A stretch of 64,000 nt of DNA, taken from the NCBI RefSeq assembly GCF_004010195.1, contig NC_057718.1:65782770-65846769 (forward strand), given 5' to 3'. Origin of the DNA: Chiloscyllium plagiosum (taxonomy: Eukaryota). Positions 1 through 64,000 of this stretch are shown here, in pieces (the stretch's first letter is position 1; each line of letters opens with the position of its first letter). Position numbers and translations under genes: made by a program. The notes under the pieces are model-generated. The model was given only the letters and a program-made list of their open reading frames with translations, had not been told where the DNA came from and did not search any database.

Positions 1-374
1 GCAGGGGGTGGTATTGGACAGGGTGGGGTGGTGTTGGGCAGAGGCAGGGGGTGGGATTGGACTGGGGCAGGGGTGGTGTTGGACAGGGGCAGGGATGGGG
101 TGGGGTTGGGCAGGGGCAGGGGATGATGTTGGATTGTGTGGGGGGGTTGGCGGTGTTGGGCAGGGGCAGGGGGCTGTGTTGGACGGGGGCGGGGACGCGG
201 TGTTGGAAACGGGGTCTCACATGCGCTGTGCTGCTGTAGTCTCCTGAATGGGGAGCAGGTTTTAAAAACTCCGAGCAGCCCCAGAGGAAAGACATTTAAT
301 CGATTAACCAAATAGTCAATTGTCCGAACGAAATAGTGCCCGCCCATCTCATTCGGATAATCGAGGTTCCCCTG
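1..374. mobile_element. Right end of a Tigger/pogo-like non-autonomous DNA transposon with a G-rich internal minisatellite
   Basis: Ends ...cggataatcgaggttcccctg|TA, with the same TIR as at 30405/30554 and 26808. Internal gggcaggggcagggg..tgtt repeats at 1-210. Confidence 0.7.
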
Positions 375-376
375 TA

Positions 377-572
377 TATATCATTTCAATTGCATGACAC
401 TATAATCTTTTGTTATAAATTCTGTGTCTTATGGTCCTCTTCCACATCCACCTGATGAAGGAGCTGTGCCCTGAAAGCTAATGCTTTCAAATAAACCTGT
501 TGGACTATAATCTGGTGTTGTGGGATTTTTAAATCTGTCCACCCCAGCCCAACACTGGCTCCTCCACATCAT
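377..572 (+). mobile_element. Penelope-like pseudo-LTR with a degenerate hammerhead motif (449-483)
   Basis: cacctgatgaaggagc...gaaagcta...aataaacctgttggactataa. Same family as 5955-6110 and 9915-10059. Confidence 0.8.
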
Positions 573-1247
573 ATTTTACAGGCAAATGGGAAATTAATTA
601 ACTGAAGTTAGAAATTTCCTGCAGATAGTCAAACCCACTCATGGTGTTTTGCAGCTAACAATTGAGGACATTATTTTTCATTCTTGTAGAATTTCACCTA
701 ATGTAGTGCTTCCACTACAGACTAATGCACATCAACAAAAGTGATGGCATTACAGTAATGAGAGTCAGCTGGTACACTGTCTGACACACTTCCTCCTAAA
801 TGCAATTTTACATCAGGGCTTCATCTGCATTTAAAATATTCCAGTTGCCTATATAGTCGTAAACAAATTTCAAAAGGAACAACATAGCTGTAGAGCATTT
901 TGGTATACTTAAAAACATGAATTTTCATTTATACAGTTACTTTCGTTATTTTAAGAGAAGCTTAGGAAAGTGTCAAGAGACAAATAATTGAGATAAATGA
1001 TGATTTGTTCTGGGATGAAGCCAATTTTTCCCTTACTGATATTAGTATGAAAATATATTCATAAATTATCTTCACAATACCTTACTGGTAAAACATTAAT
1101 AGCTTAATTAGCCATTAAACTCAGTCAATATTTTTATGTTGTCTGGATCCATTAACCAGAGACATGTAGTTTCCAGATGATGCTCCAGAGCAGACTTTGA
1201 GGAAATTAAATACCCTTATATCCAATATAGTTGCTATGGCATTTCTG

Positions 1248-1552
1248 TGGTATGGTTGCTCAATGGTTAGCACTGCTAGCTCACAGCACCAGGGACCCAG
1301 GTTCAATTCCAGGCTTGGTTGACTGTCTGTGTGGAGATTGCACATTCTCCCTCTGGCTGCGTGGCTTTGCTCCACTTTCCTCCCACAGTCCAAAGATGTG
1401 CAGGTCAGGTGAATTGGCCATTCTAAATTGCCCATAGTGTTAGGTGCTTTAGTCAGAAGGGATATGGGTCTGGGTGGGTTTCTCTTCAGAGGGTTGGTGT
1501 GGACTTATTGGGCTGAAGAGCCTGTTTCCACACTGTAGGGAATCTAATCTAA
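1248..1552 (+). mobile_element. tRNA-derived SINE (HE1-like shark SINE)
   Basis: Box A-like gctcaatggttagc, box B ggttcaattcc, body shared with 32009 and 47730, LINE-like 3' end and (aatct)n tail. Confidence 0.85.
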
Positions 1553-1853
1553 CATAAAAATATATGAAATAAGAGCAGGCCAATTTATGCCCATGCTTTT
1601 CATTCAATAAGATTATGACTAATCTTCAACTTTAACGCTATTTTCCTGCTGTCCCTTAATGTTTTTAATGTATAAAAATCTATCAATTGTAATCTTGAGA
1701 GGAAAGCAGAGTAGAAAATAAATTAAAACTGCAGCATAAATGTGAAATATAATAAACTGTTTAGATAAGATCATCGAATGGATATTGCCATGGCAAAAAT
1801 ATTGTGTAGGCGACCCTAAAAGCTTTGCATTGTACAACAATAAAAAATAAGGC

Positions 1854-2125
1854 TTTTTTTTTTCTTTAAACTTTTTTTTGTTTTTTTTTGTTTTTTCCTT
1901 TTTTTTGTTGTATTAACCCCCACACTACCACCTAAGTTCAGTAGTGCTTATTTTTAGGGCAGTGCTGTGTGATCAAAACAGTGAAGGGGAGGGTAGGGAC
2001 TAAATCAAAATAGAGTTGGAGGGAGAAATGATGCACTCCACTCCCTGCGGCGCCCACCTCTCCCTGAACAACTCCAGGGTGTTGTTCGACACCGCGTGCT
2101 CCTTCTCCAAGGACACCCGGGCTCT
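1854..2125 (-). mobile_element. 5'-truncated Tx1/L1-clade LINE 3' end
   Basis: Minus strand reads RARVSLEKEHAVSNNTLELFRERWAPQGVECIISPSNSILI*, followed by an A-rich tail. 13-bp TSD aaaataaggcttt at 1844 and 2126. Confidence 0.75.
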
Positions 2126-2239
2126 AAAATAAGGCTTTATACCATTCACTGTATCTTAAAGTTGTGATTGGTAAAACATCTGGCTGCCTATTTCTGGAGG
2201 TTACCTCAATACAACCAGGCTTGGGCATTGAGTGTTTTA

Positions 2240-2482
2240 TTTTATTCGTTCATGTGTTCTGTGTTTATTAATTAATATTTCTGGCTAGGCAGGCATTTAT
2301 TGCACATTCCTAATTGCCTAGAGGGCAGTACAAGGTCACGTAGACCAGATCTGGTAAGGAGGACACGTTACTTCATTAAAAGATATTAGTGACTCAGACA
2401 CTAAAATTGACACTGGTCACATGAATGCTATTAGTCCAGATTTTATTGAAGTTAAACATCACCATCTGCCATGGAATTGAGA
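2240..2482 (-). mobile_element. Decayed SINE of a second family (same as 45880-46257)
   Basis: Shared blocks gcatttattgc.cat.cctaattgcc...ggtaagga...atattagtga...catctgccatg. Confidence 0.6.
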
Positions 2483-3115
2483 CCACAACATGGAATGTTT
2501 TTGAGAAGGAGTTAGATATAGTTCTTAGGGTGAAAGTGATCAAAGGGTATGGGGAGAAAGCAGGGACAGGTACTGAGTTGGATGATCAGCCATGATCATA
2601 TTGAACAGCAGACCAGGTTCAAAAGGCCAATTATCCTTCTTCTGCTCCTATTTTCAATGTTTCTATTCCTGCACAAAACACAAAACTTTGGATGGATTAC
2701 CATTCTTCATTTCCAGTACAACACAAATCCACAGTTTGTTTCTCCTTTAAAAATTGTTGATGTTTGTGGCTGAGACAACAACAGTGACAGCAACCATTCA
2801 TCAGACAATGGACAGAAAAATGTAACAATTGTCTTTGATAATAGTATTTGTGAAAGAGACGAGCAGTTCCAAATCTGGAATGACCAAATGAATAACACAC
2901 AAGCATTTATCAAACCTGCTTAATCAAGCACAAATTGGATCATGATGTGATATTTGTGCCCTGATATTTATCACTGCTGTTTGTCCCACTAATTTAAAGA
3001 TATTTCTGTTTTGCTCAAACCTTTACATCACCAAAATTCCCAAAACTAATTCACAGTTTTTTTAAATGATACACAGGTAGAGATCAGCTCATCTTTAGCT
3101 TTATTATTGTGATAT

Positions 3116-3817
3116 TGGATATAGGCTGAGCTGAAAGGTTCATTTCCAAATGTTTTGTTACCTTACTAGGTAACATCTCCAGTGGTGAAAATGTGTTGCT
3201 GGAAAAGCGCAGCAGGTCAGGCAGCATCCAAGGAGCAGGAGAATCGACGTTTCGGGCATGAGCCCTTCTTCTGGAAACAAGGGAGGAAGAGAGCTTCTTC
3301 AAGGAAGGCATCCTTGCAAGAGGATTCGCAGTAGGTTAAAATCTTTGAGGAGAAAGTGAGGACACCAGTTGAAGTGGTGTCCTCAAAAAGACATGACCCT
3401 CTCTCACTAGTATCCTCACATAAGGATGAGGAAGGACATCACTTCGACAGGGACAATACATCCACCCTAGGACAAGTCAAACAAAGACATGCATGAGAAT
3501 TCCTAGAAGCATGGTATTCCAACCGGAACTCTACCAACAAACACATCCAGTCAGACCCCATCTACCACCCCCTGAAAAAAGGAACAGGAAGTGATTTCAC
3601 CACAGGAAATAACATCACCACCAGAAATGATATCACCAAACCAAAGAATCTCAAACATATAAATAGAAAGCAGGAATTTTCAGCATTGCTTCGCAAGAGG
3701 TCCACTGAAGATGTTACCTAGTAAGGTAACGAAACGGCTGGAAATGAACCTTTCAGCTCAGCGAGCAAACCTATATCCAAAACCTCAACCTGAGCTACAA
3801 ATCTTCTCAAAACTCGC
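3116..3817 (+). mobile_element. Truncated Penelope-like retroelement (inverted pLTR + GIY-YIG C-terminus + pLTR) with a nested piece of another PLE family (about 3186-3360)
   Basis: 14-bp TSD tattattgtgatat at 3102 and 3818. About 3385-3580 reads KRHDPLSLVSSHKDEEGHHFDRDNTSTLGQVKQRHA*EFLEAWYSNRNSTNKHIQSDPIYHPL. 3121-3185 is the inverted copy of 3702-3765. Confidence 0.85.
3701..3742 (+). ncRNA. Minimal type-I hammerhead ribozyme motif (cleavage triplet mutated)
   Basis: TCCA-CTGAAGA-T-GTTACC-tagtaa-GGTAAC-GAAA-CGGC-TGGA: 4-bp stem I and 6-bp stem II, with GGC where GTC is expected. Confidence 0.7.
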
Positions 3818-4541
3818 TATTATTGTGATATGTTCTCAGTTTGTGGAAGCAATTGCAAAAGGAAATGGATAGGGTACTTTTTGATATTGGGATGTCATCT
3901 AAAGCAGCTCGAGTAGAGAGCTGTGAAACATTGACATTTAAAGCTATTTACATATGTAGAAAGTAAACTCTCTGAATTGAATGTTTGAACAGATTACACC
4001 CAGATCTTGTTGAGAAATTTGTATGTAAATTTGAAGAATTTGTTTCCTTGATTTTCTGCACAGTCACTCCTTGTCCACTTCCTGCCGTCTGCTTTATGCA
4101 CTGATGATAGACAAGCATTTGTCATTCATCTGTTTAAGTGCTTTTTCTCCTGAGTTACTTGCAGCAGTGTCCAGGAAATTAATCGAATTCCTGGAAACCA
4201 TAAACAATAAATGCAAGCATTTCATTCATCCATGAGAGATGGCTGGTATCAGTCTTGTGTAAGAGGTAAAATAACTTGTTCAACTTGCCCTCTTTATTCA
4301 ACCATTGGAAAGTAAGTAGGTAGTGTGCCAGGTGATAGGTGGTTGAGGAAATAGGGTGGCAAAGCGGGTATGGGATAGGATGGCAAGTGCATGAGTGGGT
4401 GAGGTGCCAGGAATGTGAGTGTGAAGGGAAGGGATGCCAGATAGGTGAGGCAGTTGGGTGGCAAGTAAGTAAGCGAGTGCTTATTGTAGTCAGGTTGGGT
4501 TGGGACCAGTTTGGTTCGAGTGGGTAGGGGTTTTGCAAGAA

Positions 4542-5790
4542 GCATCCCTATTTCCCAATTCCTCTGTCCCTGTTGCATTTGCTCAGATGAAGAGACATTC
4601 CATTCCCAAGCATCCCAGATGGCCACCTATTTTGAACAAGGTGCCTTTCCCCCCTCTGTCATCCAGACAGACCTCCACTGCACTCCTCCATTCCCTGCTC
4701 CAAACGCAATAAAGACAGGGTCCCCCTTGACCTCAACTTCCAGCCCATCTGTCTCTGCATCCAATATATCATCCTTAAACACTTCCACCAACTCCAACAA
4801 GACCCCAACACCAAGAACATCTCCCCCTCCCCACCCCTCTCTGCCTTCCGCAGGACTGTTCCCTTTGCCAATCCTTGGTTTGCACCATCCTCCCCACCAA
4901 CCCCCTGAACCTCCCGGTAACTTCCGTGCACCATAAAAGATGCAAAACCTGCCGGCATACCACCCCTCTCACCTCCATTCAGGGCTGAAAACAGTCCTTC
5001 CAGGTGAGATAGAGGCTCACCTGCCTCTCCTCCAACCTAGTTTACTCTATCCGACGCTCCTGATGTGATCTTCTCTACATCGGTGAAACAAAACATAAAC
5101 TAAGGGCACACTTCAACAAGCATCTCAGCCAAGCTCACAAGAACTGACTTGACCTCCCAGTCACACCCATTTCAATTCTCCTTCCCACTGCCTCTCAGAC
5201 ACGTCCATCCTCAGCTCTTCTATTGCCACATTGAACCAGACCACAAATTGAAAGAACAACACCTTATCTTCCGCCTGGGCAGCCTACAGCCTGGAGGACT
5301 CAACATTGAGTTCTCCAATTTCTAATAGCCTCCCTTCCCACCCTGATTCCCTTTCCAGCCCCACCTCCTCCCTTCCACTCCTCTGACTGACCTTTCCTTT
5401 CAGTTTCCATCCCTGTCATCAACCAACCAGGCCATATCCTCTACCTATGTTCACCTATGGGGTAAAAATAATGACTGCAGATGCTGGAAACCAGATTCTG
5501 GATCAGTGGTGCTGGAAGAGCACAGCAATTCAGGCAGCATCCGAGGACAGGCAAAATTCCTCGGATGCTGCCTGAATTGCTGTGCTCTTCCAGCACCACT
5601 GATCCAGAATCTATGTTCACCTATCCCCACTTCACCACTCCTCCCCTCCCCACCAAAAACCCTCTCCCAACCACCCCCCTTTATCTGCAGTGCCACTTAG
5701 CCCCATCCCCAGTCCTGAAGAAGGGTTACAACCGAACATTGACTTCTCCACCTCCTGATACTGCCTGGCTTGCTATGTTCTTCCAGCTTG
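4542..5790 (+). mobile_element. Decayed Neptune-type Penelope-like element (RT thumb, Cys linker, GIY-YIG, pLTR)
   Basis: About 4940-5125 reads CKTCRHTTPLTSIQG*KQSFQVR*RLTCLSSNLVYSIRRS*CDLLYIGETKHKLRAHFNKHL (VY...YIG). Degenerate hammerhead ctgaagaaggg at about 5715. Confidence 0.85.
5459..5612. mobile_element. PLE-derived mini foldback insertion with a perfect 55-bp hairpin
   Basis: Arms 5493-5547 and 5558-5612 with a 10-nt loop. TSD ctatgttcacctat at 5445 and 5611. Confidence 0.85.
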
Positions 5791-5826
5791 CGAAGATCAT
5801 ACTGAGAGCTGACTTTATTCACTATG

Positions 5827-6115
5827 TTAAAAATCACACAACTCCAGGTTATAGTCCAACAGGTTTATTCGGAAGCACTAGCTTTCGGAGTGTTGCTCCT
5901 TCATCAGGTAGTTGTGGAGTATAACATCGTAAGACACAGAATTTAAAGCCGTTGCTATAAATTTTGTGCCTTACAATCTTTTACTCCACAACCACCTGAT
6001 GAAGAAGCAACGCTCCGAAAGCTAGTGCTTCCAATTAAATGTGTTGGACTATAACCTGGTGTGTGATTTTTAACTTTGTACACCCCAGTCCAACATCAGC
6101 ATCTCCAAATCTTAG
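5827..6115. mobile_element. Inverted pair of PLE pseudo-LTRs with hammerhead motifs at 5876-5910 (-) and 5993-6027 (+)
   Basis: About 5827-5945 is the reverse complement of about 5955-6074. TSD ttcactatg at 5818 and 6116. Confidence 0.85.
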
Positions 6116-6124
6116 TTCACTATG

Positions 6125-7426
6125 GTGGGCTATTGTCCAATGGGTTTATTTGAAAGCATAAGCTTTTGGAGCCCTCACTGTTTCCTCAGGCAGCTAGTGA
6201 GAGAAAATACATCGGACACAGAATTTATAAGTAAAAGATCAAAGGGTCAAACAACTTATGCGAATATATTGATAAAAACCCTAGATAGCTATTAAGTCTG
6301 ATCAGTAAGAATGGAGGTGCAGGTTTCGAGTGATTAATATGTAAATCCCAGAATTTATTTCAAGTTATTGCCTTAAGCTAATTTCAGGCTTTTCAGTATA
6401 AAGATGACACCTCAGGTCAAAGAATGCATTTTAGGTGTGAGGCCTTGTTTCAAATCTGTTTGTATCTCATCCTGGAGTCAGATTGGTTTTATTTCCAAAG
6501 TAGGAATTTATAAAATACCACATTGACTGACTGTCTACAGATCGTATGCTTTTTGAACAAAATAGAATGTATGAGGGTGGGAGGGAGAGAGTGAGAGAGA
6601 GAGAGAGAAAGAGAGAGTGAGCGTGTGTGTGAGAGAGAGAGAGAGAGAGAGGGAGAGAGTGTGGGTGTGTACGCACTCTTGAGAGAGAGTGTGCATGTGT
6701 GCTTGAGAGAGAGTGTGTCAGCATGACGGAGAATATCTGTGTGAGAACGTGCATGTGAGTGTGTGCGAACGTATGTGTGCTTGAGAGAGAGGGTACACAA
6801 GTGTGAGGGAATTTTTGCCTGTGAGAGAAATGAGTGTGAGTGTGTGTGAGTGTTTGTGTGAGAGTGTGTGCGTATGTGTCCGTGTGTTTGAGTGCGTGTG
6901 TGAGAATGTATAGTGTGGTGGGGTTACCTGTAGTGTGACATAAACCCAATTCCCGGTTGAGGCCGTCCTCATGCGTACCGAACCTATCGGCATTGTTGCA
7001 TGTCCCAAATTTCACCTTGGAGGACATTTACCCGAAGATGCGAGGCTGAATGTCCTTGACCACTGAAGTGACTGACTGTAGACAGTCAATCAATGTGACA
7101 TTTTGTTAATTCCTACTTTGGAAATAAAACCAATCTGACTCCAAGCTGAAAGAAATTCTGGGATTTACATATCAATCAATCCAAACCTACACCTCAATTC
7201 CAATTGATTAAAGACTTAACAGCTGTCTAGGTTTGTTCACTACATTTACATAAGTCGCATAGACCCTTTGATCTTTTATTTATAAATTCTGAGCATGATG
7301 TATTCTCTCACACTAGTTGCCTGAGGAAGGAGCAGGTCTCTGAAAGCTTGTGCTTTCAAATAAACCTTTTGGACTATAATCCAGTGTCGTCCACCCCAGT
7401 CCAAAACTGGCACCGCCACATCTTGA
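6125..7426. mobile_element. PLE foldback with long inverted arms, an internal (GA)n/(GT)n microsatellite (about 6570-6915) and an ORF-end remnant
   Basis: About 6135-6540 is partly reverse-complementary to about 7070-7380. Hammerhead-like cctgaggaaggagc...gaaagcttg at about 7320. TSD ttcactatg at 6116 and 7427. Confidence 0.75.
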
Positions 7427-8548
7427 TTCACTATGTCAGGGATCTGCAACCTGTCCCTCTGAAGCTGCATATGACTCACATTAGTGACTTATGTAACTAC
7501 TGACCTTGATCAATCAATGCCATTTTGATAAGTCAATAACTTGTTTGAAATGTTTTAAAGTTTTATTAACATCATACTAGTGAGATAGTATTGGTCAAAC
7601 AACAAAACTGTTAAAATATTGTCAAAATGTGTTAGTCCTTTTCTTATTACTATTAGTGTTTAAGTAACAGCATTGAGTTTTGAAGATATAGTATTTTTGC
7701 CATGTGGCTACTCTTGTTATTGAGGTTGCCAAACTCTGCAACATGTGGCTGTCAAACTCCGGTTTAGTTCACACCAGACCTGAACGCCACACTGATGTGA
7801 ACTAGGTGGTTGTTAGAATTTCCTTCTGTGCTTAATCACACTTACTCAGTTTAAGTTAAAGATATGATTCGTTACCTGAACAACTTTGCAACATCTGTAG
7901 GTTGTAAGAGGACTGCATAAACATGCACATCTTCCACACCTAAACTATTCATCTGAAATGACACCATTGCAGATCAGATTGTTCTGGGTGATTTAAAGGG
8001 TATACGGTAGAGAATATGAGCAGCAGCTTTTGAAAAGTCTTTCAGCCACAGTCTGTGAGGTGATGATATTGTATGCTCTCTTCCGCTTGAGTTATTTGTA
8101 GCACTGACCAGTTTGAGTCAAACTTCCTGTGTTTTCTGACATGCTGCCATTAACCAATGCAGTACAGAGAGTGCCAGTAGCTTGGGTGCCTTGGTATGTA
8201 ATTTCTATTCTTACCTTCCATGCTTTTTAAAAAATTTGCATGTGTTTGTTGCACTTAATTACAAATATTTGAGAAGACTGTTTTGTGTCAATACATTTCG
8301 TTGCTCCTCGGTATAAAAGAGAATTGTCTAATAAAGGCTGTTTTCTCAGAAACTTCAAAGAAATTATTTTTGTACAGATCTCTAAGCAATGGATCATAAT
8401 GTTTTGCACTAAAGGAAAGTTAAATTTACATCTGGGTGAATTGACAGTTAATGACTGTGTTTAGAAACTGTTAGAAAAATGTAAATACTTTAATTCATGA
8501 CTTTATGTAAAATAAATTCTCTTTTCAATTGTTTAATATTATGCCCTA

Positions 8549-10059
8549 CCAAGTTAAAAATCACTTGGTAGTCCAGATTATAGTCCAACAGCATTGCTCC
8601 TTCATCAGGTGGATTGTGGAGTATAAGATCGTAAGACACAGAATTTATAGCAAAAGTTTACAGTGTGATGTAACTGAAATTATATATTGAAAAAGACCGG
8701 GATTGTTTGTTAAGTCTCTTGTCTTTTAGAATGAACATGTTGGTTTCGGTTCTTTCATATTTAAATCGCGGAATATTTAAAAATTACATTCTCAAGTGAA
8801 CTTTAACAACTGGTGTCATGTCAGCCCAGAAAATGCATTGAAGGTGTGAGCTGCCCTGTGTAAGACTGTCTGTGCCACAATGGTCAGACTGATTTGAATC
8901 TAAAAAACAGATTTACAGAATCTCACATGGATTCATGCAGTTTTTGAGAAAAGTAAAATGTAATTCTGCGAGTACAAATTCACCCCACAAACCTATATGT
9001 GTATGTGCGCTTGTGGGTGTGTTTGTATGGTTGGAGGGGAGGCAGGGGTTATGAGTGTCTGTGAGAGAGTGTGTGTATGTTTATGAATGTGAGTGTAAAG
9101 GGTATAAATCTGTGAGATGGTGCATGCACAATTTTGTAAATCCGTTTTTTAGATTAGAATCAGTCTGACCATTGTGGCACAGACAGCCTCACACAGGGCA
9201 GCTCAATCTTCAATGCATTCTCTGGGCTGACATGACACCAATTGTTAAAGTTCACTTGAGAATGTAACTTTTAAATGTTCTGCAATTTAAATATGAAAGA
9301 ACTGAAACCGACATCTTCATTCTAAAAGATGAGACTTAACAAACAATCCAGGTCTTTTTCAATATATAATTTCAGTTACATCACACTGTAAACTTTTGCT
9401 ATAAATTCTGTGTCTTACAATGTTAAAAATCACACAACACCAAGTTATAGTCCAACAGGTTGAATTGAAAACACACTAGCATTATCACCTGATGAAGGAG
9501 CGTCGCTCCGAAAGTTAGTGCGCTTCCAATTAAACCTGTTGGACTATAACCTGGTGTCGTGTGATTTTTAACTTTGTACACCCCAGTCCAACACCGGCAT
9601 CTCTAAATCCTCAGGCAGTGCATTCCAATTTCTAATCATCCTCTGCATAAAAAAAAGGTTTTGTGATTTACACATGAAAGAAGTGAAACTAACAGATGAA
9701 AGGCTTAACAGGCAATCAATTTTTCAGTGTATAATTTCAGTTACATCCACTGTAAATTTTTGCTATAAATTCTGTGTTAGGATTGAGCCCTCCATTATCA
9801 CCTGATGAAGGAGCGTTGCTCTGAAAGCTAGTGTGCTTCCAATTAAACCTGTTGGACTATACGTGTGATTTTTAACTTTGTACACCCCAGTCCAACACCA
9901 GCATCTCCAAATCGTGTCTTACAATCTTATACTTCACAACCACCTGATGAAGGAGCAGCAATCTGAAAGCTAGTGCTTCCAAATAAACCTGTTGTACTAT
10001 AACCTGTTGTGTGATTTTTAACTTTGTATATCCCAGTCCAACACCGGCATCTCCAAATC
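8549..10059. mobile_element. Compound PLE insertion: long foldback plus three tandem pseudo-LTR units
   Basis: About 8630-8920 is the reverse complement of about 9135-9420. pLTR units at about 9485-9610, 9740-9912 and 9915-10059. TSD atgcccta at 8541 and 10060. Confidence 0.85.
9799..9833 (+). ncRNA. Minimal type-I hammerhead ribozyme motif (apparently intact)
   Basis: CAC-CTGATGA-A-GGAGC-gtt-GCTCT-GAAA-GC-TA-GTG. Sister copies at 9486-9520 and 9941-9975. Confidence 0.75.
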
Positions 10060-10777
10060 ATGCCCTATAAATATCTATTTCATTTCTCTTTTAACTGTCG
10101 ATGATTTTGTGATGGTTATATTGGAATTGAGTGGTATTGTGATGTGGCTGGACTCCATGTGTTGAGTCAAAACCGACTCTATTGGGGGCTTCACATCCAT
10201 GATTCTTTGTGCCAGTACTTGCTAACCTCACCAAAGCAGGGAGCTTAACCAGTTATTACTAAGAAGTCATAAACATAGTGACACATGCGAGGAAGGTTAC
10301 AGCAGAGGTTCTTTGAGGATATCTAGAAAGGGGCCATGCAGCACATTCTGGATTCTGTCAATCAACAGAGCTCGTTTCTCAATCTTTCACTTTTTATTTG
10401 CCACTCAATTATTTCTGTTGCCTTATAACAAAAAAAACAAGTTTTCTTCTATGACAGCCTCATTTTCCTTTGGATGTTTAGTAATTTTCAGAAGTTGGTT
10501 TGAACATTTTGCTGTTTTCAAAAGGTCTTCCACAGATAAGGGTTTGAATAAATTGTGCTTTGATTTCTGTAGAGACAAGTTTTAAAAAGAAATAACAGCT
10601 TCCAGTTACTAGCTGAAAGAACAACAGGCCAAGATGTCATATTTTAAGAGTTGCTTCATCAAGTGACTAAAAAACATTATTAACTAAACACTATCTTTGT
10701 TGGCAACTTATACTTCAACCCTCAGAACAGAAAGCCAACTTTCTCATTCTTAGTCCCGGTGAAAAAACACCTTTATA

Positions 10778-11293
10778 GACTTATAGAGTCATAAAGAAGT
10801 ACAGCACGGAAACAGATCCTTCGGTCCGACCCATCCATGCCGACCAGATATCCCAACCGAATTTAGTCCCACCTGCCAGCACCCAGCCCATATCCCTCCA
10901 AACCTTTCCTATTCATATACCCATCCAGATGCCTTTTAAATGTTGCAGTAGTACTAGCCTCTACCACTTCCTCAGGCAGCTCATTCCATAACGTACCACC
11001 CCCTGCATGAAAGTGTTGCCCGTACGGTCTCTTTTATATCTTTCCCCTCTCACCCTAAACCTATGCGCTTTAGTTCTGGACTCTCTGACCCCAGGGAAAA
11101 GACTTAGTCTATTTATCCTATCCATGCTCCTTATGATTTTGTAAACCACTATAAGGTCACCCCTCAGCCTCTGACGTTCCAGGGAAAACAGCTCCAGCCT
11201 GTCTCGCCTCTCCCTATAGCTCAAATCCTCTAACCCTGCAACATCCTTGTAAATCTTTTCTGAACCCTTTCAAGTTTCACAACATCTTTCCGA
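10778..11293 (-). mobile_element. CR1/HER1-type LINE 3' fragment
   Basis: ORF 10961..11224 SYRERRDRLELFSLERQRLRGDLIVVYKI; (ctatgact)n tail. Confidence 0.9.
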
Positions 11294-11489
11294 CTTAATA
11301 CAGTCCTTTAAATAGGCAATTTTGTTTTTACCAAAGTGATTCTTAGCTCTCAAGGATTTATTCCTGTTATTTTCTCAGCTTAGTAACTTGCAATCTTAGA
11401 ACAGTTTTTCACAGTAAAGTTTTAATTTCCCAAACATTCTCTCTCGAGCTGAAGAAAGATAACACTTCTTAGGACTTCCTTCCTAGCTG

Positions 11490-11620
11490 CATTATGGATC
11501 TGCCTACCCACGTGGATTACAGCAGTTCAAGAAGACAACTCACCACCATCTTCTTAACAGCAACTAAGGATAGATAATAAATGTTGGCCTAACCAATGAT
11601 GTCCACATCCCATGAGTAAA
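11490..11620 (+). mobile_element. 3' end of a second LINE family (tail shared with the second SINE family)
   Basis: cagcagttcaagaagacaactcaccaccatcttc...aataaatgttggcc. Reverse copies at about 20935-21200 and 24545-24650. Confidence 0.6.
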
Positions 11621-11759
11621 TAAAGAGTCCAAGTCTTTCTGCGTTTCTGTGTGCAAACAATAGAAACTTTCTTAGCCTCTAACTTCTCCTTCTCTTCCGG
11701 ACACAAACAATCACTGTCTGCAATATTCAGTGATATTTTAGGAAATCTGCAATCCAATT

Positions 11760-12720
11760 TAGAACATAGAACATAGAACAATACAGCAGAACAGGCCCTT
11801 CGGCCCTCAATGTTGTGCGGACCTGTGAACTATTCTCAGTTCATCCCCCTACACTATCCCATCATCATCTATGTGCTATCCAAGGATTGTTTAAATCTCC
11901 CTAATGTGGCTGAGTTAACTACGTTGGCAGGTAGGGCATTCCACGCCCTTACCATTCTCTGAGTAAAGAACCTGCCTCTGACATCTGTCTTAAACCTATC
12001 ACTCCTCAATTTGTAGTTATGCCCCCTCGTACAAGCTGACGTCATCATCCTCGGAAAAAGAGTTTCACTGTCGACCCTATGTAATCATCTGATCATCTTG
12101 TATGTCTCTATCAAATCCCCTCTTAGCCTTCTTCTTTCCAATGAGAACAGACCCAAGTCTCTTAGCCTTTCCTCGTAAGAGCTTCCCTCTAGACCAAGCA
12201 ACTCCTGGTAAATCTCCTCTGCACCTTTTCCAATGCTTCGACATCCTTCCCGAAATATGGCGACCAGAACTGTACACAATATTCCAACTGCGACCGCACT
12301 AGTGTTTTGTATAGTTGCAGAATGATATTGCAGCTCCAGAACTCAATCCCTCTACCAATGAAACCTAACACACCGTATGCCTTCTTAACAGCACTATCCA
12401 CCTGGATGGCAACTTTCGGGGATCTATGTACATGGACTCCAAGATCCCTCTGCACATCCACACTCCTAAGAATCTTTCCATTGACCCAGTAGTCTGCCTT
12501 CCCGTTATTGTTCCCAAAGTGAATTACCTCATATTTAGCTGAATTGAACTCCATTTGCCACTCCTCAGCCCAATTCTGCAGTTTATCCAAGTCCGCCTAC
12601 AACCTGTAACATTCTTCCAAATTGTCCACTACTCCACCGACTTCAGTGTCATCCAAACTGTCCACTACTCCACCGACTACAGTATCATCCAAACTGACAC
12701 TCCATTGACTTTAGTGTCAT
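11760..12720 (-). mobile_element. CR1-type LINE RT C-terminal fragment
   Basis: ORF 12189..12590 WAEEWQMEFNSAK...QRDLGV...[10 protein letters not shown]; (ttctatg)n tail. Confidence 0.9.
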
Positions 12721-13099
12721 TTTTACAATGACTGCCTCTGCACCCTTCCCTACCACAATGTTAATCACATGAGCCATTTATCTAGATAGGAACACTCACT
12801 AGGTATCTTTGAGAGTCCAATTTTCTTTGATCATGAAAATAAATGGACAATTAAAAGCAGAATTATTTACAGCCTGACATTGTCACTACTTTTCTAAGGT
12901 TTTGGAAATTTACATTCTACAATGTTAACACACAGTCTGCTGCCATTCTTTTTATATCCAGAAAAACCCTTACACACAACTTAATGTTTTTTCCCCATTG
13001 TCAAATCATCCTTTTTTTTAATCAATTAACCACAATCGGGAAATCACCCGTTTTTTCCCAACTGAATAATTTATATACAAAACCTGTTAAAATCAATGT

Positions 13100-13290
13100 A
13101 GATAACCAAAGGTGAGAGAGAAGGGGTGGCGGCTAATTTAAAATGGAATTGGATGGGCAGAAAGAGCAGTCTGCCTACTGTGGTGTCCAGCTCTCTCTAC
13201 AGGCATCAAAAGCATTGGTGAACACTAAGTGCTCCCTCTCCAAGGATACCCAGGCATGAATATCCCCACAGAGAAAGAGAGGCTGTTATG
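13100..13290 (-). mobile_element. Older Tx1-like 3' remnant
   Basis: gtgctccctctccaaggatacccaggc matches the 1854-2125 copy (VSLE.EH). Confidence 0.55.
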
Positions 13291-13643
13291 ATTGCCTCCA
13301 AGTTTAAATTCCCTGTACCTTTTTTCCATAAAACAAACTGAACCCGTCTTTGATCTAACAATCTAACCACCCACACTTACTAATAGACAGATAGCAGAAC
13401 TGGTCACATGACTGCCTTCATTATACCTTAAATTGAAAGACGTGGTCCCAAACCTTAACAAACATCTAAACCTAGTAATTGAGACTGTTGTTTTTCACTA
13501 AGGAGTTAATGATGAAATTAATTTGCATTGTCATGAATATGGGGAAGTGGAAAATAAATATCGAAATAAAATGTTGTTGAAGCAAGTATTACATTGCTTC
13601 AACATTACATTAGTTGAGTTAGTTGCTATTATATTTTTTTAAG

Positions 13644-13860
13644 GAGAATTGCAAACTCTAATTAGAGAAATTCCCAGCAATTTGACCAAGTGACATCTAC
13701 AAAGGTTGTTGCATTTGTATTGGAAAGATGGGATACATTGAATGTTCATGTTAGTAGCCATTATATGAGTGTTTCTCCAAACCAAGGAGTCAGCTGTGAG
13801 CAAGACATCTGGGTGAGCAGAGAACAGGGAGAAATTCACAAAGGACAACAAACATGGCAG
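13644..13860 (+). CDS. Candidate upstream first coding exon (ATG 13765: MSVSPNQGVSCEQDIWVSREQGEIHKGQQTWQ)
   Basis: Non-repetitive DNA with acceptor tttttttaag and donor cag|gtattc. It ends in phase 0, compatible with exon 38903. No homology support. Confidence 0.25.
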
Positions 13861-13993
13861 GTATTCATTTCGCCAGTAACTAATAAAACTAATAATACTA
13901 TCGCTAATTGTATGACTGTCAGCTTAGAAATGACATGAATGAAATCACTCTAACGATGTTGGTTCTGAACCAACATGTGTCATGACTTAAGTG

Positions 13994-14220
13994 CACAACA
14001 CCAGGGTATAGTCCAACAGGTTTATTTGGAAGCACTAGCTTTCAGAGCACTGCTCTTTCATCCGGTAGCTGTGGAGCAGTACATAAGACACAGAATTTAT
14101 AGCAAAAGATTACAGTGCCACACAACTGAAATGATATATTGCATGACACTGTAATCTTTTGCTATAAATTCTGTGTCTTATCATCCTGCTTCACAGCTAC
14201 CGGATGAAGGAGCAACGCTG
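13994..14220. mobile_element. Inverted PLE pLTR pair
   Basis: About 14045-14120 is reverse-complementary to about 14145-14218. Both arms carry the same CGGATGA core variant. Confidence 0.8.
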
Positions 14221-14984
14221 TACTAAAATGTACAAAATCCTAATTAGATCATGAAAATAAACAATTTCCTTATCAGCCTGACATTCAGAAGAAAAGAAAT
14301 CTACACTGAGTTTTGTCATGAGCAGAAAATAACTTCATTGTAATCACATTTAGCTTACAAAAGTCAGAGAAAAGAAAGCATTTCTCATCCACTGCTAGGC
14401 ATTTTAAGCTATACTCCTTTTAAAAATATTCATTATTAATTAAGACATATAAAAGACACATTGCTTGCCCAAAACTAGGAAAATATTGACAGGAAAAACA
14501 AAGTTTGAAAGATTAAATGTCCAGTGCACAAGGTAGAAAATTATTCTCACAGTCAATTTATACTTGGGACACACATGTTAAAATTTATCAGCACAAGATG
14601 TCTGGAACCAAATCAAGTGACTGCACAAAGGTCAGTAAGGTCCTTCTTTATGGCACAACTCACAGGCAATTGTCCCAAACTCAGCTCAGCAATAATAATT
14701 CTAAGCCATTCCCTGGATGCTGGACAACAGAGGAGCATTTTTTATCGAGTGGTACAAACTTCTGTGCAAGAAGGGCTATTATCCTCTCCCCAACTTCAAC
14801 CCTACTGATGACTGTACCTGTATTGACTCTAACCTGAACCTACATTCTCCTGGACTCTTTAAATATTTAAGTCAATCCTGTTTTGATGGTCTTTTCTGCA
14901 ACTAATTAGCCACTTCTGGTGAAGCATCCCGTGAATTAACAGTGGTCAATGCAAAAATCATTCTTTTTCTTTCCATAAGAATAT

Positions 14985-15120
14985 GTAACAAAGAACCGCG
15001 GATGCTGGGTAGCAAAAACAAAACAGAAATTGTTGCAGAAACTCAGCAGGCCTGGCATTATCTGTGAAGAAAAAGTGTAGTGAATGTTTCAGGTCCAATG
15101 ACCCTCCTTCAGTAGCTAGT
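14985..15120 (-). mobile_element. Degenerate Neptune-type pLTR fragment
   Basis: gcggatgctgg...aaaacagaaattg...aactcagcagg..tggca matches 35845-35965. Confidence 0.6.
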
Positions 15121-15273
15121 TCTTTCTTCTGTCTTGGTTATCCAATGAAAGTCCACATTCTATGTTTTCTTGTTCCCCATCTGCTATAAATTGGGAGTAA
15201 CTTTCACCAATTGCAAAGTAAGTTGTCAATTTATCCATTTACTGGGTGCACCTCACTGTGTCAAATCCATTTA

Positions 15274-16193
15274 AGACTTCTTTGAGGAGGTGACCAAGCA
15301 TGTGGATGAGGGTAGAGCAGTGGATGTAGTATACATGGATTTTAGTAAGGCATTTGATAAGGTTCCCCATGGTAGGCTTATGCGGAAAGTCAGGAGGCAC
15401 GGGATAGAGGGAAATTTGGCCAATTGGATAGAAAACCGGCTAACCGGTCGAAGNNNNNNNNNNNNNNNNNNNNNNNNNNNNNNNNNNNNNNNNNNNNNNN
15501 NNNNNNNNNNNNNNNNNNNNNNNNNNNNNNNNNNNNNNNNNNNNNNNNNNNNNNNNNNNNNNNNNNNNNNNNNNNNNNNNNNNNNNNNNNNNNNNNNNNN
15601 NNNNNNNNNNNNNNNNNNNNNNNNNNNNNNNNNNNNNNNNNNNNNNNNNNNNNNNNNNNNNNNNNNNNNNNNNNNNNNNNNNNNNNNNNNNNNNNNNNNN
15701 NNNNNNNNNNNNNNNNNNNNNNNNNNNNNNNNNNNNNNNNNNNNNNNNNNNNNNNNNNNNNNNNNNNNNNNNNNNNNNNNNNNNNNNNNNNNNNNNNNNN
15801 NNNNNNNNNNNNNNNNNNNNNNNNNNNNNNNNNNNNNNNNNNNNNNNNNNNNNNNNNNNNNNNNNNNNNNNNNNNNNNNNNNNNNNNNNNNNNNNNNNNN
15901 NNNNNNNNNNNNNNNNNNNNNNNNNNNNNNNNNNNNNNNNNNNNNNNNNNNNNNNNNNNNNNNNNNNNNNNNNNNNNNNNNNNNNNNNNNNNNNNNNNNN
16001 NNNNNNNNNNNNNNNNNNNNNNNGGGCATGGAATGCACTGCCTGTGGGAGTGGTAGAGTCAGAATCTTTCGTGACCTTTAAGCGGCAATTGGATAGGTAC
16101 ATGGATGGGTGCTTAAGCTAGGACAAATGTTCGGCACAACATCGTGGGCCGAAGGGCCTGTTCTGTGCTGTATTGTTCTATGTTCTATGTTCT
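15274..16193 (+). mobile_element. CR1-type LINE RT fragment spanning the assembly gap
   Basis: VDEGRAVDVVYMDFSKAFDKVPHGRL before the gap; 3' UTR and (ttctatg)n tail after it. Confidence 0.88.
15454..16023. other. Assembly gap (570 N)
   Basis: Run of N. Confidence 1.
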
Positions 16194-17739
16194 CTGTTGA
16201 ACCAAGCTCTGTGGGAAATTCTGGTCTCTATGTCTTTCTTATTTCTAAGTCTGTATATATGCACTAAGGTTTGACTCTCAAGACCTCTTCCCCACCTATC
16301 CAAGAACTAATCCCTCAAGCCTCTCATCCCTTTCTACACATGAAAGAACACTCTCCTGCTCTCCGTCAACTCTGGGCAGCTGCAGATCATTACTTCTGTT
16401 CTGACCTTCTCAGTTTCTGGTAACTCATTCCTTCCCACACTCTGAAAGACCCAGTTCACCATTCTCCAGTTACTGTTCACTGCTCTCCAACCTGTTATTT
16501 GATGTTGATTCTGTCCTGTCAAATATTCCACATACCCTCAGACTTCTCACTTTTGTCTGTGAGTCAGTCCCACTTCCAACAGTCCTTAATCAAGGAGATT
16601 AATTTTAGAAACTGTAACAAAGAGCTAGTACAAGCAGAATAGCAGGATGGCCTCTTGGAGTTACATTTCTGTCACTCTCTATAGCTCATGGAAATCAAGA
16701 AGTGGTTTTGGCAGGGCTCAGCAATAATCTCATTTTATTTTGGTGATATTTAAACCTTTGTTTCGATTGGGACTGTGTAGGTAATTTCTCATATCAGTTG
16801 TGGTTAAATATTTGTCTGAAGAAATTTGGCTTTTTTTTTTCTTTGCAGGCGCATAAGCTTCAAGTCACAAAAAGAACCAATAGCTGTTACTCAGCCTTGG
16901 TCTATACCTATCTGTGAAGCTACTGCATGATATATTACTGTGTTGTTGAAACCAAATTTAAATGAACTGAAAAACAATTACTCGTGGTTGGCATATTCCA
17001 TTTTTAGATATTGTATGCATCCAATTTTAGAATAATTGTAACCAAATGGATGTTTGTGTTTGGTTAGATTTTTTTCAAATGATGTGCAAAAGGAGTTTTT
17101 ATAGGCCACAATACATGAATCACTTGTTGCTTTTATCGTTGAATTTGATTCTGGGAGCCTGATGTCTGGGAGTCAGCTCACTGTCTGTGCTGTTGGGTCA
17201 GTCTTCCGTCTCCTGGTGACAGATTCACACTGCCTAATCGTCTGCTGCTTGGGGAAACCAGATTTAACCACTTAGATGCTGGCAGCCAATTTATAACCGT
17301 TAAGCTCAAGAATCTGAAGTGAAAACCAGCATAAACATAATTATAAACTAACCAAAATCACACAACTACACATTCGAAGAGGGTTGCTGTTCCAGCAGTT
17401 TAACTGCATGATTTCCCAGCCTCAACAACCCTGAACAGTGAAACAACATTTATCCTTTGCCAGTACTTTTACAGTTATTGAAGGGAGAGGGCTAAATGGA
17501 AGTGGAAAGTAAACTTCAATTTTCCCCTTGTCTTGTGACGTTCCTCCTGGATTTCTTACTTTATTGAGTAAGTTAATTGATAATTCTTCAAAACTCTAAA
17601 TCTTGGAAAGTTGACAACTCCATATTCAGGAGAGATGCTAAAGTGCCTGTTTTGAAAAGGTTCACTGGCTCAGTTTAGTCATTATGGAAGGAAGGTTTGA
17701 TGGAGGCTCAGTTCCAGTATAGAATTTTATGAAAGTTAA

Positions 17740-19507
17740 TGAAATAACTCCACAGAAGGCAGTGGAGGGTCTTTGACACTGATCCAGCTCCCTCAGAGCC
17801 AGCTCTTAGAATGAACACAGATGTCTGACACTACTTTTAAAATTTTATTTATTAACCAGTACAAATTACAAACAGTTAACGATGAACAGCAGTTTACAAG
17901 AAACAGCAATTTGCAGGGGAGAGGGGCAGCAAAGCCAGACCCCTAAACCCCACTGTTCAACTAGGGGAAAAGAGGATGAACCTCAAATCCCGCATTATCA
18001 TATCTAAAAGGAAATAGTAGACGCAATTATATACAAACAGTCCGATAAACCAAACAATAAACAGTACATACATCATAGACACCCCTGGAAACCCAGCAAA
18101 CCACCTGTCCCTCCCACCTTTTGGCCACTTAAAGACAGCACGCCCCTATACCCCTTCCGGCCTTCGGTCTGCCCTGACACACCTTCAGGCCACCTCTCAG
18201 CCCGTCCTGCTCCCCACCCCTCACCGGGACCTCAGGGTGACAGCTTTCAGGACGACGTATTAACCTCCTCGCTCACAGTGTGGCCTGTCCGATGCAGGGA
18301 AACACAAGACAGTGCAGTTGATAGACCCAACAAACAACAAGGCAGAGTCAATTACCAACAAAGAGTCCCTTCTGGTACACAGAGTCCACTATAATAAACA
18401 GTTCTCTTCAAAATGTAGAGTCCATTCTCAGGAACAAGACCACTCCAGTATGCAGAATGCATTGTCAGAGATAGACTCCACAACCAAAGGCAGAGTCCAC
18501 TCCGAGATGCAGAGTCCACTCTTGAAGGCAGCAAATGTACACGACACAGTGCACACACAGATGATCAGTCTCCATAGAGGCCTGATCTGTCCACAGAGAA
18601 CCAGGCCCATTCATAGGAATACAATTCATTGTAAAAAGTGCAGTTAACTCACAGGAGATGGTCCACTCCAACAGGCAGCAAATGCTCACCTCCCAGCACA
18701 GACAGGTGTTAGGTCTCCATAGAGTCCTGGTCAAGCCACAAAGAACCAGGCCTACCCACAGGAATACAATTCATTGCAAAAGGTGCAGTTAACTCACAGG
18801 AGATGGTCCACTCCAACAGGCAGGGTCCACTCCAGGATACAGCAAATGCTCACCTGCCAGCACACACACAGATGTTCAGTTTTTACAGATGCCTGGCCTA
18901 CCCACGGAGGAACCGTTCAGCTGGAAAGGTGCATTATTTCACAGAGGCTCAGTCTAAACACTAAAAGTAAAGCGAAAACACATGCAAAAAAGAAAGAAAC
19001 CAAAGTGCAAGAGCTAAGCCCTGTTACAAAATCCACATAGTCCTCTTCTCAAAGTAAAAGAGAAAATAGTAATACACAGGCCGTAACCAGCCAGTGAAAC
19101 AACAGTTCCCTAATGAGAACTGAAGTATACCTGAAACACATTGACTGCGTAGATCAGGCATTTTAGAAATCAGTACTCAATAAAAAAGGAATATCAGTTA
19201 ACTCACTGGCTGTGCAGATCAGCCAGTTCAGGAATCAGGTTCCTCCCCCCCCAAAAAAGAAACCAACAGCAGCAGTACATACTGGCTGTGTGGTCAGTCA
19301 TCTCAGACTCAGTGCCCTAACACAAATGGAGAGTCTTTGACACCGATCCAGCTCCCCAGAGCCAGCTCTCAGAATGAACAGGGATGTCTGACACTACTAT
19401 GCCTATCTGTTAGCCAAGGCTCCCTGATTGGACCAGATTAACAGCCACTATCAGGGAACTCAAGTTCTAAGAGGTCTACCTGGCTGACCTCGTGTCAATC
19501 ACTGCAC
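17740..19507 (-). mobile_element. Solo LTR (same family as 36634-36838) interrupted by a 1.5-kb insertion
   Basis: Starts tgaaataac, the reverse complement of the gttatttca end at 36838. 19335-19507 continues the LTR to ...cactgca. Confidence 0.65.
17836..19334 (-). mobile_element. Unclassified non-coding insertion with internal tandem arrays
   Basis: T-rich left end with tttatt (AATAAA on the minus strand), a roughly 19-bp agagtccactc array, roughly 145-bp duplicated units, and a flanking direct duplication of about 65 bp. Confidence 0.5.
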
Positions 19508-19756
19508 TTGATCTGGTGGAATTCAAGTGATTAGCATCCTTTCATTTAAAAAAACACATTTTCCATGCATTCTGTCATTTTAATGTCCTTTTATTTTTCA
19601 CCATCATGACTTCTGTATGTTTTCGGGTCATTAGTAATAGGAGTGTTGTCCTGAAGAGCGTAGTCCTCAGTAAGCTGAACTGGAGGAAGCCATTGAATCA
19701 GTAACAGTCTAGGTTAAGGTCTTTCTTCTCTACTGATCTTTAAGCCTTGCACTGGT

Positions 19757-20390
19757 CATAAAGCTGTACAGCATGGAAACAGACCCTTCGGTCCAACTCA
19801 TCCCTGCTGACCACATATCATAAAAATAATCTAGTCCCATTTGCCAACATTTGGCCCACATATCTCCAAACCTTTCCTATTCATATACCCATCCTGATGT
19901 ATTTTAAATGTTGTAATTGTACCAGCCTCCACTACTTCCTCTGACAGCTCATTCCATAACTCACCACCCTCTGCACGAAAATATCACCCCTTAGGTCCCT
20001 TTTAAACCTTTCCTCTCTCACCTTCAGCCTATGCCCTTTAGTTTTGGACTCCCCAACCCAGAGAAAGGACCTATCCGTGCCCCTCAGGATTTTATAATCC
20101 TCTATAAGGTCACCTCTCAGCCTCTGATGATCCACAGAAAATAGCTCCAGCCTATTCAGCCTCTCCCTAAAGTTTGAATTCTTGTAAATCTTTTCTGAAC
20201 TCTTTCATGTTTCACAACATCTTTCCATAGCAGGGAGCTGCAGAACTGCACTCAGTATTCCAAAAGTAACCTAACCAATGTCCTGTACAGCCGCAATATG
20301 GTCTCCCAACTCCTGTACTTAATGAGCTGACCAATGAAGTCAAGCATACCAAATGCTTTCTTCACTATCCTGTCTTCTTGGGACTCAAAT
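19757..20390 (-). mobile_element. CR1/HER1-type LINE 3' fragment
   Basis: ORF 19932..20135 [15 protein letters not shown]... Confidence 0.88.
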
Positions 20391-21659
20391 TTCAAGATGG
20401 GGTCATTGCCTCTGAATGAGTGCCCTCTGCAATACCAGGACTAAGTTTCCTATGGTTTGCTTCCGGAAAAAAGTCATTCCTGATTGAAAAATACAGGGAA
20501 TTTGGGTAGAGATCTTTTGCATATTCTATCGCCTTAGGCCTGTACCATAGAGGCAAACTCAATCTTGCAGCTATTTTTAATGGTAGGGGTTGACAAAGTT
20601 GGGTGCTGTGCATGAATCACTTGCAATCAGCAAATGTCATAGTAATGAGATTTTGAGTTTGGAGATTTCTGAAGGTATGCATCCAGTTCTGTAGCTCTTG
20701 CTATGTTTCCAACCCATCATTAAACTTGCAATGGGAGTGTGAAGCTGTTGTTTCCAATAATGAGATTGCAGTGTAATATCTTATATCTGAACCTGTTGGC
20801 TCTTGCTGTCTAAATGTTTCAACAAGTTCACCGATATCAAGATCAGTCGGAGTCCACTGAATAATCTATAGGAATCCAGGATAAATCCATGTTAAATGCA
20901 ATATTCAACATCATTTTTTCCTTTGATCATAGGATAAGGATATCACAGATATAACCAACATTTTGTTCCCCACCCCGAATTGCCCTTGAGAAAGTAGATG
21001 TGAACTATCATAAATTACTGGAATCCATCTGGTGCAAGCATGCTAAAATGCTTTTCGGAAGGGAGTTCCAGGTTTTGACACAGCAACAGAGAAAGAGGAA
21101 CAAGTAAATTTGAAGTCAGAATGGTTAGTGACATGGGAAGGAAATTATATGTGGTTATGAAGACTTTGCAAATAGTAGATCTTGATTTTCAGTGCACAAC
21201 CCCAGTGAGGCAGAACAGTGTATACTTCCATGTTGTTCCACATCGTAAGGCTGCTTCCAATGCACCTCACAACTTCAATATCCGTGCAAAGCTGGAGAAT
21301 GTAATGAGCCTTCACTGTATCCTCACAATTCCTACCCACCCTTACTGATGATACAACTAGCACTATGGGTTGCGATGTACAGATCTATTCCCTCCACTTG
21401 GCTCCACACATATGGTAAATTGACCTGATTTGACTATTAATTGTGTTGAAACAGTTTGAGAATCCCAGACAGGGGACAGATCTTTCCCGTCTGCTGTCTA
21501 AAATGTATAACAGATTTCTCCCATAAGGTGTGTGCATGGTGCCAACCAATTGGACATTCAAGGCCCAGGTTCTTCCTTTACACTTGACCATTATCCCCAA
21601 AAACATAACAAAACACCTTGAGTTCAATCCTGAACTTATAGGTGTGTTTTTAGATATCT

Positions 21660-23272
21660 AAAAGGTAAATAGAGGCAAGAGTGGAAATTGGACTGCAGGA
21701 AAATGAGGCTGGAGAAATAGTAATGAGGAACAAAGAACAGGCAGAGGAACTGAATAGGTACTTTACATCAGTTTTCACAGTGGAAGACACTAGCAGCATT
21801 CCAGAACTTCAAACAATTCAGGTGCAGAGGCGAGTATAGTGGCTAACACTAAGGAGAAGGTCCTGGGACAGCTGAAAGGTCTGAAGGTGAATAAATTATG
21901 CAGACCAAATGGATAACACCCCAGAATTCTGAATGAGATTGCTGAGGAAATTGTGGGGGTGTTGATGGTGATCTTTCAGGAATCACTGGAATCAGGGAGG
22001 CTGATGTAACACTAATGTTTAAGAAGGGAGGAAGGCAGAAGACAGGAAACTATAGGCTGGTTAGTCTGACTTTAGTTATTGGTAGGATTTTCAAGTCCAT
22101 TTTTAAGGATGAGATGGAGGAGTACTTGGAAGTGCTTGGTGAAATAGGGTTGAATCAGCATGTCTTTATCAAGAGGAGGATATGCTTAACAAAACTGTTA
22201 GAATTCTTTGGGAGGCAATGAGCAAGTTAGACAAAGGAGAGCCAGTGGATATGAGCTATTCAGATATCCAGTAGGCCTTTGACAAGATACTGCCCAGGAG
22301 GTAAGAAATAAGATAAGAGCTGTTCATGGCAAGGTACTGACATGATAGAGAATTGGCCAACTGGCAGAGTGAGGATAAAGGGATTTTTTTCAAGAATGGC
22401 AGCTGGTAACTAGTAGAGGTCCGCAGGGGATAGTGTTGGGACTACAATAATTCGCACTTTATGTTAATGATCCGGATGAAGGAACTGAGGGCATTATTGC
22501 TAGGTTTGCAGATGACACATAGGGGCAGGTAGTGTTGAGAAAGCAGGAAGGTTCCAGAAGGACTTTGACAGCCTAGGAGTGAGCAAAGAAATGGCAAATG
22601 AAAAACAATATGGGAAAGTGTAAGATTATGCACTTCAGCAGGAAGAATAGAGGCAAAGATTATTTTCTAAAATAGGGAGAAATTTTGGAAATCTGAAGCA
22701 CCAAGGGACTTAAGGATCCTTGTTTGGAATTCTCTTAAGTTTAATGTGTAGGTCCAGTTGGCAGTTAGAAAGGCAAATACAATGTTAAAATTCATTTCAA
22801 GAGCACTACAATACAAGAGAGGGGATATACTGCTGAGGCTGTTTAAGGCTTTGGTCTGACTACATTTGGAATATTGTGAGCAGCTTTTGGGCCCCATGTC
22901 TAAGGAAGAATGTGCTGCCATTGGAGGGAGTCCAAAGGAATTGCATAAGAATGATCCCAGGAATGAAGGGCTTGTCATTTAAGGAGCTGTTGAGAAGTTT
23001 GGGTCCGTACTTGATGGAGTTTAAAAAGATGAGGGGGATCTCTTTGTAATTTATAAAATACTGAGAGGCCTGAGAGATGGTAGAATGTTGTGGAGGTAAA
23101 GTCATTCAGTGTCTGATAAAGATAGATGGATTCTTGATTAGTAAGGGAATCAAAGGTTATGGGGAGAAGGCAGAAGAATAGGGTTAAAAAACATATCAGA
23201 CATGATCTAATGGTGCAGAGTATTCGATGGGTCGAATGGCCTAATTCTGCTCCAGTATTTTATAGTCTTATG
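21660..23272 (+). mobile_element. Decayed CR1 LINE ORF2
   Basis: FKKGGRQKTGNYRLVSLTLVIG (22015); tttgcagatgacac (FADD) at about 22505. Confidence 0.85.
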
Positions 23273-23324
23273 GTTTTAGTGGTTGCCGTGGTGCTCTTTG
23301 AAAATGTCATTGCAATCAGATATG

Positions 23325-24535
23325 ATGGACATGGTTTAGTGAATGGGAAATCATGCTTGATTAGCTTATTAGAGCTCTTTGAAAAAGTAACAAGCAACAT
23401 AGATAAAGGGGAAGTTGTGCATGTGATGTTCTTAGATTTGCAAAGGCATTTGATAACGTGCCACATCAAAAGTTGCTAAAATACGAGGTCATGATGTAGT
23501 GCGTAACATTTTGTGCTTGGGTAAACAATTGGTTAGCCAACAGGAAACCAATAGAATAAATTACACATTTTCAGGTCGACCAGGTGGAATGTGCAGCTTA
23601 GAATTTATATAAATGACCTAGGTGGAGTGGCTGAGTGTAGGGTTGCTAAGTTTTCTGAAGTCACAGAGATAGGTACAAAAGTGAGATGGATAGAAAAAGT
23701 TTGCAAAATAATATAAATAGTTAAGTGAGAGGACAAAAATTTGGCAGATGAAATTTAATGTGGGAAAATGTGAATGTGTCACTTTGGCAGGAAGAATAGA
23801 AATGCAGCATGTTGTAGAACTGCAGAGAGATTACAAAACTCTGAGGTATAATGGAATCTGAGTATCCTGGTATCTGAAAAGGTATAACATACGGGTACAA
23901 CACATAATTAGGAAGGGAAATAGGATGTTGTCTATTGTAAGGGGAGTAGAACTTAATTAATGGGATCAAAAACTGAAAAAGCTCTCGATGCTGTGAATCA
24001 GAAACAAAAACAAAAATCTGAAGAAGGGTCTCTTGACCTGAAACGTTAACTCTGATTTATCTCCTTAATTAATGGATGTTTTGCTAAGTTCTGCTGGACA
24101 TTGATATGACCACATTGAGAGTTTTGGTGTATTAATTTCACAAAGGACACAACTGCATTAGAGGCAGTCCAGAGATAGTTTATTCAACTAAGAGGGGAAT
24201 ATTGTATGAGGAAAGTTTGGACATGGTTAGGTTTTATCTTTTCAAGGTTAGCAGAATTAGAAGCGATCTTAGTAAAACATATAAGATTCTGAGGAGGCTT
24301 AATAGAACAAACACTGAAAGAATGTTTCTCCCCATAGGAGAGACTAGGGTTAAGGGATGTAGATGTCTCCCATTTAAGACAGAGATAAGGAAAAATGTTT
24401 TGTCTCAGAGCGTAAGTCTGCAGAATTCTCATCCCCAAAGAGTGATAGAAGCATGGTCATTGAATATTTTAAGGTGGCAATAAATGGATTTCTAACTAAC
24501 AAAGGGACCAAAAGTTATAAGGTTAGCTAGGAATA
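23325..24535 (+). mobile_element. Decayed CR1 LINE ORF2 with a nested PLE fragment at 23964-24063
   Basis: HGLVNGKSCLISLLELFEKVT...FLDLQ. The nested piece has a 12-bp TSD cttaattaatgg (23952/24064) and hammerhead core CTGAAGA-A-GGGTC-tctt-GACCT-GAAACGTT at 24018-24047. Confidence 0.8.
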
Positions 24536-24544
24536 TCTTTTTTT

Positions 24545-25460
24545 ATTAATTTAAGGGATTTGAGCATTGCTGATTAGGCCAGTAGTTATTGCTCAACCCT
24601 AATTGCTTTGAGAAGGTGATGGTGAGCCATTTTCTTGAATCACTGTAGCCTATGTGGTGTCAGTACAACCAGGGTCCTGAGTCCTGTATGGAAGGGTGGT
24701 CCAGCATTCTGATCTATCCACAACAAAGGAATATTAGTTTAATTGCACGTCAGAATAATATGTAACTCGAAGGGAAATTTCAATGATTGTGGTCCCTTTT
24801 ATCAGCTCCCCTTGCCCGAGGTGGTAGAGATCACTGGTTCAGAAAGTTCTGTGAATGGAACCTTGTTGAGTTGCTGTAATGTATTTCCAGATTGCATAAA
24901 TGTGGGAGGAGTGAAAGTTAAAACTGTTCATTGGAATGTCAGTCAAGTGGACTGCTTTGTCTTGCATGGTGTTGAGTTATTTGACTGTTGTTAGAGTTGC
25001 ATCAGACCAGGTAAGTGGCAAGTGTTCCATCACAGTCCTGACTTATAGATGGTGGACAGGTTTCAAGAGTCTGGAGGTGAATTACATGTCAGAGAATTCC
25101 CAGTCCAACTGACTTTTGTATCCAAGGTTATTAAATCTGAATGGTCTGGTACAGTTTCTGATCAGTAGTAACCTCCAGGATATTGATGATGGAGGATTCA
25201 ATGATGGCAATGCTGTTGAAGGTCAAGTGCGATGTCTAGACCTTCTCTTGTTGGAAATGGTTATTTTCTTGCAATTGTGTGTCATGACTGTTACTTGCCA
25301 CTTATCAGCCCTAGCCTGAATATTTCCAGGTCTTGCTACATTTGTACATGCACTGCTTAAGTATGTAGGGAAATGATACTCAACATTGTGTAAAGGACAC
25401 TACCCTAGGGAATCCCTGTAGAGATGCCCTGGGACTGAGATAATTGACCTGCAATTGTGG
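24545..25460 (-). mobile_element. Decayed LINE (second family), RT C-terminus and 3' end
   Basis: Begins with the tail block ggccagtagttattgctcaaccctaattgctttgagaaggtgatggtgagc. Confidence 0.6.
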
Positions 25461-25916
25461 ACTCTTAATTCTGGACGACACAAATTTCAGTTTAAAGAGA
25501 AACAAACCTTCATTTCTGGATAGCCGGCAAGAGATTCTGAGTGACACCAAAGGAGTCTCATAGCCATCTTGTAGTGGCACCCTTGATGAATCTCTGAGCA
25601 TTACATACAAGCAGTACACTTTATATTTCACTTGGGTGTGACAGATATAAATTTCTTAGTATCACATGGTTAATTGCTATTACATTATTAAAACAGAAAT
25701 TTCTCAACTTTACAATGACTAGAGATTGCTATCTTTTTGTTACAAATACTGAATTGTTCACATGAGCCAGTTATTGTATTATTCACATAATCTTGTGTTA
25801 ATAGGTAAGGAAGTAACTAATAGGATTCTGAATTGTTATCATTGTTGGTATTCACATATTCTTTTTTGACAGGTAAGGAAGCATGTTGATAGGAAAGGAG
25901 GCAGTCAATAAGGTCT

Positions 25917-26612
25917 ATAGTTATAGAGTCATAGAGTCATAGAGATGTACAGCATGGAAACAGACCCTTTGATCCAACCCGTCCATGCCGACCAAATATC
26001 CCACCCAATCTAGTCCCACCTGCCAGCACCCGGCCCTCCAAACGCTTCCTATTCATATACCCATCCAAATGCCTCTTAAATGTTGCAATTGTACCAGCCT
26101 CCACCACTGGCAGCTCATTCCATACACGTACCACCCTCTGCATGAAAAGGTTGCCCCTCTAACCCTAAACCTATGCCCTCTGGTTCTGGACTCCCTGACC
26201 CCAGGGAAAAGACTTTGCCTACTTACCCTATCCAGGCCCCTCATAATTTTGTAAACCTCTATAAGGTCACTCAGCCTCCAACGCTCCAGGGAAAACATCC
26301 CCAGCCTGTTCAGCCTCTCCCTATACCTCAAATCCTCCAACCCTGGCAACATCCTTGTAGATCTTTTCTGAACCGTTTCAAGTTTCTCAATATCTTTCCG
26401 ATAGGAAGGAGACCAGAATTGCATGCAATATTCCAACAGTGGCCTAACCAATGTCCTGTACAGCCACAACATGACCTCCCAATTCCTGTACTCACTACTC
26501 TGACCAATAAAGGGAATCGTACCAAATGCCTTCTTCACTATCCTATCTACCTGTGACTCCACTTTCAAGGAGCTATGAATCTGCACTCCAAAGTCTCTTT
26601 GTTCAGACAGTC
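25917..26612 (-). mobile_element. Young CR1/HER1-type LINE 3' fragment
   Basis: ORF 26053..26628 QRDFGVQIHSSLKVESQVDRIVKKA...LEYCMQFWSPSYRKD; (ctatgact)n tail. Confidence 0.92.
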
Positions 26613-26807
26613 TTATCCAAGGAAACAATTAGCTTTGCCTGAGGGCTGGGAGTAAAACACATGTATGGCTCCAGACAAATCCTACAATTCTGAGATGCGA
26701 GAACACCAACTGTGATTTCCAGTCTCAGCCTACTAAAGGACAGGTAAACAGTCAACCATCATAGTAAGCCACTATAATAGGGAGTTTTAACTGCTGAATT
26801 CCCAATC

Positions 26808-26990
26808 CAGAGGAACCTTGATTATCCTAACGAGATGGGTGGGCACTATTTCGTTTGGATAATTTATTATTTGGTGAATTGATTCACCGAATTTCCTCTG
26901 GGGTTTGGAGTTTTCTGTTACGTCTGCTCCCTGTCCAAGAGACTAGGCTGCAGCATATCGTGCGCAAGCCCCTGCCCAGAGGTTTAACAG
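26808..26990. mobile_element. Truncated Tigger-like MITE end (family of 1-374)
   Basis: cagaggaaccttgattatcc..acgagatgggtgggcactatttcgtt is the reverse complement of about 325-374. Confidence 0.65.
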
Positions 26991-27343
26991 TTCAGAGCAG
27001 AAATCTTAAAACCTAATGGGCAATGTGAAAAATAATTTTCAAGGTTATTATCTTAAGAATATCTTAAGGTGGCTGGAAGGCAAAGGAATTAAAATTATGG
27101 TTGTAGTAAGACACTGGTTAAATCTCACTGGAGCATTGCATGTGGTTCTGGGCAATGATACTCAAGATATCAGCCTTGGAGAGAGTGTAACACATATTCA
27201 TTTGAATGATACCTGGGCTTAAAGGGTTTACTTATGACCACAGATTATTTAGACTAGCCCTACATTCCATTTAGTATAGAAAATGAAGAGGCGTTGCAGT
27301 CTGAAGCTAAATGGCCTTAATGGAACCCAAACTGAGAATTGTT

Positions 27344-27541
27344 ATCACGATGTGGAGGTGCCAATGTTGGACAGTGGTGAACAAAGTCAGAAGTCACATG
27401 ACAGCAGGTTATAGGCCAACAGGTTTATTTGAAATCACAAGCTTTTGGAGTACTGCTCCTTTGTCACGTGAAGGAGCAGCACTTGGAAAGCTTGTGATTT
27501 CAAATAAAACTGTTTGACTATAACCTGGTGTTGTGTGACTT
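27344..27541. mobile_element. PLE-derived mini foldback insertion
   Basis: Arms about 27388-27460 and 27471-27544. 12-bp TSD ctgagaattgtt at 27332 and 27542. Confidence 0.8.
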
Positions 27542-29281
27542 CTGAGAATTGTTGAACAGCTACTAAATGAGTGAATACCATTTGGTAGTACTGTCCATGG
27601 CACCTTGTTGATGATTGGACTGATGTGGCTCTAAATTGGATTTGATTTATCATGCTTTTTGTGCAGTGGGCAAAGCTGGGAAAATGTCCCCTTTTTTAGG
27701 TAGAACCCAAAGTTGTGCTATATTGGAACAGTCAAGCTATAGGCATGGCTAATTCTGGAGGTCATGTTTGCTACACTGTAGCTGGAATGTTTACAATGCC
27801 TAAAGGCTTTCGTGTGCCCTTTTTATATCAGAAAGCTGTGAGGGATTAGCAACTTAGCAACAATACTTGAAAAATATTGCTTCAGCTTTGGTTTTGCACT
27901 ACCATAATATCCTCTGCCGCCAATGAAGAAGTGGTTGGTTATGCACACTCCTCATCTTGATACTGATATAATATTGATGTAGATGGTTTTGCTAGCACTG
28001 TTGAATGAACTTTAAACTAGTTTGACAGGGGGATGAGAATGTAAGGGGAGGCTCTGAGCTGGGGAGAGTGGGTGAAGGCTTAAGGAAAAAGAGAATCAAG
28101 ATAGTAAATGAAAAGTAAGAAGCAGCTGAGCAGTGCAGCACTAAGGTGAGTGGAAACCAGATAGAGACAGAAAAAGAGAAAGTACTTAAAAACAAAGGTT
28201 ATTTTGGAAGATTCTAAAAGAAGGTACAAAAATTAGCATTCGGGCCACTTTACCTGAATGCCCGTAGCATTTGAAACAAGCTAATTGAGTTGACAGCACA
28301 AATCATCACAAATGGTTATGATTTAGTGGCCATTACAGAGACAAGGTTGCAAGGTGGTCATGTTTGGGAGTTAAATATCCCAGGGTTATGAGACTGTTTG
28401 GAAGGACAGACAAGAAGGAAAGGGATGTGGTGTAGCTCCCATATTTAAGGATGATATCAGGATGGTAGCGAGAGATGATATAGATTTCATGAAGAAAAAG
28501 ATTGAATCAATGTAGTTGGAAATTAGAAATAGGAAGGATAAAAAGAAATCGCTGACAGATGTGGTCTATAGGCCAAGCAATAATAACATAACAGTGGGGC
28601 AGGCAATAAACAAAGAAATAACTGATGTATGTAAAAATGGTATAGCAATTGTCAAAGGGGATTTTAACATAACTATTGATTGATCAAACCAAGTTGGTCA
28701 AAGCAGCCTTGAGGAGCAGTTCATAAAATGTATCCACAATAGTTCCTCAAACAGTATATAATGAAACCCATGAGGGTGCAAGCTATTCTAGATCTAGTCT
28801 TGTGTAGTGAGACAAGAATAATTGATGACCTCATAGTTAGGGATCTTCTCAGAATAAGCGATCACGTATGGTTGAATTTAAAATATAAATGCAGTGTGAG
28901 AAGATAAAATCCAATACCAGTGTCTTGTGCTTAAATAAAGGAGACTACAATGGGATGAGGGGGGAGTTGGCTAAGGTAGACTGGGAACAAATACAATATG
29001 GTGGGACAATTGAGGAACAGTGCAGGACTTTCAAAGTGAGTTCTCACAGTACTCACCAACGAAAAGGAAGAACTGAAGTAAAAGGGATACTCAGCCATCG
29101 ATAACTAAGGGAATAAAGGAGGAAATCAAATTGAAAACTAATGCATACAAAGTGGCAAAGATTAGTGGGAAACTAGAGGACTTGGAAAATCTTTAAAGGC
29201 AAACAGAAAGCCACAAAAAAGGTATAAAGAAAGGTAAGTAAGATTATGAGAATAAACTGGCTCAGAATATAAAAATAGATA

Positions 29282-29477
29282 CGAAACGTGCAGCAGGTCA
29301 GGCAGCATCCAGGGAACAGGAGAATCGACGTTTTGGGCATTAGCCCTTCTTCCTGAAGAAGGGCTTATGCCCGAAACGTCGATTCTCCTGTTCCCTGGAT
29401 GCTGCCTGACCTGTTGCGCTTTTCCAGCAACACATTTTCAGCTCTGATCTCCAGCATCTGCAGACGTCACTTTCTCC
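29282..29477. mobile_element. PLE mini foldback inserted in CR1
   Basis: 14-bp TSD tataaaaatagata at 29268 and 29478. Arms about 29291-29350 and 29356-29417. Confidence 0.85.
29351..29382 (+). ncRNA. Minimal type-I hammerhead ribozyme motif (apparently intact)
   Basis: TC-CTGAAGA-A-GGGC-ttat-GCCC-GAAA-CG-TC-GA. Confidence 0.75.
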
Positions 29478-30404
29478 TATAAAAATAGATAGCAAACTGT
29501 TCACAGATACAAAATGAAAAAGAGTGGCTAATGTAAACATTGGTCCTTTAGAGAATGAGAAGGGGGATTTAATAATAGGAAATGGCCGAGGCGTTGAATA
29601 AGTTTTTTGTATCAGTCTTTTTGTGGAAGACAAAAATAACATGCCAATAACTGATGACAAGGAAGCTATGGCAGATGAGGACCTAGAAACAATCATTATC
29701 ACTGAAGAGGTAGTGTTGGGTAAGCTAATGGGGCTAATATTAGACAAACCTTGTGGCCCTGATGGAATGCATTGCAGTGAACTAAAAGCAAAAAGTGGGA
29801 GAAATAGCCAATATGCTCGTGGTAATTTGTCAAAATTGGCTGGATTCTGGTCCGGTTCCAGCAAATTGGAAAACAGCAAATGTGCCACCAAAGTTTTAAA
29901 AAGGGGAGAGCCATAAGGTGGTAATTATAGGTCACTTAGCTTAATTTCTGTAGTGGAGAAATGCTTGAATCTATCATTAAGGAAGAAATGGCAAGATATT
30001 TGCATAGAAATTGTCCAATTGGGCAGATGCAACATGGGTTCATAAAAGACAGGTCATGTTTAACTAACTTACTGGAATTATTTGAGGACATTAAAAGTGG
30101 AGTGGGCAACAGAGAACTGGTGGTTGTGGCAAATTTGGATTTACAAAAGGCATTGAACAAGATGCCGCACAAAAGGCTGCTGCATAAAGTAAAAGTACAC
30201 AGCATTATGGGTAATGTATTAGCATAGATTGGTTATGAGTTATCAGAAAGCAAAGAATAGGGATAAATGGGTGTTTTTCTGGTTGGTTAACAGTGACTAG
30301 TGGTGTGTGTCAGGGAACAGAGTTGGGACTGCAATTGTTTACAATCTACATAGATGATTTGGAGGTGGGGACCAAGTGTAAAGCAAAGTGTGCAGAGGAA
30401 TGTA

Positions 30405-30554
30405 CAGGGCAACCTCAATTATCCGAATGACACAGGATTTGTTTGGATAATCAAATGTTTGGATAATCAGTTTACCACAGCATCGGGACCTTGAGATCTT
30501 GTTAGGATAATCTGAAATTTAGATATTCATGTTCAGATAACCAAGGTTGTACTG
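30405..30554. mobile_element. Complete 150-bp Tigger/pogo-like MITE
   Basis: TA|cagggcaacctcaattatccgaa ... ttcagataaccaaggttgtactg|TA: imperfect TIRs with a TA TSD. Confidence 0.8.
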
Positions 30555-32008
30555 TAGTTCGATTAAGTGAGTGAGCAAGAGTGTGGCAGATGGAATACAA
30601 TGTTGATAAAAGTGAAGTCATCCATTTTGGAAGGAATAACAGCAAAATGCACTATTACTAAAATGGTGAAAAATTGCAGTGTGCTGCTGTGCAGAGGGAC
30701 CTGTGCATGAATCACAAAAAGTGGGTTTGCAACTGCAACAGGTAATTAAGAAGGCAAATGGAATAGTGTTTTTCATTGCTAGAGGCATGGAGTTTAAAAA
30801 CAGGGAGGTTGTGCTACAGCTGTGTAGAGATCTGCTGAGGCCACATCTGGAATGCTGTGTGCAGTTTTTGTCTCCTTACTTGAGAAAGGATGTACTGGCA
30901 TTGGAGGTGGTGCAGAGGAGGTTCACTAGATTGAGCTGTAGTGAAGAGGATTGGCTTCCAGGAAGAGAATGAGTATACTGGGACTATAGTCATTGGAATT
31001 TAGAAGAATGTGGGGTGATCTTATACAAACATACAAAATTATGAAGGGAATACATGAGATAGAAGCAGGAAGGGTGATTTCCACTGGTGGAAACTAGAAC
31101 TAGGGGGTATGGTCTCAAAATAAGGGGAAGCAAATTCAGAACTGAGTTGAGGAGGAGCTTTTTCTCCCAAAGGGTTGTAAATCTGTCAAATTTCCTGCCC
31201 AGTGTAGCAATTGAGGTTTCCTCATTGACCATTTGTATGGCAAAGATAAATATATTTTGAACAGTAAAGGAATTATCAGTTATGGTAAGCGGGTGGCTAA
31301 GTGGAGGTGAGTCCATGAAAGATCATCTTATTGAATGGTGGAGCAGGCTTGAAGGGCCAGATGGCCTACTCTTGCTCTTATTTCTTATGTTCTTATTATT
31401 CACTGCAATTCACAACTGGATATGACAAAATTTCAGAGATACGGTCTGATCCATTATTATCATGGAATAACTTAGCTCTGTTTGTGGGAATGCTGCTTTC
31501 ATTGTGTAAGATGTATTTACCTTCACGGGGTGGGGGGGGGGGGGGGTGGTGTGGAGGAGGAGGAGGAGGGACATCTTCAGTTTTGACTATTGCTAATCCT
31601 GCTATGCTTTCCTATATTCCTCACTGAACCAGCATCAGTCCTCTGGTTTAATGCCAACTTATAGTGGAGTTTACTGGGTTGCTGGGCCATCAAGTTACAA
31701 ATTGTGGTGAAATGTCAGTTTCTGGAACAAAGAATACAAGACAAGGCTAGAATATTTAATGAATACAGTAGTTTAGAATCTATTAAAAAAGTGAAAAATA
31801 TTAGACAAAGCAGTGGTGGTGGAGGAAACAGGTGATATATAAATTGTTAGGTAGGATTTACGAGAAAGATGGCTCTTCCTGGAGATGATTAGTTGCCTAC
31901 TGTGAATGGCTTGAAATCCAGGTTGCTAAGGGTAGTAGGGCTGAAAATTGTAGGAATATCATTAGAACATTCTAAGAGCTTAAGACATATGAAGACTGAA
32001 CATAACTA

Positions 32009-32303
32009 GGGGTGGCACAGTGGCTCAGTGGTTAGCACTGCTGGCTCACAGCAGCAGGGTCCCAGGTTCAATTCCAGCCTTGGATGACTGTCTGTGTGGA
32101 GATTGCACATCCTCCCTGTGTCTGTGTGGATTTCCACCAGGTGCTCCGGTTTCCTCTCACAGTTCAAAGATGTGCAGGCCAGGTGAATTGGCCATGCTAA
32201 ATTGCCCAATGTTAGGTGCATTACTCAGAGGGAAATGGGTCTGGGTGGGTTGCTCTTCGGAGGGTCGGTGGGGACTTGTTGGGCCGAAGGGAATCTAACC
32301 TAA
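32009..32303 (+). mobile_element. tRNA-derived SINE (HE1-like)
   Basis: Box A tggctcagtggttagc and box B ggttcaattcc. Same body as 1248-1552. Confidence 0.88.
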
Positions 32304-33234
32304 TAACATTAGTGCAAACTATTAATGTTTCTTAACTGTAAGCATTTGTTGGTGGAGCAGTGTTCTCCCAAAGTCTTCTTCCATTATGTTTCAGTGCCTG
32401 ATCTGATGTCATAATCCCATACTCTTTGTGCCCCCAAATCTTTATCCCTATTGTTACTTATACATCTTCCTATGCCTCTCCTCAAAATATATTTATTTAA
32501 GGAGTAATATTTGAAATGGTTTGACCAATCTCCCTGAATGCATATGCAGATTTATTTTGAGGTTGCAGAATTCCTGTACATTGCATAATTGTTCACTAAG
32601 GGTCCTCATCCCTTGTCTCAATCATTAATGGTCATGAAGTTATTGTTTCATCCTAAAGATCAGGTTATGTAATGTATCTGACTAATAGCTTCTTTTTTTA
32701 GTGAAGTCAAGGAACTCTCTTCTCTTCAGATGATCCTATCTCCTGATTGAATTAATATATGATCTTGATGATTGCAGCTTCACATGCACGACTCCTCGCA
32801 TTGTCAGTCCCTGAGTCAGAACCTCTCTCCCCCTTCCAATGTGGGAAGATCATGAACTCTGTTGAAGGTGTAGGCTTTGCCTACTTGATTGAATTCTTCT
32901 TTCTGTTGTGCTTATTTGTGGTCATAGACCATGATGTTTGGTGCTAGTTTTTAGAAAAGTTGAGTACATAGCCTGCATCCCATCAAGAGTTGGCATCAGG
33001 TAAAGCCATTCTATGATTGTACAATGCGGGATTTGAGTAGGGCTAATCAAAAGTTTTTATTCTTTCTCAAGGTGTTGTGAATGCTACTTGCTCCTTGCTC
33101 AGCTAGACCATTTCTTGAGGGTACCTGGGTAAATGTGCAACATGGACAAATCTATACTAGATTGCAAAGGATTGAAAACACTCAACAAGTTGTGACCCAT
33201 TGTCAGTGATGACAATATCACAGATTCCTTGTGT

Positions 33235-34535
33235 AGTTCACTAATGTCCTTTTGGGAAGGAAATCCTTACCTGGTCTGGCCTGACCTATGACTCCAGACC
33301 CACAGCAATATGGTTTACTCTCAATTGCCCTCAGAAGGTCTAGCATGCCATTCAGTTGTACCAATTGCTGTAAAGTCTCAAAAAAATGAAACCAAATGGA
33401 TCACCTGGCATCGAACTAGACACCAGAAAGGACAATGGCAAAAACAGAGCTGCTGACTCTGCAAAGTCCTCCTTACTAACATCAGGGGCTAGTGCCAAAA
33501 TTGGGAGAGCTGTCTCACAACATAGTCATGTACACAGTGTCATACTTTATAGACAATGTCCCAGACACCACCATCGCCATGGCTGGATATTCCCTGTCCC
33601 ACTGACAGGTAAGATCCTGCAGAGGTGGCGCCATAGTGGTATACAGTGGGAAGGAACTTGCCCTGGGAGTCCTCGTCATTGACTTCAGATTGCATGAAGT
33701 CTCATGGCTTCAAGTTAAACATAGGCAAGGAAACATCCTGCTGAATGCCACACCATCCTCCCTTGGCTGATGAATTGGGACTTCTCTGTGTCGAACAACA
33801 CTTAAAGGAAGCAGTGAGGATGGCAAGAGCACAAAATGTACTCTGAGTAGGGGAATTCAATGACCACCACTAAGAGTGGCTCAGCAGCAGTACTACTGAT
33901 TGAGCTGATTGGGTCCTAAAGGACATAGCTGCTAGACTGGATCTGTGGCAGGTGGCAAGGGAACCAGCAAGAGAGAAAAATGTACAACCTCATCTTTACT
34001 AATTTGCCAGTTGCAGAAGCATCTGTCTGTGATAGTATCAGCAAGAGTGACCACCGGACAGTCCTTGTGGAGATAAAGTCCCACCTTCACAATGATAATA
34101 ACCTCCATCATGTTGTGTGGCACTGTTACCATGCTAAATGGGACAGACAGATCTAGCAACCCAACAGTGGACATCCATAAGGTGCCGTGGGCCGTCAACA
34201 GCAGCAGAATTGTACTCCAGAACAATCTGTAACCTCATGGCTTGGCATATCATCCACACAACCATTACCATCAAGCCAGGGGATCAATCCTGGTTCAATG
34301 GAGAGTGCAGGAGAGCACGCCAGGAGCAACACCATGTAAACCTGAAAATGAGGTCTCAAACTGAAGAAGCCACCAAGCCTACGTGCCAAACAGCATAAGC
34401 AGCAAATGATTGACAGAGCTAAGCGATGTCACAACTAACAGATCAAATCTAAGCTCTGCAGTCCTGCCACAAGTAAACAACTCACTGATGGAGGAAGCTC
34501 CACAAATACCTCCATCTTCGATGATGCGGCCCAAG
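33235..34535 (+). mobile_element. 5' part of a second-family LINE: SINE-like 5' region followed by an APE endonuclease remnant
   Basis: LLTNI.G.VPKLGELS, DNVPDTTIAMAGYSLSH, GEFNDHH and ISKSDHRTVLV motifs (frameshifted). Confidence 0.7.
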
Positions 34536-35826
34536 ATGTTGCAAATGCTTCTTCCTCTGTTCAGTTGTTTCATTGTTCAGTTTTAATGAGAGCCCTTGAA
34601 ATGTTCCAGACAGGTCTTCTCATCCCATCAGTCTGAATCTAAATTAAGGGTCCCCCTGTAGATGCTGTCTCTGCTACTGTAATAGAAGTTCAGGATAATT
34701 ATGAGATAGGGCCTCCAACAATGTAAATGTCGTTGATTTGGTGAGATGATTGTTGTTGAGGCTCAATCTAATTCGTCGTCTGATCTTGTTTCAATGGTTC
34801 GGTTCAAGTTCCATTTGCATAGTCTAAGGTAGGTAAGGATTTTGGGTTCACTTTACCCACAAACCACTGGAATATTGAAATATTCGTGATTGGTGGAAAT
34901 TCCACTATGGTAATCACTGCTACCAATACTGTTATGGTTAATAATATCTGTGATAGATAGATTGCTGAGGATGAGACCATGTAGGTATCCATTTCTTCCT
35001 GCAAGCCTAGACTGGTGGACATGTCCTTTAGGTTTCAGCCAGCTCACTCATTAATGAGGATATGAAACCACTCTTGATAAAGGACATTGACTTCACCAAC
35101 CATGGAGCATTTTGTTCTTTTTATACCCTCAGCGTTTCTGCTAAATGGCATTCAAAGTGAAGGCATACTGCTAATGGAAAGTTGTAGGTAATAATCTGCA
35201 GGGTATTTCCGTGAACATTTTTTGACCTGATCTCTTCAGACATTTTGGGTCTGGATGCAAAGTTCTGTAACATTCTCCCATCCTACATAGCACTGATGTG
35301 TCAACTTGACTAATGCAAGCATTAAGACCATTTGCTGATAGGTATTAGTTGGAGAGTATGATTATATTAGGCTGTTACTTGTGTTGTCTATGAGACAATT
35401 CTTTCAATTCTGGTACTCGTTCCCAAATGGTAATAATGGAGGTGTTTGCAACCGGAGCAACTTGTCATGTCTGGTGCTTTGGTTAATGGCAGATAACCAA
35501 AGCACCAGTTGAGTGTTATTCTTGGAATGTTTGTTTGAAGTTTAATAGTTCTCATGTTAAGCCATTGCAGAAGATAATTAAAAGTCAACCATATTACGAG
35601 AGTCTGGAGTCATGAGTAGAAAACCCAGTAGGGACAAAATTAAGCCGAATGATGTCCTTCTGTTCATATGTTCCTAAATAAATGGTGAAAGTTGGTATGC
35701 TTTATAATTGTTGAAGTCATTACAACTGACCTGATGCTTACATCTACACTGTCGACATGGATGCCTTGAACAGGCAATGGTCCATAGCAGTCAGGAGTAG
35801 AAACACTGGGCTGTTCATTTCTCTAA

Positions 35827-37388
35827 ACAAAAGAAAAACTGAAGAACTGCAGATGTTGGAAATCAGAAAAAAAAAATAGAAATTGCTGGAAAACCTCAGC
35901 AGGTCTGGAAGCATCTATGGAGAGAAAGCAGAGTTAAAGCTTTGGGTGCAGTGCTCCTCCTTCAGTGTTAATAGTAGCTAGGAAAAATTCAAAATATAGG
36001 ACGGGGGGACTCCAAATGTTCATATTTTCCCCAGCTGAAGATTCACAACAATCATGGCTGACAGGTCCCTCAGACATGTTTGAACCATCTCCCACATTTC
36101 AGTCCTTACTCCCTCTGTTCCCTCCCACAACAGTGATAGGGTCCCCTTCGTCCTCAACTACCATCCCACCAGCGTCGACTTCCAAAAGACTATTAGCTAC
36201 CATTTTTTGTTCCCTGATGGTAGGATGCCACCTTCAGACACATTCACCTCCTCTCCTGTTAGCCTTCTGCAGGGACTGCTCCCTCCAGAGCAACTTGGTC
36301 CTCTTCTTGTCCACTCCTAACAACCCCCAATAGCCCCATGACACCTTCCCATGAAGTCACAGAAGATGTAATACCTGCCCATTTATTTCCTCCCTTCTCA
36401 CTATCCAAGGCCTCGGGCACACCTTCCAAGTGAAGCAGCGCTTTACCTGCACTTCATTCGATCTACTGCATTTACTGCTCACAGTGTGGTCTCCTGTACA
36501 CTAGGGAGACAAAGTGCAGACTGGGTGATCACTTTGCAGAACAACTATATTCTATCCGCAAAAATGACCTTGAGCTTCTGATTGCCAACATCTGTCTCTC
36601 AGGCTTGCTGCATGTTCCAGCGAAACTAAGCACTGTAGGATTGTAATGAGGTCAACCAGGTGGGTCTCATAGGTTAACAGTCCCAATCAGGGAGTCCTGG
36701 CTAACAAATATAAACAAGAATGTCAGAGATTCTGGTCACTGAGAGCTGGCTCTGAGGATTCTAGACCAGTGTCAAGGATTATGCACATGTAAATAAAGGG
36801 CCACTTGGTGATGGGATACCAGCCTCTGTGTTATTTCAAGTACAAACTGGAAAAGCATCATCTCATTTTCCACTTGTGGTTTCTGCAGCCCTCTGGACTC
36901 ACTATCAAGCTCAACAATTTTCAGGCTTGAGCACCTTCTCCCATGGCTTTACCCCAATCCTAACACACTAGGCCTTGCCATCATTCCTGATGAAGGGCTT
37001 TTGCCCAAACCATCGATTCTCCTGCTTCTCAAATGCTGTGCTTTTCCAGCACCACACTCTCGACACTTGCCATCGCACAGCTGCTACAACAAGCAAACCA
37101 TTGCTAGCCACTAATGGTCCCCATTAGCTGCTATTCATTCTCTCAGGCTAACGTTTACCCATTTCTTTGTCTGTCCAATTGTTTTTCCCTTTCTCAGCTC
37201 CACCTCCACTTCCACCTGTCAATTACTCCTCCACGCTCATCCAGCATATCTTTAACATATATACCCGAACATTTTCCTAGCTACAAGCAATTCTGAAGAG
37301 GAGTTACTGGACCCAAAATATTAACTCTGCTTTCCCTCCATAGATGCTGCCAGACCTGTTGAGTTTATTTTACAACAATTTCTGTTTT
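35827..37388 (+). mobile_element. Neptune-type Penelope-like element (inverted pLTR, GIY-YIG remnant, pLTR) with a nested solo LTR and a second PLE piece (36983-37065)
   Basis: 15-bp TSD tgttcatttctctaa at 35812 and 37389. CNTCPFISSLLTIQGLGHTFQVKQRFTCTS and CSQCGLLYTRETKCRLGDHFAE. Nested TSD cttgccatc at 36974 and 37066. Confidence 0.88.
36634..36838 (+). mobile_element. Solo LTR (TG...CA), probably Gypsy-type
   Basis: tgtagg...gttatttca containing ccaat, tataaa and aataaa. 5-bp TSD agcac/agtac. Interrupts the PLE endonuclease sequence. Confidence 0.7.
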
Positions 37389-37848
37389 TGTTCATTTCTC
37401 TAATTTGGAGACGTTATGTCTTGCACTGTTCCAGCTGTGCTAAGTGAATTTGACAAGGACAAACTATTGAAGTTGGGTCCATTTTTTATAGAACTCAGCT
37501 TAACTAGATGAAACATTGGGAGAAACTACTTGTCTAGATGCAAGTTTATATTTTACATACTGAAAGATCTAAGTTAGTCACTTTAATAGAGGTTATTTTT
37601 TAGCTGAAACTTTGTTTTGCTTATAACTAAATCCTATTTGAATAGACTTACAAAGGCACATCACTGACTGGAAATTGTTACCAGCTGATGGTGTGAATGG
37701 ATCCTCAAAATTATATTAATTCCATGGGTAAATAATCAAAATTCCTTCAAAAGACTAGAACTTTTAATTCTTTGAAGGGAGTGGGGAGGATTACTAAACA
37801 GTACGATAAAGTGAATCCATAAGAAAATTCTTATGTAACTTAGACCAT

Positions 37849-38562
37849 GCACTTAATGGTAAGGTCCTAGTGAGTGTTGCTGAACAAAGAGACCTTGGAG
37901 TGCAGGTTCATAGCTCCTTGAAAGGGGAGCCGCAGGTAGATAGGATAGTGAAGGCGGCATTTGGTATGCTTTCCTTTATTGGTCAGAGTATTGAGTACAG
38001 GAGTTGGGAGGTCATGTTGCAGCTGTACAGGACATTGGTTAGGCCACTGTTGGAATATTGCGTGCAATTCTGGTCTCCTTCCTATCGGAAAGATGTTGCG
38101 AAACTTGAAAGGGTTCAGAAAAGATTTACAAGGATGTTGGCTGGGGCTGTTTTCCCTGGAGCGTCGGAGGCTGAAGGGTCACCTTATAGAGGTTTACAAA
38201 ATTATGAGGGGCATGGATAGGGTAAATAGACAAAGTCTTTTCCCTGGGGTCAGGGAGTCCAGAACTAGAGGGCATAGGTTTAGGGTCAGAGGGGAAAGAT
38301 ATAAAAGAGACCAAAGGGGCAACTTTTTCACACAGAGGGTGGTTCATGTATGGAATGAGCTGCCAGAGGATGTGGTGGAGGCTGGTACAATTACATTTAA
38401 GAGGCATTTGGATGGGTATATGAATAGGAAGGATTTGGAAGGATATGGGCCAGGCTCTGGCAGGTGGGACTAGATTGGGTTGGGATATCTGGTCAGCATG
38501 GACGGGTTGGACCGAAGGATCTGTTTCCATGCTGTACATCTCTATGACTCTATCTATGACTC
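37849..38562 (+). mobile_element. Young CR1/HER1-type LINE 3' fragment
   Basis: ORFs 37870..38220 and 37961..38473; ctatgact tail. Confidence 0.92.
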
Positions 38563-38902
38563 TAAATGAAACTTTCACAGAACCATCGAAACAAGATTAG
38601 ACAAGGTATTGGATTGAGCATCAACAAAAATCATCTTGTCAAATCAACAACATTTATATGTTGAAGGCCCTAACACATAATGATCTGGAACTTCTATTAT
38701 AGCAGCAGATTGTTAAAAGAAATTTGATGGCATATAAGAAAATGTAAATTTTAAAGTGTAACAACCACACAAAACCCACAGATTCACACTTCACTTGTGT
38801 CACTTCCTGTTTGCAAGTCTTGACTTAGTTCAAATAGCAATTTTTGATTGAATGTATGGGTTTCTAAATTGTTTTAAAACTTGTTTTTCTTTTTCATTCC
38901 AG

Positions 38903-38953
38903 CCCACCCAGTCTTCAGTCTCAGCCACTGGAGCAGCAAATGGAAACACAACT
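38903..38953 (+). CDS. IPCEF1: IPCEF1/CNKSR3-IPCEF1 coding exon (phase 0/0), PTQSSVSATGAANGNTT
   Basis: Acceptor ttgtttttctttttcattccag, donor act|gtaagt. 51 nt, stop-free and in frame with the next exon. No recognisable homology, so support is splice signals and frame only. Confidence 0.65.
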
Positions 38954-39229
38954 GTAAGTCACCAGTTACAATTTGGAATATGTTTTAACAACTGCAACCT
39001 ACTCAGGTTGGTGTATTTTAGTTGTTTGTAACATGGTAACAGTGTGAAGACCCGGTTACAAGCAACAGGATGTTCACTGAAATCCTGGTAATTGATTTGT
39101 TTTATGCTGTGCGTCAGTCGCAGTCAGATATTAGTGAAAGATTTGAGCTGACTGCATGCATATCAAATGCTCTCAACATCTGTGATCTATGAAGCCAAAT
39201 GCTGCAGCCTATTTTTCTTATCTTCATAG

Positions 39230-39263
39230 GTTGCTTTGCGTCCAACGAGAAAGAAGATTCGAG
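39230..39263 (+). CDS. IPCEF1: IPCEF1 coding micro-exon VALRPTRKKIR(G)
   Basis: Acceptor tttttcttatcttcatag, donor gag|gtaatt. 34 nt, phase 0/1. Resembles the basic VPLRQKPRRKTQG segment preceding the mammalian IPCEF1 PH domain (from memory). Confidence 0.85.
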
Positions 39264-39477
39264 GTAATTTATTTTCATTGTTCTCTCAGCATAATTTGTG
39301 ACATCATAGGAAGGATCAGTGGGTTGTTGAATAGAGCTGTCTTGCTGCTGTTGAAATGATACTGGTTTAGAGATCTAAATGATTTATTTATTTTGTATTT
39401 AAAAGTAACATGTCAATACATTGTGTGCTGAATTAAAATATGAAACTGGTTTGAAAGTCCAAGCAGACGGAGGTTAG

Positions 39478-39693
<216 letters not shown>

Positions 39694-41077
39694 TGACCTA
39701 ATATTTCTGTGACTGGAGTTAAGTTTGACATGGAGAATTGTAGTCTAATATTTTAATAATATGAGAATAGTCTATCATTTTCATTTCATTTTAAGGAGTA
39801 AATCGATCATATTTTTGGAGGGCACTTACTAAAATATGGAGAAGTCTGATGCAGATGCATTGAACAGAAATACATAACTTTCATGATGGGAGAAAGGAAA
39901 GTTCTTGGGACCATTTTGCAAAATTCTGGTGACCAGCTTTGGTTGAGGGGCCTGGGAATGGATTAGCTGATCAACATCTCAGCTTTAGCCAGATAGTTTG
40001 GGGCATTACAGAGAAGGGCCTCTGTAGGTATGCAGGGACCAAATAGGGTTGTGCACATTTCTCAAATGTGTGAGCACAGAGAAGTATTCATGAAGTACTT
40101 TCACATTAGCTGAGTAAATATGGTATATGATGTAATCATAAAATCATGGTGATGTGACCTAATATTGAGCTGACAAACATTCACCAAATGTTACATTATT
40201 AAACTTAACATGCAGAAAATGACCAGCAGGCCCAGGATTTCTTACACAGAAAACCCACAGCTACTTCCACACCACTGGGCTAGAACTAGGCTCCTGTTTA
40301 AAGATATTTGCAAGCAGCACATTGATACCAAAGCTGGAAAGAGCTGACAAACAATAAAGTTCACTGTCAGTGCACTACCTCAAGGAGCCAAAGAGGCTGA
40401 GGAGAGGTCATTGTGAAGACAAACATGAAAAGGGCTTTTGGCTGTAAGAAATAAAATGGTGCGGGCTTTTGTTAATTTAAAAGGATGTTTTGCAACTCAC
40501 TGTAAATGATAAGGACTGTTGCTCAAGAACAGGAATCTGTTGCATCATGGAAAAGTAAAGAAAGTTGCTTTGAATGCTTGCACCCTTGTCCTTCATGTTG
40601 GATAGTTGCCATATACTTGTGCGATAAATAAACAATAAAATATATTGCTGGAACCTTAGTTTGTCATGACTGCACAACTAAAACAATATCCAGTAGTCAG
40701 CATTTATCCTTCCCTAATTTCCAAAGATAAAGCAATTTGCTTGCAGCTAGCCAATTCTCCCTGATGGGGAGAGAAATATTAGCATACTTAACATATTAAT
40801 AAGACCTGTTACTGGGCTGTGCTGTTCTTTGTTCCAACAATTGATAATTAACAGAAAATCATCATTACTTTCATAAACAAATAAAATCTGACACAACATG
40901 TTGAATCTAGAATTTGGTGAAAACTAAATAATGGAATGTAATTTCTTAAGATATATTGATATTCTGCAACTGCATGATTGGTTCAAATTTGTCTGTTAAA
41001 CTTGCAGAATACATTTTACACCACTTATAAATCTAAAGTTCAAATTGACTGGAAAAGATCAGTCTAGCATCAAAGTT

Positions 41078-41235
41078 TTAGATTAGATTAGATTACTTAC
41101 AGTGTGGAAACAGACCCTTTGGCCCAACAAGTCCACACCGACACACCGAAGCATAACCCACCCAGACCCATTCCCCTACATTTACCCCTTCACCTAACAC
41201 TACCGGCAATTTAGCATGGCCAATTCACCTCACCT
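41078..41235 (-). mobile_element. 3' half of an HE1-like SINE
   Basis: (ttaga)n tail, cagtgtggaaacagaccc...caatttagcatggccaattcacct. Confidence 0.8.
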
Positions 41236-41899
41236 CTAAATGAGATTTCCTTCACTAGAAAATGCTTTGACAATGTGTTCATGCTGCATTTAGGTGCAGC
41301 ATTGACAAGAACAAAAATTACTTGCCAGAATCATTACATTTGCAATGTGAATATTTCCTTTGCAATGTGTCAGCAGAGACAACATTAAAATAATTATCCC
41401 CAATTTAGGGCAGTGTGGCTAAATTTGTAATTGTCAAGTTCTGAAATAGGCTGTTCTGAAAATTAGCAGGAATTACTAGATTCATAAATTGATGTTGCCC
41501 TTGCCGAAGTTCAACTTATGCATTAGGCACAGTGAGCATTTAGAATTCACTGTGTTTTGAAACAATACTTAAATATTAGTTGCAACTTTATATCATTGTT
41601 ATGATTCCAACTGTCCCCAATTTAACAAGTCAAATGCCAGACTAAAATCAGGCTTGATAGATCATATCTTCTTACTTATCAAAGTGTTTTTTTAACTGAA
41701 ACACACAGGTAATGCTGCAGATTTGATTTTAACAATAAAACAGAAGTTAATTACACTAAAGTAAGGAAGCTAAAATAGAAGAAACAAACCATTTAAATAT
41801 AAATCTGTGGCCACAATATGATAGAATTCTTCATGAAGATGGGGAGCGACACAATTGATTCTGTGACTAAGGTTTAGAATCTAAAGAACAGAAATTATG

Positions 41900-43105
41900 A
41901 TGATAGGAGGCAAGAGCTGGCTTTGATAAATTGTGAAACATTAGTTAAAAGGATGACGGGGGTAGACAATGTCAAACATTTAAAGAGCACAATTACAGGA
42001 CTGCAATAGTCGTTCAATCCTATCAAATAAAATGAGAAAGGTGGCCTGAGCCTAGCTAACAAGGAAATTATGGATGGTGTTAGATACAAGGAAGAGAATT
42101 AGACTTAGAATTGGAAGTAGTTTAGATTTTAACAAAGGCAGATAATGGATTGGTTAAGAAGGAGAAAGTACAGTATAAGACTAAGCTTGCCGGAAACAAC
42201 ATGCAAACTGATTATAAAAGCTTCTATGGGTATGTGAAGAGAAAACATTTAGTGAAGTAAACTTAAGTCCCATACAGTCAGAAACAGGGAAAGTTACAAT
42301 GGGGTCAAAGAGATAGCAGACCAATTAAAAACATATTTTGGGGTTCTGTCTTCACAAAGAATGACACAAATAATGCCCTAAAGTATGTCAGAGAACACAG
42401 AGTCGAGTGTGAAAGAGAGGAACCGAAGAAAATCAGCATTAGTAGGAAATGGTATTTGGGAAATTGATGGAATTAAAAGCTGATAAATCCCCAGGGCTCA
42501 AGTATCTGCATCCCAGACCACCTAAGGAAGTTGCCTTAGAAATAATAGAGGCATTGGTGGTCATCTATCAAGATTCTTTAGACTTTAGAACAGTTCCTAT
42601 GAATTGGAGGGTAGCCAAAGTAACCCCTCAATTTAAAAAGGAGGTAGAGAGAAAAGAGGGAAATTATAGGCCGGTTAGCCTGACATTGACAGTAGGGAAA
42701 ATACTAGAATCAATTATAAAAGATTTAATTGCAGAGCACTTTGAAAACAATGACAGGATTGAGCAGAGTTAGCATGGATTTATGAAAGGGAAATCATGCT
42801 TGACAAATGTACCAGAATGTTTTTTGAGCATGTTGTTTACTTGGACCTTCAGGAGGTTGTCGACAAAGTACCACATAATAAATTAAAGAGGATGGGCTTG
42901 AGATTCATGTATTGACGTAGATAATCGCGAGACAGGAAACAAAGAATGTGTCTTTTTCTGAGAGCAGGCAGTGACTAATGGGGTACTGCAGGATTCAGTT
43001 GTTGGACTACAGCTGTTCACAATAAATATTAATGATTTAGATAAGGGAATTAAATGTAATATCTCCAAATTTGCAGACAGCTCAAAGTTGGGAAAGCTAA
43101 AAGGG
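41900..43105 (+). mobile_element. Decayed CR1 ORF2
   Basis: ORF 42449..42772 LKADKSPG...WRVAKVTPQFKK...GNYRPVSLT. Confidence 0.85.
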
Positions 43106-43254
43106 GACATGAAAAGATACTGCAGGTAAAATAAAGGAAAAGCTCATTTGTTTTACGGGTCATATTGTGGCCACACATTTATATTTAAATGGTTTACAGT
43201 ACTGAAATATCAGAATGGGTCCCCTTGTCTATCACACCAATAGGTCATAGAATG

Positions 43255-45650
43255 AGAGTCAAAGAGATCTACAACACAGAAGAATAGTCTCTTTGGTTCA
43301 TTGCATCTGTGTCAACCACCCTATTGCTATTTTCCAAATCTTGGACTTTAGTCTTGTATACCTTGGCATCACAAATGTATATCTGAATGCTACTTCAATG
43401 TTATGAGGGCTGCTACCTCTATCATTCTTATAGAAAGTGATTTCTAGATTCTCACCACCTTTTGGGTCAAAACATTTTTCCACACATGTCCTCTAAACCT
43501 CCTGCCCTTACCTGAAATATATGCCTCCTAGTCATTGATCCCTCCATCAAGGAGAACTGTTTCTTCCTGTCCACCCTATCCATGCCCCTCAATTTTATAC
43601 ATCTCAAACATGATCTCCTCAGTCTCCTCTGCTTGAAGGAAAACAACCCCAGTTTGTCCATTCTCACTGTATAACTGAAACTTTCTAGCCCTGGAAATAT
43701 CCTGGAGAATTTCCACTTCACCCTCTTTAGTGTTATCACAAGTCTCTTATAATCTGGATTCCAGAACTGTAGACAATACTCATGCTAATGGTCTAACTAA
43801 TGTTTTATATAGTTCCCACATAACCTCCCTGCTCTTAAACTCTCTGCCTCAGCTAATAAAGGCAAGTATATCATAAGATTTCTTAACCACTTTATCCATC
43901 TGTCCTGATACTTTAAGAGACCGTTGGACATGCACACAAAGCTCCCTCTGATCCTCGGTGCTTCCCAGGCTTCTACCATTCATCATGTATTGCCTTGCCT
44001 TATTTGTCTGACCCAAGTGCACCACTTCACATCTATCCATTTGCCACTGTTCAACCCAACTGACTAGCTCACTTATATCCTCCTGAAATCTAAGGCTATC
44101 CTCCACATTATGTACCTCTCCACCAATTCTTGTATTGTCTGTGAACTTACTGAACAACCCTCTTACTTACAAATCTAACTCATTTATATAAATCATGAAC
44201 AACAACAGCCTCAATGCTGACCCTGAGCGACCCCATTGGACACAGGCTTCCATCTGGAAAAACATATTTCAACAATCACCCTCCACTTCCTGTCATCCAG
44301 CCAATTGTGGGTCTAATTTGCCAAATTTCCTTGGAGCCCATGGATTGTTATCTTTGCTATCAGTCTTCCAAGTGGCACCTTATCAAAAGCCATGCTGCAG
44401 TTCAAGTAAACCACATCAAAAACATTGTCCTCATCTATATATCTGGTCACTTCTTCAAAAAAATTCAATCAAATTGGGCAGACATGATCTCCCTTTAACA
44501 AAACCATGTTGACTATTCTTGATTAATCCCCGCCCCCCCAAATGCAGATTCATTCTGTCTCTCAGAATTATTTCAAATAATTCACCACCACTGAGGCCTC
44601 TAGTTTCCTAATTTATCCCTTGCTGTCTTCTTGAATAACAGTACCATTTTGCTGTCCTCCAGTCATCTGCCATTTCTCTATGGCCAAAGAGGAATTGAAC
44701 ATTTTTGCAAGTGTTTCTGTTGTTTCGTCCCCTGCTTCACTCAACAATCTGAGATACATTTCATCTGGCCCTGGTTATTTATCGACTTTTAAGTCTACCA
44801 GACCACTCAGAACTTCCTCTCTGTCTATGCTAATGTCTTTAATTATATCACAGACATTCCCCCTGATTTTTGTATCCATATCGTCCTTCTCACTAGTGAA
44901 CACTGACATACCTACATTCTCTGGCTCCATATACAAATTATTGCTGTGGTCCTCAATAGACACTGTTCCCCTCATTATACCTTTAGCATTAATGGACCCA
45001 TAAAACAATTGAGCTTTTCCTTTATTTTACTTGCAGTATCTTTTCATGTCCCCTTTTAGCTTTCCCAACTTGTTTTTTAAGTTCCCCCTTGCACATTTTA
45101 TATTCTAAGGCTTCTGTTGTTTTGAATACTCATTATTTGCCATAAGCCTCTCTTTCTGAATCCAATGCTGTATAGCTCCCAACATTCAGGGCTCACAGGA
45201 TTTGATAGTCCCACCATTTTCTTTTTTGGATGATGTTGACCCTGTACTCTCCATATTTCCTTCTTGAATGCATCCTACTGTTCTGAGACAGATTTACCTG
45301 AAAGCATCTGTTCCCAGTCCACTCTGCCCAAATCGTATCTTATTTTTTTAAAAAGTCAGCCTTCCAACCAGTTTAGAACTTTGATATTAGGACCATCTTT
45401 GTCCATTTCCATAATAATCTTGAATCTAATGGAGTTACAATTATTGTTTACAAAATGCTCCCCCACTGATACTTTAACCGCTTGCCCAGCTTTGTTACTT
45501 AAAATTCAGTTCAGGACCATCCCCTCTCTTTCCACATACTGATCTATTCAGGATGCAGTTTAAGAATTCTGCTCCTTCTATACCTTTCACACTACAACTA
45601 TCCCAGTTAATGCTGGTTAAGTCAAAATTCCCCACTATCGCTACCCTATT
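43255..45650 (-). mobile_element. Decayed CR1 ORF2
   Basis: ORFs 43467..43739, 43849..44157 (SKFTDNTRIGG) and 44775..45008. Confidence 0.85.
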
Positions 45651-45879
45651 ACCTTCAGATCTGAATTAACTGTTTCTTTCCAGTCTTGTCAGTTTAATTT
45701 CTCACAACCAAGCTTAAATACTTTTAGCTTCAAATAACCCTGCCAAAGATCTAACCAAAGAATTCTGGTCTGGACTTTGTAAACTAAAACTTTACACAGA
45801 ATTAACCTATTTCCTAACTGTTCAGAATTAACTCTCTTCTACAGGAGAAACTGTCCCTACATGTAATCGTACCGAGCTC

Positions 45880-46257
45880 TTTTGTTTTCTTTGATTCATT
45901 TATGGAATGGTTGGGGGTTGGGGTCCATCTGGCTCAGCAGCATTTATTGCCCATCCCTAATTGCCCAGAAGGCAGTTAAGAGTCAACCAAATTGCTGTGG
46001 ATCTGGAGTCACATGTAAGCCAGAACAAGTAAGGACAGCAGTTTCCTTCTCAAAAGGATATTAGTGAACCAGATGAGTTTTTCTAACAATCAACAATGGA
46101 TTCATGGTCATTATCAGATGATTAATTCCATGTTTTATTTTATTGAATTCAAATTCCACTATCTGCCATGATGGGATTCAAACTTGGGGCTCCAGAAAAT
46201 TATCTGGGTCTCTGGATTAACAGTTCAGTGATAATATCATTAGGCCATCACCTCCCT
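45880..46257 (-). mobile_element. tRNA-headed SINE of a second family, near full length
   Basis: Minus strand begins gggaggtgatggcctaatg (box A-like), with box B-like gtttgaatccc. Tail is shared with the LINE 3' end at 11490-11620. Confidence 0.7.
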
Positions 46258-46599
46258 TCGCCCTAGGAACTACAACCAAAAGCTTTCCAATCTGTGGATT
46301 TCCCCTAAGCAAATGAAAAAGAAAACCAATTCCTGATTCTTCTCACTGGAGGCAAACTAATGCTTCCCATTGATTGAAGAGAATAAACAAAAAACTCTCA
46401 CTGTAAACAAACTCCAATTATCGATCCAGGAATAGCCCTCTCAAAAATATTAATTTGAAAACATAGTTCTGGAAAGATTGACAAGTTAATGATTAAACAT
46501 CTTCAATACACATATACCAAAACACACATGCCATAGTTCAAAATCCAAACTCTAAAATAAGTGATGTTAATTCATGTAAATCACATACTTTACATTGTC

Positions 46600-46975
46600 A
46601 AAGTCACAAAACACCAGGTTTATAATTCAACAGGTTTATTTAAAATCACAAACTTTCAGAACACTGCTCCTTCATTTAGTGGAGTGGAGGGAATTGCACG
46701 GGCACAGAATATATAGGTGGAGGGATTGTGGCAAGATAATTCGAGGTAATTAAGAGTGTCAAGAGATAAGTACAAATAGTGTGAGTAGAGTGTTGACAGG
46801 CTGAATAACAAATGAAGGGATGACCTATGAACTGATTAGTTAAGGTGGAGAGATAATTAAACGTAATCAAAACTAAGAAGGTTCTAGAGACAAACCAACT
46901 GGCTGGAATAAGATGAGTAGGTATCAGAGTCACATGATGAGGTTCTAACCAAAGGAACATGTAATCAAAAACTGT
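46600..46975 (-). mobile_element. Degenerate PLE pLTR/3' region
   Basis: aagtcacaaaacaccaggtt...caacaggtttatt...actttcagaacactgctccttcat. Confidence 0.65.
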
Positions 46976-47045
46976 AGTTGTGATTATTTCACTATCCTAA
47001 TTTTAAAAAGAATACTGTAAATTAACATATAGTCTTTGTTAAGTA

Positions 47046-48340
47046 TTTTGGAAAGGCAAAGCAGGGCAGGACTTCTACACTTAATGGTAAGGTCCTGGGG
47101 AGTGTTGTTGAACAAAGAGACCTTGAATGCAGGTTCATAGTTCCTTGAAAGTGGAGTCACAGGTAGATAGGATAGTGGTCAGAGCATTGAATACAGGAGT
47201 TGGGAGGTCATGTTGTGGCTGTACAGGACATTGGTTAGGCCACTTTTGGAATATTGTATGCAATTCTGGTTTTCCTGCTATAGGAAGGATGTTGTGAAAC
47301 TTGCAAGGGTTCAGAAAAGATTTACAAGGATGTTGGCAGGCTTGGAGGATTTGAGCTATAGGGAGAGGCTGACTAGGTTGGGGCTATTTACCCTGGAGCT
47401 TTGGAGGCTGAGGGTGACTTATAGGTGTTTAGAACGGCCGCAGGGGGTCCCTGCACTGGCTGCTTCCTCCCAGTCCCCCCTCACTGTCACCCATCTGTCT
47501 GCCATCTTTGGATGTTGTGAAACTTGCAAGGGTTCAGAAAAGATTTACAAGGATGTTGGCAGGCTTGGAGGATTTGAGCTATCGGGAGAGGCTGACTAGG
47601 TTGGGGCTATTTTCCCTGGAGCTTCGGAGGCTGAGGGTGACTTATAGGTGTTTATAAAATCATGAGGGACATGGATAGGGTGAATAGGCAAGGTTTTTTC
47701 CCTGGGTTGTGGGAGTGCAGAACTAGAAGTGGCACAGTAGCTCAGTGGTTAGCACTGCTACCTCAAAGCACGAGAGACCTGGCTTCAATTCCCGCCTCAG
47801 GCCACTGTCTGTGTGGAGTTTGCACATTCTTCCTGTGTCTGCATGTGTTTTCTCTGGGTACTCTGTTTCCTCCCAAAGTCCAAAGATGTGCAGATCAGGT
47901 GAATTAGTCATGCTAAATTGCCCATAGTGTTATGTGCATTAGTCAGGGGCAAATGTAGGGGAATGGGTCTGGGTGAGTTACTCTCTGGAGGTGTGCACTT
48001 GTTGGGCTAAATGGCCTGTTTCCACACTGTTGGGAATCTAATAAAGGGGATAGGTTTCGTGTGAGAGGGGAAAGATTTCAAAGGGGCCGAAGGGACAACT
48101 TTTTCATGCAGAAGGTGGTGCGAATATGGAATGAGCTGTCAGAGGAAGTGGTGAATGCTGGTACAATTGCAACATTTAAAGGGCATCTGAATGAGTATAT
48201 GAATAGCAACGGTTTAGAGAGATATAGGCCAAGTGATGGCAAATGGAACTAGATTTATTTAGGATATCTAGGAGGCATGGATGTGTTGGACTAAAGGGTC
48301 TGCTTCTCTGCTGCACATCTCTATGACTCTGTCACTCTAT
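47046..48340 (+). mobile_element. CR1/HER1-type 3' fragment with an internal duplication and a nested HE1-like SINE (about 47730-48042)
   Basis: ORF 47210..47599 LYRTLVRPLLEYCMQFW; SINE head tggcacagtagctcagtggttagc. Confidence 0.88.
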
Positions 48341-49109
48341 GTCGTTTGTTAAATTTGAATTAAAGAACATTTTGAATATAGAAAATAAAACACCAGTAGG
48401 TAGTCAAGAAAAAGATTAATTTCCCATTAGTTCACGTGAATAAGTCTTCAGGTGAAGAGCGAACTATGAGAAATGAAAGAGGCTACTTTGGATAACCCCT
48501 GAACATGGGATTCTTAATGTAATAAGCCTACGCATGTACAGTGTAGTATAGTTTTTCACTCATATTGCAGTTGTGGCTACTGCGTTTGGTAGATTTCAGA
48601 CAAGATATTCTTAATGAAGTGCAGACTTCTCATGGCTTCTAGCTGGTACATTTGTCCCTTGAAGATTAGGGGTCGATATGCCCCTTGTGACGTGAATTCT
48701 TATACCCATCTTCCTCTTTCTCTTCCACTCTCTATTTGTCCTTTTCTGTGTGACCTCTATTTACTCCCCTGCCATGCTGTATTTGAAGCGAAATGCCTAT
48801 TAATACACTCATTACTGTTAGCAACTGGTTTGTGCATTTGCCTTGAAATCAGAAAAATTATCAGCAATTTGAAAGAACTAAGAGAAGTAACAAAGTCTTG
48901 TAGAAATATGGCAACAACTAAAATAAATCATTCAGAAAGTAACCTGTAAGAAATTGATGATCCCATCAAATAATGCATCCTGCTGCAGAATAGGTATGTA
49001 GCTGAGCAAGACTCAGAGAAACGGGTTAACTGGAAAGTTGAGCACCAAAATGGCATGACTCATGTCATGTCAGATCTGTTTTCTCTCCATATTTCCAGCA
49101 GATGTAAGA

Positions 49110-49826
49110 TCTTTATTAATTCCTACTTTAAACTTTTACACCAAAATGGACCAAACAAGATCAAACATTCTTGTACAAATAATTGGGAGTATTTGAAAAC
49201 AAATTATACTAAATTTTTATAATCATTATAATCTTTGCTGATCAAAGTGCAGCAATTTTGTTTCCAGCCTTTAAATTACCTGATATTGCCCCATTGACAC
49301 CATTTTCAAGCAGTATGAGCACACAGTGCAATTCTAATTCCTCACACAAATATTTTCTTGGCTATCAAAATATATAAAATGAATGAAAAGATATTCTGTA
49401 AATTGTTCACTTCATAAGTAATTGATTGCAAATTTAGAATTAAACAGACCTAAGTGTTATGGATTTGGTTCCAAATCAGAGGGTGGTGTTGGGTTTACAT
49501 TGCTCACAGGAACAATGTAACGGGGGGGCTACTGTGCAAGGAGGTATGGTGAAAGGATATCATCTGTTGCATTGCTCCCCTATATTTATAATGAGAATTG
49601 GTCAATCATGTAATAAATACATAATCTCTAACATTCTACTGTCCAGACTATATTTTATAATTTAAAGGGTGGAAACAAAATTGCTGCACTTTGATCAGCA
49701 AAAATTATAATGATCATAAAAGTTTAGTATAATTTGTTTTCAAATACTCCCAATTATTTGTACAAGAATGTTTGATCTTGTTTGGTCCATTTTGGAGTAA
49801 AGGTTTAAAGTAGGAATTAAAAAAGA
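49110..49826. repeat. 169-bp inverted duplication (arms 49110-49278 and 49658-49826)
   Basis: Direct reverse-complement comparison shows only scattered substitutions; 379-bp spacer. Confidence 0.92.
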
Positions 49827-49883
49827 GATGACAATAAACTTGATAATTGATCAGAACTTGAACCAATTCTGCTTCTTCCATAG

Positions 49884-49957
49884 GCAGAGAAAGCTGAAGG
49901 TTTCCTTAGTTTACCAAAGTTCAAGATTGATCAAGGAACAGAGTGCAAAAAGAAACA
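49884..49957 (+). CDS. IPCEF1: IPCEF1 PH-domain exon AEKAEGFLSLPKFKIDQGTECKKK(H)
   Basis: Acceptor gcttcttccatag, donor aca|gtaagt. 74 nt, phase 0/2. Matches the family motif AEKA.GF..LP.F......ECKKK. Confidence 0.95.
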
Positions 49958-51004
49958 GTAAGTAATGTAGTAATTAAATGAACAATCAATAATCACATCA
50001 AAACTTTACTATCTGTTCAACACATTCTTGCACATTTATAATGCTTTTCATATGATGAAGCATTCCATAGAAGAGATTAGGGAACAGGGAAAGAGGTGAG
50101 GGAAGATAACAGGAGACATTTCAAAATTGAAGTTTTTGAGAAAATCTTTGATTAAGAAAGAGATGATAACATAGCCAGGTTCTGAATGAAAAGATCAATC
50201 TCTGAAGGTTTCTGGTCTATTAAGGATCTCCCACCAATGAAAAGGAGATTTTGATGACTGTTGGAACAACAGAAACAGTCTTAAGGTTGAAGAAGATTAC
50301 AAATGTTATCAAATGCAATGAAGGGATATATTTTGAATTTGTAGTGCTCAAAGCATTGCATGATCACAGTTTGGTGAGAGCAGAAATGCAATTTTGAAGC
50401 AGAGTTTAGGGCATTTCTGAAATTGAGGTTTATCAAAGGTAGCATTTGACAGAGGGATTAGTCTTTTGAATAAATTAAGTCTAGACAAGATGAAGATATA
50501 AATTCAAGTTTTGGATCTGTTGATGGTTTGAAAGATAAAAGGAAGATGCAGCACGAATTAATGACACAGGCTTATAATAGAATGAGTGAGAAAGATCATC
50601 AGCCAGAGACATTTTTTCAGAAGTAAGATGCTTTGGTGATGGAACTGATGTGAGCATTTGGAAGTATCTTCAAGAGCAAACAGGAAGTTGAGATTGAGCA
50701 TGAGTCAGTCAAGGTGAAAAACATTGTACGAACGTAAGGAGAATGTTCTGGCTAATCCACAAGATGCTAATGGGCAGCAGTAGCCCTGGGATCCAGAATG
50801 ATGGTTGTGGGGAGGTTAACATGACCTGACTCAATATTTACAGTTTGCCACTAAGGGCCATGTAAACAGTCCAGGAAGGTAATGCGGATGAATGATTGAA
50901 CATGCTAGAAGTTCATATGAGTGAGAATAAAAGACTCAGAGAAAATATACTGAGTGCAATGAACACGCTGAAAATAGTTAACTGCTGATCAAGACAGAAG
51001 GAAG

Positions 51005-51250
51005 AACTTGTGTTTTATATAGCTGCCCATCAGATTCTCAAAGAACTTGTACTATTTTTAAGGAATTTTTGAAGGGCAATCACTGTTATTACGTTAGTAA
51101 ATATTGCAGCCAATTTTCTCAAATCAAGGTTCTGAAAACAACAAAGGGAATGGATGACCAGTTGGTTTTGGTGGTATGATTTGAAATAGAAGTGTTGGCC
51201 AAAGCACCTTTCAATAGAGCTACATGTGGTATTTTCTGAGATGACCACTC
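51005..51250 (-). mobile_element. Ancient SINE remnant with an L2-like tail
   Basis: Minus strand ttggctgcaatatttactaacgtaataacagtgattgcccttcaaaa...gctatataaaacacaag. Heavily decayed. Confidence 0.35.
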
Positions 51251-52469
51251 CTGGTACTTTGTGGGATTTTCCACCTCAGCCAATATTTGGTACTGGGTTA
51301 GGATTTTTTGAATTAGTTTGCTGCCACCAATATTCCTTTGTCTTGGGCCTATCTAATAGTTAGTAGCAGGGGTAGACTACCATAGAGTATCTAAAGAGGG
51401 GACACTGTTTTTAGAAAGCAAGAAGATTTATGATGTGAAAAATATAAGCACAACTATATTTGATCAGGCATAATTACAAAGACTTTATGGAGCAAATCCA
51501 GATACATCTGTTCTATTTGAAAGCTAGAGTTAAGTCCTAATCTCCACCCACAGAATGTGTGTGACATCAGTAGAGTGGGTGGAGCCAAACTAAGTGGATC
51601 ATTAACCCATTTAGAGCTATTACCTTTTACAACACAATGGATCTTATCAAATCACTTGAAAGTGCACTCTTGGATTTAATATTTCACCCAAAGGAATGCA
51701 CTGTGTGGTATATCCTATGTAAATCAATGAATTTCTGTAAAGGAAATTGAACTCAAAATGATTCCAAATTCTAAAAATATCATTCTTGTAACTAAAACAT
51801 AAGTTAAGTGTAAATTTCAGTAATCATTCAAAAGGCAGTGAATTAATATTTCTGCTCATTTACACCAGCAACTGTTCCCATTGTGTTGCAATCCTTCTGC
51901 TTACGTTGTTCATGTTTAATTACTCTAATGAGATTTTTCTTAAGTTCAGTGTCTTTTAATGAAACTAACAGTCACCTTTTTAGGTTGAAGTTATACCGTT
52001 ACATTTTCTTGCCCAGTAATTACGTTGCCTTAGCTACATGAAGAAAGATAAATCTCAAAGTGAAACAAGGTATCATGTTACTTTGTGATCATATTCATTC
52101 AATTCAACAGCCTGTCGTGTTACATTTGGTAAATGTGAAATGCAGCCAAATTTATTTTGAATAATGAAGATAATTTTTTTCTCACATTTGCTGTTGATGT
52201 GTGAAAATTCACAGATTTAGAGCAAGCACTTAGAAGATTCTAGGAGGTTAACAAAGATTGCAGGCATTGATTTGATCTCTGTAGGACACTTTTGGCCCTT
52301 CATCAGCAAGTGCATACTCACCTTACGGGATTAGTAATTAATCATGTTCAGAGACCGAAGGCAATATGTTCGTCATTATTCATCAAGCTGATTCCTTCAA
52401 CAGGACCTATCGAAACAATCGTTTTGTAAACTCTATCCATTTAAATATGTTGAGGAAATAATGTTATAA

Positions 52470-53500
52470 GAAAAGATGGCTAATGGAATGTTAGCTCTTA
52501 TTTCAAGGGGGTTAGAGTATAAGAGTAATGAGTTACTGCAACTGCATAAATGATTTGGATGTGAGCATAAGAGGTACAGTTAGTAAGTTTGCAGATGACA
52601 CCAAAATTGGAGGTATAGTGGACAGCGAAGAGGGTTATCTCGAATTACAATAGGATCTTGATCAGATGGGCCAATGGGCTGAAAAGTGATAGATGGAGTT
52701 TAATTCAGATAAATACAAGGTGCTGCATTTTGGGAAAGCAAATCTTAGCAGGTACACTTCATGGTAAGGTCCTAGGCAGTGTTGCTGAACAAAGAGACCT
52801 TGGAGTGCAGGTTCATAGCTCCTTGAAAGTGGAATCGCAGGTAGATAGGATAGTGAAGAAGGCGTTTGGTATGCTTTCTTTTATTAGTCAGAATATTGAG
52901 TACAAGAATTGGGAGGTCATGTTGTGGCTGTACAGGACATTGGTTAGGCCACTGTTGGAATATTGCAGGCAATTCTGGTCTCCTTCATATCTGAAAGATA
53001 TTGTGAAAGTTGAAAGGGTTCAGAAAAGATTTACAAGGATGTTGCCAGTGTCGGGAATTTGAGCCATAGGGAGAGGCTGAACAGGCTGGGGTTGTTTTCC
53101 CTGGAGCGCGGAGGCTGAAGGGTGACCTTATAGAGATTTACAAAATTATGAGCGGCATGGATAGGATAAACAGACAAAGTCTTTTCCCTAGGGTCAGGGA
53201 GTCCAGAACGAGAGGGCATAGGTTTAGGGTGAGAGGGGAAAGATATAAAAGAGACATAAGGGGCAACTTTTTCATGCAGAGGGTGGTACGTGTATGGAAT
53301 GAGCTGCCAGAGGAGGTGGTGGAGGCTGGTACAATTGCAACATTTAAAAGGCATTTGGAAGGCTATATGAATAGGAAGGGTTTGGAGGGATATAGGCCGG
53401 GTGCTGGCAAGTGGGACTCGATTAGTTTGGGATATCTGGTCAGCATCAACTGGTTGGATGGGAGGGTCTGTTTCCATGCTGTATGACTCTATGACTCTAT
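52470..53500 (+). mobile_element. Young CR1/HER1-type LINE 3' fragment (RT from FADD onward)
   Basis: aagtttgcagatgacaccaaaattgg (KFADDTKIG); ORFs 52658..53062 and 53148..53486. Confidence 0.92.
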
Positions 53501-54033
53501 GACACTATCGAATAGCAATGCTCAGGCTGCATTTCAATAAGCTTCCCAGCTCTTGATCTCAATTAGGCATCAGTGCAGATGTTGTACAGTGGCAAGTGGC
53601 TCCTCTGTGAGAAACCAGATGTGGTATACCTAGGCAAATCCAACAGGTTGGTTTAGACTGATCTAGATCTGGACTGCAAACGAAATGGAGAGAAAAATTA
53701 AATAGCAAGTCACCTAAAGCCAAGAATATATTATTTTTGTAAAATTCATCATAACATCTAAATACAATGAGTACAATCTGCCACTTCTGGGAAGCTAAGT
53801 GTTTCCAGGATTGTACATTCCAAGAATGACATCTTGTAGATAGTAAGAGTTGAGGAAGGTTAGAATGAGGCAGGAAATACAAGATTCTTCAGGCAGGTTT
53901 CATGGTGCTGTCAAAATGTACTTGGAATTGGAGACTGTTGGGAGTGAAGACTCTTTGAATGAATATAGTCTCGACCATGACACCAATGGAAAGGGGCTGC
54001 ACTAGCGATAACAGCAAAGGTAGAAATGCTGCC

Positions 54034-54490
54034 ATAGAGTCATACAGCACAGAAACAGACCCTTTGGTCTAACTTGTCCATTCCAACTAGGTTTCCTAAA
54101 CTGAACTAGTTCCATTTGCCCAAGTCCGTCTAAACCTTTCCTATATACATACATATCCAAATGTCTTTTAAATGTTGTAATTGTATCCACCTCCACCACT
54201 TCCTCTGGCAGCTCGTTCCATGTTACCCCACAGGTTCCTTTTAAATCTTTCCCCTCTCACCTTAAACCTATGCCCTCTAGTTTTTGATTCACCTACCCTG
54301 AGGAAAGAATATTGACTATTCACCTTATTTATGCCTGTTATGATTTTATCAATCTCCATAAGCTCACCCTTCAGCCTCCTATGCTCTAGGGAAAGAAATT
54401 CCATCCTATCCAGCCTCTCCTTATAACTCAACCCATCCAGTCTCAGTAACATTGTTGTAAAACTTTCCTGTATCCTTTCCAGTTTAATAT
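54034..54490 (-). mobile_element. CR1-type 3' fragment
   Basis: ORF 54168..54533 LSYKERLDRMEFLSLEHRRLKG. Confidence 0.85.
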
Positions 54491-55344
54491 CATTATAGGA
54501 AATTCCAGAATCAGGATAGGCATGGACAGACATGCATTTTGATATCCGTCATCATGGATCCAATATGATATGTTACCTCCCTGGTGCCAGTGTAAAAGAA
54601 TGTAAACAATTCTGCAGGGAGAAGGGACTGCATCATAAGTTGTAGTACCAAAGGGAATGCCCTCCCAGGACACTCCTGAGATGCCTTGGAACACCACCTC
54701 CATTTTCCAGGGACCCAAACACAGATGGAGAAGGTTGCACATACAACCTTGGACCCTCAGTAAGCCAGATACATCTAGGCCTCAGACAATGCGAGGATGC
54801 CTATCAAGGTTAGCTGGTCCACAAAGCAGCAGCATCTTTCAGCTAAGTCAACTACAGTTCCCCAAGGTGGCATCAAGACACAAGCTCCCCATGAGCATCA
54901 TGTGGAGTGGTGCAGAGAACACTGAGGGTGTTGATCTTTGCTGCCATTTGAGGAACAAACATCTGAAAAGCCAGAACTTAAACAAGATGTTTGACATTTG
55001 GAATCAATTAGAATTATTTTTCTCCTCTACTCTCTGGAAAAAGTAAACACCCCTTGCAAAGTGAGGGTTCATTCATATAATCCTAAAAATAACTCCATAT
55101 TGATGGTCTGGCCAGGAAATGGAGCAGGAAGCTATTGGTACAAGTGGAATGAATTAACTTACAATTTATGCTAAACAATGTAGTTTACTTCTTGAAACTT
55201 ATAAACCAAGTATTCCCTTGAGCGTAAGAATGTCTCAGCACCTTCATAAACTTGTAGCTCTGATTGTTCACTTGACCATATGCAGCCATTTGTCTTCAAA
55301 TCTAGCTGCTACCTGTTTCTGTCATTTGCCTCACTTTAATAGCA

Positions 55345-55552
55345 CCCTGGCTTCCTCAGCATCCTCATCACCAGTGTTGCCTTCCATGACACCTATTTTT
55401 GAGCTAGGTTATGCAGGGTGCAACAAACAATCACTATTGTAGAGACTCTGTCCAGTACTGGAGTGCTCCTGCTCAGCAGTCCAGGAGTGGAAGCACATCT
55501 TCAAAACTCCAATCATCTATTCAATGATCGTCCTAGTGGATGCATGGGCTGT
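55345..55552 (-). pseudogene. Decayed PIF/Harbinger DDE transposase C-terminal fragment
   Basis: Minus strand AHASTRTIIE*MIGVLKMCF, GALQY, IVIVCCTLHNLAQ and acidic GDEDAEEAR match the Harbinger H...R..IE..IG.LK.RF...C..LHN motif. Confidence 0.75.
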
Positions 55553-55658
55553 ACTGCCCAGAATTGATCTGAGGGGTTCAAACTGGGCTCATTGGCCATG
55601 CATTCTGGAGTTTCTCCCTCGAAAACATGACAACCTTCAAGACTCAACATCAAGTTCA

Positions 55659-55798
55659 CCCCGATGAAGAGTCATTCCTGATGATGGGCTTTTGCCCGAA
55701 ATGTCGATTCTCCTGCTCCTCGGATGCTGCCTGACCTGTTGTGCTTTTCCTGCACCACAGTCTCGACTCTAATCTCCAGCATCTGCAGTCCTCACTTT
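55659..55798 (+). mobile_element. PLE pLTR insertion with hammerhead motif 55676-55707, nested in the end of another PLE (about 55625-56170)
   Basis: 11-bp TSD catcaagttca at 55648 and 55799; TC-CTGATGA-T-GGGC-tttt-GCCC-GAAA-TG-TC-GA. Confidence 0.82.
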
Positions 55799-57289
55799 CA
55801 TCAAGTTCAACAATTTAAGAGCATGAACACCTTCTTCCTTGTTTATTATCTACCCACAGACCACAGGTCTTATCATGAAATAGGCTGCATTCAGCACAGC
55901 CAACACATTTTCAATTAATTTTGTGACCCACGTTATCACTTATCTACTATCAACAATCCCTTTATTTGCCGATCCCTTTTCTCTCCCATCTCTGTGGGCT
56001 TTGTCTCCTCCTATTTGCTCACTTCCTCCTCATCAGAGTTTCTTCCCCTCATTTCCCAGAATCCTTCCTGTGAGAAACAAAAGCTCACTCACTTTAATAA
56101 TTTCAGTCCGAGACCAAAAATCTGAATCCGAGTCGTTAATTTGTACACTTGCAAGTGGGTGCCTTGTCTAATTGCCAGGTACGGCAATTACAAATGCACA
56201 GTAAACCCCAACAAACTCTTGCAATTTATACAGTTTTTTTCCCATATGTTTTCCTTATTCCATTGTTTGTTCCCTGCTTCGCTTACGTCACTCATTTCCT
56301 TAAGACTTATCCCACAACTGTTTATCCTGTCTTGTCCATGACAAACTCTTATCTCTGACTCCCACAAGGGTGTTCGACGTTAGTCTACTGTAGGTCATTA
56401 ATTAGGCATATCTTTTCTTCTATCAGCATCTATTTCTATCCAGAGGCCACTTTGACCTCTTTAATTAGAGTTTGTTCCTGTGTCTCGGTGCAAGTGGGGA
56501 AAAAAGATGTTTTTCCTGTTTGCCCATACATCCACCATTGTTCTGTAATCACGTCTCATGCTAACATATCCTTTCTTTTTGCTGAATATATATTTTCTCA
56601 TTCCTGTTCTGTATCAGAATTTATAGTTGCAGAAATAACATTAATTCATTCCATTGTCCTGAACAGACACACCATTTAAATTCCTTTCTTTTCAGTCTCA
56701 CCCACCTTTATCTGAACCTTTTGAGTTGAGCTGTGGTCAGTGCAACCTGTGTTGCTGTCACACTTGGGCAGACTTGTTGACCCAGTCAAGATAGTGTTGT
56801 GTGTGGGGGGGGGAGGGGTGTAAGGGTTACAAGCAAGATCACATCTGACTGAGCCTTCTTATGAGCTGGTTGACCCAATCAGGCTTCAGCCTTTACTCTG
56901 CAAAGTGTTTGCGCAAAAGAAGCATCTTAATTGTGAAGCAGCTGAGTTACTCAAGACATTTGTACTCATCAGAGCTTGGATCAAGCAGTCTGCCCCATCA
57001 GGTACACTCGAAGTATGGTTGTGTTTATGAATTTATGTGTTTTCTGTTTTATTGCACGAGTGAGCATAATTCCAGTGAGATGTTAATAACATGCTGATGA
57101 ATGTAAAACAGTTTGCTGACCATGATGGTCAGGAACGCCTACCCACCTGAAGAGTTTTGCGAACTTAATACCAAAGCTTTGACCAGTTGTCAGGTAACTG
57201 ATTTTTTTGTCTTCTGCCCAGTTATGTTCCCCCTGCCTGCTCTTCTAAAAGCTAAGAGCGAAAGATTCCATTCAATTGCAAAGTTTTAA

Positions 57290-57975
57290 ATTGTGTGCAA
57301 GGACAGACATGCATTCGGAATTCATGTACATAGACCTTTGAAGGTGGCAAGACATATTGAGAGAGGAATTAGCAAAGTGTAAGGAATCTTGAGATTCATA
57401 AATAGAGGCATTAAGTACTAACACAACATTTTAAGATAAATAAAGCTCTGGTTAGGCCACAACTAGAATATTCTGTCCAGTTTTGTTCACTGCAGTTTAG
57501 GAAAGATGTGGGGTTCCTTGAAATGGTGCAGGGGAGCTTTACCAGAATGGCAGCAGGCATGAAGGACTTTAGCTACACAGTTGTTTTCCTTTAAACAAGG
57601 AAATTGAAGGAGTTATAGTTAGAGTATAGGATCACAGCAGGTTTGGATAAGCCAGATAAGGAAAAGCTTCCCATTAGCTGATGGTGCAAGCACTGGAGGG
57701 CAGATAATTGATGTTTTGAGCAAGAGATGTAGGGGAGAATACAAAATAGAACTTCATTATATTCTGAATAGTGATGAATTAGAATGTACTGCCCCCGAGG
57801 TTGATGAAAGCAGAGATAACAAATGATTTCAAAAGAAAATTGAATGAGCATCTGAAAGAACTAACTTGATGATGACAGGGATAGACTAAGGGAATGGAAC
57901 TGATTGGATTGCTGAATGGAACACTAACCATTGATTCAATTCATTAAACAGCTGGTTCTGGTACTGTGAATGACT
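57290..57975 (+). mobile_element. Old CR1 3' fragment
   Basis: ctggttaggccacaactagaatattctgtccagttttg (LVRPQLEYSVQF). Confidence 0.75.
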
Positions 57976-58344
57976 AGGAAGAATGAAATAAATAACATGC
58001 ACATTGCCAATACAATTACATGATTAAGCTAATAATATACAGGCAAAGTCAAAGTCTCACTTTAGATCAGCTTTTTGGACAAATAATTTAATAACATAAG
58101 GAGCTGTTAAAAAATTGTCAATACTCATGCAAGTATTTGAACTACAATGATCAGAAGTTATCAAAATCTCTATTCCAATTGAATCACTGACATTTTACAC
58201 TACTGTTTTCACTACTCTTTAAAATAAATGCAAACATTTCTGAATCCAATGGTAACTGGGAGCAAAACATCCAGAAAAATCAGCAGTTTGACCTTTACAA
58301 TGGAAATTTGTATTTATTATTTGTTTTCTATTCCCTTAATCAAG

Positions 58345-58416
58345 TGCAATAAAGGCAAGCCATCCACAATCCAAGAAGTTCTATTTTGCTGCGGAGAATG
58401 CTGTTGAAATGAACAA
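58345..58416 (+). CDS. IPCEF1: IPCEF1 PH-domain exon (H)AIKASHPQSKKFYFAAENAVEMN(K)
   Basis: AAG acceptor after a pyrimidine tract, donor caa|gtaagt. 72 nt, phase 2/2. Contains the HP...FYFAAEN..EMN family motif. Confidence 0.93.
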
Positions 58417-60676
58417 GTAAGTACTTGGTGGTGGGGCTGTTTTGTGTTTCCATTGCAGTGATGTTGATGTATTTTCCAGTTTCAATGTTGTTTATAATCA
58501 AGAGAGCAAACTGAAGGACCAAGACCCATATTTTAGGGCATCAACAAACCTGACATAACAGGGGAAAAAGGAAGAAGTAATTCTGTAATTCTAACTTGAG
58601 TGTTTGAAAACTAGGAGAGTGAAGTAGGAAATATAAAGCAGATTGGCAAGGAGGTACTAGGAAAGAATGAGTTTGAGTAGGGAAGAGAAGTGAAACTTGA
58701 TTTCAACATGAGTGAAAATGTATTGGTCATATTATTAGTTACATCCTTTTCTCTATTGTCATTATTACGTTTCTTTTATTTCCTACATTTGTTATACCTG
58801 GCAATCCTGTATCCTGTGTTGCCATGTTTCAATGATTTGAAAATGAAATCTGAATTAAACGACCAACGAATAAATACTTCAGTACACTTCAGAGTGCCAG
58901 ATTTTAAAGAGACCTAAATAGGATAATGAACTTTTGTTCTTCATCACCGAAAGTTGATACCTCATCTTCATGAAATATAGCTAACAGTCTTCTGTAACTC
59001 ACATTAAAAAGTTATTGGCCCAAATATTATGATCAGATTTAAAAAAACACTTTTAGAGACTTCTGTGTTGGAGATTCCTGCACAGGGTCCTCCTGTTATA
59101 AATTTGTCCAGGAATCCCAAGTGTAGCATGTCATCACAGAATCTATGTCCCCTTTGAGAACCACCGGACAGTATTTGTACAGTTTCAATGTCTTCTAAAA
59201 CTTTAAAATCTACTGTGAAGGGTTACGTATATAAGGTAAACATGAGTATAGCATGCAAGTAGATGACGGTGGTAAAGATGCTATGTGGGTAAGGTGAATT
59301 AGGTGCCAGGTTTACAAGGCGTGTAGAGTACTGAATGGGTGAAAGGCCAGGGATATGAGTAGAATACCAGGTATGTGAGGGCAAAAAAAATGCCAGGTGA
59401 ACAAGGGGTGTAAGGTGCCACATAGATAAGGCTTTAGGGTGTCAGGTAAGGTGAGGGAGTAGAGTAAGGTGGGTAAGATTTCAGGGAAGTGAATGAGTGC
59501 TCAGGCTAAGTCAGGGCATCAGTTAGTGGTTGGGGTTCAGCTCAGAAGGGCATTGTGTCAGTTCAAAGGATGTATCAAGCCGATGGGGTGGAGGCAGGGG
59601 GGCAATTGGTGGATAGGTTCTAGTCATTTGAGGTTGAGTCAGAGGTGTTGGGCCCAGTGGGGTCAGGTCAGAGATGTGGTATTGGATGTTTAGGAAGTGA
59701 GGATTATTTTGTGGCAATTGAGTTGGGTCAGAGGGTGGTAGGTGACATGTCTCGAGGGTTCTCAGAGGTTGGGGGGGAAGAGTGTAGCTGGGTGCAGGAT
59801 CAGTAGTGAATTTGGGTTCAATTGAATAGTCAGCCAGCAGTTAGAGAATATTTTAATCTCTCGAAGTTTTCCTCAGTAATTTTTAAGCTTAAATGAGTCT
59901 GAAGTTTCTGACATTAAGAGGTTTTTCATGAGGGTTCAAGATGCAGGGAAATTGCCTACCATAATTTTCAATTTTTCAAGCAATTTCTTCAGAGTCAATT
60001 TTGTCAGGGATTTGCTGTGATTCCAACATGTAATTCCTGTCCACACTGCTGGAATGCCATCAGAATAACTGATCCATTGTTTTTATTCCAGCCTTGTTAG
60101 CAAGTGATTGCCAGCACTGGGAACATAACTGCTGTTGATAATGAAAATGCTAGAGGACAGACAGTATCTATGTAGAAAGAAAGTGTTAATAGTTTAAGTC
60201 ATCCCCTTTCATGAGAACACCAATCTTACCTTTACCCAATGGCTGCATGAATTCATTTTCTGGCAGGGATCACAGACCAATGTCCAGAAATTAAGACTTC
60301 AAGCTAAATTGCTTCCATTCCTGAAAAGAAGCAAGGATCTTTTTGTGTCAAATAGACTGGAAAGCTTTATTCACACCAGAATGAAGGTGCTACCTCCCTT
60401 GTGCAGATGGGTTATACTGACACTGTGACCTAGTGAAGCAACTCCAAATACATTACCCGACCATATATAGATAAGGATACTTGTGTAGCTGGAATCTGAA
60501 AACAGTATTGCCTACACATTCTAAAAGAATTGTTAAAGACTGGATAGGGAGAGTGATACTTGCATTTAATAATGAATAACTTTGGAAGATAAATTGGTAG
60601 TTTCATTGTCATTAGCAAAAAATGTACAGAGTTCAAGATGCATTACAGCAAACTATAACCATCATTAATCTTTTAG

Positions 60677-60744
60677 GTGGATCAATAAAATGGGTTTAGC
60701 TGCTATTGAATATGTTCTTCCAGCTTCGGATCCAAAAAATGGAG
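60677..60744 (+). CDS. IPCEF1: IPCEF1 exon, PH C-terminal helix: (K)WINKMGLAAIEYVLPASDPKNG(E)
   Basis: Acceptor atcttttag, donor gag|gtatgt. 68 nt, phase 2/1. Supplies the invariant PH-domain Trp. Confidence 0.92.
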
Positions 60745-60852
60745 GTATGTGCATTTGTTGACATGAGTTGAGAACATTCTCTGAAATGTTCAGCTTGTCA
60801 GTCAAAGATTTTCAACAAACCACATCTTCTGGTGAATTCCTTCTCCCTGCAG

Positions 60853-60941
60853 AATGTTGGAGTGAGAGTGAACAAGAAGATGTGGACATTCCACCAGAGG
60901 ACTCATCGTTATCAAATACATCCCAACTAGAAGAAAAGCAG
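60853..60941 (+). CDS. IPCEF1: IPCEF1 exon (E)CWSESEQEDVDIPPEDSSLSNTSQLEEKQ; gene continues beyond the window
   Basis: Acceptor ttccttctccctgcag, donor cag|gtaaat. 89 nt, phase 1/0. Contains the EC(Y/W)SESEQED motif of IPCEF1. Confidence 0.92.
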
Positions 60942-61014
60942 GTAAATGTGTAGTACAACATAAACATGTGAAGAATCAGTGTACAGATTTTGTGGATAAT
61001 TTAAATACTAAGAT

Positions 61015-63300
61015 ATAGAATCATAGAGATGGTAAGCACGAAAACAGACCCTTCAGTCCAACCCGTCCATGCTGACTAGATATCCCAACCCAATCTAGTT
61101 CCACCTGCCAACACCTGGCCCTTATCCCTCCAACCCCTTCCTAATCACATACCCACCCAGATGCCTTTTAAATGTTGTAATTGTACCAGCCTCCACCTAA
61201 TTCCTCTGGCAGTCCATTCCACACGTACCACCCTCTGCATGAAAATGTTGTCCCTTAGGTCTCTTTTATATCTTTCCTCTCTCACCCTAAACCTATGCCC
61301 TCTAGTTCTGGACTCCCCAACCCCAGGGAAAAGACCTGGTCTATTTACCCCATCCATGCTCCTCATGATATTATAAACCTCTATAAGGTCACCCCTCAGC
61401 CTCCAACGCTCCAGGGAAAACAACCTTAGCTTATTTACCCTATCCCTGTAACTCAAATCCTCCAACCCTGGCAACAGCCTTGTAACTCTTTTCTGAACCC
61501 TTTCAAGTTTCACAATATCCTTCCAATAGGAAGGAGACCAGAATTGCATGCAATATTCCAACCAATGTCCTGTACTGCCACAACATGACCTCCCAACTCC
61601 TATACTCAATACTCTGATCAATAAAGGAAAGCATACCAAACATCTTCTTCACTATCCTATCTACCTGTGACTCCACTTTCAAGGAACTATGAACCTGCAC
61701 TCCAAGGTCTTCCCTAGGACCTTACCATGAAGTGTATAAGTCCTGCTAAGACTTGCTTTCCCAAAATGCAGCACCTCGCATTTATCTAAATTAAGCTCCA
61801 TCCTCCGCTCCTCAGCCCATTGGTTCATCTGGTCAAGATCCCGTTGTAATCTGAGGTAACCTTCTTCGCTGTCCACCACACCTCCAATTTTAGTGTCATT
61901 TGTAAATTTACTAACAATATCTCTTAAGGTCACACCCAAATCATTTACATAAATGACAAAAAGTAGTGGACCCAGCACCGAACATTCTGGCACTTCACTG
62001 GTCACAGGCCTCCAGTCTGACAAATAACCCTCCACTACCACCCTCTTGTCTTCTACCTCTAAGCCAGTTCTGTATCCAAATGGCTAGTCTCCCTGTATTC
62101 CATGAGATCTAACCTTGCTCACCAGTCTCCCATGAGGAACCTTGTCGAACACCTTACGGAAGTCCATATAGATCATGGTTACAGCTCTGTCCTCATCAAT
62201 CCTCTTTGTTACTACTTCAAAATCTCAATCAAGTTTGTGAGACATGATTTCCCACACATAAAGCCACGTTGACTATCCCTGATCAGTCCTTGCCTTTCCA
62301 AATACATGCACATTCTTCCCTCAGGATTCCCTCCAACAACTTGCACACCACGGACATCAATCTCACTGGTCTATAGTTCCCTGGCTTGTCCTTACCATCT
62401 TTCTTAGAGAGTGACACCATGTTAGCCAACCTCCAGTCTTCTGGCACCTTACCTGTGACTATCGATGATATAAATATCTCAGCAAGAGGCCCAGCAATCA
62501 CTTCCCTAGCTTCCCACACAGTTCGAGGGTACACCTAATCAGGTCCTGGGGATTTATCCACTTTTATATGTTTCAAGACATCCAACACTTCCTCCTCTGT
62601 AATCTGGACATTTTTCAAGGTGTCACCATCTATTTCCCTACATTCTATATCTTCCATATCCTTTTCCACAGTAAACACTGATGCACAATACTCATTTAGT
62701 ATTTCCCCCATTTCATGTGGGTCCACACAAAGCCTGCCTTGTTGACCTTTGAGGGGCCCTATTCTCTCCTTAATTATCATTTTGTCCTTAATGTATTTAT
62801 AAAAACCTTTTGGATTCTCCTTAACTCTATTTGCCAAAGCTATCTCATGTTCCCTTTTTGCCCTCCTGATTTCCCTCATAAATATACTCCTCCTGCCTTT
62901 ATACTCTTCTATGGATTCATTTGATCTATCCTGTCTACACCTGACATATGCTTCCTTCTTTTTCTTAACTGAGGCTTTAACTAAAGCCTCAGTTTTTTTA
63001 GTCACCCAGCATTCCCTATACCTACCAGCCTTCCCTTTCACCCTAACGGGAATATACTGTCTCTGGACTCTCGGTATCTCATTTCTGAAGGCTTCCCATT
63101 TTCCAACCATCCCTTTACCTGCAAACATCTGCCCCCAATCAGCCTTTGGAAGTTTTTGCCTAATACCGACAAAATTGGCCTTTCTCCAATTTAAAACTTC
63201 AACTTTTAGATCTGGTCTATCTTTTTCCATCACTATTTTAAAACTAATAGAATTATGGTCGCTGGCCCCAAAGCGCTCCCCCATTGACCCACCTCAGTCA
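61015..63300 (-). mobile_element. Young long CR1/HER1-type LINE ORF2 (APE end + RT), continuing past the PLE insertion
   Basis: ORFs 62535..63284 (SDHNSISF...DKSPGPD), 62283..62534, 61679..62041 (SVLGPLLFVIYVNDL) and 61145..61639. Confidence 0.93.
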
Positions 63301-63396
63301 GGTAACAACAATGACTGCAGATGCTGGAAACCAGATTTTGGATTAGTGGTGCTGGAAGAGCACAGCAGTTCAGGCAGCATCCAAGGAGCAGCAAAA

Positions 63397-63428
63397 TCGA
63401 CGTTTCGGGCAAAAGCCCTTCATCAGGA
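63397..63428 (-). ncRNA. Minimal type-I hammerhead ribozyme motif (apparently intact)
   Basis: Minus strand TC-CTGATGA-A-GGGC-tttt-GCCC-GAAA-CG-TC-GA. Confidence 0.78.
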
Positions 63429-63890
63429 ATAAAGGCAGAGAGCCTGAAGTGTGGAGAGATAAGCTAGAGGAGGGTGGGGGTGGGGATAGAGTAGCATAGA
63501 GTACAATAGGTCAGTGGGGGAGGAGATGAAGGTGGCCTTTGGAAGTTTTTGCCTAATACCGACAAAATTGGCCTTTCTCCAATTTAAAACTTCAACTTTT
63601 AGATCTGGTCTATCTTTTTCCATCACTATTTTAAAACTAATGGAATTATGGTCGCTGGCCCCAAAGCCCTCCCCCATTGACCCACCTCAGTCAGGTAACA
63701 ACAATGACTGTTGTTGGTCCATCCCTGACCATGTTGGTCCATGTCAGGGTCCATCCCTGACCTCCGCCCTCCTCCCTGACCTATCACCTTCATCACCTCC
63801 CCCACTCACCTATTGTACTCCATGCTACTTTCTCCCCATCCCCACCCTCCTCTAGCTTATCTCTCCACGCTTCAGGCTCTCTGCCTTTAT

Positions 63891-63923
63891 TCCTGATGAA
63901 GGGCTTTTTGCCCGAAACGTCGA
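63891..63923 (+). ncRNA. Minimal type-I hammerhead ribozyme motif (apparently intact)
   Basis: TC-CTGATGA-A-GGGC-ttttt-GCCC-GAAA-CG-TC-GA. Confidence 0.78.
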
Positions 63924-64000
63924 TTTTGCTGCTCCTCGGATGCTGCCTGAATTGCTGTGCTCTTCCAGCACCACTAATCCAAAATCCACCTCAGTCACCT

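Follow-up and report, generated by a model that had tools for sequence, protein, structure and literature searches.

Organization of the locus

The window, i.e., the whole 64,000-nucleotide stretch of the Chiloscyllium plagiosum genome analysed here (contig NC_057718.1, forward strand), contains coding exons of IPCEF1, decayed reading-frame remnants of Penelope-like elements (PLEs) and a dispersed population of short hammerhead-type motifs. The features are as follows.

448..484 (+): family A hammerhead; core boxes intact, A.C mismatch in helix II; helix I broken because position 1.1 is A
3107..3185 (-): decayed family C copy; core CTGG, AAAA replacing GAAA
3193..3276 (-): family B copy, core decayed (CAGA replacing CTGA); match 3240-3279, 42.7 bits
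3701..3742 (+): family C hammerhead; helix II GUUACC/GGUAAC, helix I UCCA/UGGA; 16.1 is G, not U
4541..5319 (+): decayed PLE reading-frame remnant (thumb, linker, GIY-YIG endonuclease); tblastn E 3.3e-35, endonuclease profile E 1.5e-8
5494..5611 (no single strand): head-to-head family B tail pieces without ribozyme core, forming a long hairpin
5709..5746 (+): decayed hammerhead downstream of the PLE remnant 4541-5319; helix I GUC/GAC; 25.8 bits, E 2.7e-5
5875..5911 (-): family A hammerhead; satisfies the strict descriptor
5992..6028 (+): family A hammerhead; one helix II mismatch
6128..6190 (-): decayed family A copy (homology search)
7317..7353 (+): family A hammerhead; satisfies the strict descriptor; H17 is U
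9416..9483 (-): inverted family A arm; 5' half of core absent; fold-back with 9485-9609
9485..9521 (+): family A hammerhead; satisfies the strict descriptor; helix III stump AGUU
9798..9834 (+): family A hammerhead; satisfies the strict descriptor
9940..9976 (+): family A hammerhead; helix II down to 3 bp
13998..14066 (-): decayed family A copy; core CGGA
15035..15112 (-): decayed D-like copy; A9 is G
24014..24051 (+): family D hammerhead; helix II GGGUC/GACCU; helix I without its 5' strand
27349..27541 (no single strand): fold-back of an inverted pair of decayed family A copies
29282..29477 (no single strand): family B2 fold-back insertion; intact hammerhead 29349-29384 (+), inverted arm decayed; flanked by 13-14 bp target-site duplications (29268/9-29281 and 29478/9-29491)
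35884..35965 (-): decayed D-like copy (homology search)
36054..36565 (+): decayed PLE reading-frame remnant (linker, endonuclease); tblastn E 2.9e-14, endonuclease profile
36981..37020 (+): decayed B-type hammerhead, some 430 bases past the endonuclease remnant; 47.9 bits, E 1.8e-12
37287..37328 (+): decayed D-like hammerhead; 28.3 bits
38903-38959, 39230-39268, 39505-39675, 49884-49958, 58346-58416, 60677-60742, 60851-60944 (+): IPCEF1 coding exons (context span 38903..60944)
46599..46682 (-): decayed family A copy (homology search)
55659..55798 (+): family B insertion in an IPCEF1 intron, sense; hammerhead 55674-55709, extra base U, helix III stump AUGU; flanked by 11-bp target-site duplications (55648-55658 and 55799-55809)
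63334..63534 (-): family B1 copy that includes 108 bases of upstream repeat; intact hammerhead 63395-63430; antisense to IPCEF1
63785..64000 (+): family B1 copy running past the window end, in an IPCEF1 intron, sense; intact hammerhead 63889-63925, loop II of 5 nt

In the window the elements survive only as dead insertion stubs, mostly 100-200 bases long, with target-site duplications of 11-14 bp and head-to-head fold-back arms at 5494-5611, 9416-9609 and 27349-27541. The hairpin at 5494..5611 is microRNA-like in Rfam, below threshold.

Identification and abundance of the hammerhead motifs

Homology searches with one query copy per family recovered approximately 26 intact or decayed copies, against about 20 in a preliminary description of this DNA, and bore out its division into at least four sequence families: A (~12 copies), B (8), C (2) and D-like (4). 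All 12 sites listed there (449, 3701, 5876-, 5993, 9486, 9799, 9941, 24018, 29351, 55676, 63397- and 63891) carry the CTGANGA-hairpin-GAAA arrangement, at most three bases off. The site at 3705 does not continue as GAAA-NN-TH, since G replaces U16.1. Both core boxes are kept in 13 window copies, in the type-I order CUGANGA ... GAAA ... U-H.

The consensus is short, which would favour chance matches, and the copy at 59992(-) is probably one. Yet a loose pattern, CTGANGA-N4-30-GAAA, matches the window 24 times, versus 6.93 +/- 2.86 in 100 dinucleotide shuffles (largest 14). A strict descriptor, under which the core boxes and GAAA-NN-U-H must be present, no more than one extra base is allowed, helix II must reach 4 bp and enclose a loop of 3-8 nt, and helix I must reach 2 bp, gives eight window hits (5907-, 7321, 9489, 9802, 29353, 55678, 63426- and 63893) and none in any of 300 shuffles. 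Genome-wide, strict patterns for three families yield 115,953 matches (88,251 + 25,725 + 1,977), while the reversed-pattern controls for the same three patterns yield 0. Chance as the source of the whole population is refuted by the shuffle and reversed-pattern controls, and we give it practically no credence.

These counts confirm the very large genomic population surmised earlier; its description as unannotated holds only in part. The motifs are absent from Rfam-type ribozyme annotation, but PLEs themselves are listed as a repeat class in shark genome papers (in the portion consulted of PMC8455134). An Rfam scan of the window returned no hammerhead family at gathering score, nor any when E values up to 10 were admitted, as expected for a motif without helix III.

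Stem structure and covariation

The stem sequences reported in the preliminary description were recovered, both for helix II (GGAGC/GCTCC, GGGC/GCCC, GTTACC/GGTAAC, GGGTC/GACCT) and for helix I (CAC/GTG, TC/GA, TCCA/TGGA). The copies have helix II of 4-7 bp and helix I of 2-4 bp, and all 24 aligned rows have A or T as the extra unpaired base between A9 and 10.1. Two generalizations needed qualification. Pairing is kept between families, but individual copies have helix II mismatches (452, 5996, 9944) or have lost helix I (24018). Similarly, the helix III stump had been described as a palindrome (AGCT or ACGT), but 9489 (AGTT) and 55678 (ATGT) are non-palindromic.

Covariation was assessed in a 24-row alignment of five families, its rows chosen from 115 distinct sequences. 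Stem cells are paired in 82.9% of 211 cases versus 55.1% in shuffles, and the covariation score is 0.724 versus 0.229; 0 of 500 shuffles reach either value. Slid controls are 19-41% paired. Changes on both sides occur between families at eight of nine stem pairs, with about five lineages behind the signal. For a non-circular check, 34 hits were taken from 264 kb of unselected DNA with the core boxes as the sole criterion: pairing is 91.9% in helix II (shuffled mean 69.5%, maximum 80.9%) and 78.4% in helix I (mean 57.5%, maximum 68.6%). Positions 15.2-16.2 of these hits are GC or CG in 22 of 34, the transition products TG/CA/GT in 11 and AT in one. Stems I and II of the 29353 copy reach -7.2 kcal/mol versus an MFE of -8.2, the ribozyme fold not being the predicted minimum, and a 4-bp intermolecular stem contributes only -3.1 (ACGU) or -4.5 (AGCU) kcal/mol.

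Association with Penelope-like elements

The link of the motifs to PLEs is shown by endonuclease loci in the genome and by two remnants in the window that have a hammerhead downstream. Of 29 PLE endonuclease loci, 19 are followed at 143-728 bases, in the same orientation, by an intact-box family B hammerhead. A GIY-YIG fragment used as genome query gave 150 scored matches, all 150 at E up to 3.4e-27. Reading frames at two loci (L066 and L046) contain YIDD, followed by a CX4CxxC linker (CNRKKCKTC) and then YIGET; the Pfam GIY-YIG profile scores 32 bits on L042 and 21.9 bits (E 2.2e-4), just under the cut-off, on L046. Full-length PLE reading frames read N in the genome stretches taken. Within elements, about 200 bases separate the RT/GIY-YIG reading frame from the hammerhead that follows it, and a further 95-143 bases lie between the hammerhead and the element 3' end.

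Both divergent PLE remnants in the window, located by protein similarity, are followed by a hammerhead; they share 45-58% (4541..5319) and 37-46% (36054..36565) identity with the family B element protein. In family D, a PLE remnant lies directly upstream at one of 30 loci (L121). A PLE origin also seems probable for families A and C, which are placed with PLEs only because of their common motif design.

In families B and D, the majority of copies start at, or only a few bases from, the first base of helix I. Among 121 family B copies, 19 have their start at -4/-3 and 36 have it between -8 and 0; in family D, 24 of 30 loci start within 16 bases. The sequence common to 30 family B loci does not extend beyond -171 or +149.

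Predicted cleavage and alternative roles

We consider it very probable that the motifs are minimal type-I hammerheads in the pLTRs of endonuclease-bearing PLEs and that they are predicted to cut their own element RNA. Cutting would occur after GUC in families B and C, CUA in family A and GUU in family D, likely in a dimer held together by the palindromic helix III stump or with the element protein assisting. The short copies may derive from a short RNA, or from a template switch, ending at the ribozyme 5' edge. Outside the window, U6 is joined to family B at G1.1 straight after its U tract in five of 48 U6 matches (four loci), versus 0 of 121 plain family B copies starting at G1.1. A ribozyme cut leaves the 5'-OH that RtcB requires. 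Since the U6 copies are joined at the predicted cleavage bond, they suggest, indirectly, that the family B ribozyme self-cleaves in vivo. Published minimal hammerheads cut weakly in vitro (PMC4209133, as far as consulted).

The motif might instead serve the element without catalysis, for example as a structure that binds protein or marks the end at the template RNA's 5' edge, with self-cleavage incidental or absent. The copy starts at helix I in families B (36/121) and D (24/30) fit such a role, and Cervera and De la Pena allow, in the text consulted, functions besides cleavage (PMC4209133). The Anolis PLE hammerhead is likewise described as cutting only with protein, as dispensable for insertion in vitro and as leaving no RNA-seq ends at the cut site in the sections consulted of PMC11167929. 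Against this, the invariant positions coincide exactly with the catalytic core, the U6 junctions fall on the scissile bond, and PLE hammerheads of fungi cut well (PMC4209133, as far as consulted); we therefore regard a non-catalytic role as unlikely. Considerably less probable is that the copies are non-autonomous retrozyme-type elements, i.e., tandem hammerhead repeats spreading via circular RNAs rather than PLE fragments. Two family B1 loci (L023 and L015) have a second tail ~400 bases upstream, suggesting a ~500-base tandem unit, a 460-base stretch (9489-9944) holds three family A copies in direct orientation, and a preprint (Li et al. 2026, consulted in part) derives animal retrozymes from PLE terminal repeats. 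But the window contains single or head-to-head copies with target-site duplications, not permuted monomers, family B loci share nothing beyond the limits given above, and the same hammerhead stands behind PLE reading frames. No head-to-tail tandem units each with a hammerhead were found in the window, and only the two loci in the genome hint at them.

The preliminary description had also proposed that the sense copies in IPCEF1 introns could cut the pre-mRNA if they dimerized. The copies at 55678 and 63893 are indeed sense and intronic, but they occupy different introns, 8.2 kb from each other, and the stump of the former is CpG-decayed (AUGU). Both look like recent insertions, each accompanied by a duplication or fold-back partner of its own; spliced GT..AG joints of IPCEF1 (58416>60677 and 60742>60851) are found in public contigs, and this minimal class is weakly active according to the parts consulted of PMC4209133 and PMC11167929. 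Cutting that is used by, or harms, the host is thus very improbable, and the window copies are likely inert for the host, with no effect on IPCEF1.

Comparison with known systems

The features match the published descriptions of PLE minimal hammerheads one by one (PMC4209133, PMC8557442, in the parts consulted). The metazoan PLE hammerheads of Cervera and De la Pena (2014; PMC4209133) share the core boxes, the palindromic 15.2-16.2 without a real helix III, the extra base between 9 and 10.1, the G10.1-C11.1 pair, families rich in compensatory changes, the pLTR location, many solo copies and opposite-strand pairs 100-700 bp apart. The extra base after A9, the palindromic stump, covariation and opposite-strand pairs were thus already reported there. 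Sharks are unnamed in the main text of that paper, which gives ~4,000 motifs for coelacanth and 9,000 for Xenopus tropicalis, compared with at least 115,953 strict matches here; the helix lengths found here, 4-7 bp (helix II) and 2-4 bp (helix I), are a further difference. The Neptune-type endonuclease-bearing PLEs of Craig et al. (2021; PMC8557442, consulted in part) share the YIDD RT, the GIY-YIG endonuclease and the linker (CX2-5CxxC there, CX4CxxC here). They also share pseudo-LTRs with a hammerhead and an inverted 5'-truncated copy beside an insertion, the latter found together with a target-site duplication at 29282-29477; most of the present copies, by contrast, measure no more than 95-143 bases. 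The Anolis Poseidon element PAc (Frangieh et al. 2024; PMC11167929, consulted in part) is likewise a PLE with a hammerhead of unclear role in transposition, which overlaps the start codon, whereas the hammerhead here lies ~200 bases past the end of the reading frame.

Metazoan non-LTR retrozymes (Cervera and De la Pena 2020, PMC7229834; Li et al. 2026 preprint; both in the parts consulted) are also non-coding hammerhead repeats related to PLE terminal repeats, but they form tandem arrays of canonical type-I hammerheads, in contrast to the dispersed stubs with target-site duplications seen here. The U6 junctions resemble the U6/LINE-1 chimeras of Moldovan et al. (2019; PMC6789731, in the part consulted), in which the U tract of a complete U6 is attached to a retroelement RNA at its 5' end and the chimeric RNA is then copied into DNA. 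L1 joints fall at variable truncation points, whereas all five here fall at one bond, the predicted ribozyme cut. Hammerheads of this kind have already been described; the host here is a shark genome with more than 100,000 such motifs.

Copies of the motif in the window

The preliminary description listed 12 sites of a hammerhead-like motif, and the motif is present at all 12, no more than 3 bases from the places given there. The loose form CTGANGA-N4-30-GAAA matches 24 times in the window versus 6.93 ± 2.86 times in 100 dinucleotide shuffles. Under a strict descriptor, which requires both boxes, at most one extra base, ≥4 bp in helix II, U-H and ≥2 bp in helix I, the window has eight hits and 300 shuffles have none. 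Similarity searches with one query copy per family confirm the existence of the population and raise its size from the "about 20" first estimated to approximately 26 intact and decayed copies, distributed as follows (a slash marks the predicted cut):

Family A, about 12 window copies: CAC-CUGAUGA-A-GGAGC..GCUCC-GAAA-GC-UA/GUG
Family B, 8 window copies: (A)UUC-CUGAWGA-A-GGGC-N4-GCCC-GAAA-CG-UC/GAUU
Family C, 2 window copies
D-like, 4 window copies

The damaged copy at 3705 has G at position 16.1, helix II is mismatched in the copies at 452, 5996 and 9944, and the copy at 24018 is without helix I. The stumps of helix III at 9489 and 55678 are non-palindromic, with wobble pairing still possible. 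In the window, hammerheads go undetected by Rfam, both at the gathering score and at E ≤10; for annotation, every one of these motifs escapes Rfam-based pipelines. A covariance model made solely from families B and D, from which no counts were taken, has 11 window hits at E <0.01 and misses all family A and C copies.

The very large genomic population proposed earlier is evident from pattern searches of the 3.56-Gb genome, which return 88,251 matches for family B (strict pattern), 25,725 for family A (relaxed pattern) and 1,977 for family D, the reversed control being 0 in each case. An over-strict family A pattern matches only 11 times.

Covariation of the stems

A 40-row MAFFT alignment put families A, C and E out of register. 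The in-register set has 24 rows, drawn from the window, its flanks and genome loci, and represents five families (A–E); the rows were our choice among 115 distinct box-selected sequences. Standard pairs fill 82.9% of 211 cells in this alignment, versus 55.1% in partner shuffles, and the covariation score is 0.724 versus 0.229; 0 of 500 shuffles was as high in either measure. When the partner is slid by 1–3 columns, 19–41% of the cells are paired. Both sides are altered in eight of nine pairs, although the 24 rows amount to about five lineages and thus to few independent events. As a check that applies no filter on pairing, the core boxes alone were searched in 264 kb of unselected DNA, namely, the window and 100 kb on either side. 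This gave 34 hits, for which pairing was read at fixed offsets from the boxes; another count of box hits in the same DNA is 36. Helix II is paired in 91.9% (shuffled mean 69.5%, maximum 80.9%) and helix I in 78.4% (shuffled mean 57.5%, maximum 68.6%), and positions 15.2–16.2 are GC/CG in 22 of the 34 and TG/CA/GT in 11. Both analyses bear out that the stems co-vary between families, and the genome supplies several families with compensating stems.

Association with Penelope-like elements

A genome scan with the Pfam GIY-YIG profile yielded one match among the 150 scored of 14,403 candidates, and this locus (L042) was used solely as a seed. A 67-residue stretch of it matched at 150 of 150 scored places with E ≤3.4e-27, these being 150 of 48,662 first-look candidates. 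Among the 29 endonuclease loci listed, 19 carry, in the same orientation and 143–728 bases past the YIGET codons, a family B hammerhead with intact boxes; at another locus, L046, a decayed family B hammerhead is readable after YIGET. The GIY-YIG domain of L046 scores 21.9 bits in Pfam, slightly below the cut-off of 22.6. The reading frames show ...RYIDDC..., KPTDSHSYL, FPCNRKKCKTC and YIGET, which, by their sequence, are a reverse transcriptase (RT), a CX4CxxC linker and a GIY-YIG endonuclease. The same layout is given for canonical Penelope-like elements (PLEs) with this linker in the relevant passages of PMC8557442. With the PLE frames as queries, two decayed remnants were located in the window:

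4541–5319, + strand: decayed PLE remnant (E 3.3e-35, 45–58% identity)
36054–36565, + strand: decayed PLE remnant (E 2.9e-14, 37–46% identity)

Each is followed by a hammerhead recognized by the covariance model of families B and D, at 5709–5746 (E 2.7e-5) and at 36981–37020 (E 1.8e-12), respectively. Since the remnants were located via protein similarity, the presence of a hammerhead downstream of both is non-circular. For family D, a PLE remnant lies directly upstream in 1 of 30 loci (L121). The assignment of the motifs to PLEs in the preliminary description is therefore sustained for families B and D and for the window remnants; from the shared design, we infer that families A and C are PLE members as well.

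Two RT fragments in the window found with Pfam, 29940–30224 (+) and 61682–62083 (-), were considered as PLE parts and rejected, being LINEs of the CR1/L2 type. Decayed copies of such LINEs occupy 61148–63293 (-) and 29602–31260 (+). Features visible in them are RT motifs, the end of an AP endonuclease (SDHNSISF) and a C-terminal domain that is conserved; they, and not PLEs, account for the window's Pfam RVT_1 hits. Three stretches picked for long open frames consist of N across 2,646–3,338 bases. The window also contains a run of 570 N (15454–16023), either an assembly gap or sequence that was withheld, and a stretch with strong skew of G over C on the + strand (28001–32000, 0.30), which covers a LINE copy and the G-run region near 31500.

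Position relative to IPCEF1

Seven coding pieces of IPCEF1 were found by tblastn on the + strand, from 38903 to 60944. The exon at 39517–39672 has 100% identity to IPCEF1 of two hemiscylliid sharks, and the GT..AG joints from 58416 to 60677 and from 60742 to 60851 are seen in public contigs. Given this strand and exon layout, both the 55678 and the 63893 copy are sense and intronic, as the preliminary description placed them, and they occupy different introns. The copy at 63426 is antisense to the gene, and sites 449 to 29353 all precede the first coding piece located. The further suggestion that the sense copies could cut the IPCEF1 pre-mRNA if they dimerise is not supported: nothing indicates an effect, and the two copies sit in different introns.

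Ends, tails and fold-backs

Family B loci (n=30) have no common sequence past -171 or +149 of the motif. Among 121 copies that keep the tail (26 pattern-selected centre copies were dropped), the 5' ends peak at -4/-3 (19 copies), with 36 falling between -8 and 0; the peak corresponds to the A of AUUC, with which helix I begins. The pattern recurs in family D, where the ends of 24 of 30 loci fall no more than 16 bases from the motif's 5' edge and tails reach +90 to +143. The 5' ends of family A are diffuse. Clean target-site duplications surround the insertion 55659–55798 (11 bp) and the fold-back 29282–29477 (13–14 bp). An extra G before the 5' end was looked for as a possible cap mark: position -5 is G in 8 of 26 copies, and the inverted arm is the template in several of these. 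The possibility that plain family B copies start at the cleavage site finds no support: none of the 121 begins at G1.1, the base following the cut (0/121 at +28), and the six scattered at +29 to +32 have untidy joints.

At 55659–55673, 15 extra bases (CCCCGATGAAGAGTC) separate the target-site duplication from the start of the family B copy proper. They resemble the hammerhead's own start and could represent either a brief template switch or the 'tail' described for PLE insertions. A short word near the 3' end is common to unrelated families, GCATCTGCAG in B and GCATCTCCA in A (for example, window 10030–10059 and 29440–29477), and may be the start site of the element's RT. In the region 63142–63784, a 176-bp direct repeat of LINE sequence (63142–63317 and 63535–63710, 98.9% identical) flanks a copy of subtype B1 on the - strand (63334–63534), its second unit parting that copy from a head-to-head B1 copy on the + strand. 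Two origins come into question for the repeat: a target-site duplication of unusual length, or the copying of target DNA between two inverted PLE arms. Sub-threshold microRNA-like Rfam hits at 5495–5610, 9428–9565 and 27421–27510 were rejected as microRNAs, being fold-back PLE stubs. These form near-perfect long hairpins (MIR860 55.3, mir-BART17 40.7 and MIR7696 34.5 bits, all below threshold) and could pass for small-RNA genes or evolve into them.

Evidence bearing on cleavage

Published PLE hammerheads cut poorly, and one was dispensable for insertion in vitro. Dimeric minimal constructs had low activity, as stated in sections of PMC4209133. For the hammerhead of an Anolis PLE, parts of PMC11167929 report that cleavage required protein, that the ribozyme was not needed for insertion in vitro and that the cut site was devoid of RNA-seq ends. 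For the copy at 29353, the hammerhead stems have -7.2 kcal/mol versus a minimum free energy of -8.2 kcal/mol, and a 4-bp intermolecular helix III has -3.1 or -4.5 kcal/mol. Dimer folding of short pieces gave assorted minima, the double hammerhead not among them; folding is of little help in judging whether the RNA cuts. In a poly(A) single-cell raw-read run, 828 of 852 reads lie only partly on the stretch and hence come from other copies; both strands are covered, and starts or ends were not reported to pile up anywhere among the 852. A second run had 0 reads.

Joints with U6 snRNA were also examined. In 5 of the 48 best matches to Rfam U6, family B sequence from G1.1, the base after GUC, directly follows the U tract. 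The joints belong to four loci (L132, L149, L166 and both arms of L159) and the joined sequences span four family B sub-types. At L149, the joint is repeated in the inverted arm, which shows that the inserted molecule was a chimeric RNA and that it went in as PLEs do. Hammerhead cleavage yields a 5'-OH end. The 3' end of U6 is a 2',3'-cyclic phosphate, which RtcB ligates to 5'-OH RNA, according to the abstract of PMC6789731. Taken together, these properties make the joints best read as a probable record of cleavage in vivo. A literature search joining 'U6 snRNA', 'Penelope-like' and 'hammerhead' found no paper. Approximately 17 of the same 48 matches are joined at or near the 3' end to a tRNA-like SINE head (GGCTCAGTGGTTAGCACTGCTGCC...; L130, L137, L138, L142, L147, L150–L157, L160, L163, L169–L171), so that U6 chimeras are common in this genome and not limited to PLEs.

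In two unrelated families, B and D, most insertions start at the first base of helix I, and U6 is joined only at the scissile bond, which leads us to suggest that cleavage may strip the 5' end. Cleavage would remove the 5' end, including the cap, from the element RNA, and the resulting 5'-OH end would be joinable to U6 by a cellular ligase. We offer only tentatively the idea that the hammerheads cut in the shark germ line and that the ribozyme is the extreme 5' end of the RNA copied by PLEs. If true, the long-sought role of PLE hammerheads would gain a concrete, testable form, and a genome with >100,000 copies would be a natural archive for reading that role.

Comparison with known systems

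The observation in the preliminary description is right, and its interpretation is essentially right. The motifs are a known kind of thing, and the window itself holds no novelty in kind; in this host and at this abundance they were not found in print. The main text of PMC4209133 does not contain the word 'shark'; the paper's figures S2–S4 list vertebrate families and may include cartilaginous fish. The genome itself contributes DNA records, in its U6 joints and fixed 5' ends, that speak to the occurrence and the place of RNA cutting. Head-to-head arms, common among the copies, agree with PLEs, for which an inverted 5'-truncated copy is described in passages of PMC8557442, and with the opposite-strand pairs in the portions of the 2014 paper that treat them (PMC4209133). 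The latter source, in its passages on copy number, gives approximately 4,000 hammerheads for coelacanth and 9,000 for Xenopus tropicalis; the copies in the present genome exceed by more than 10-fold the published numbers that we found for any one vertebrate.
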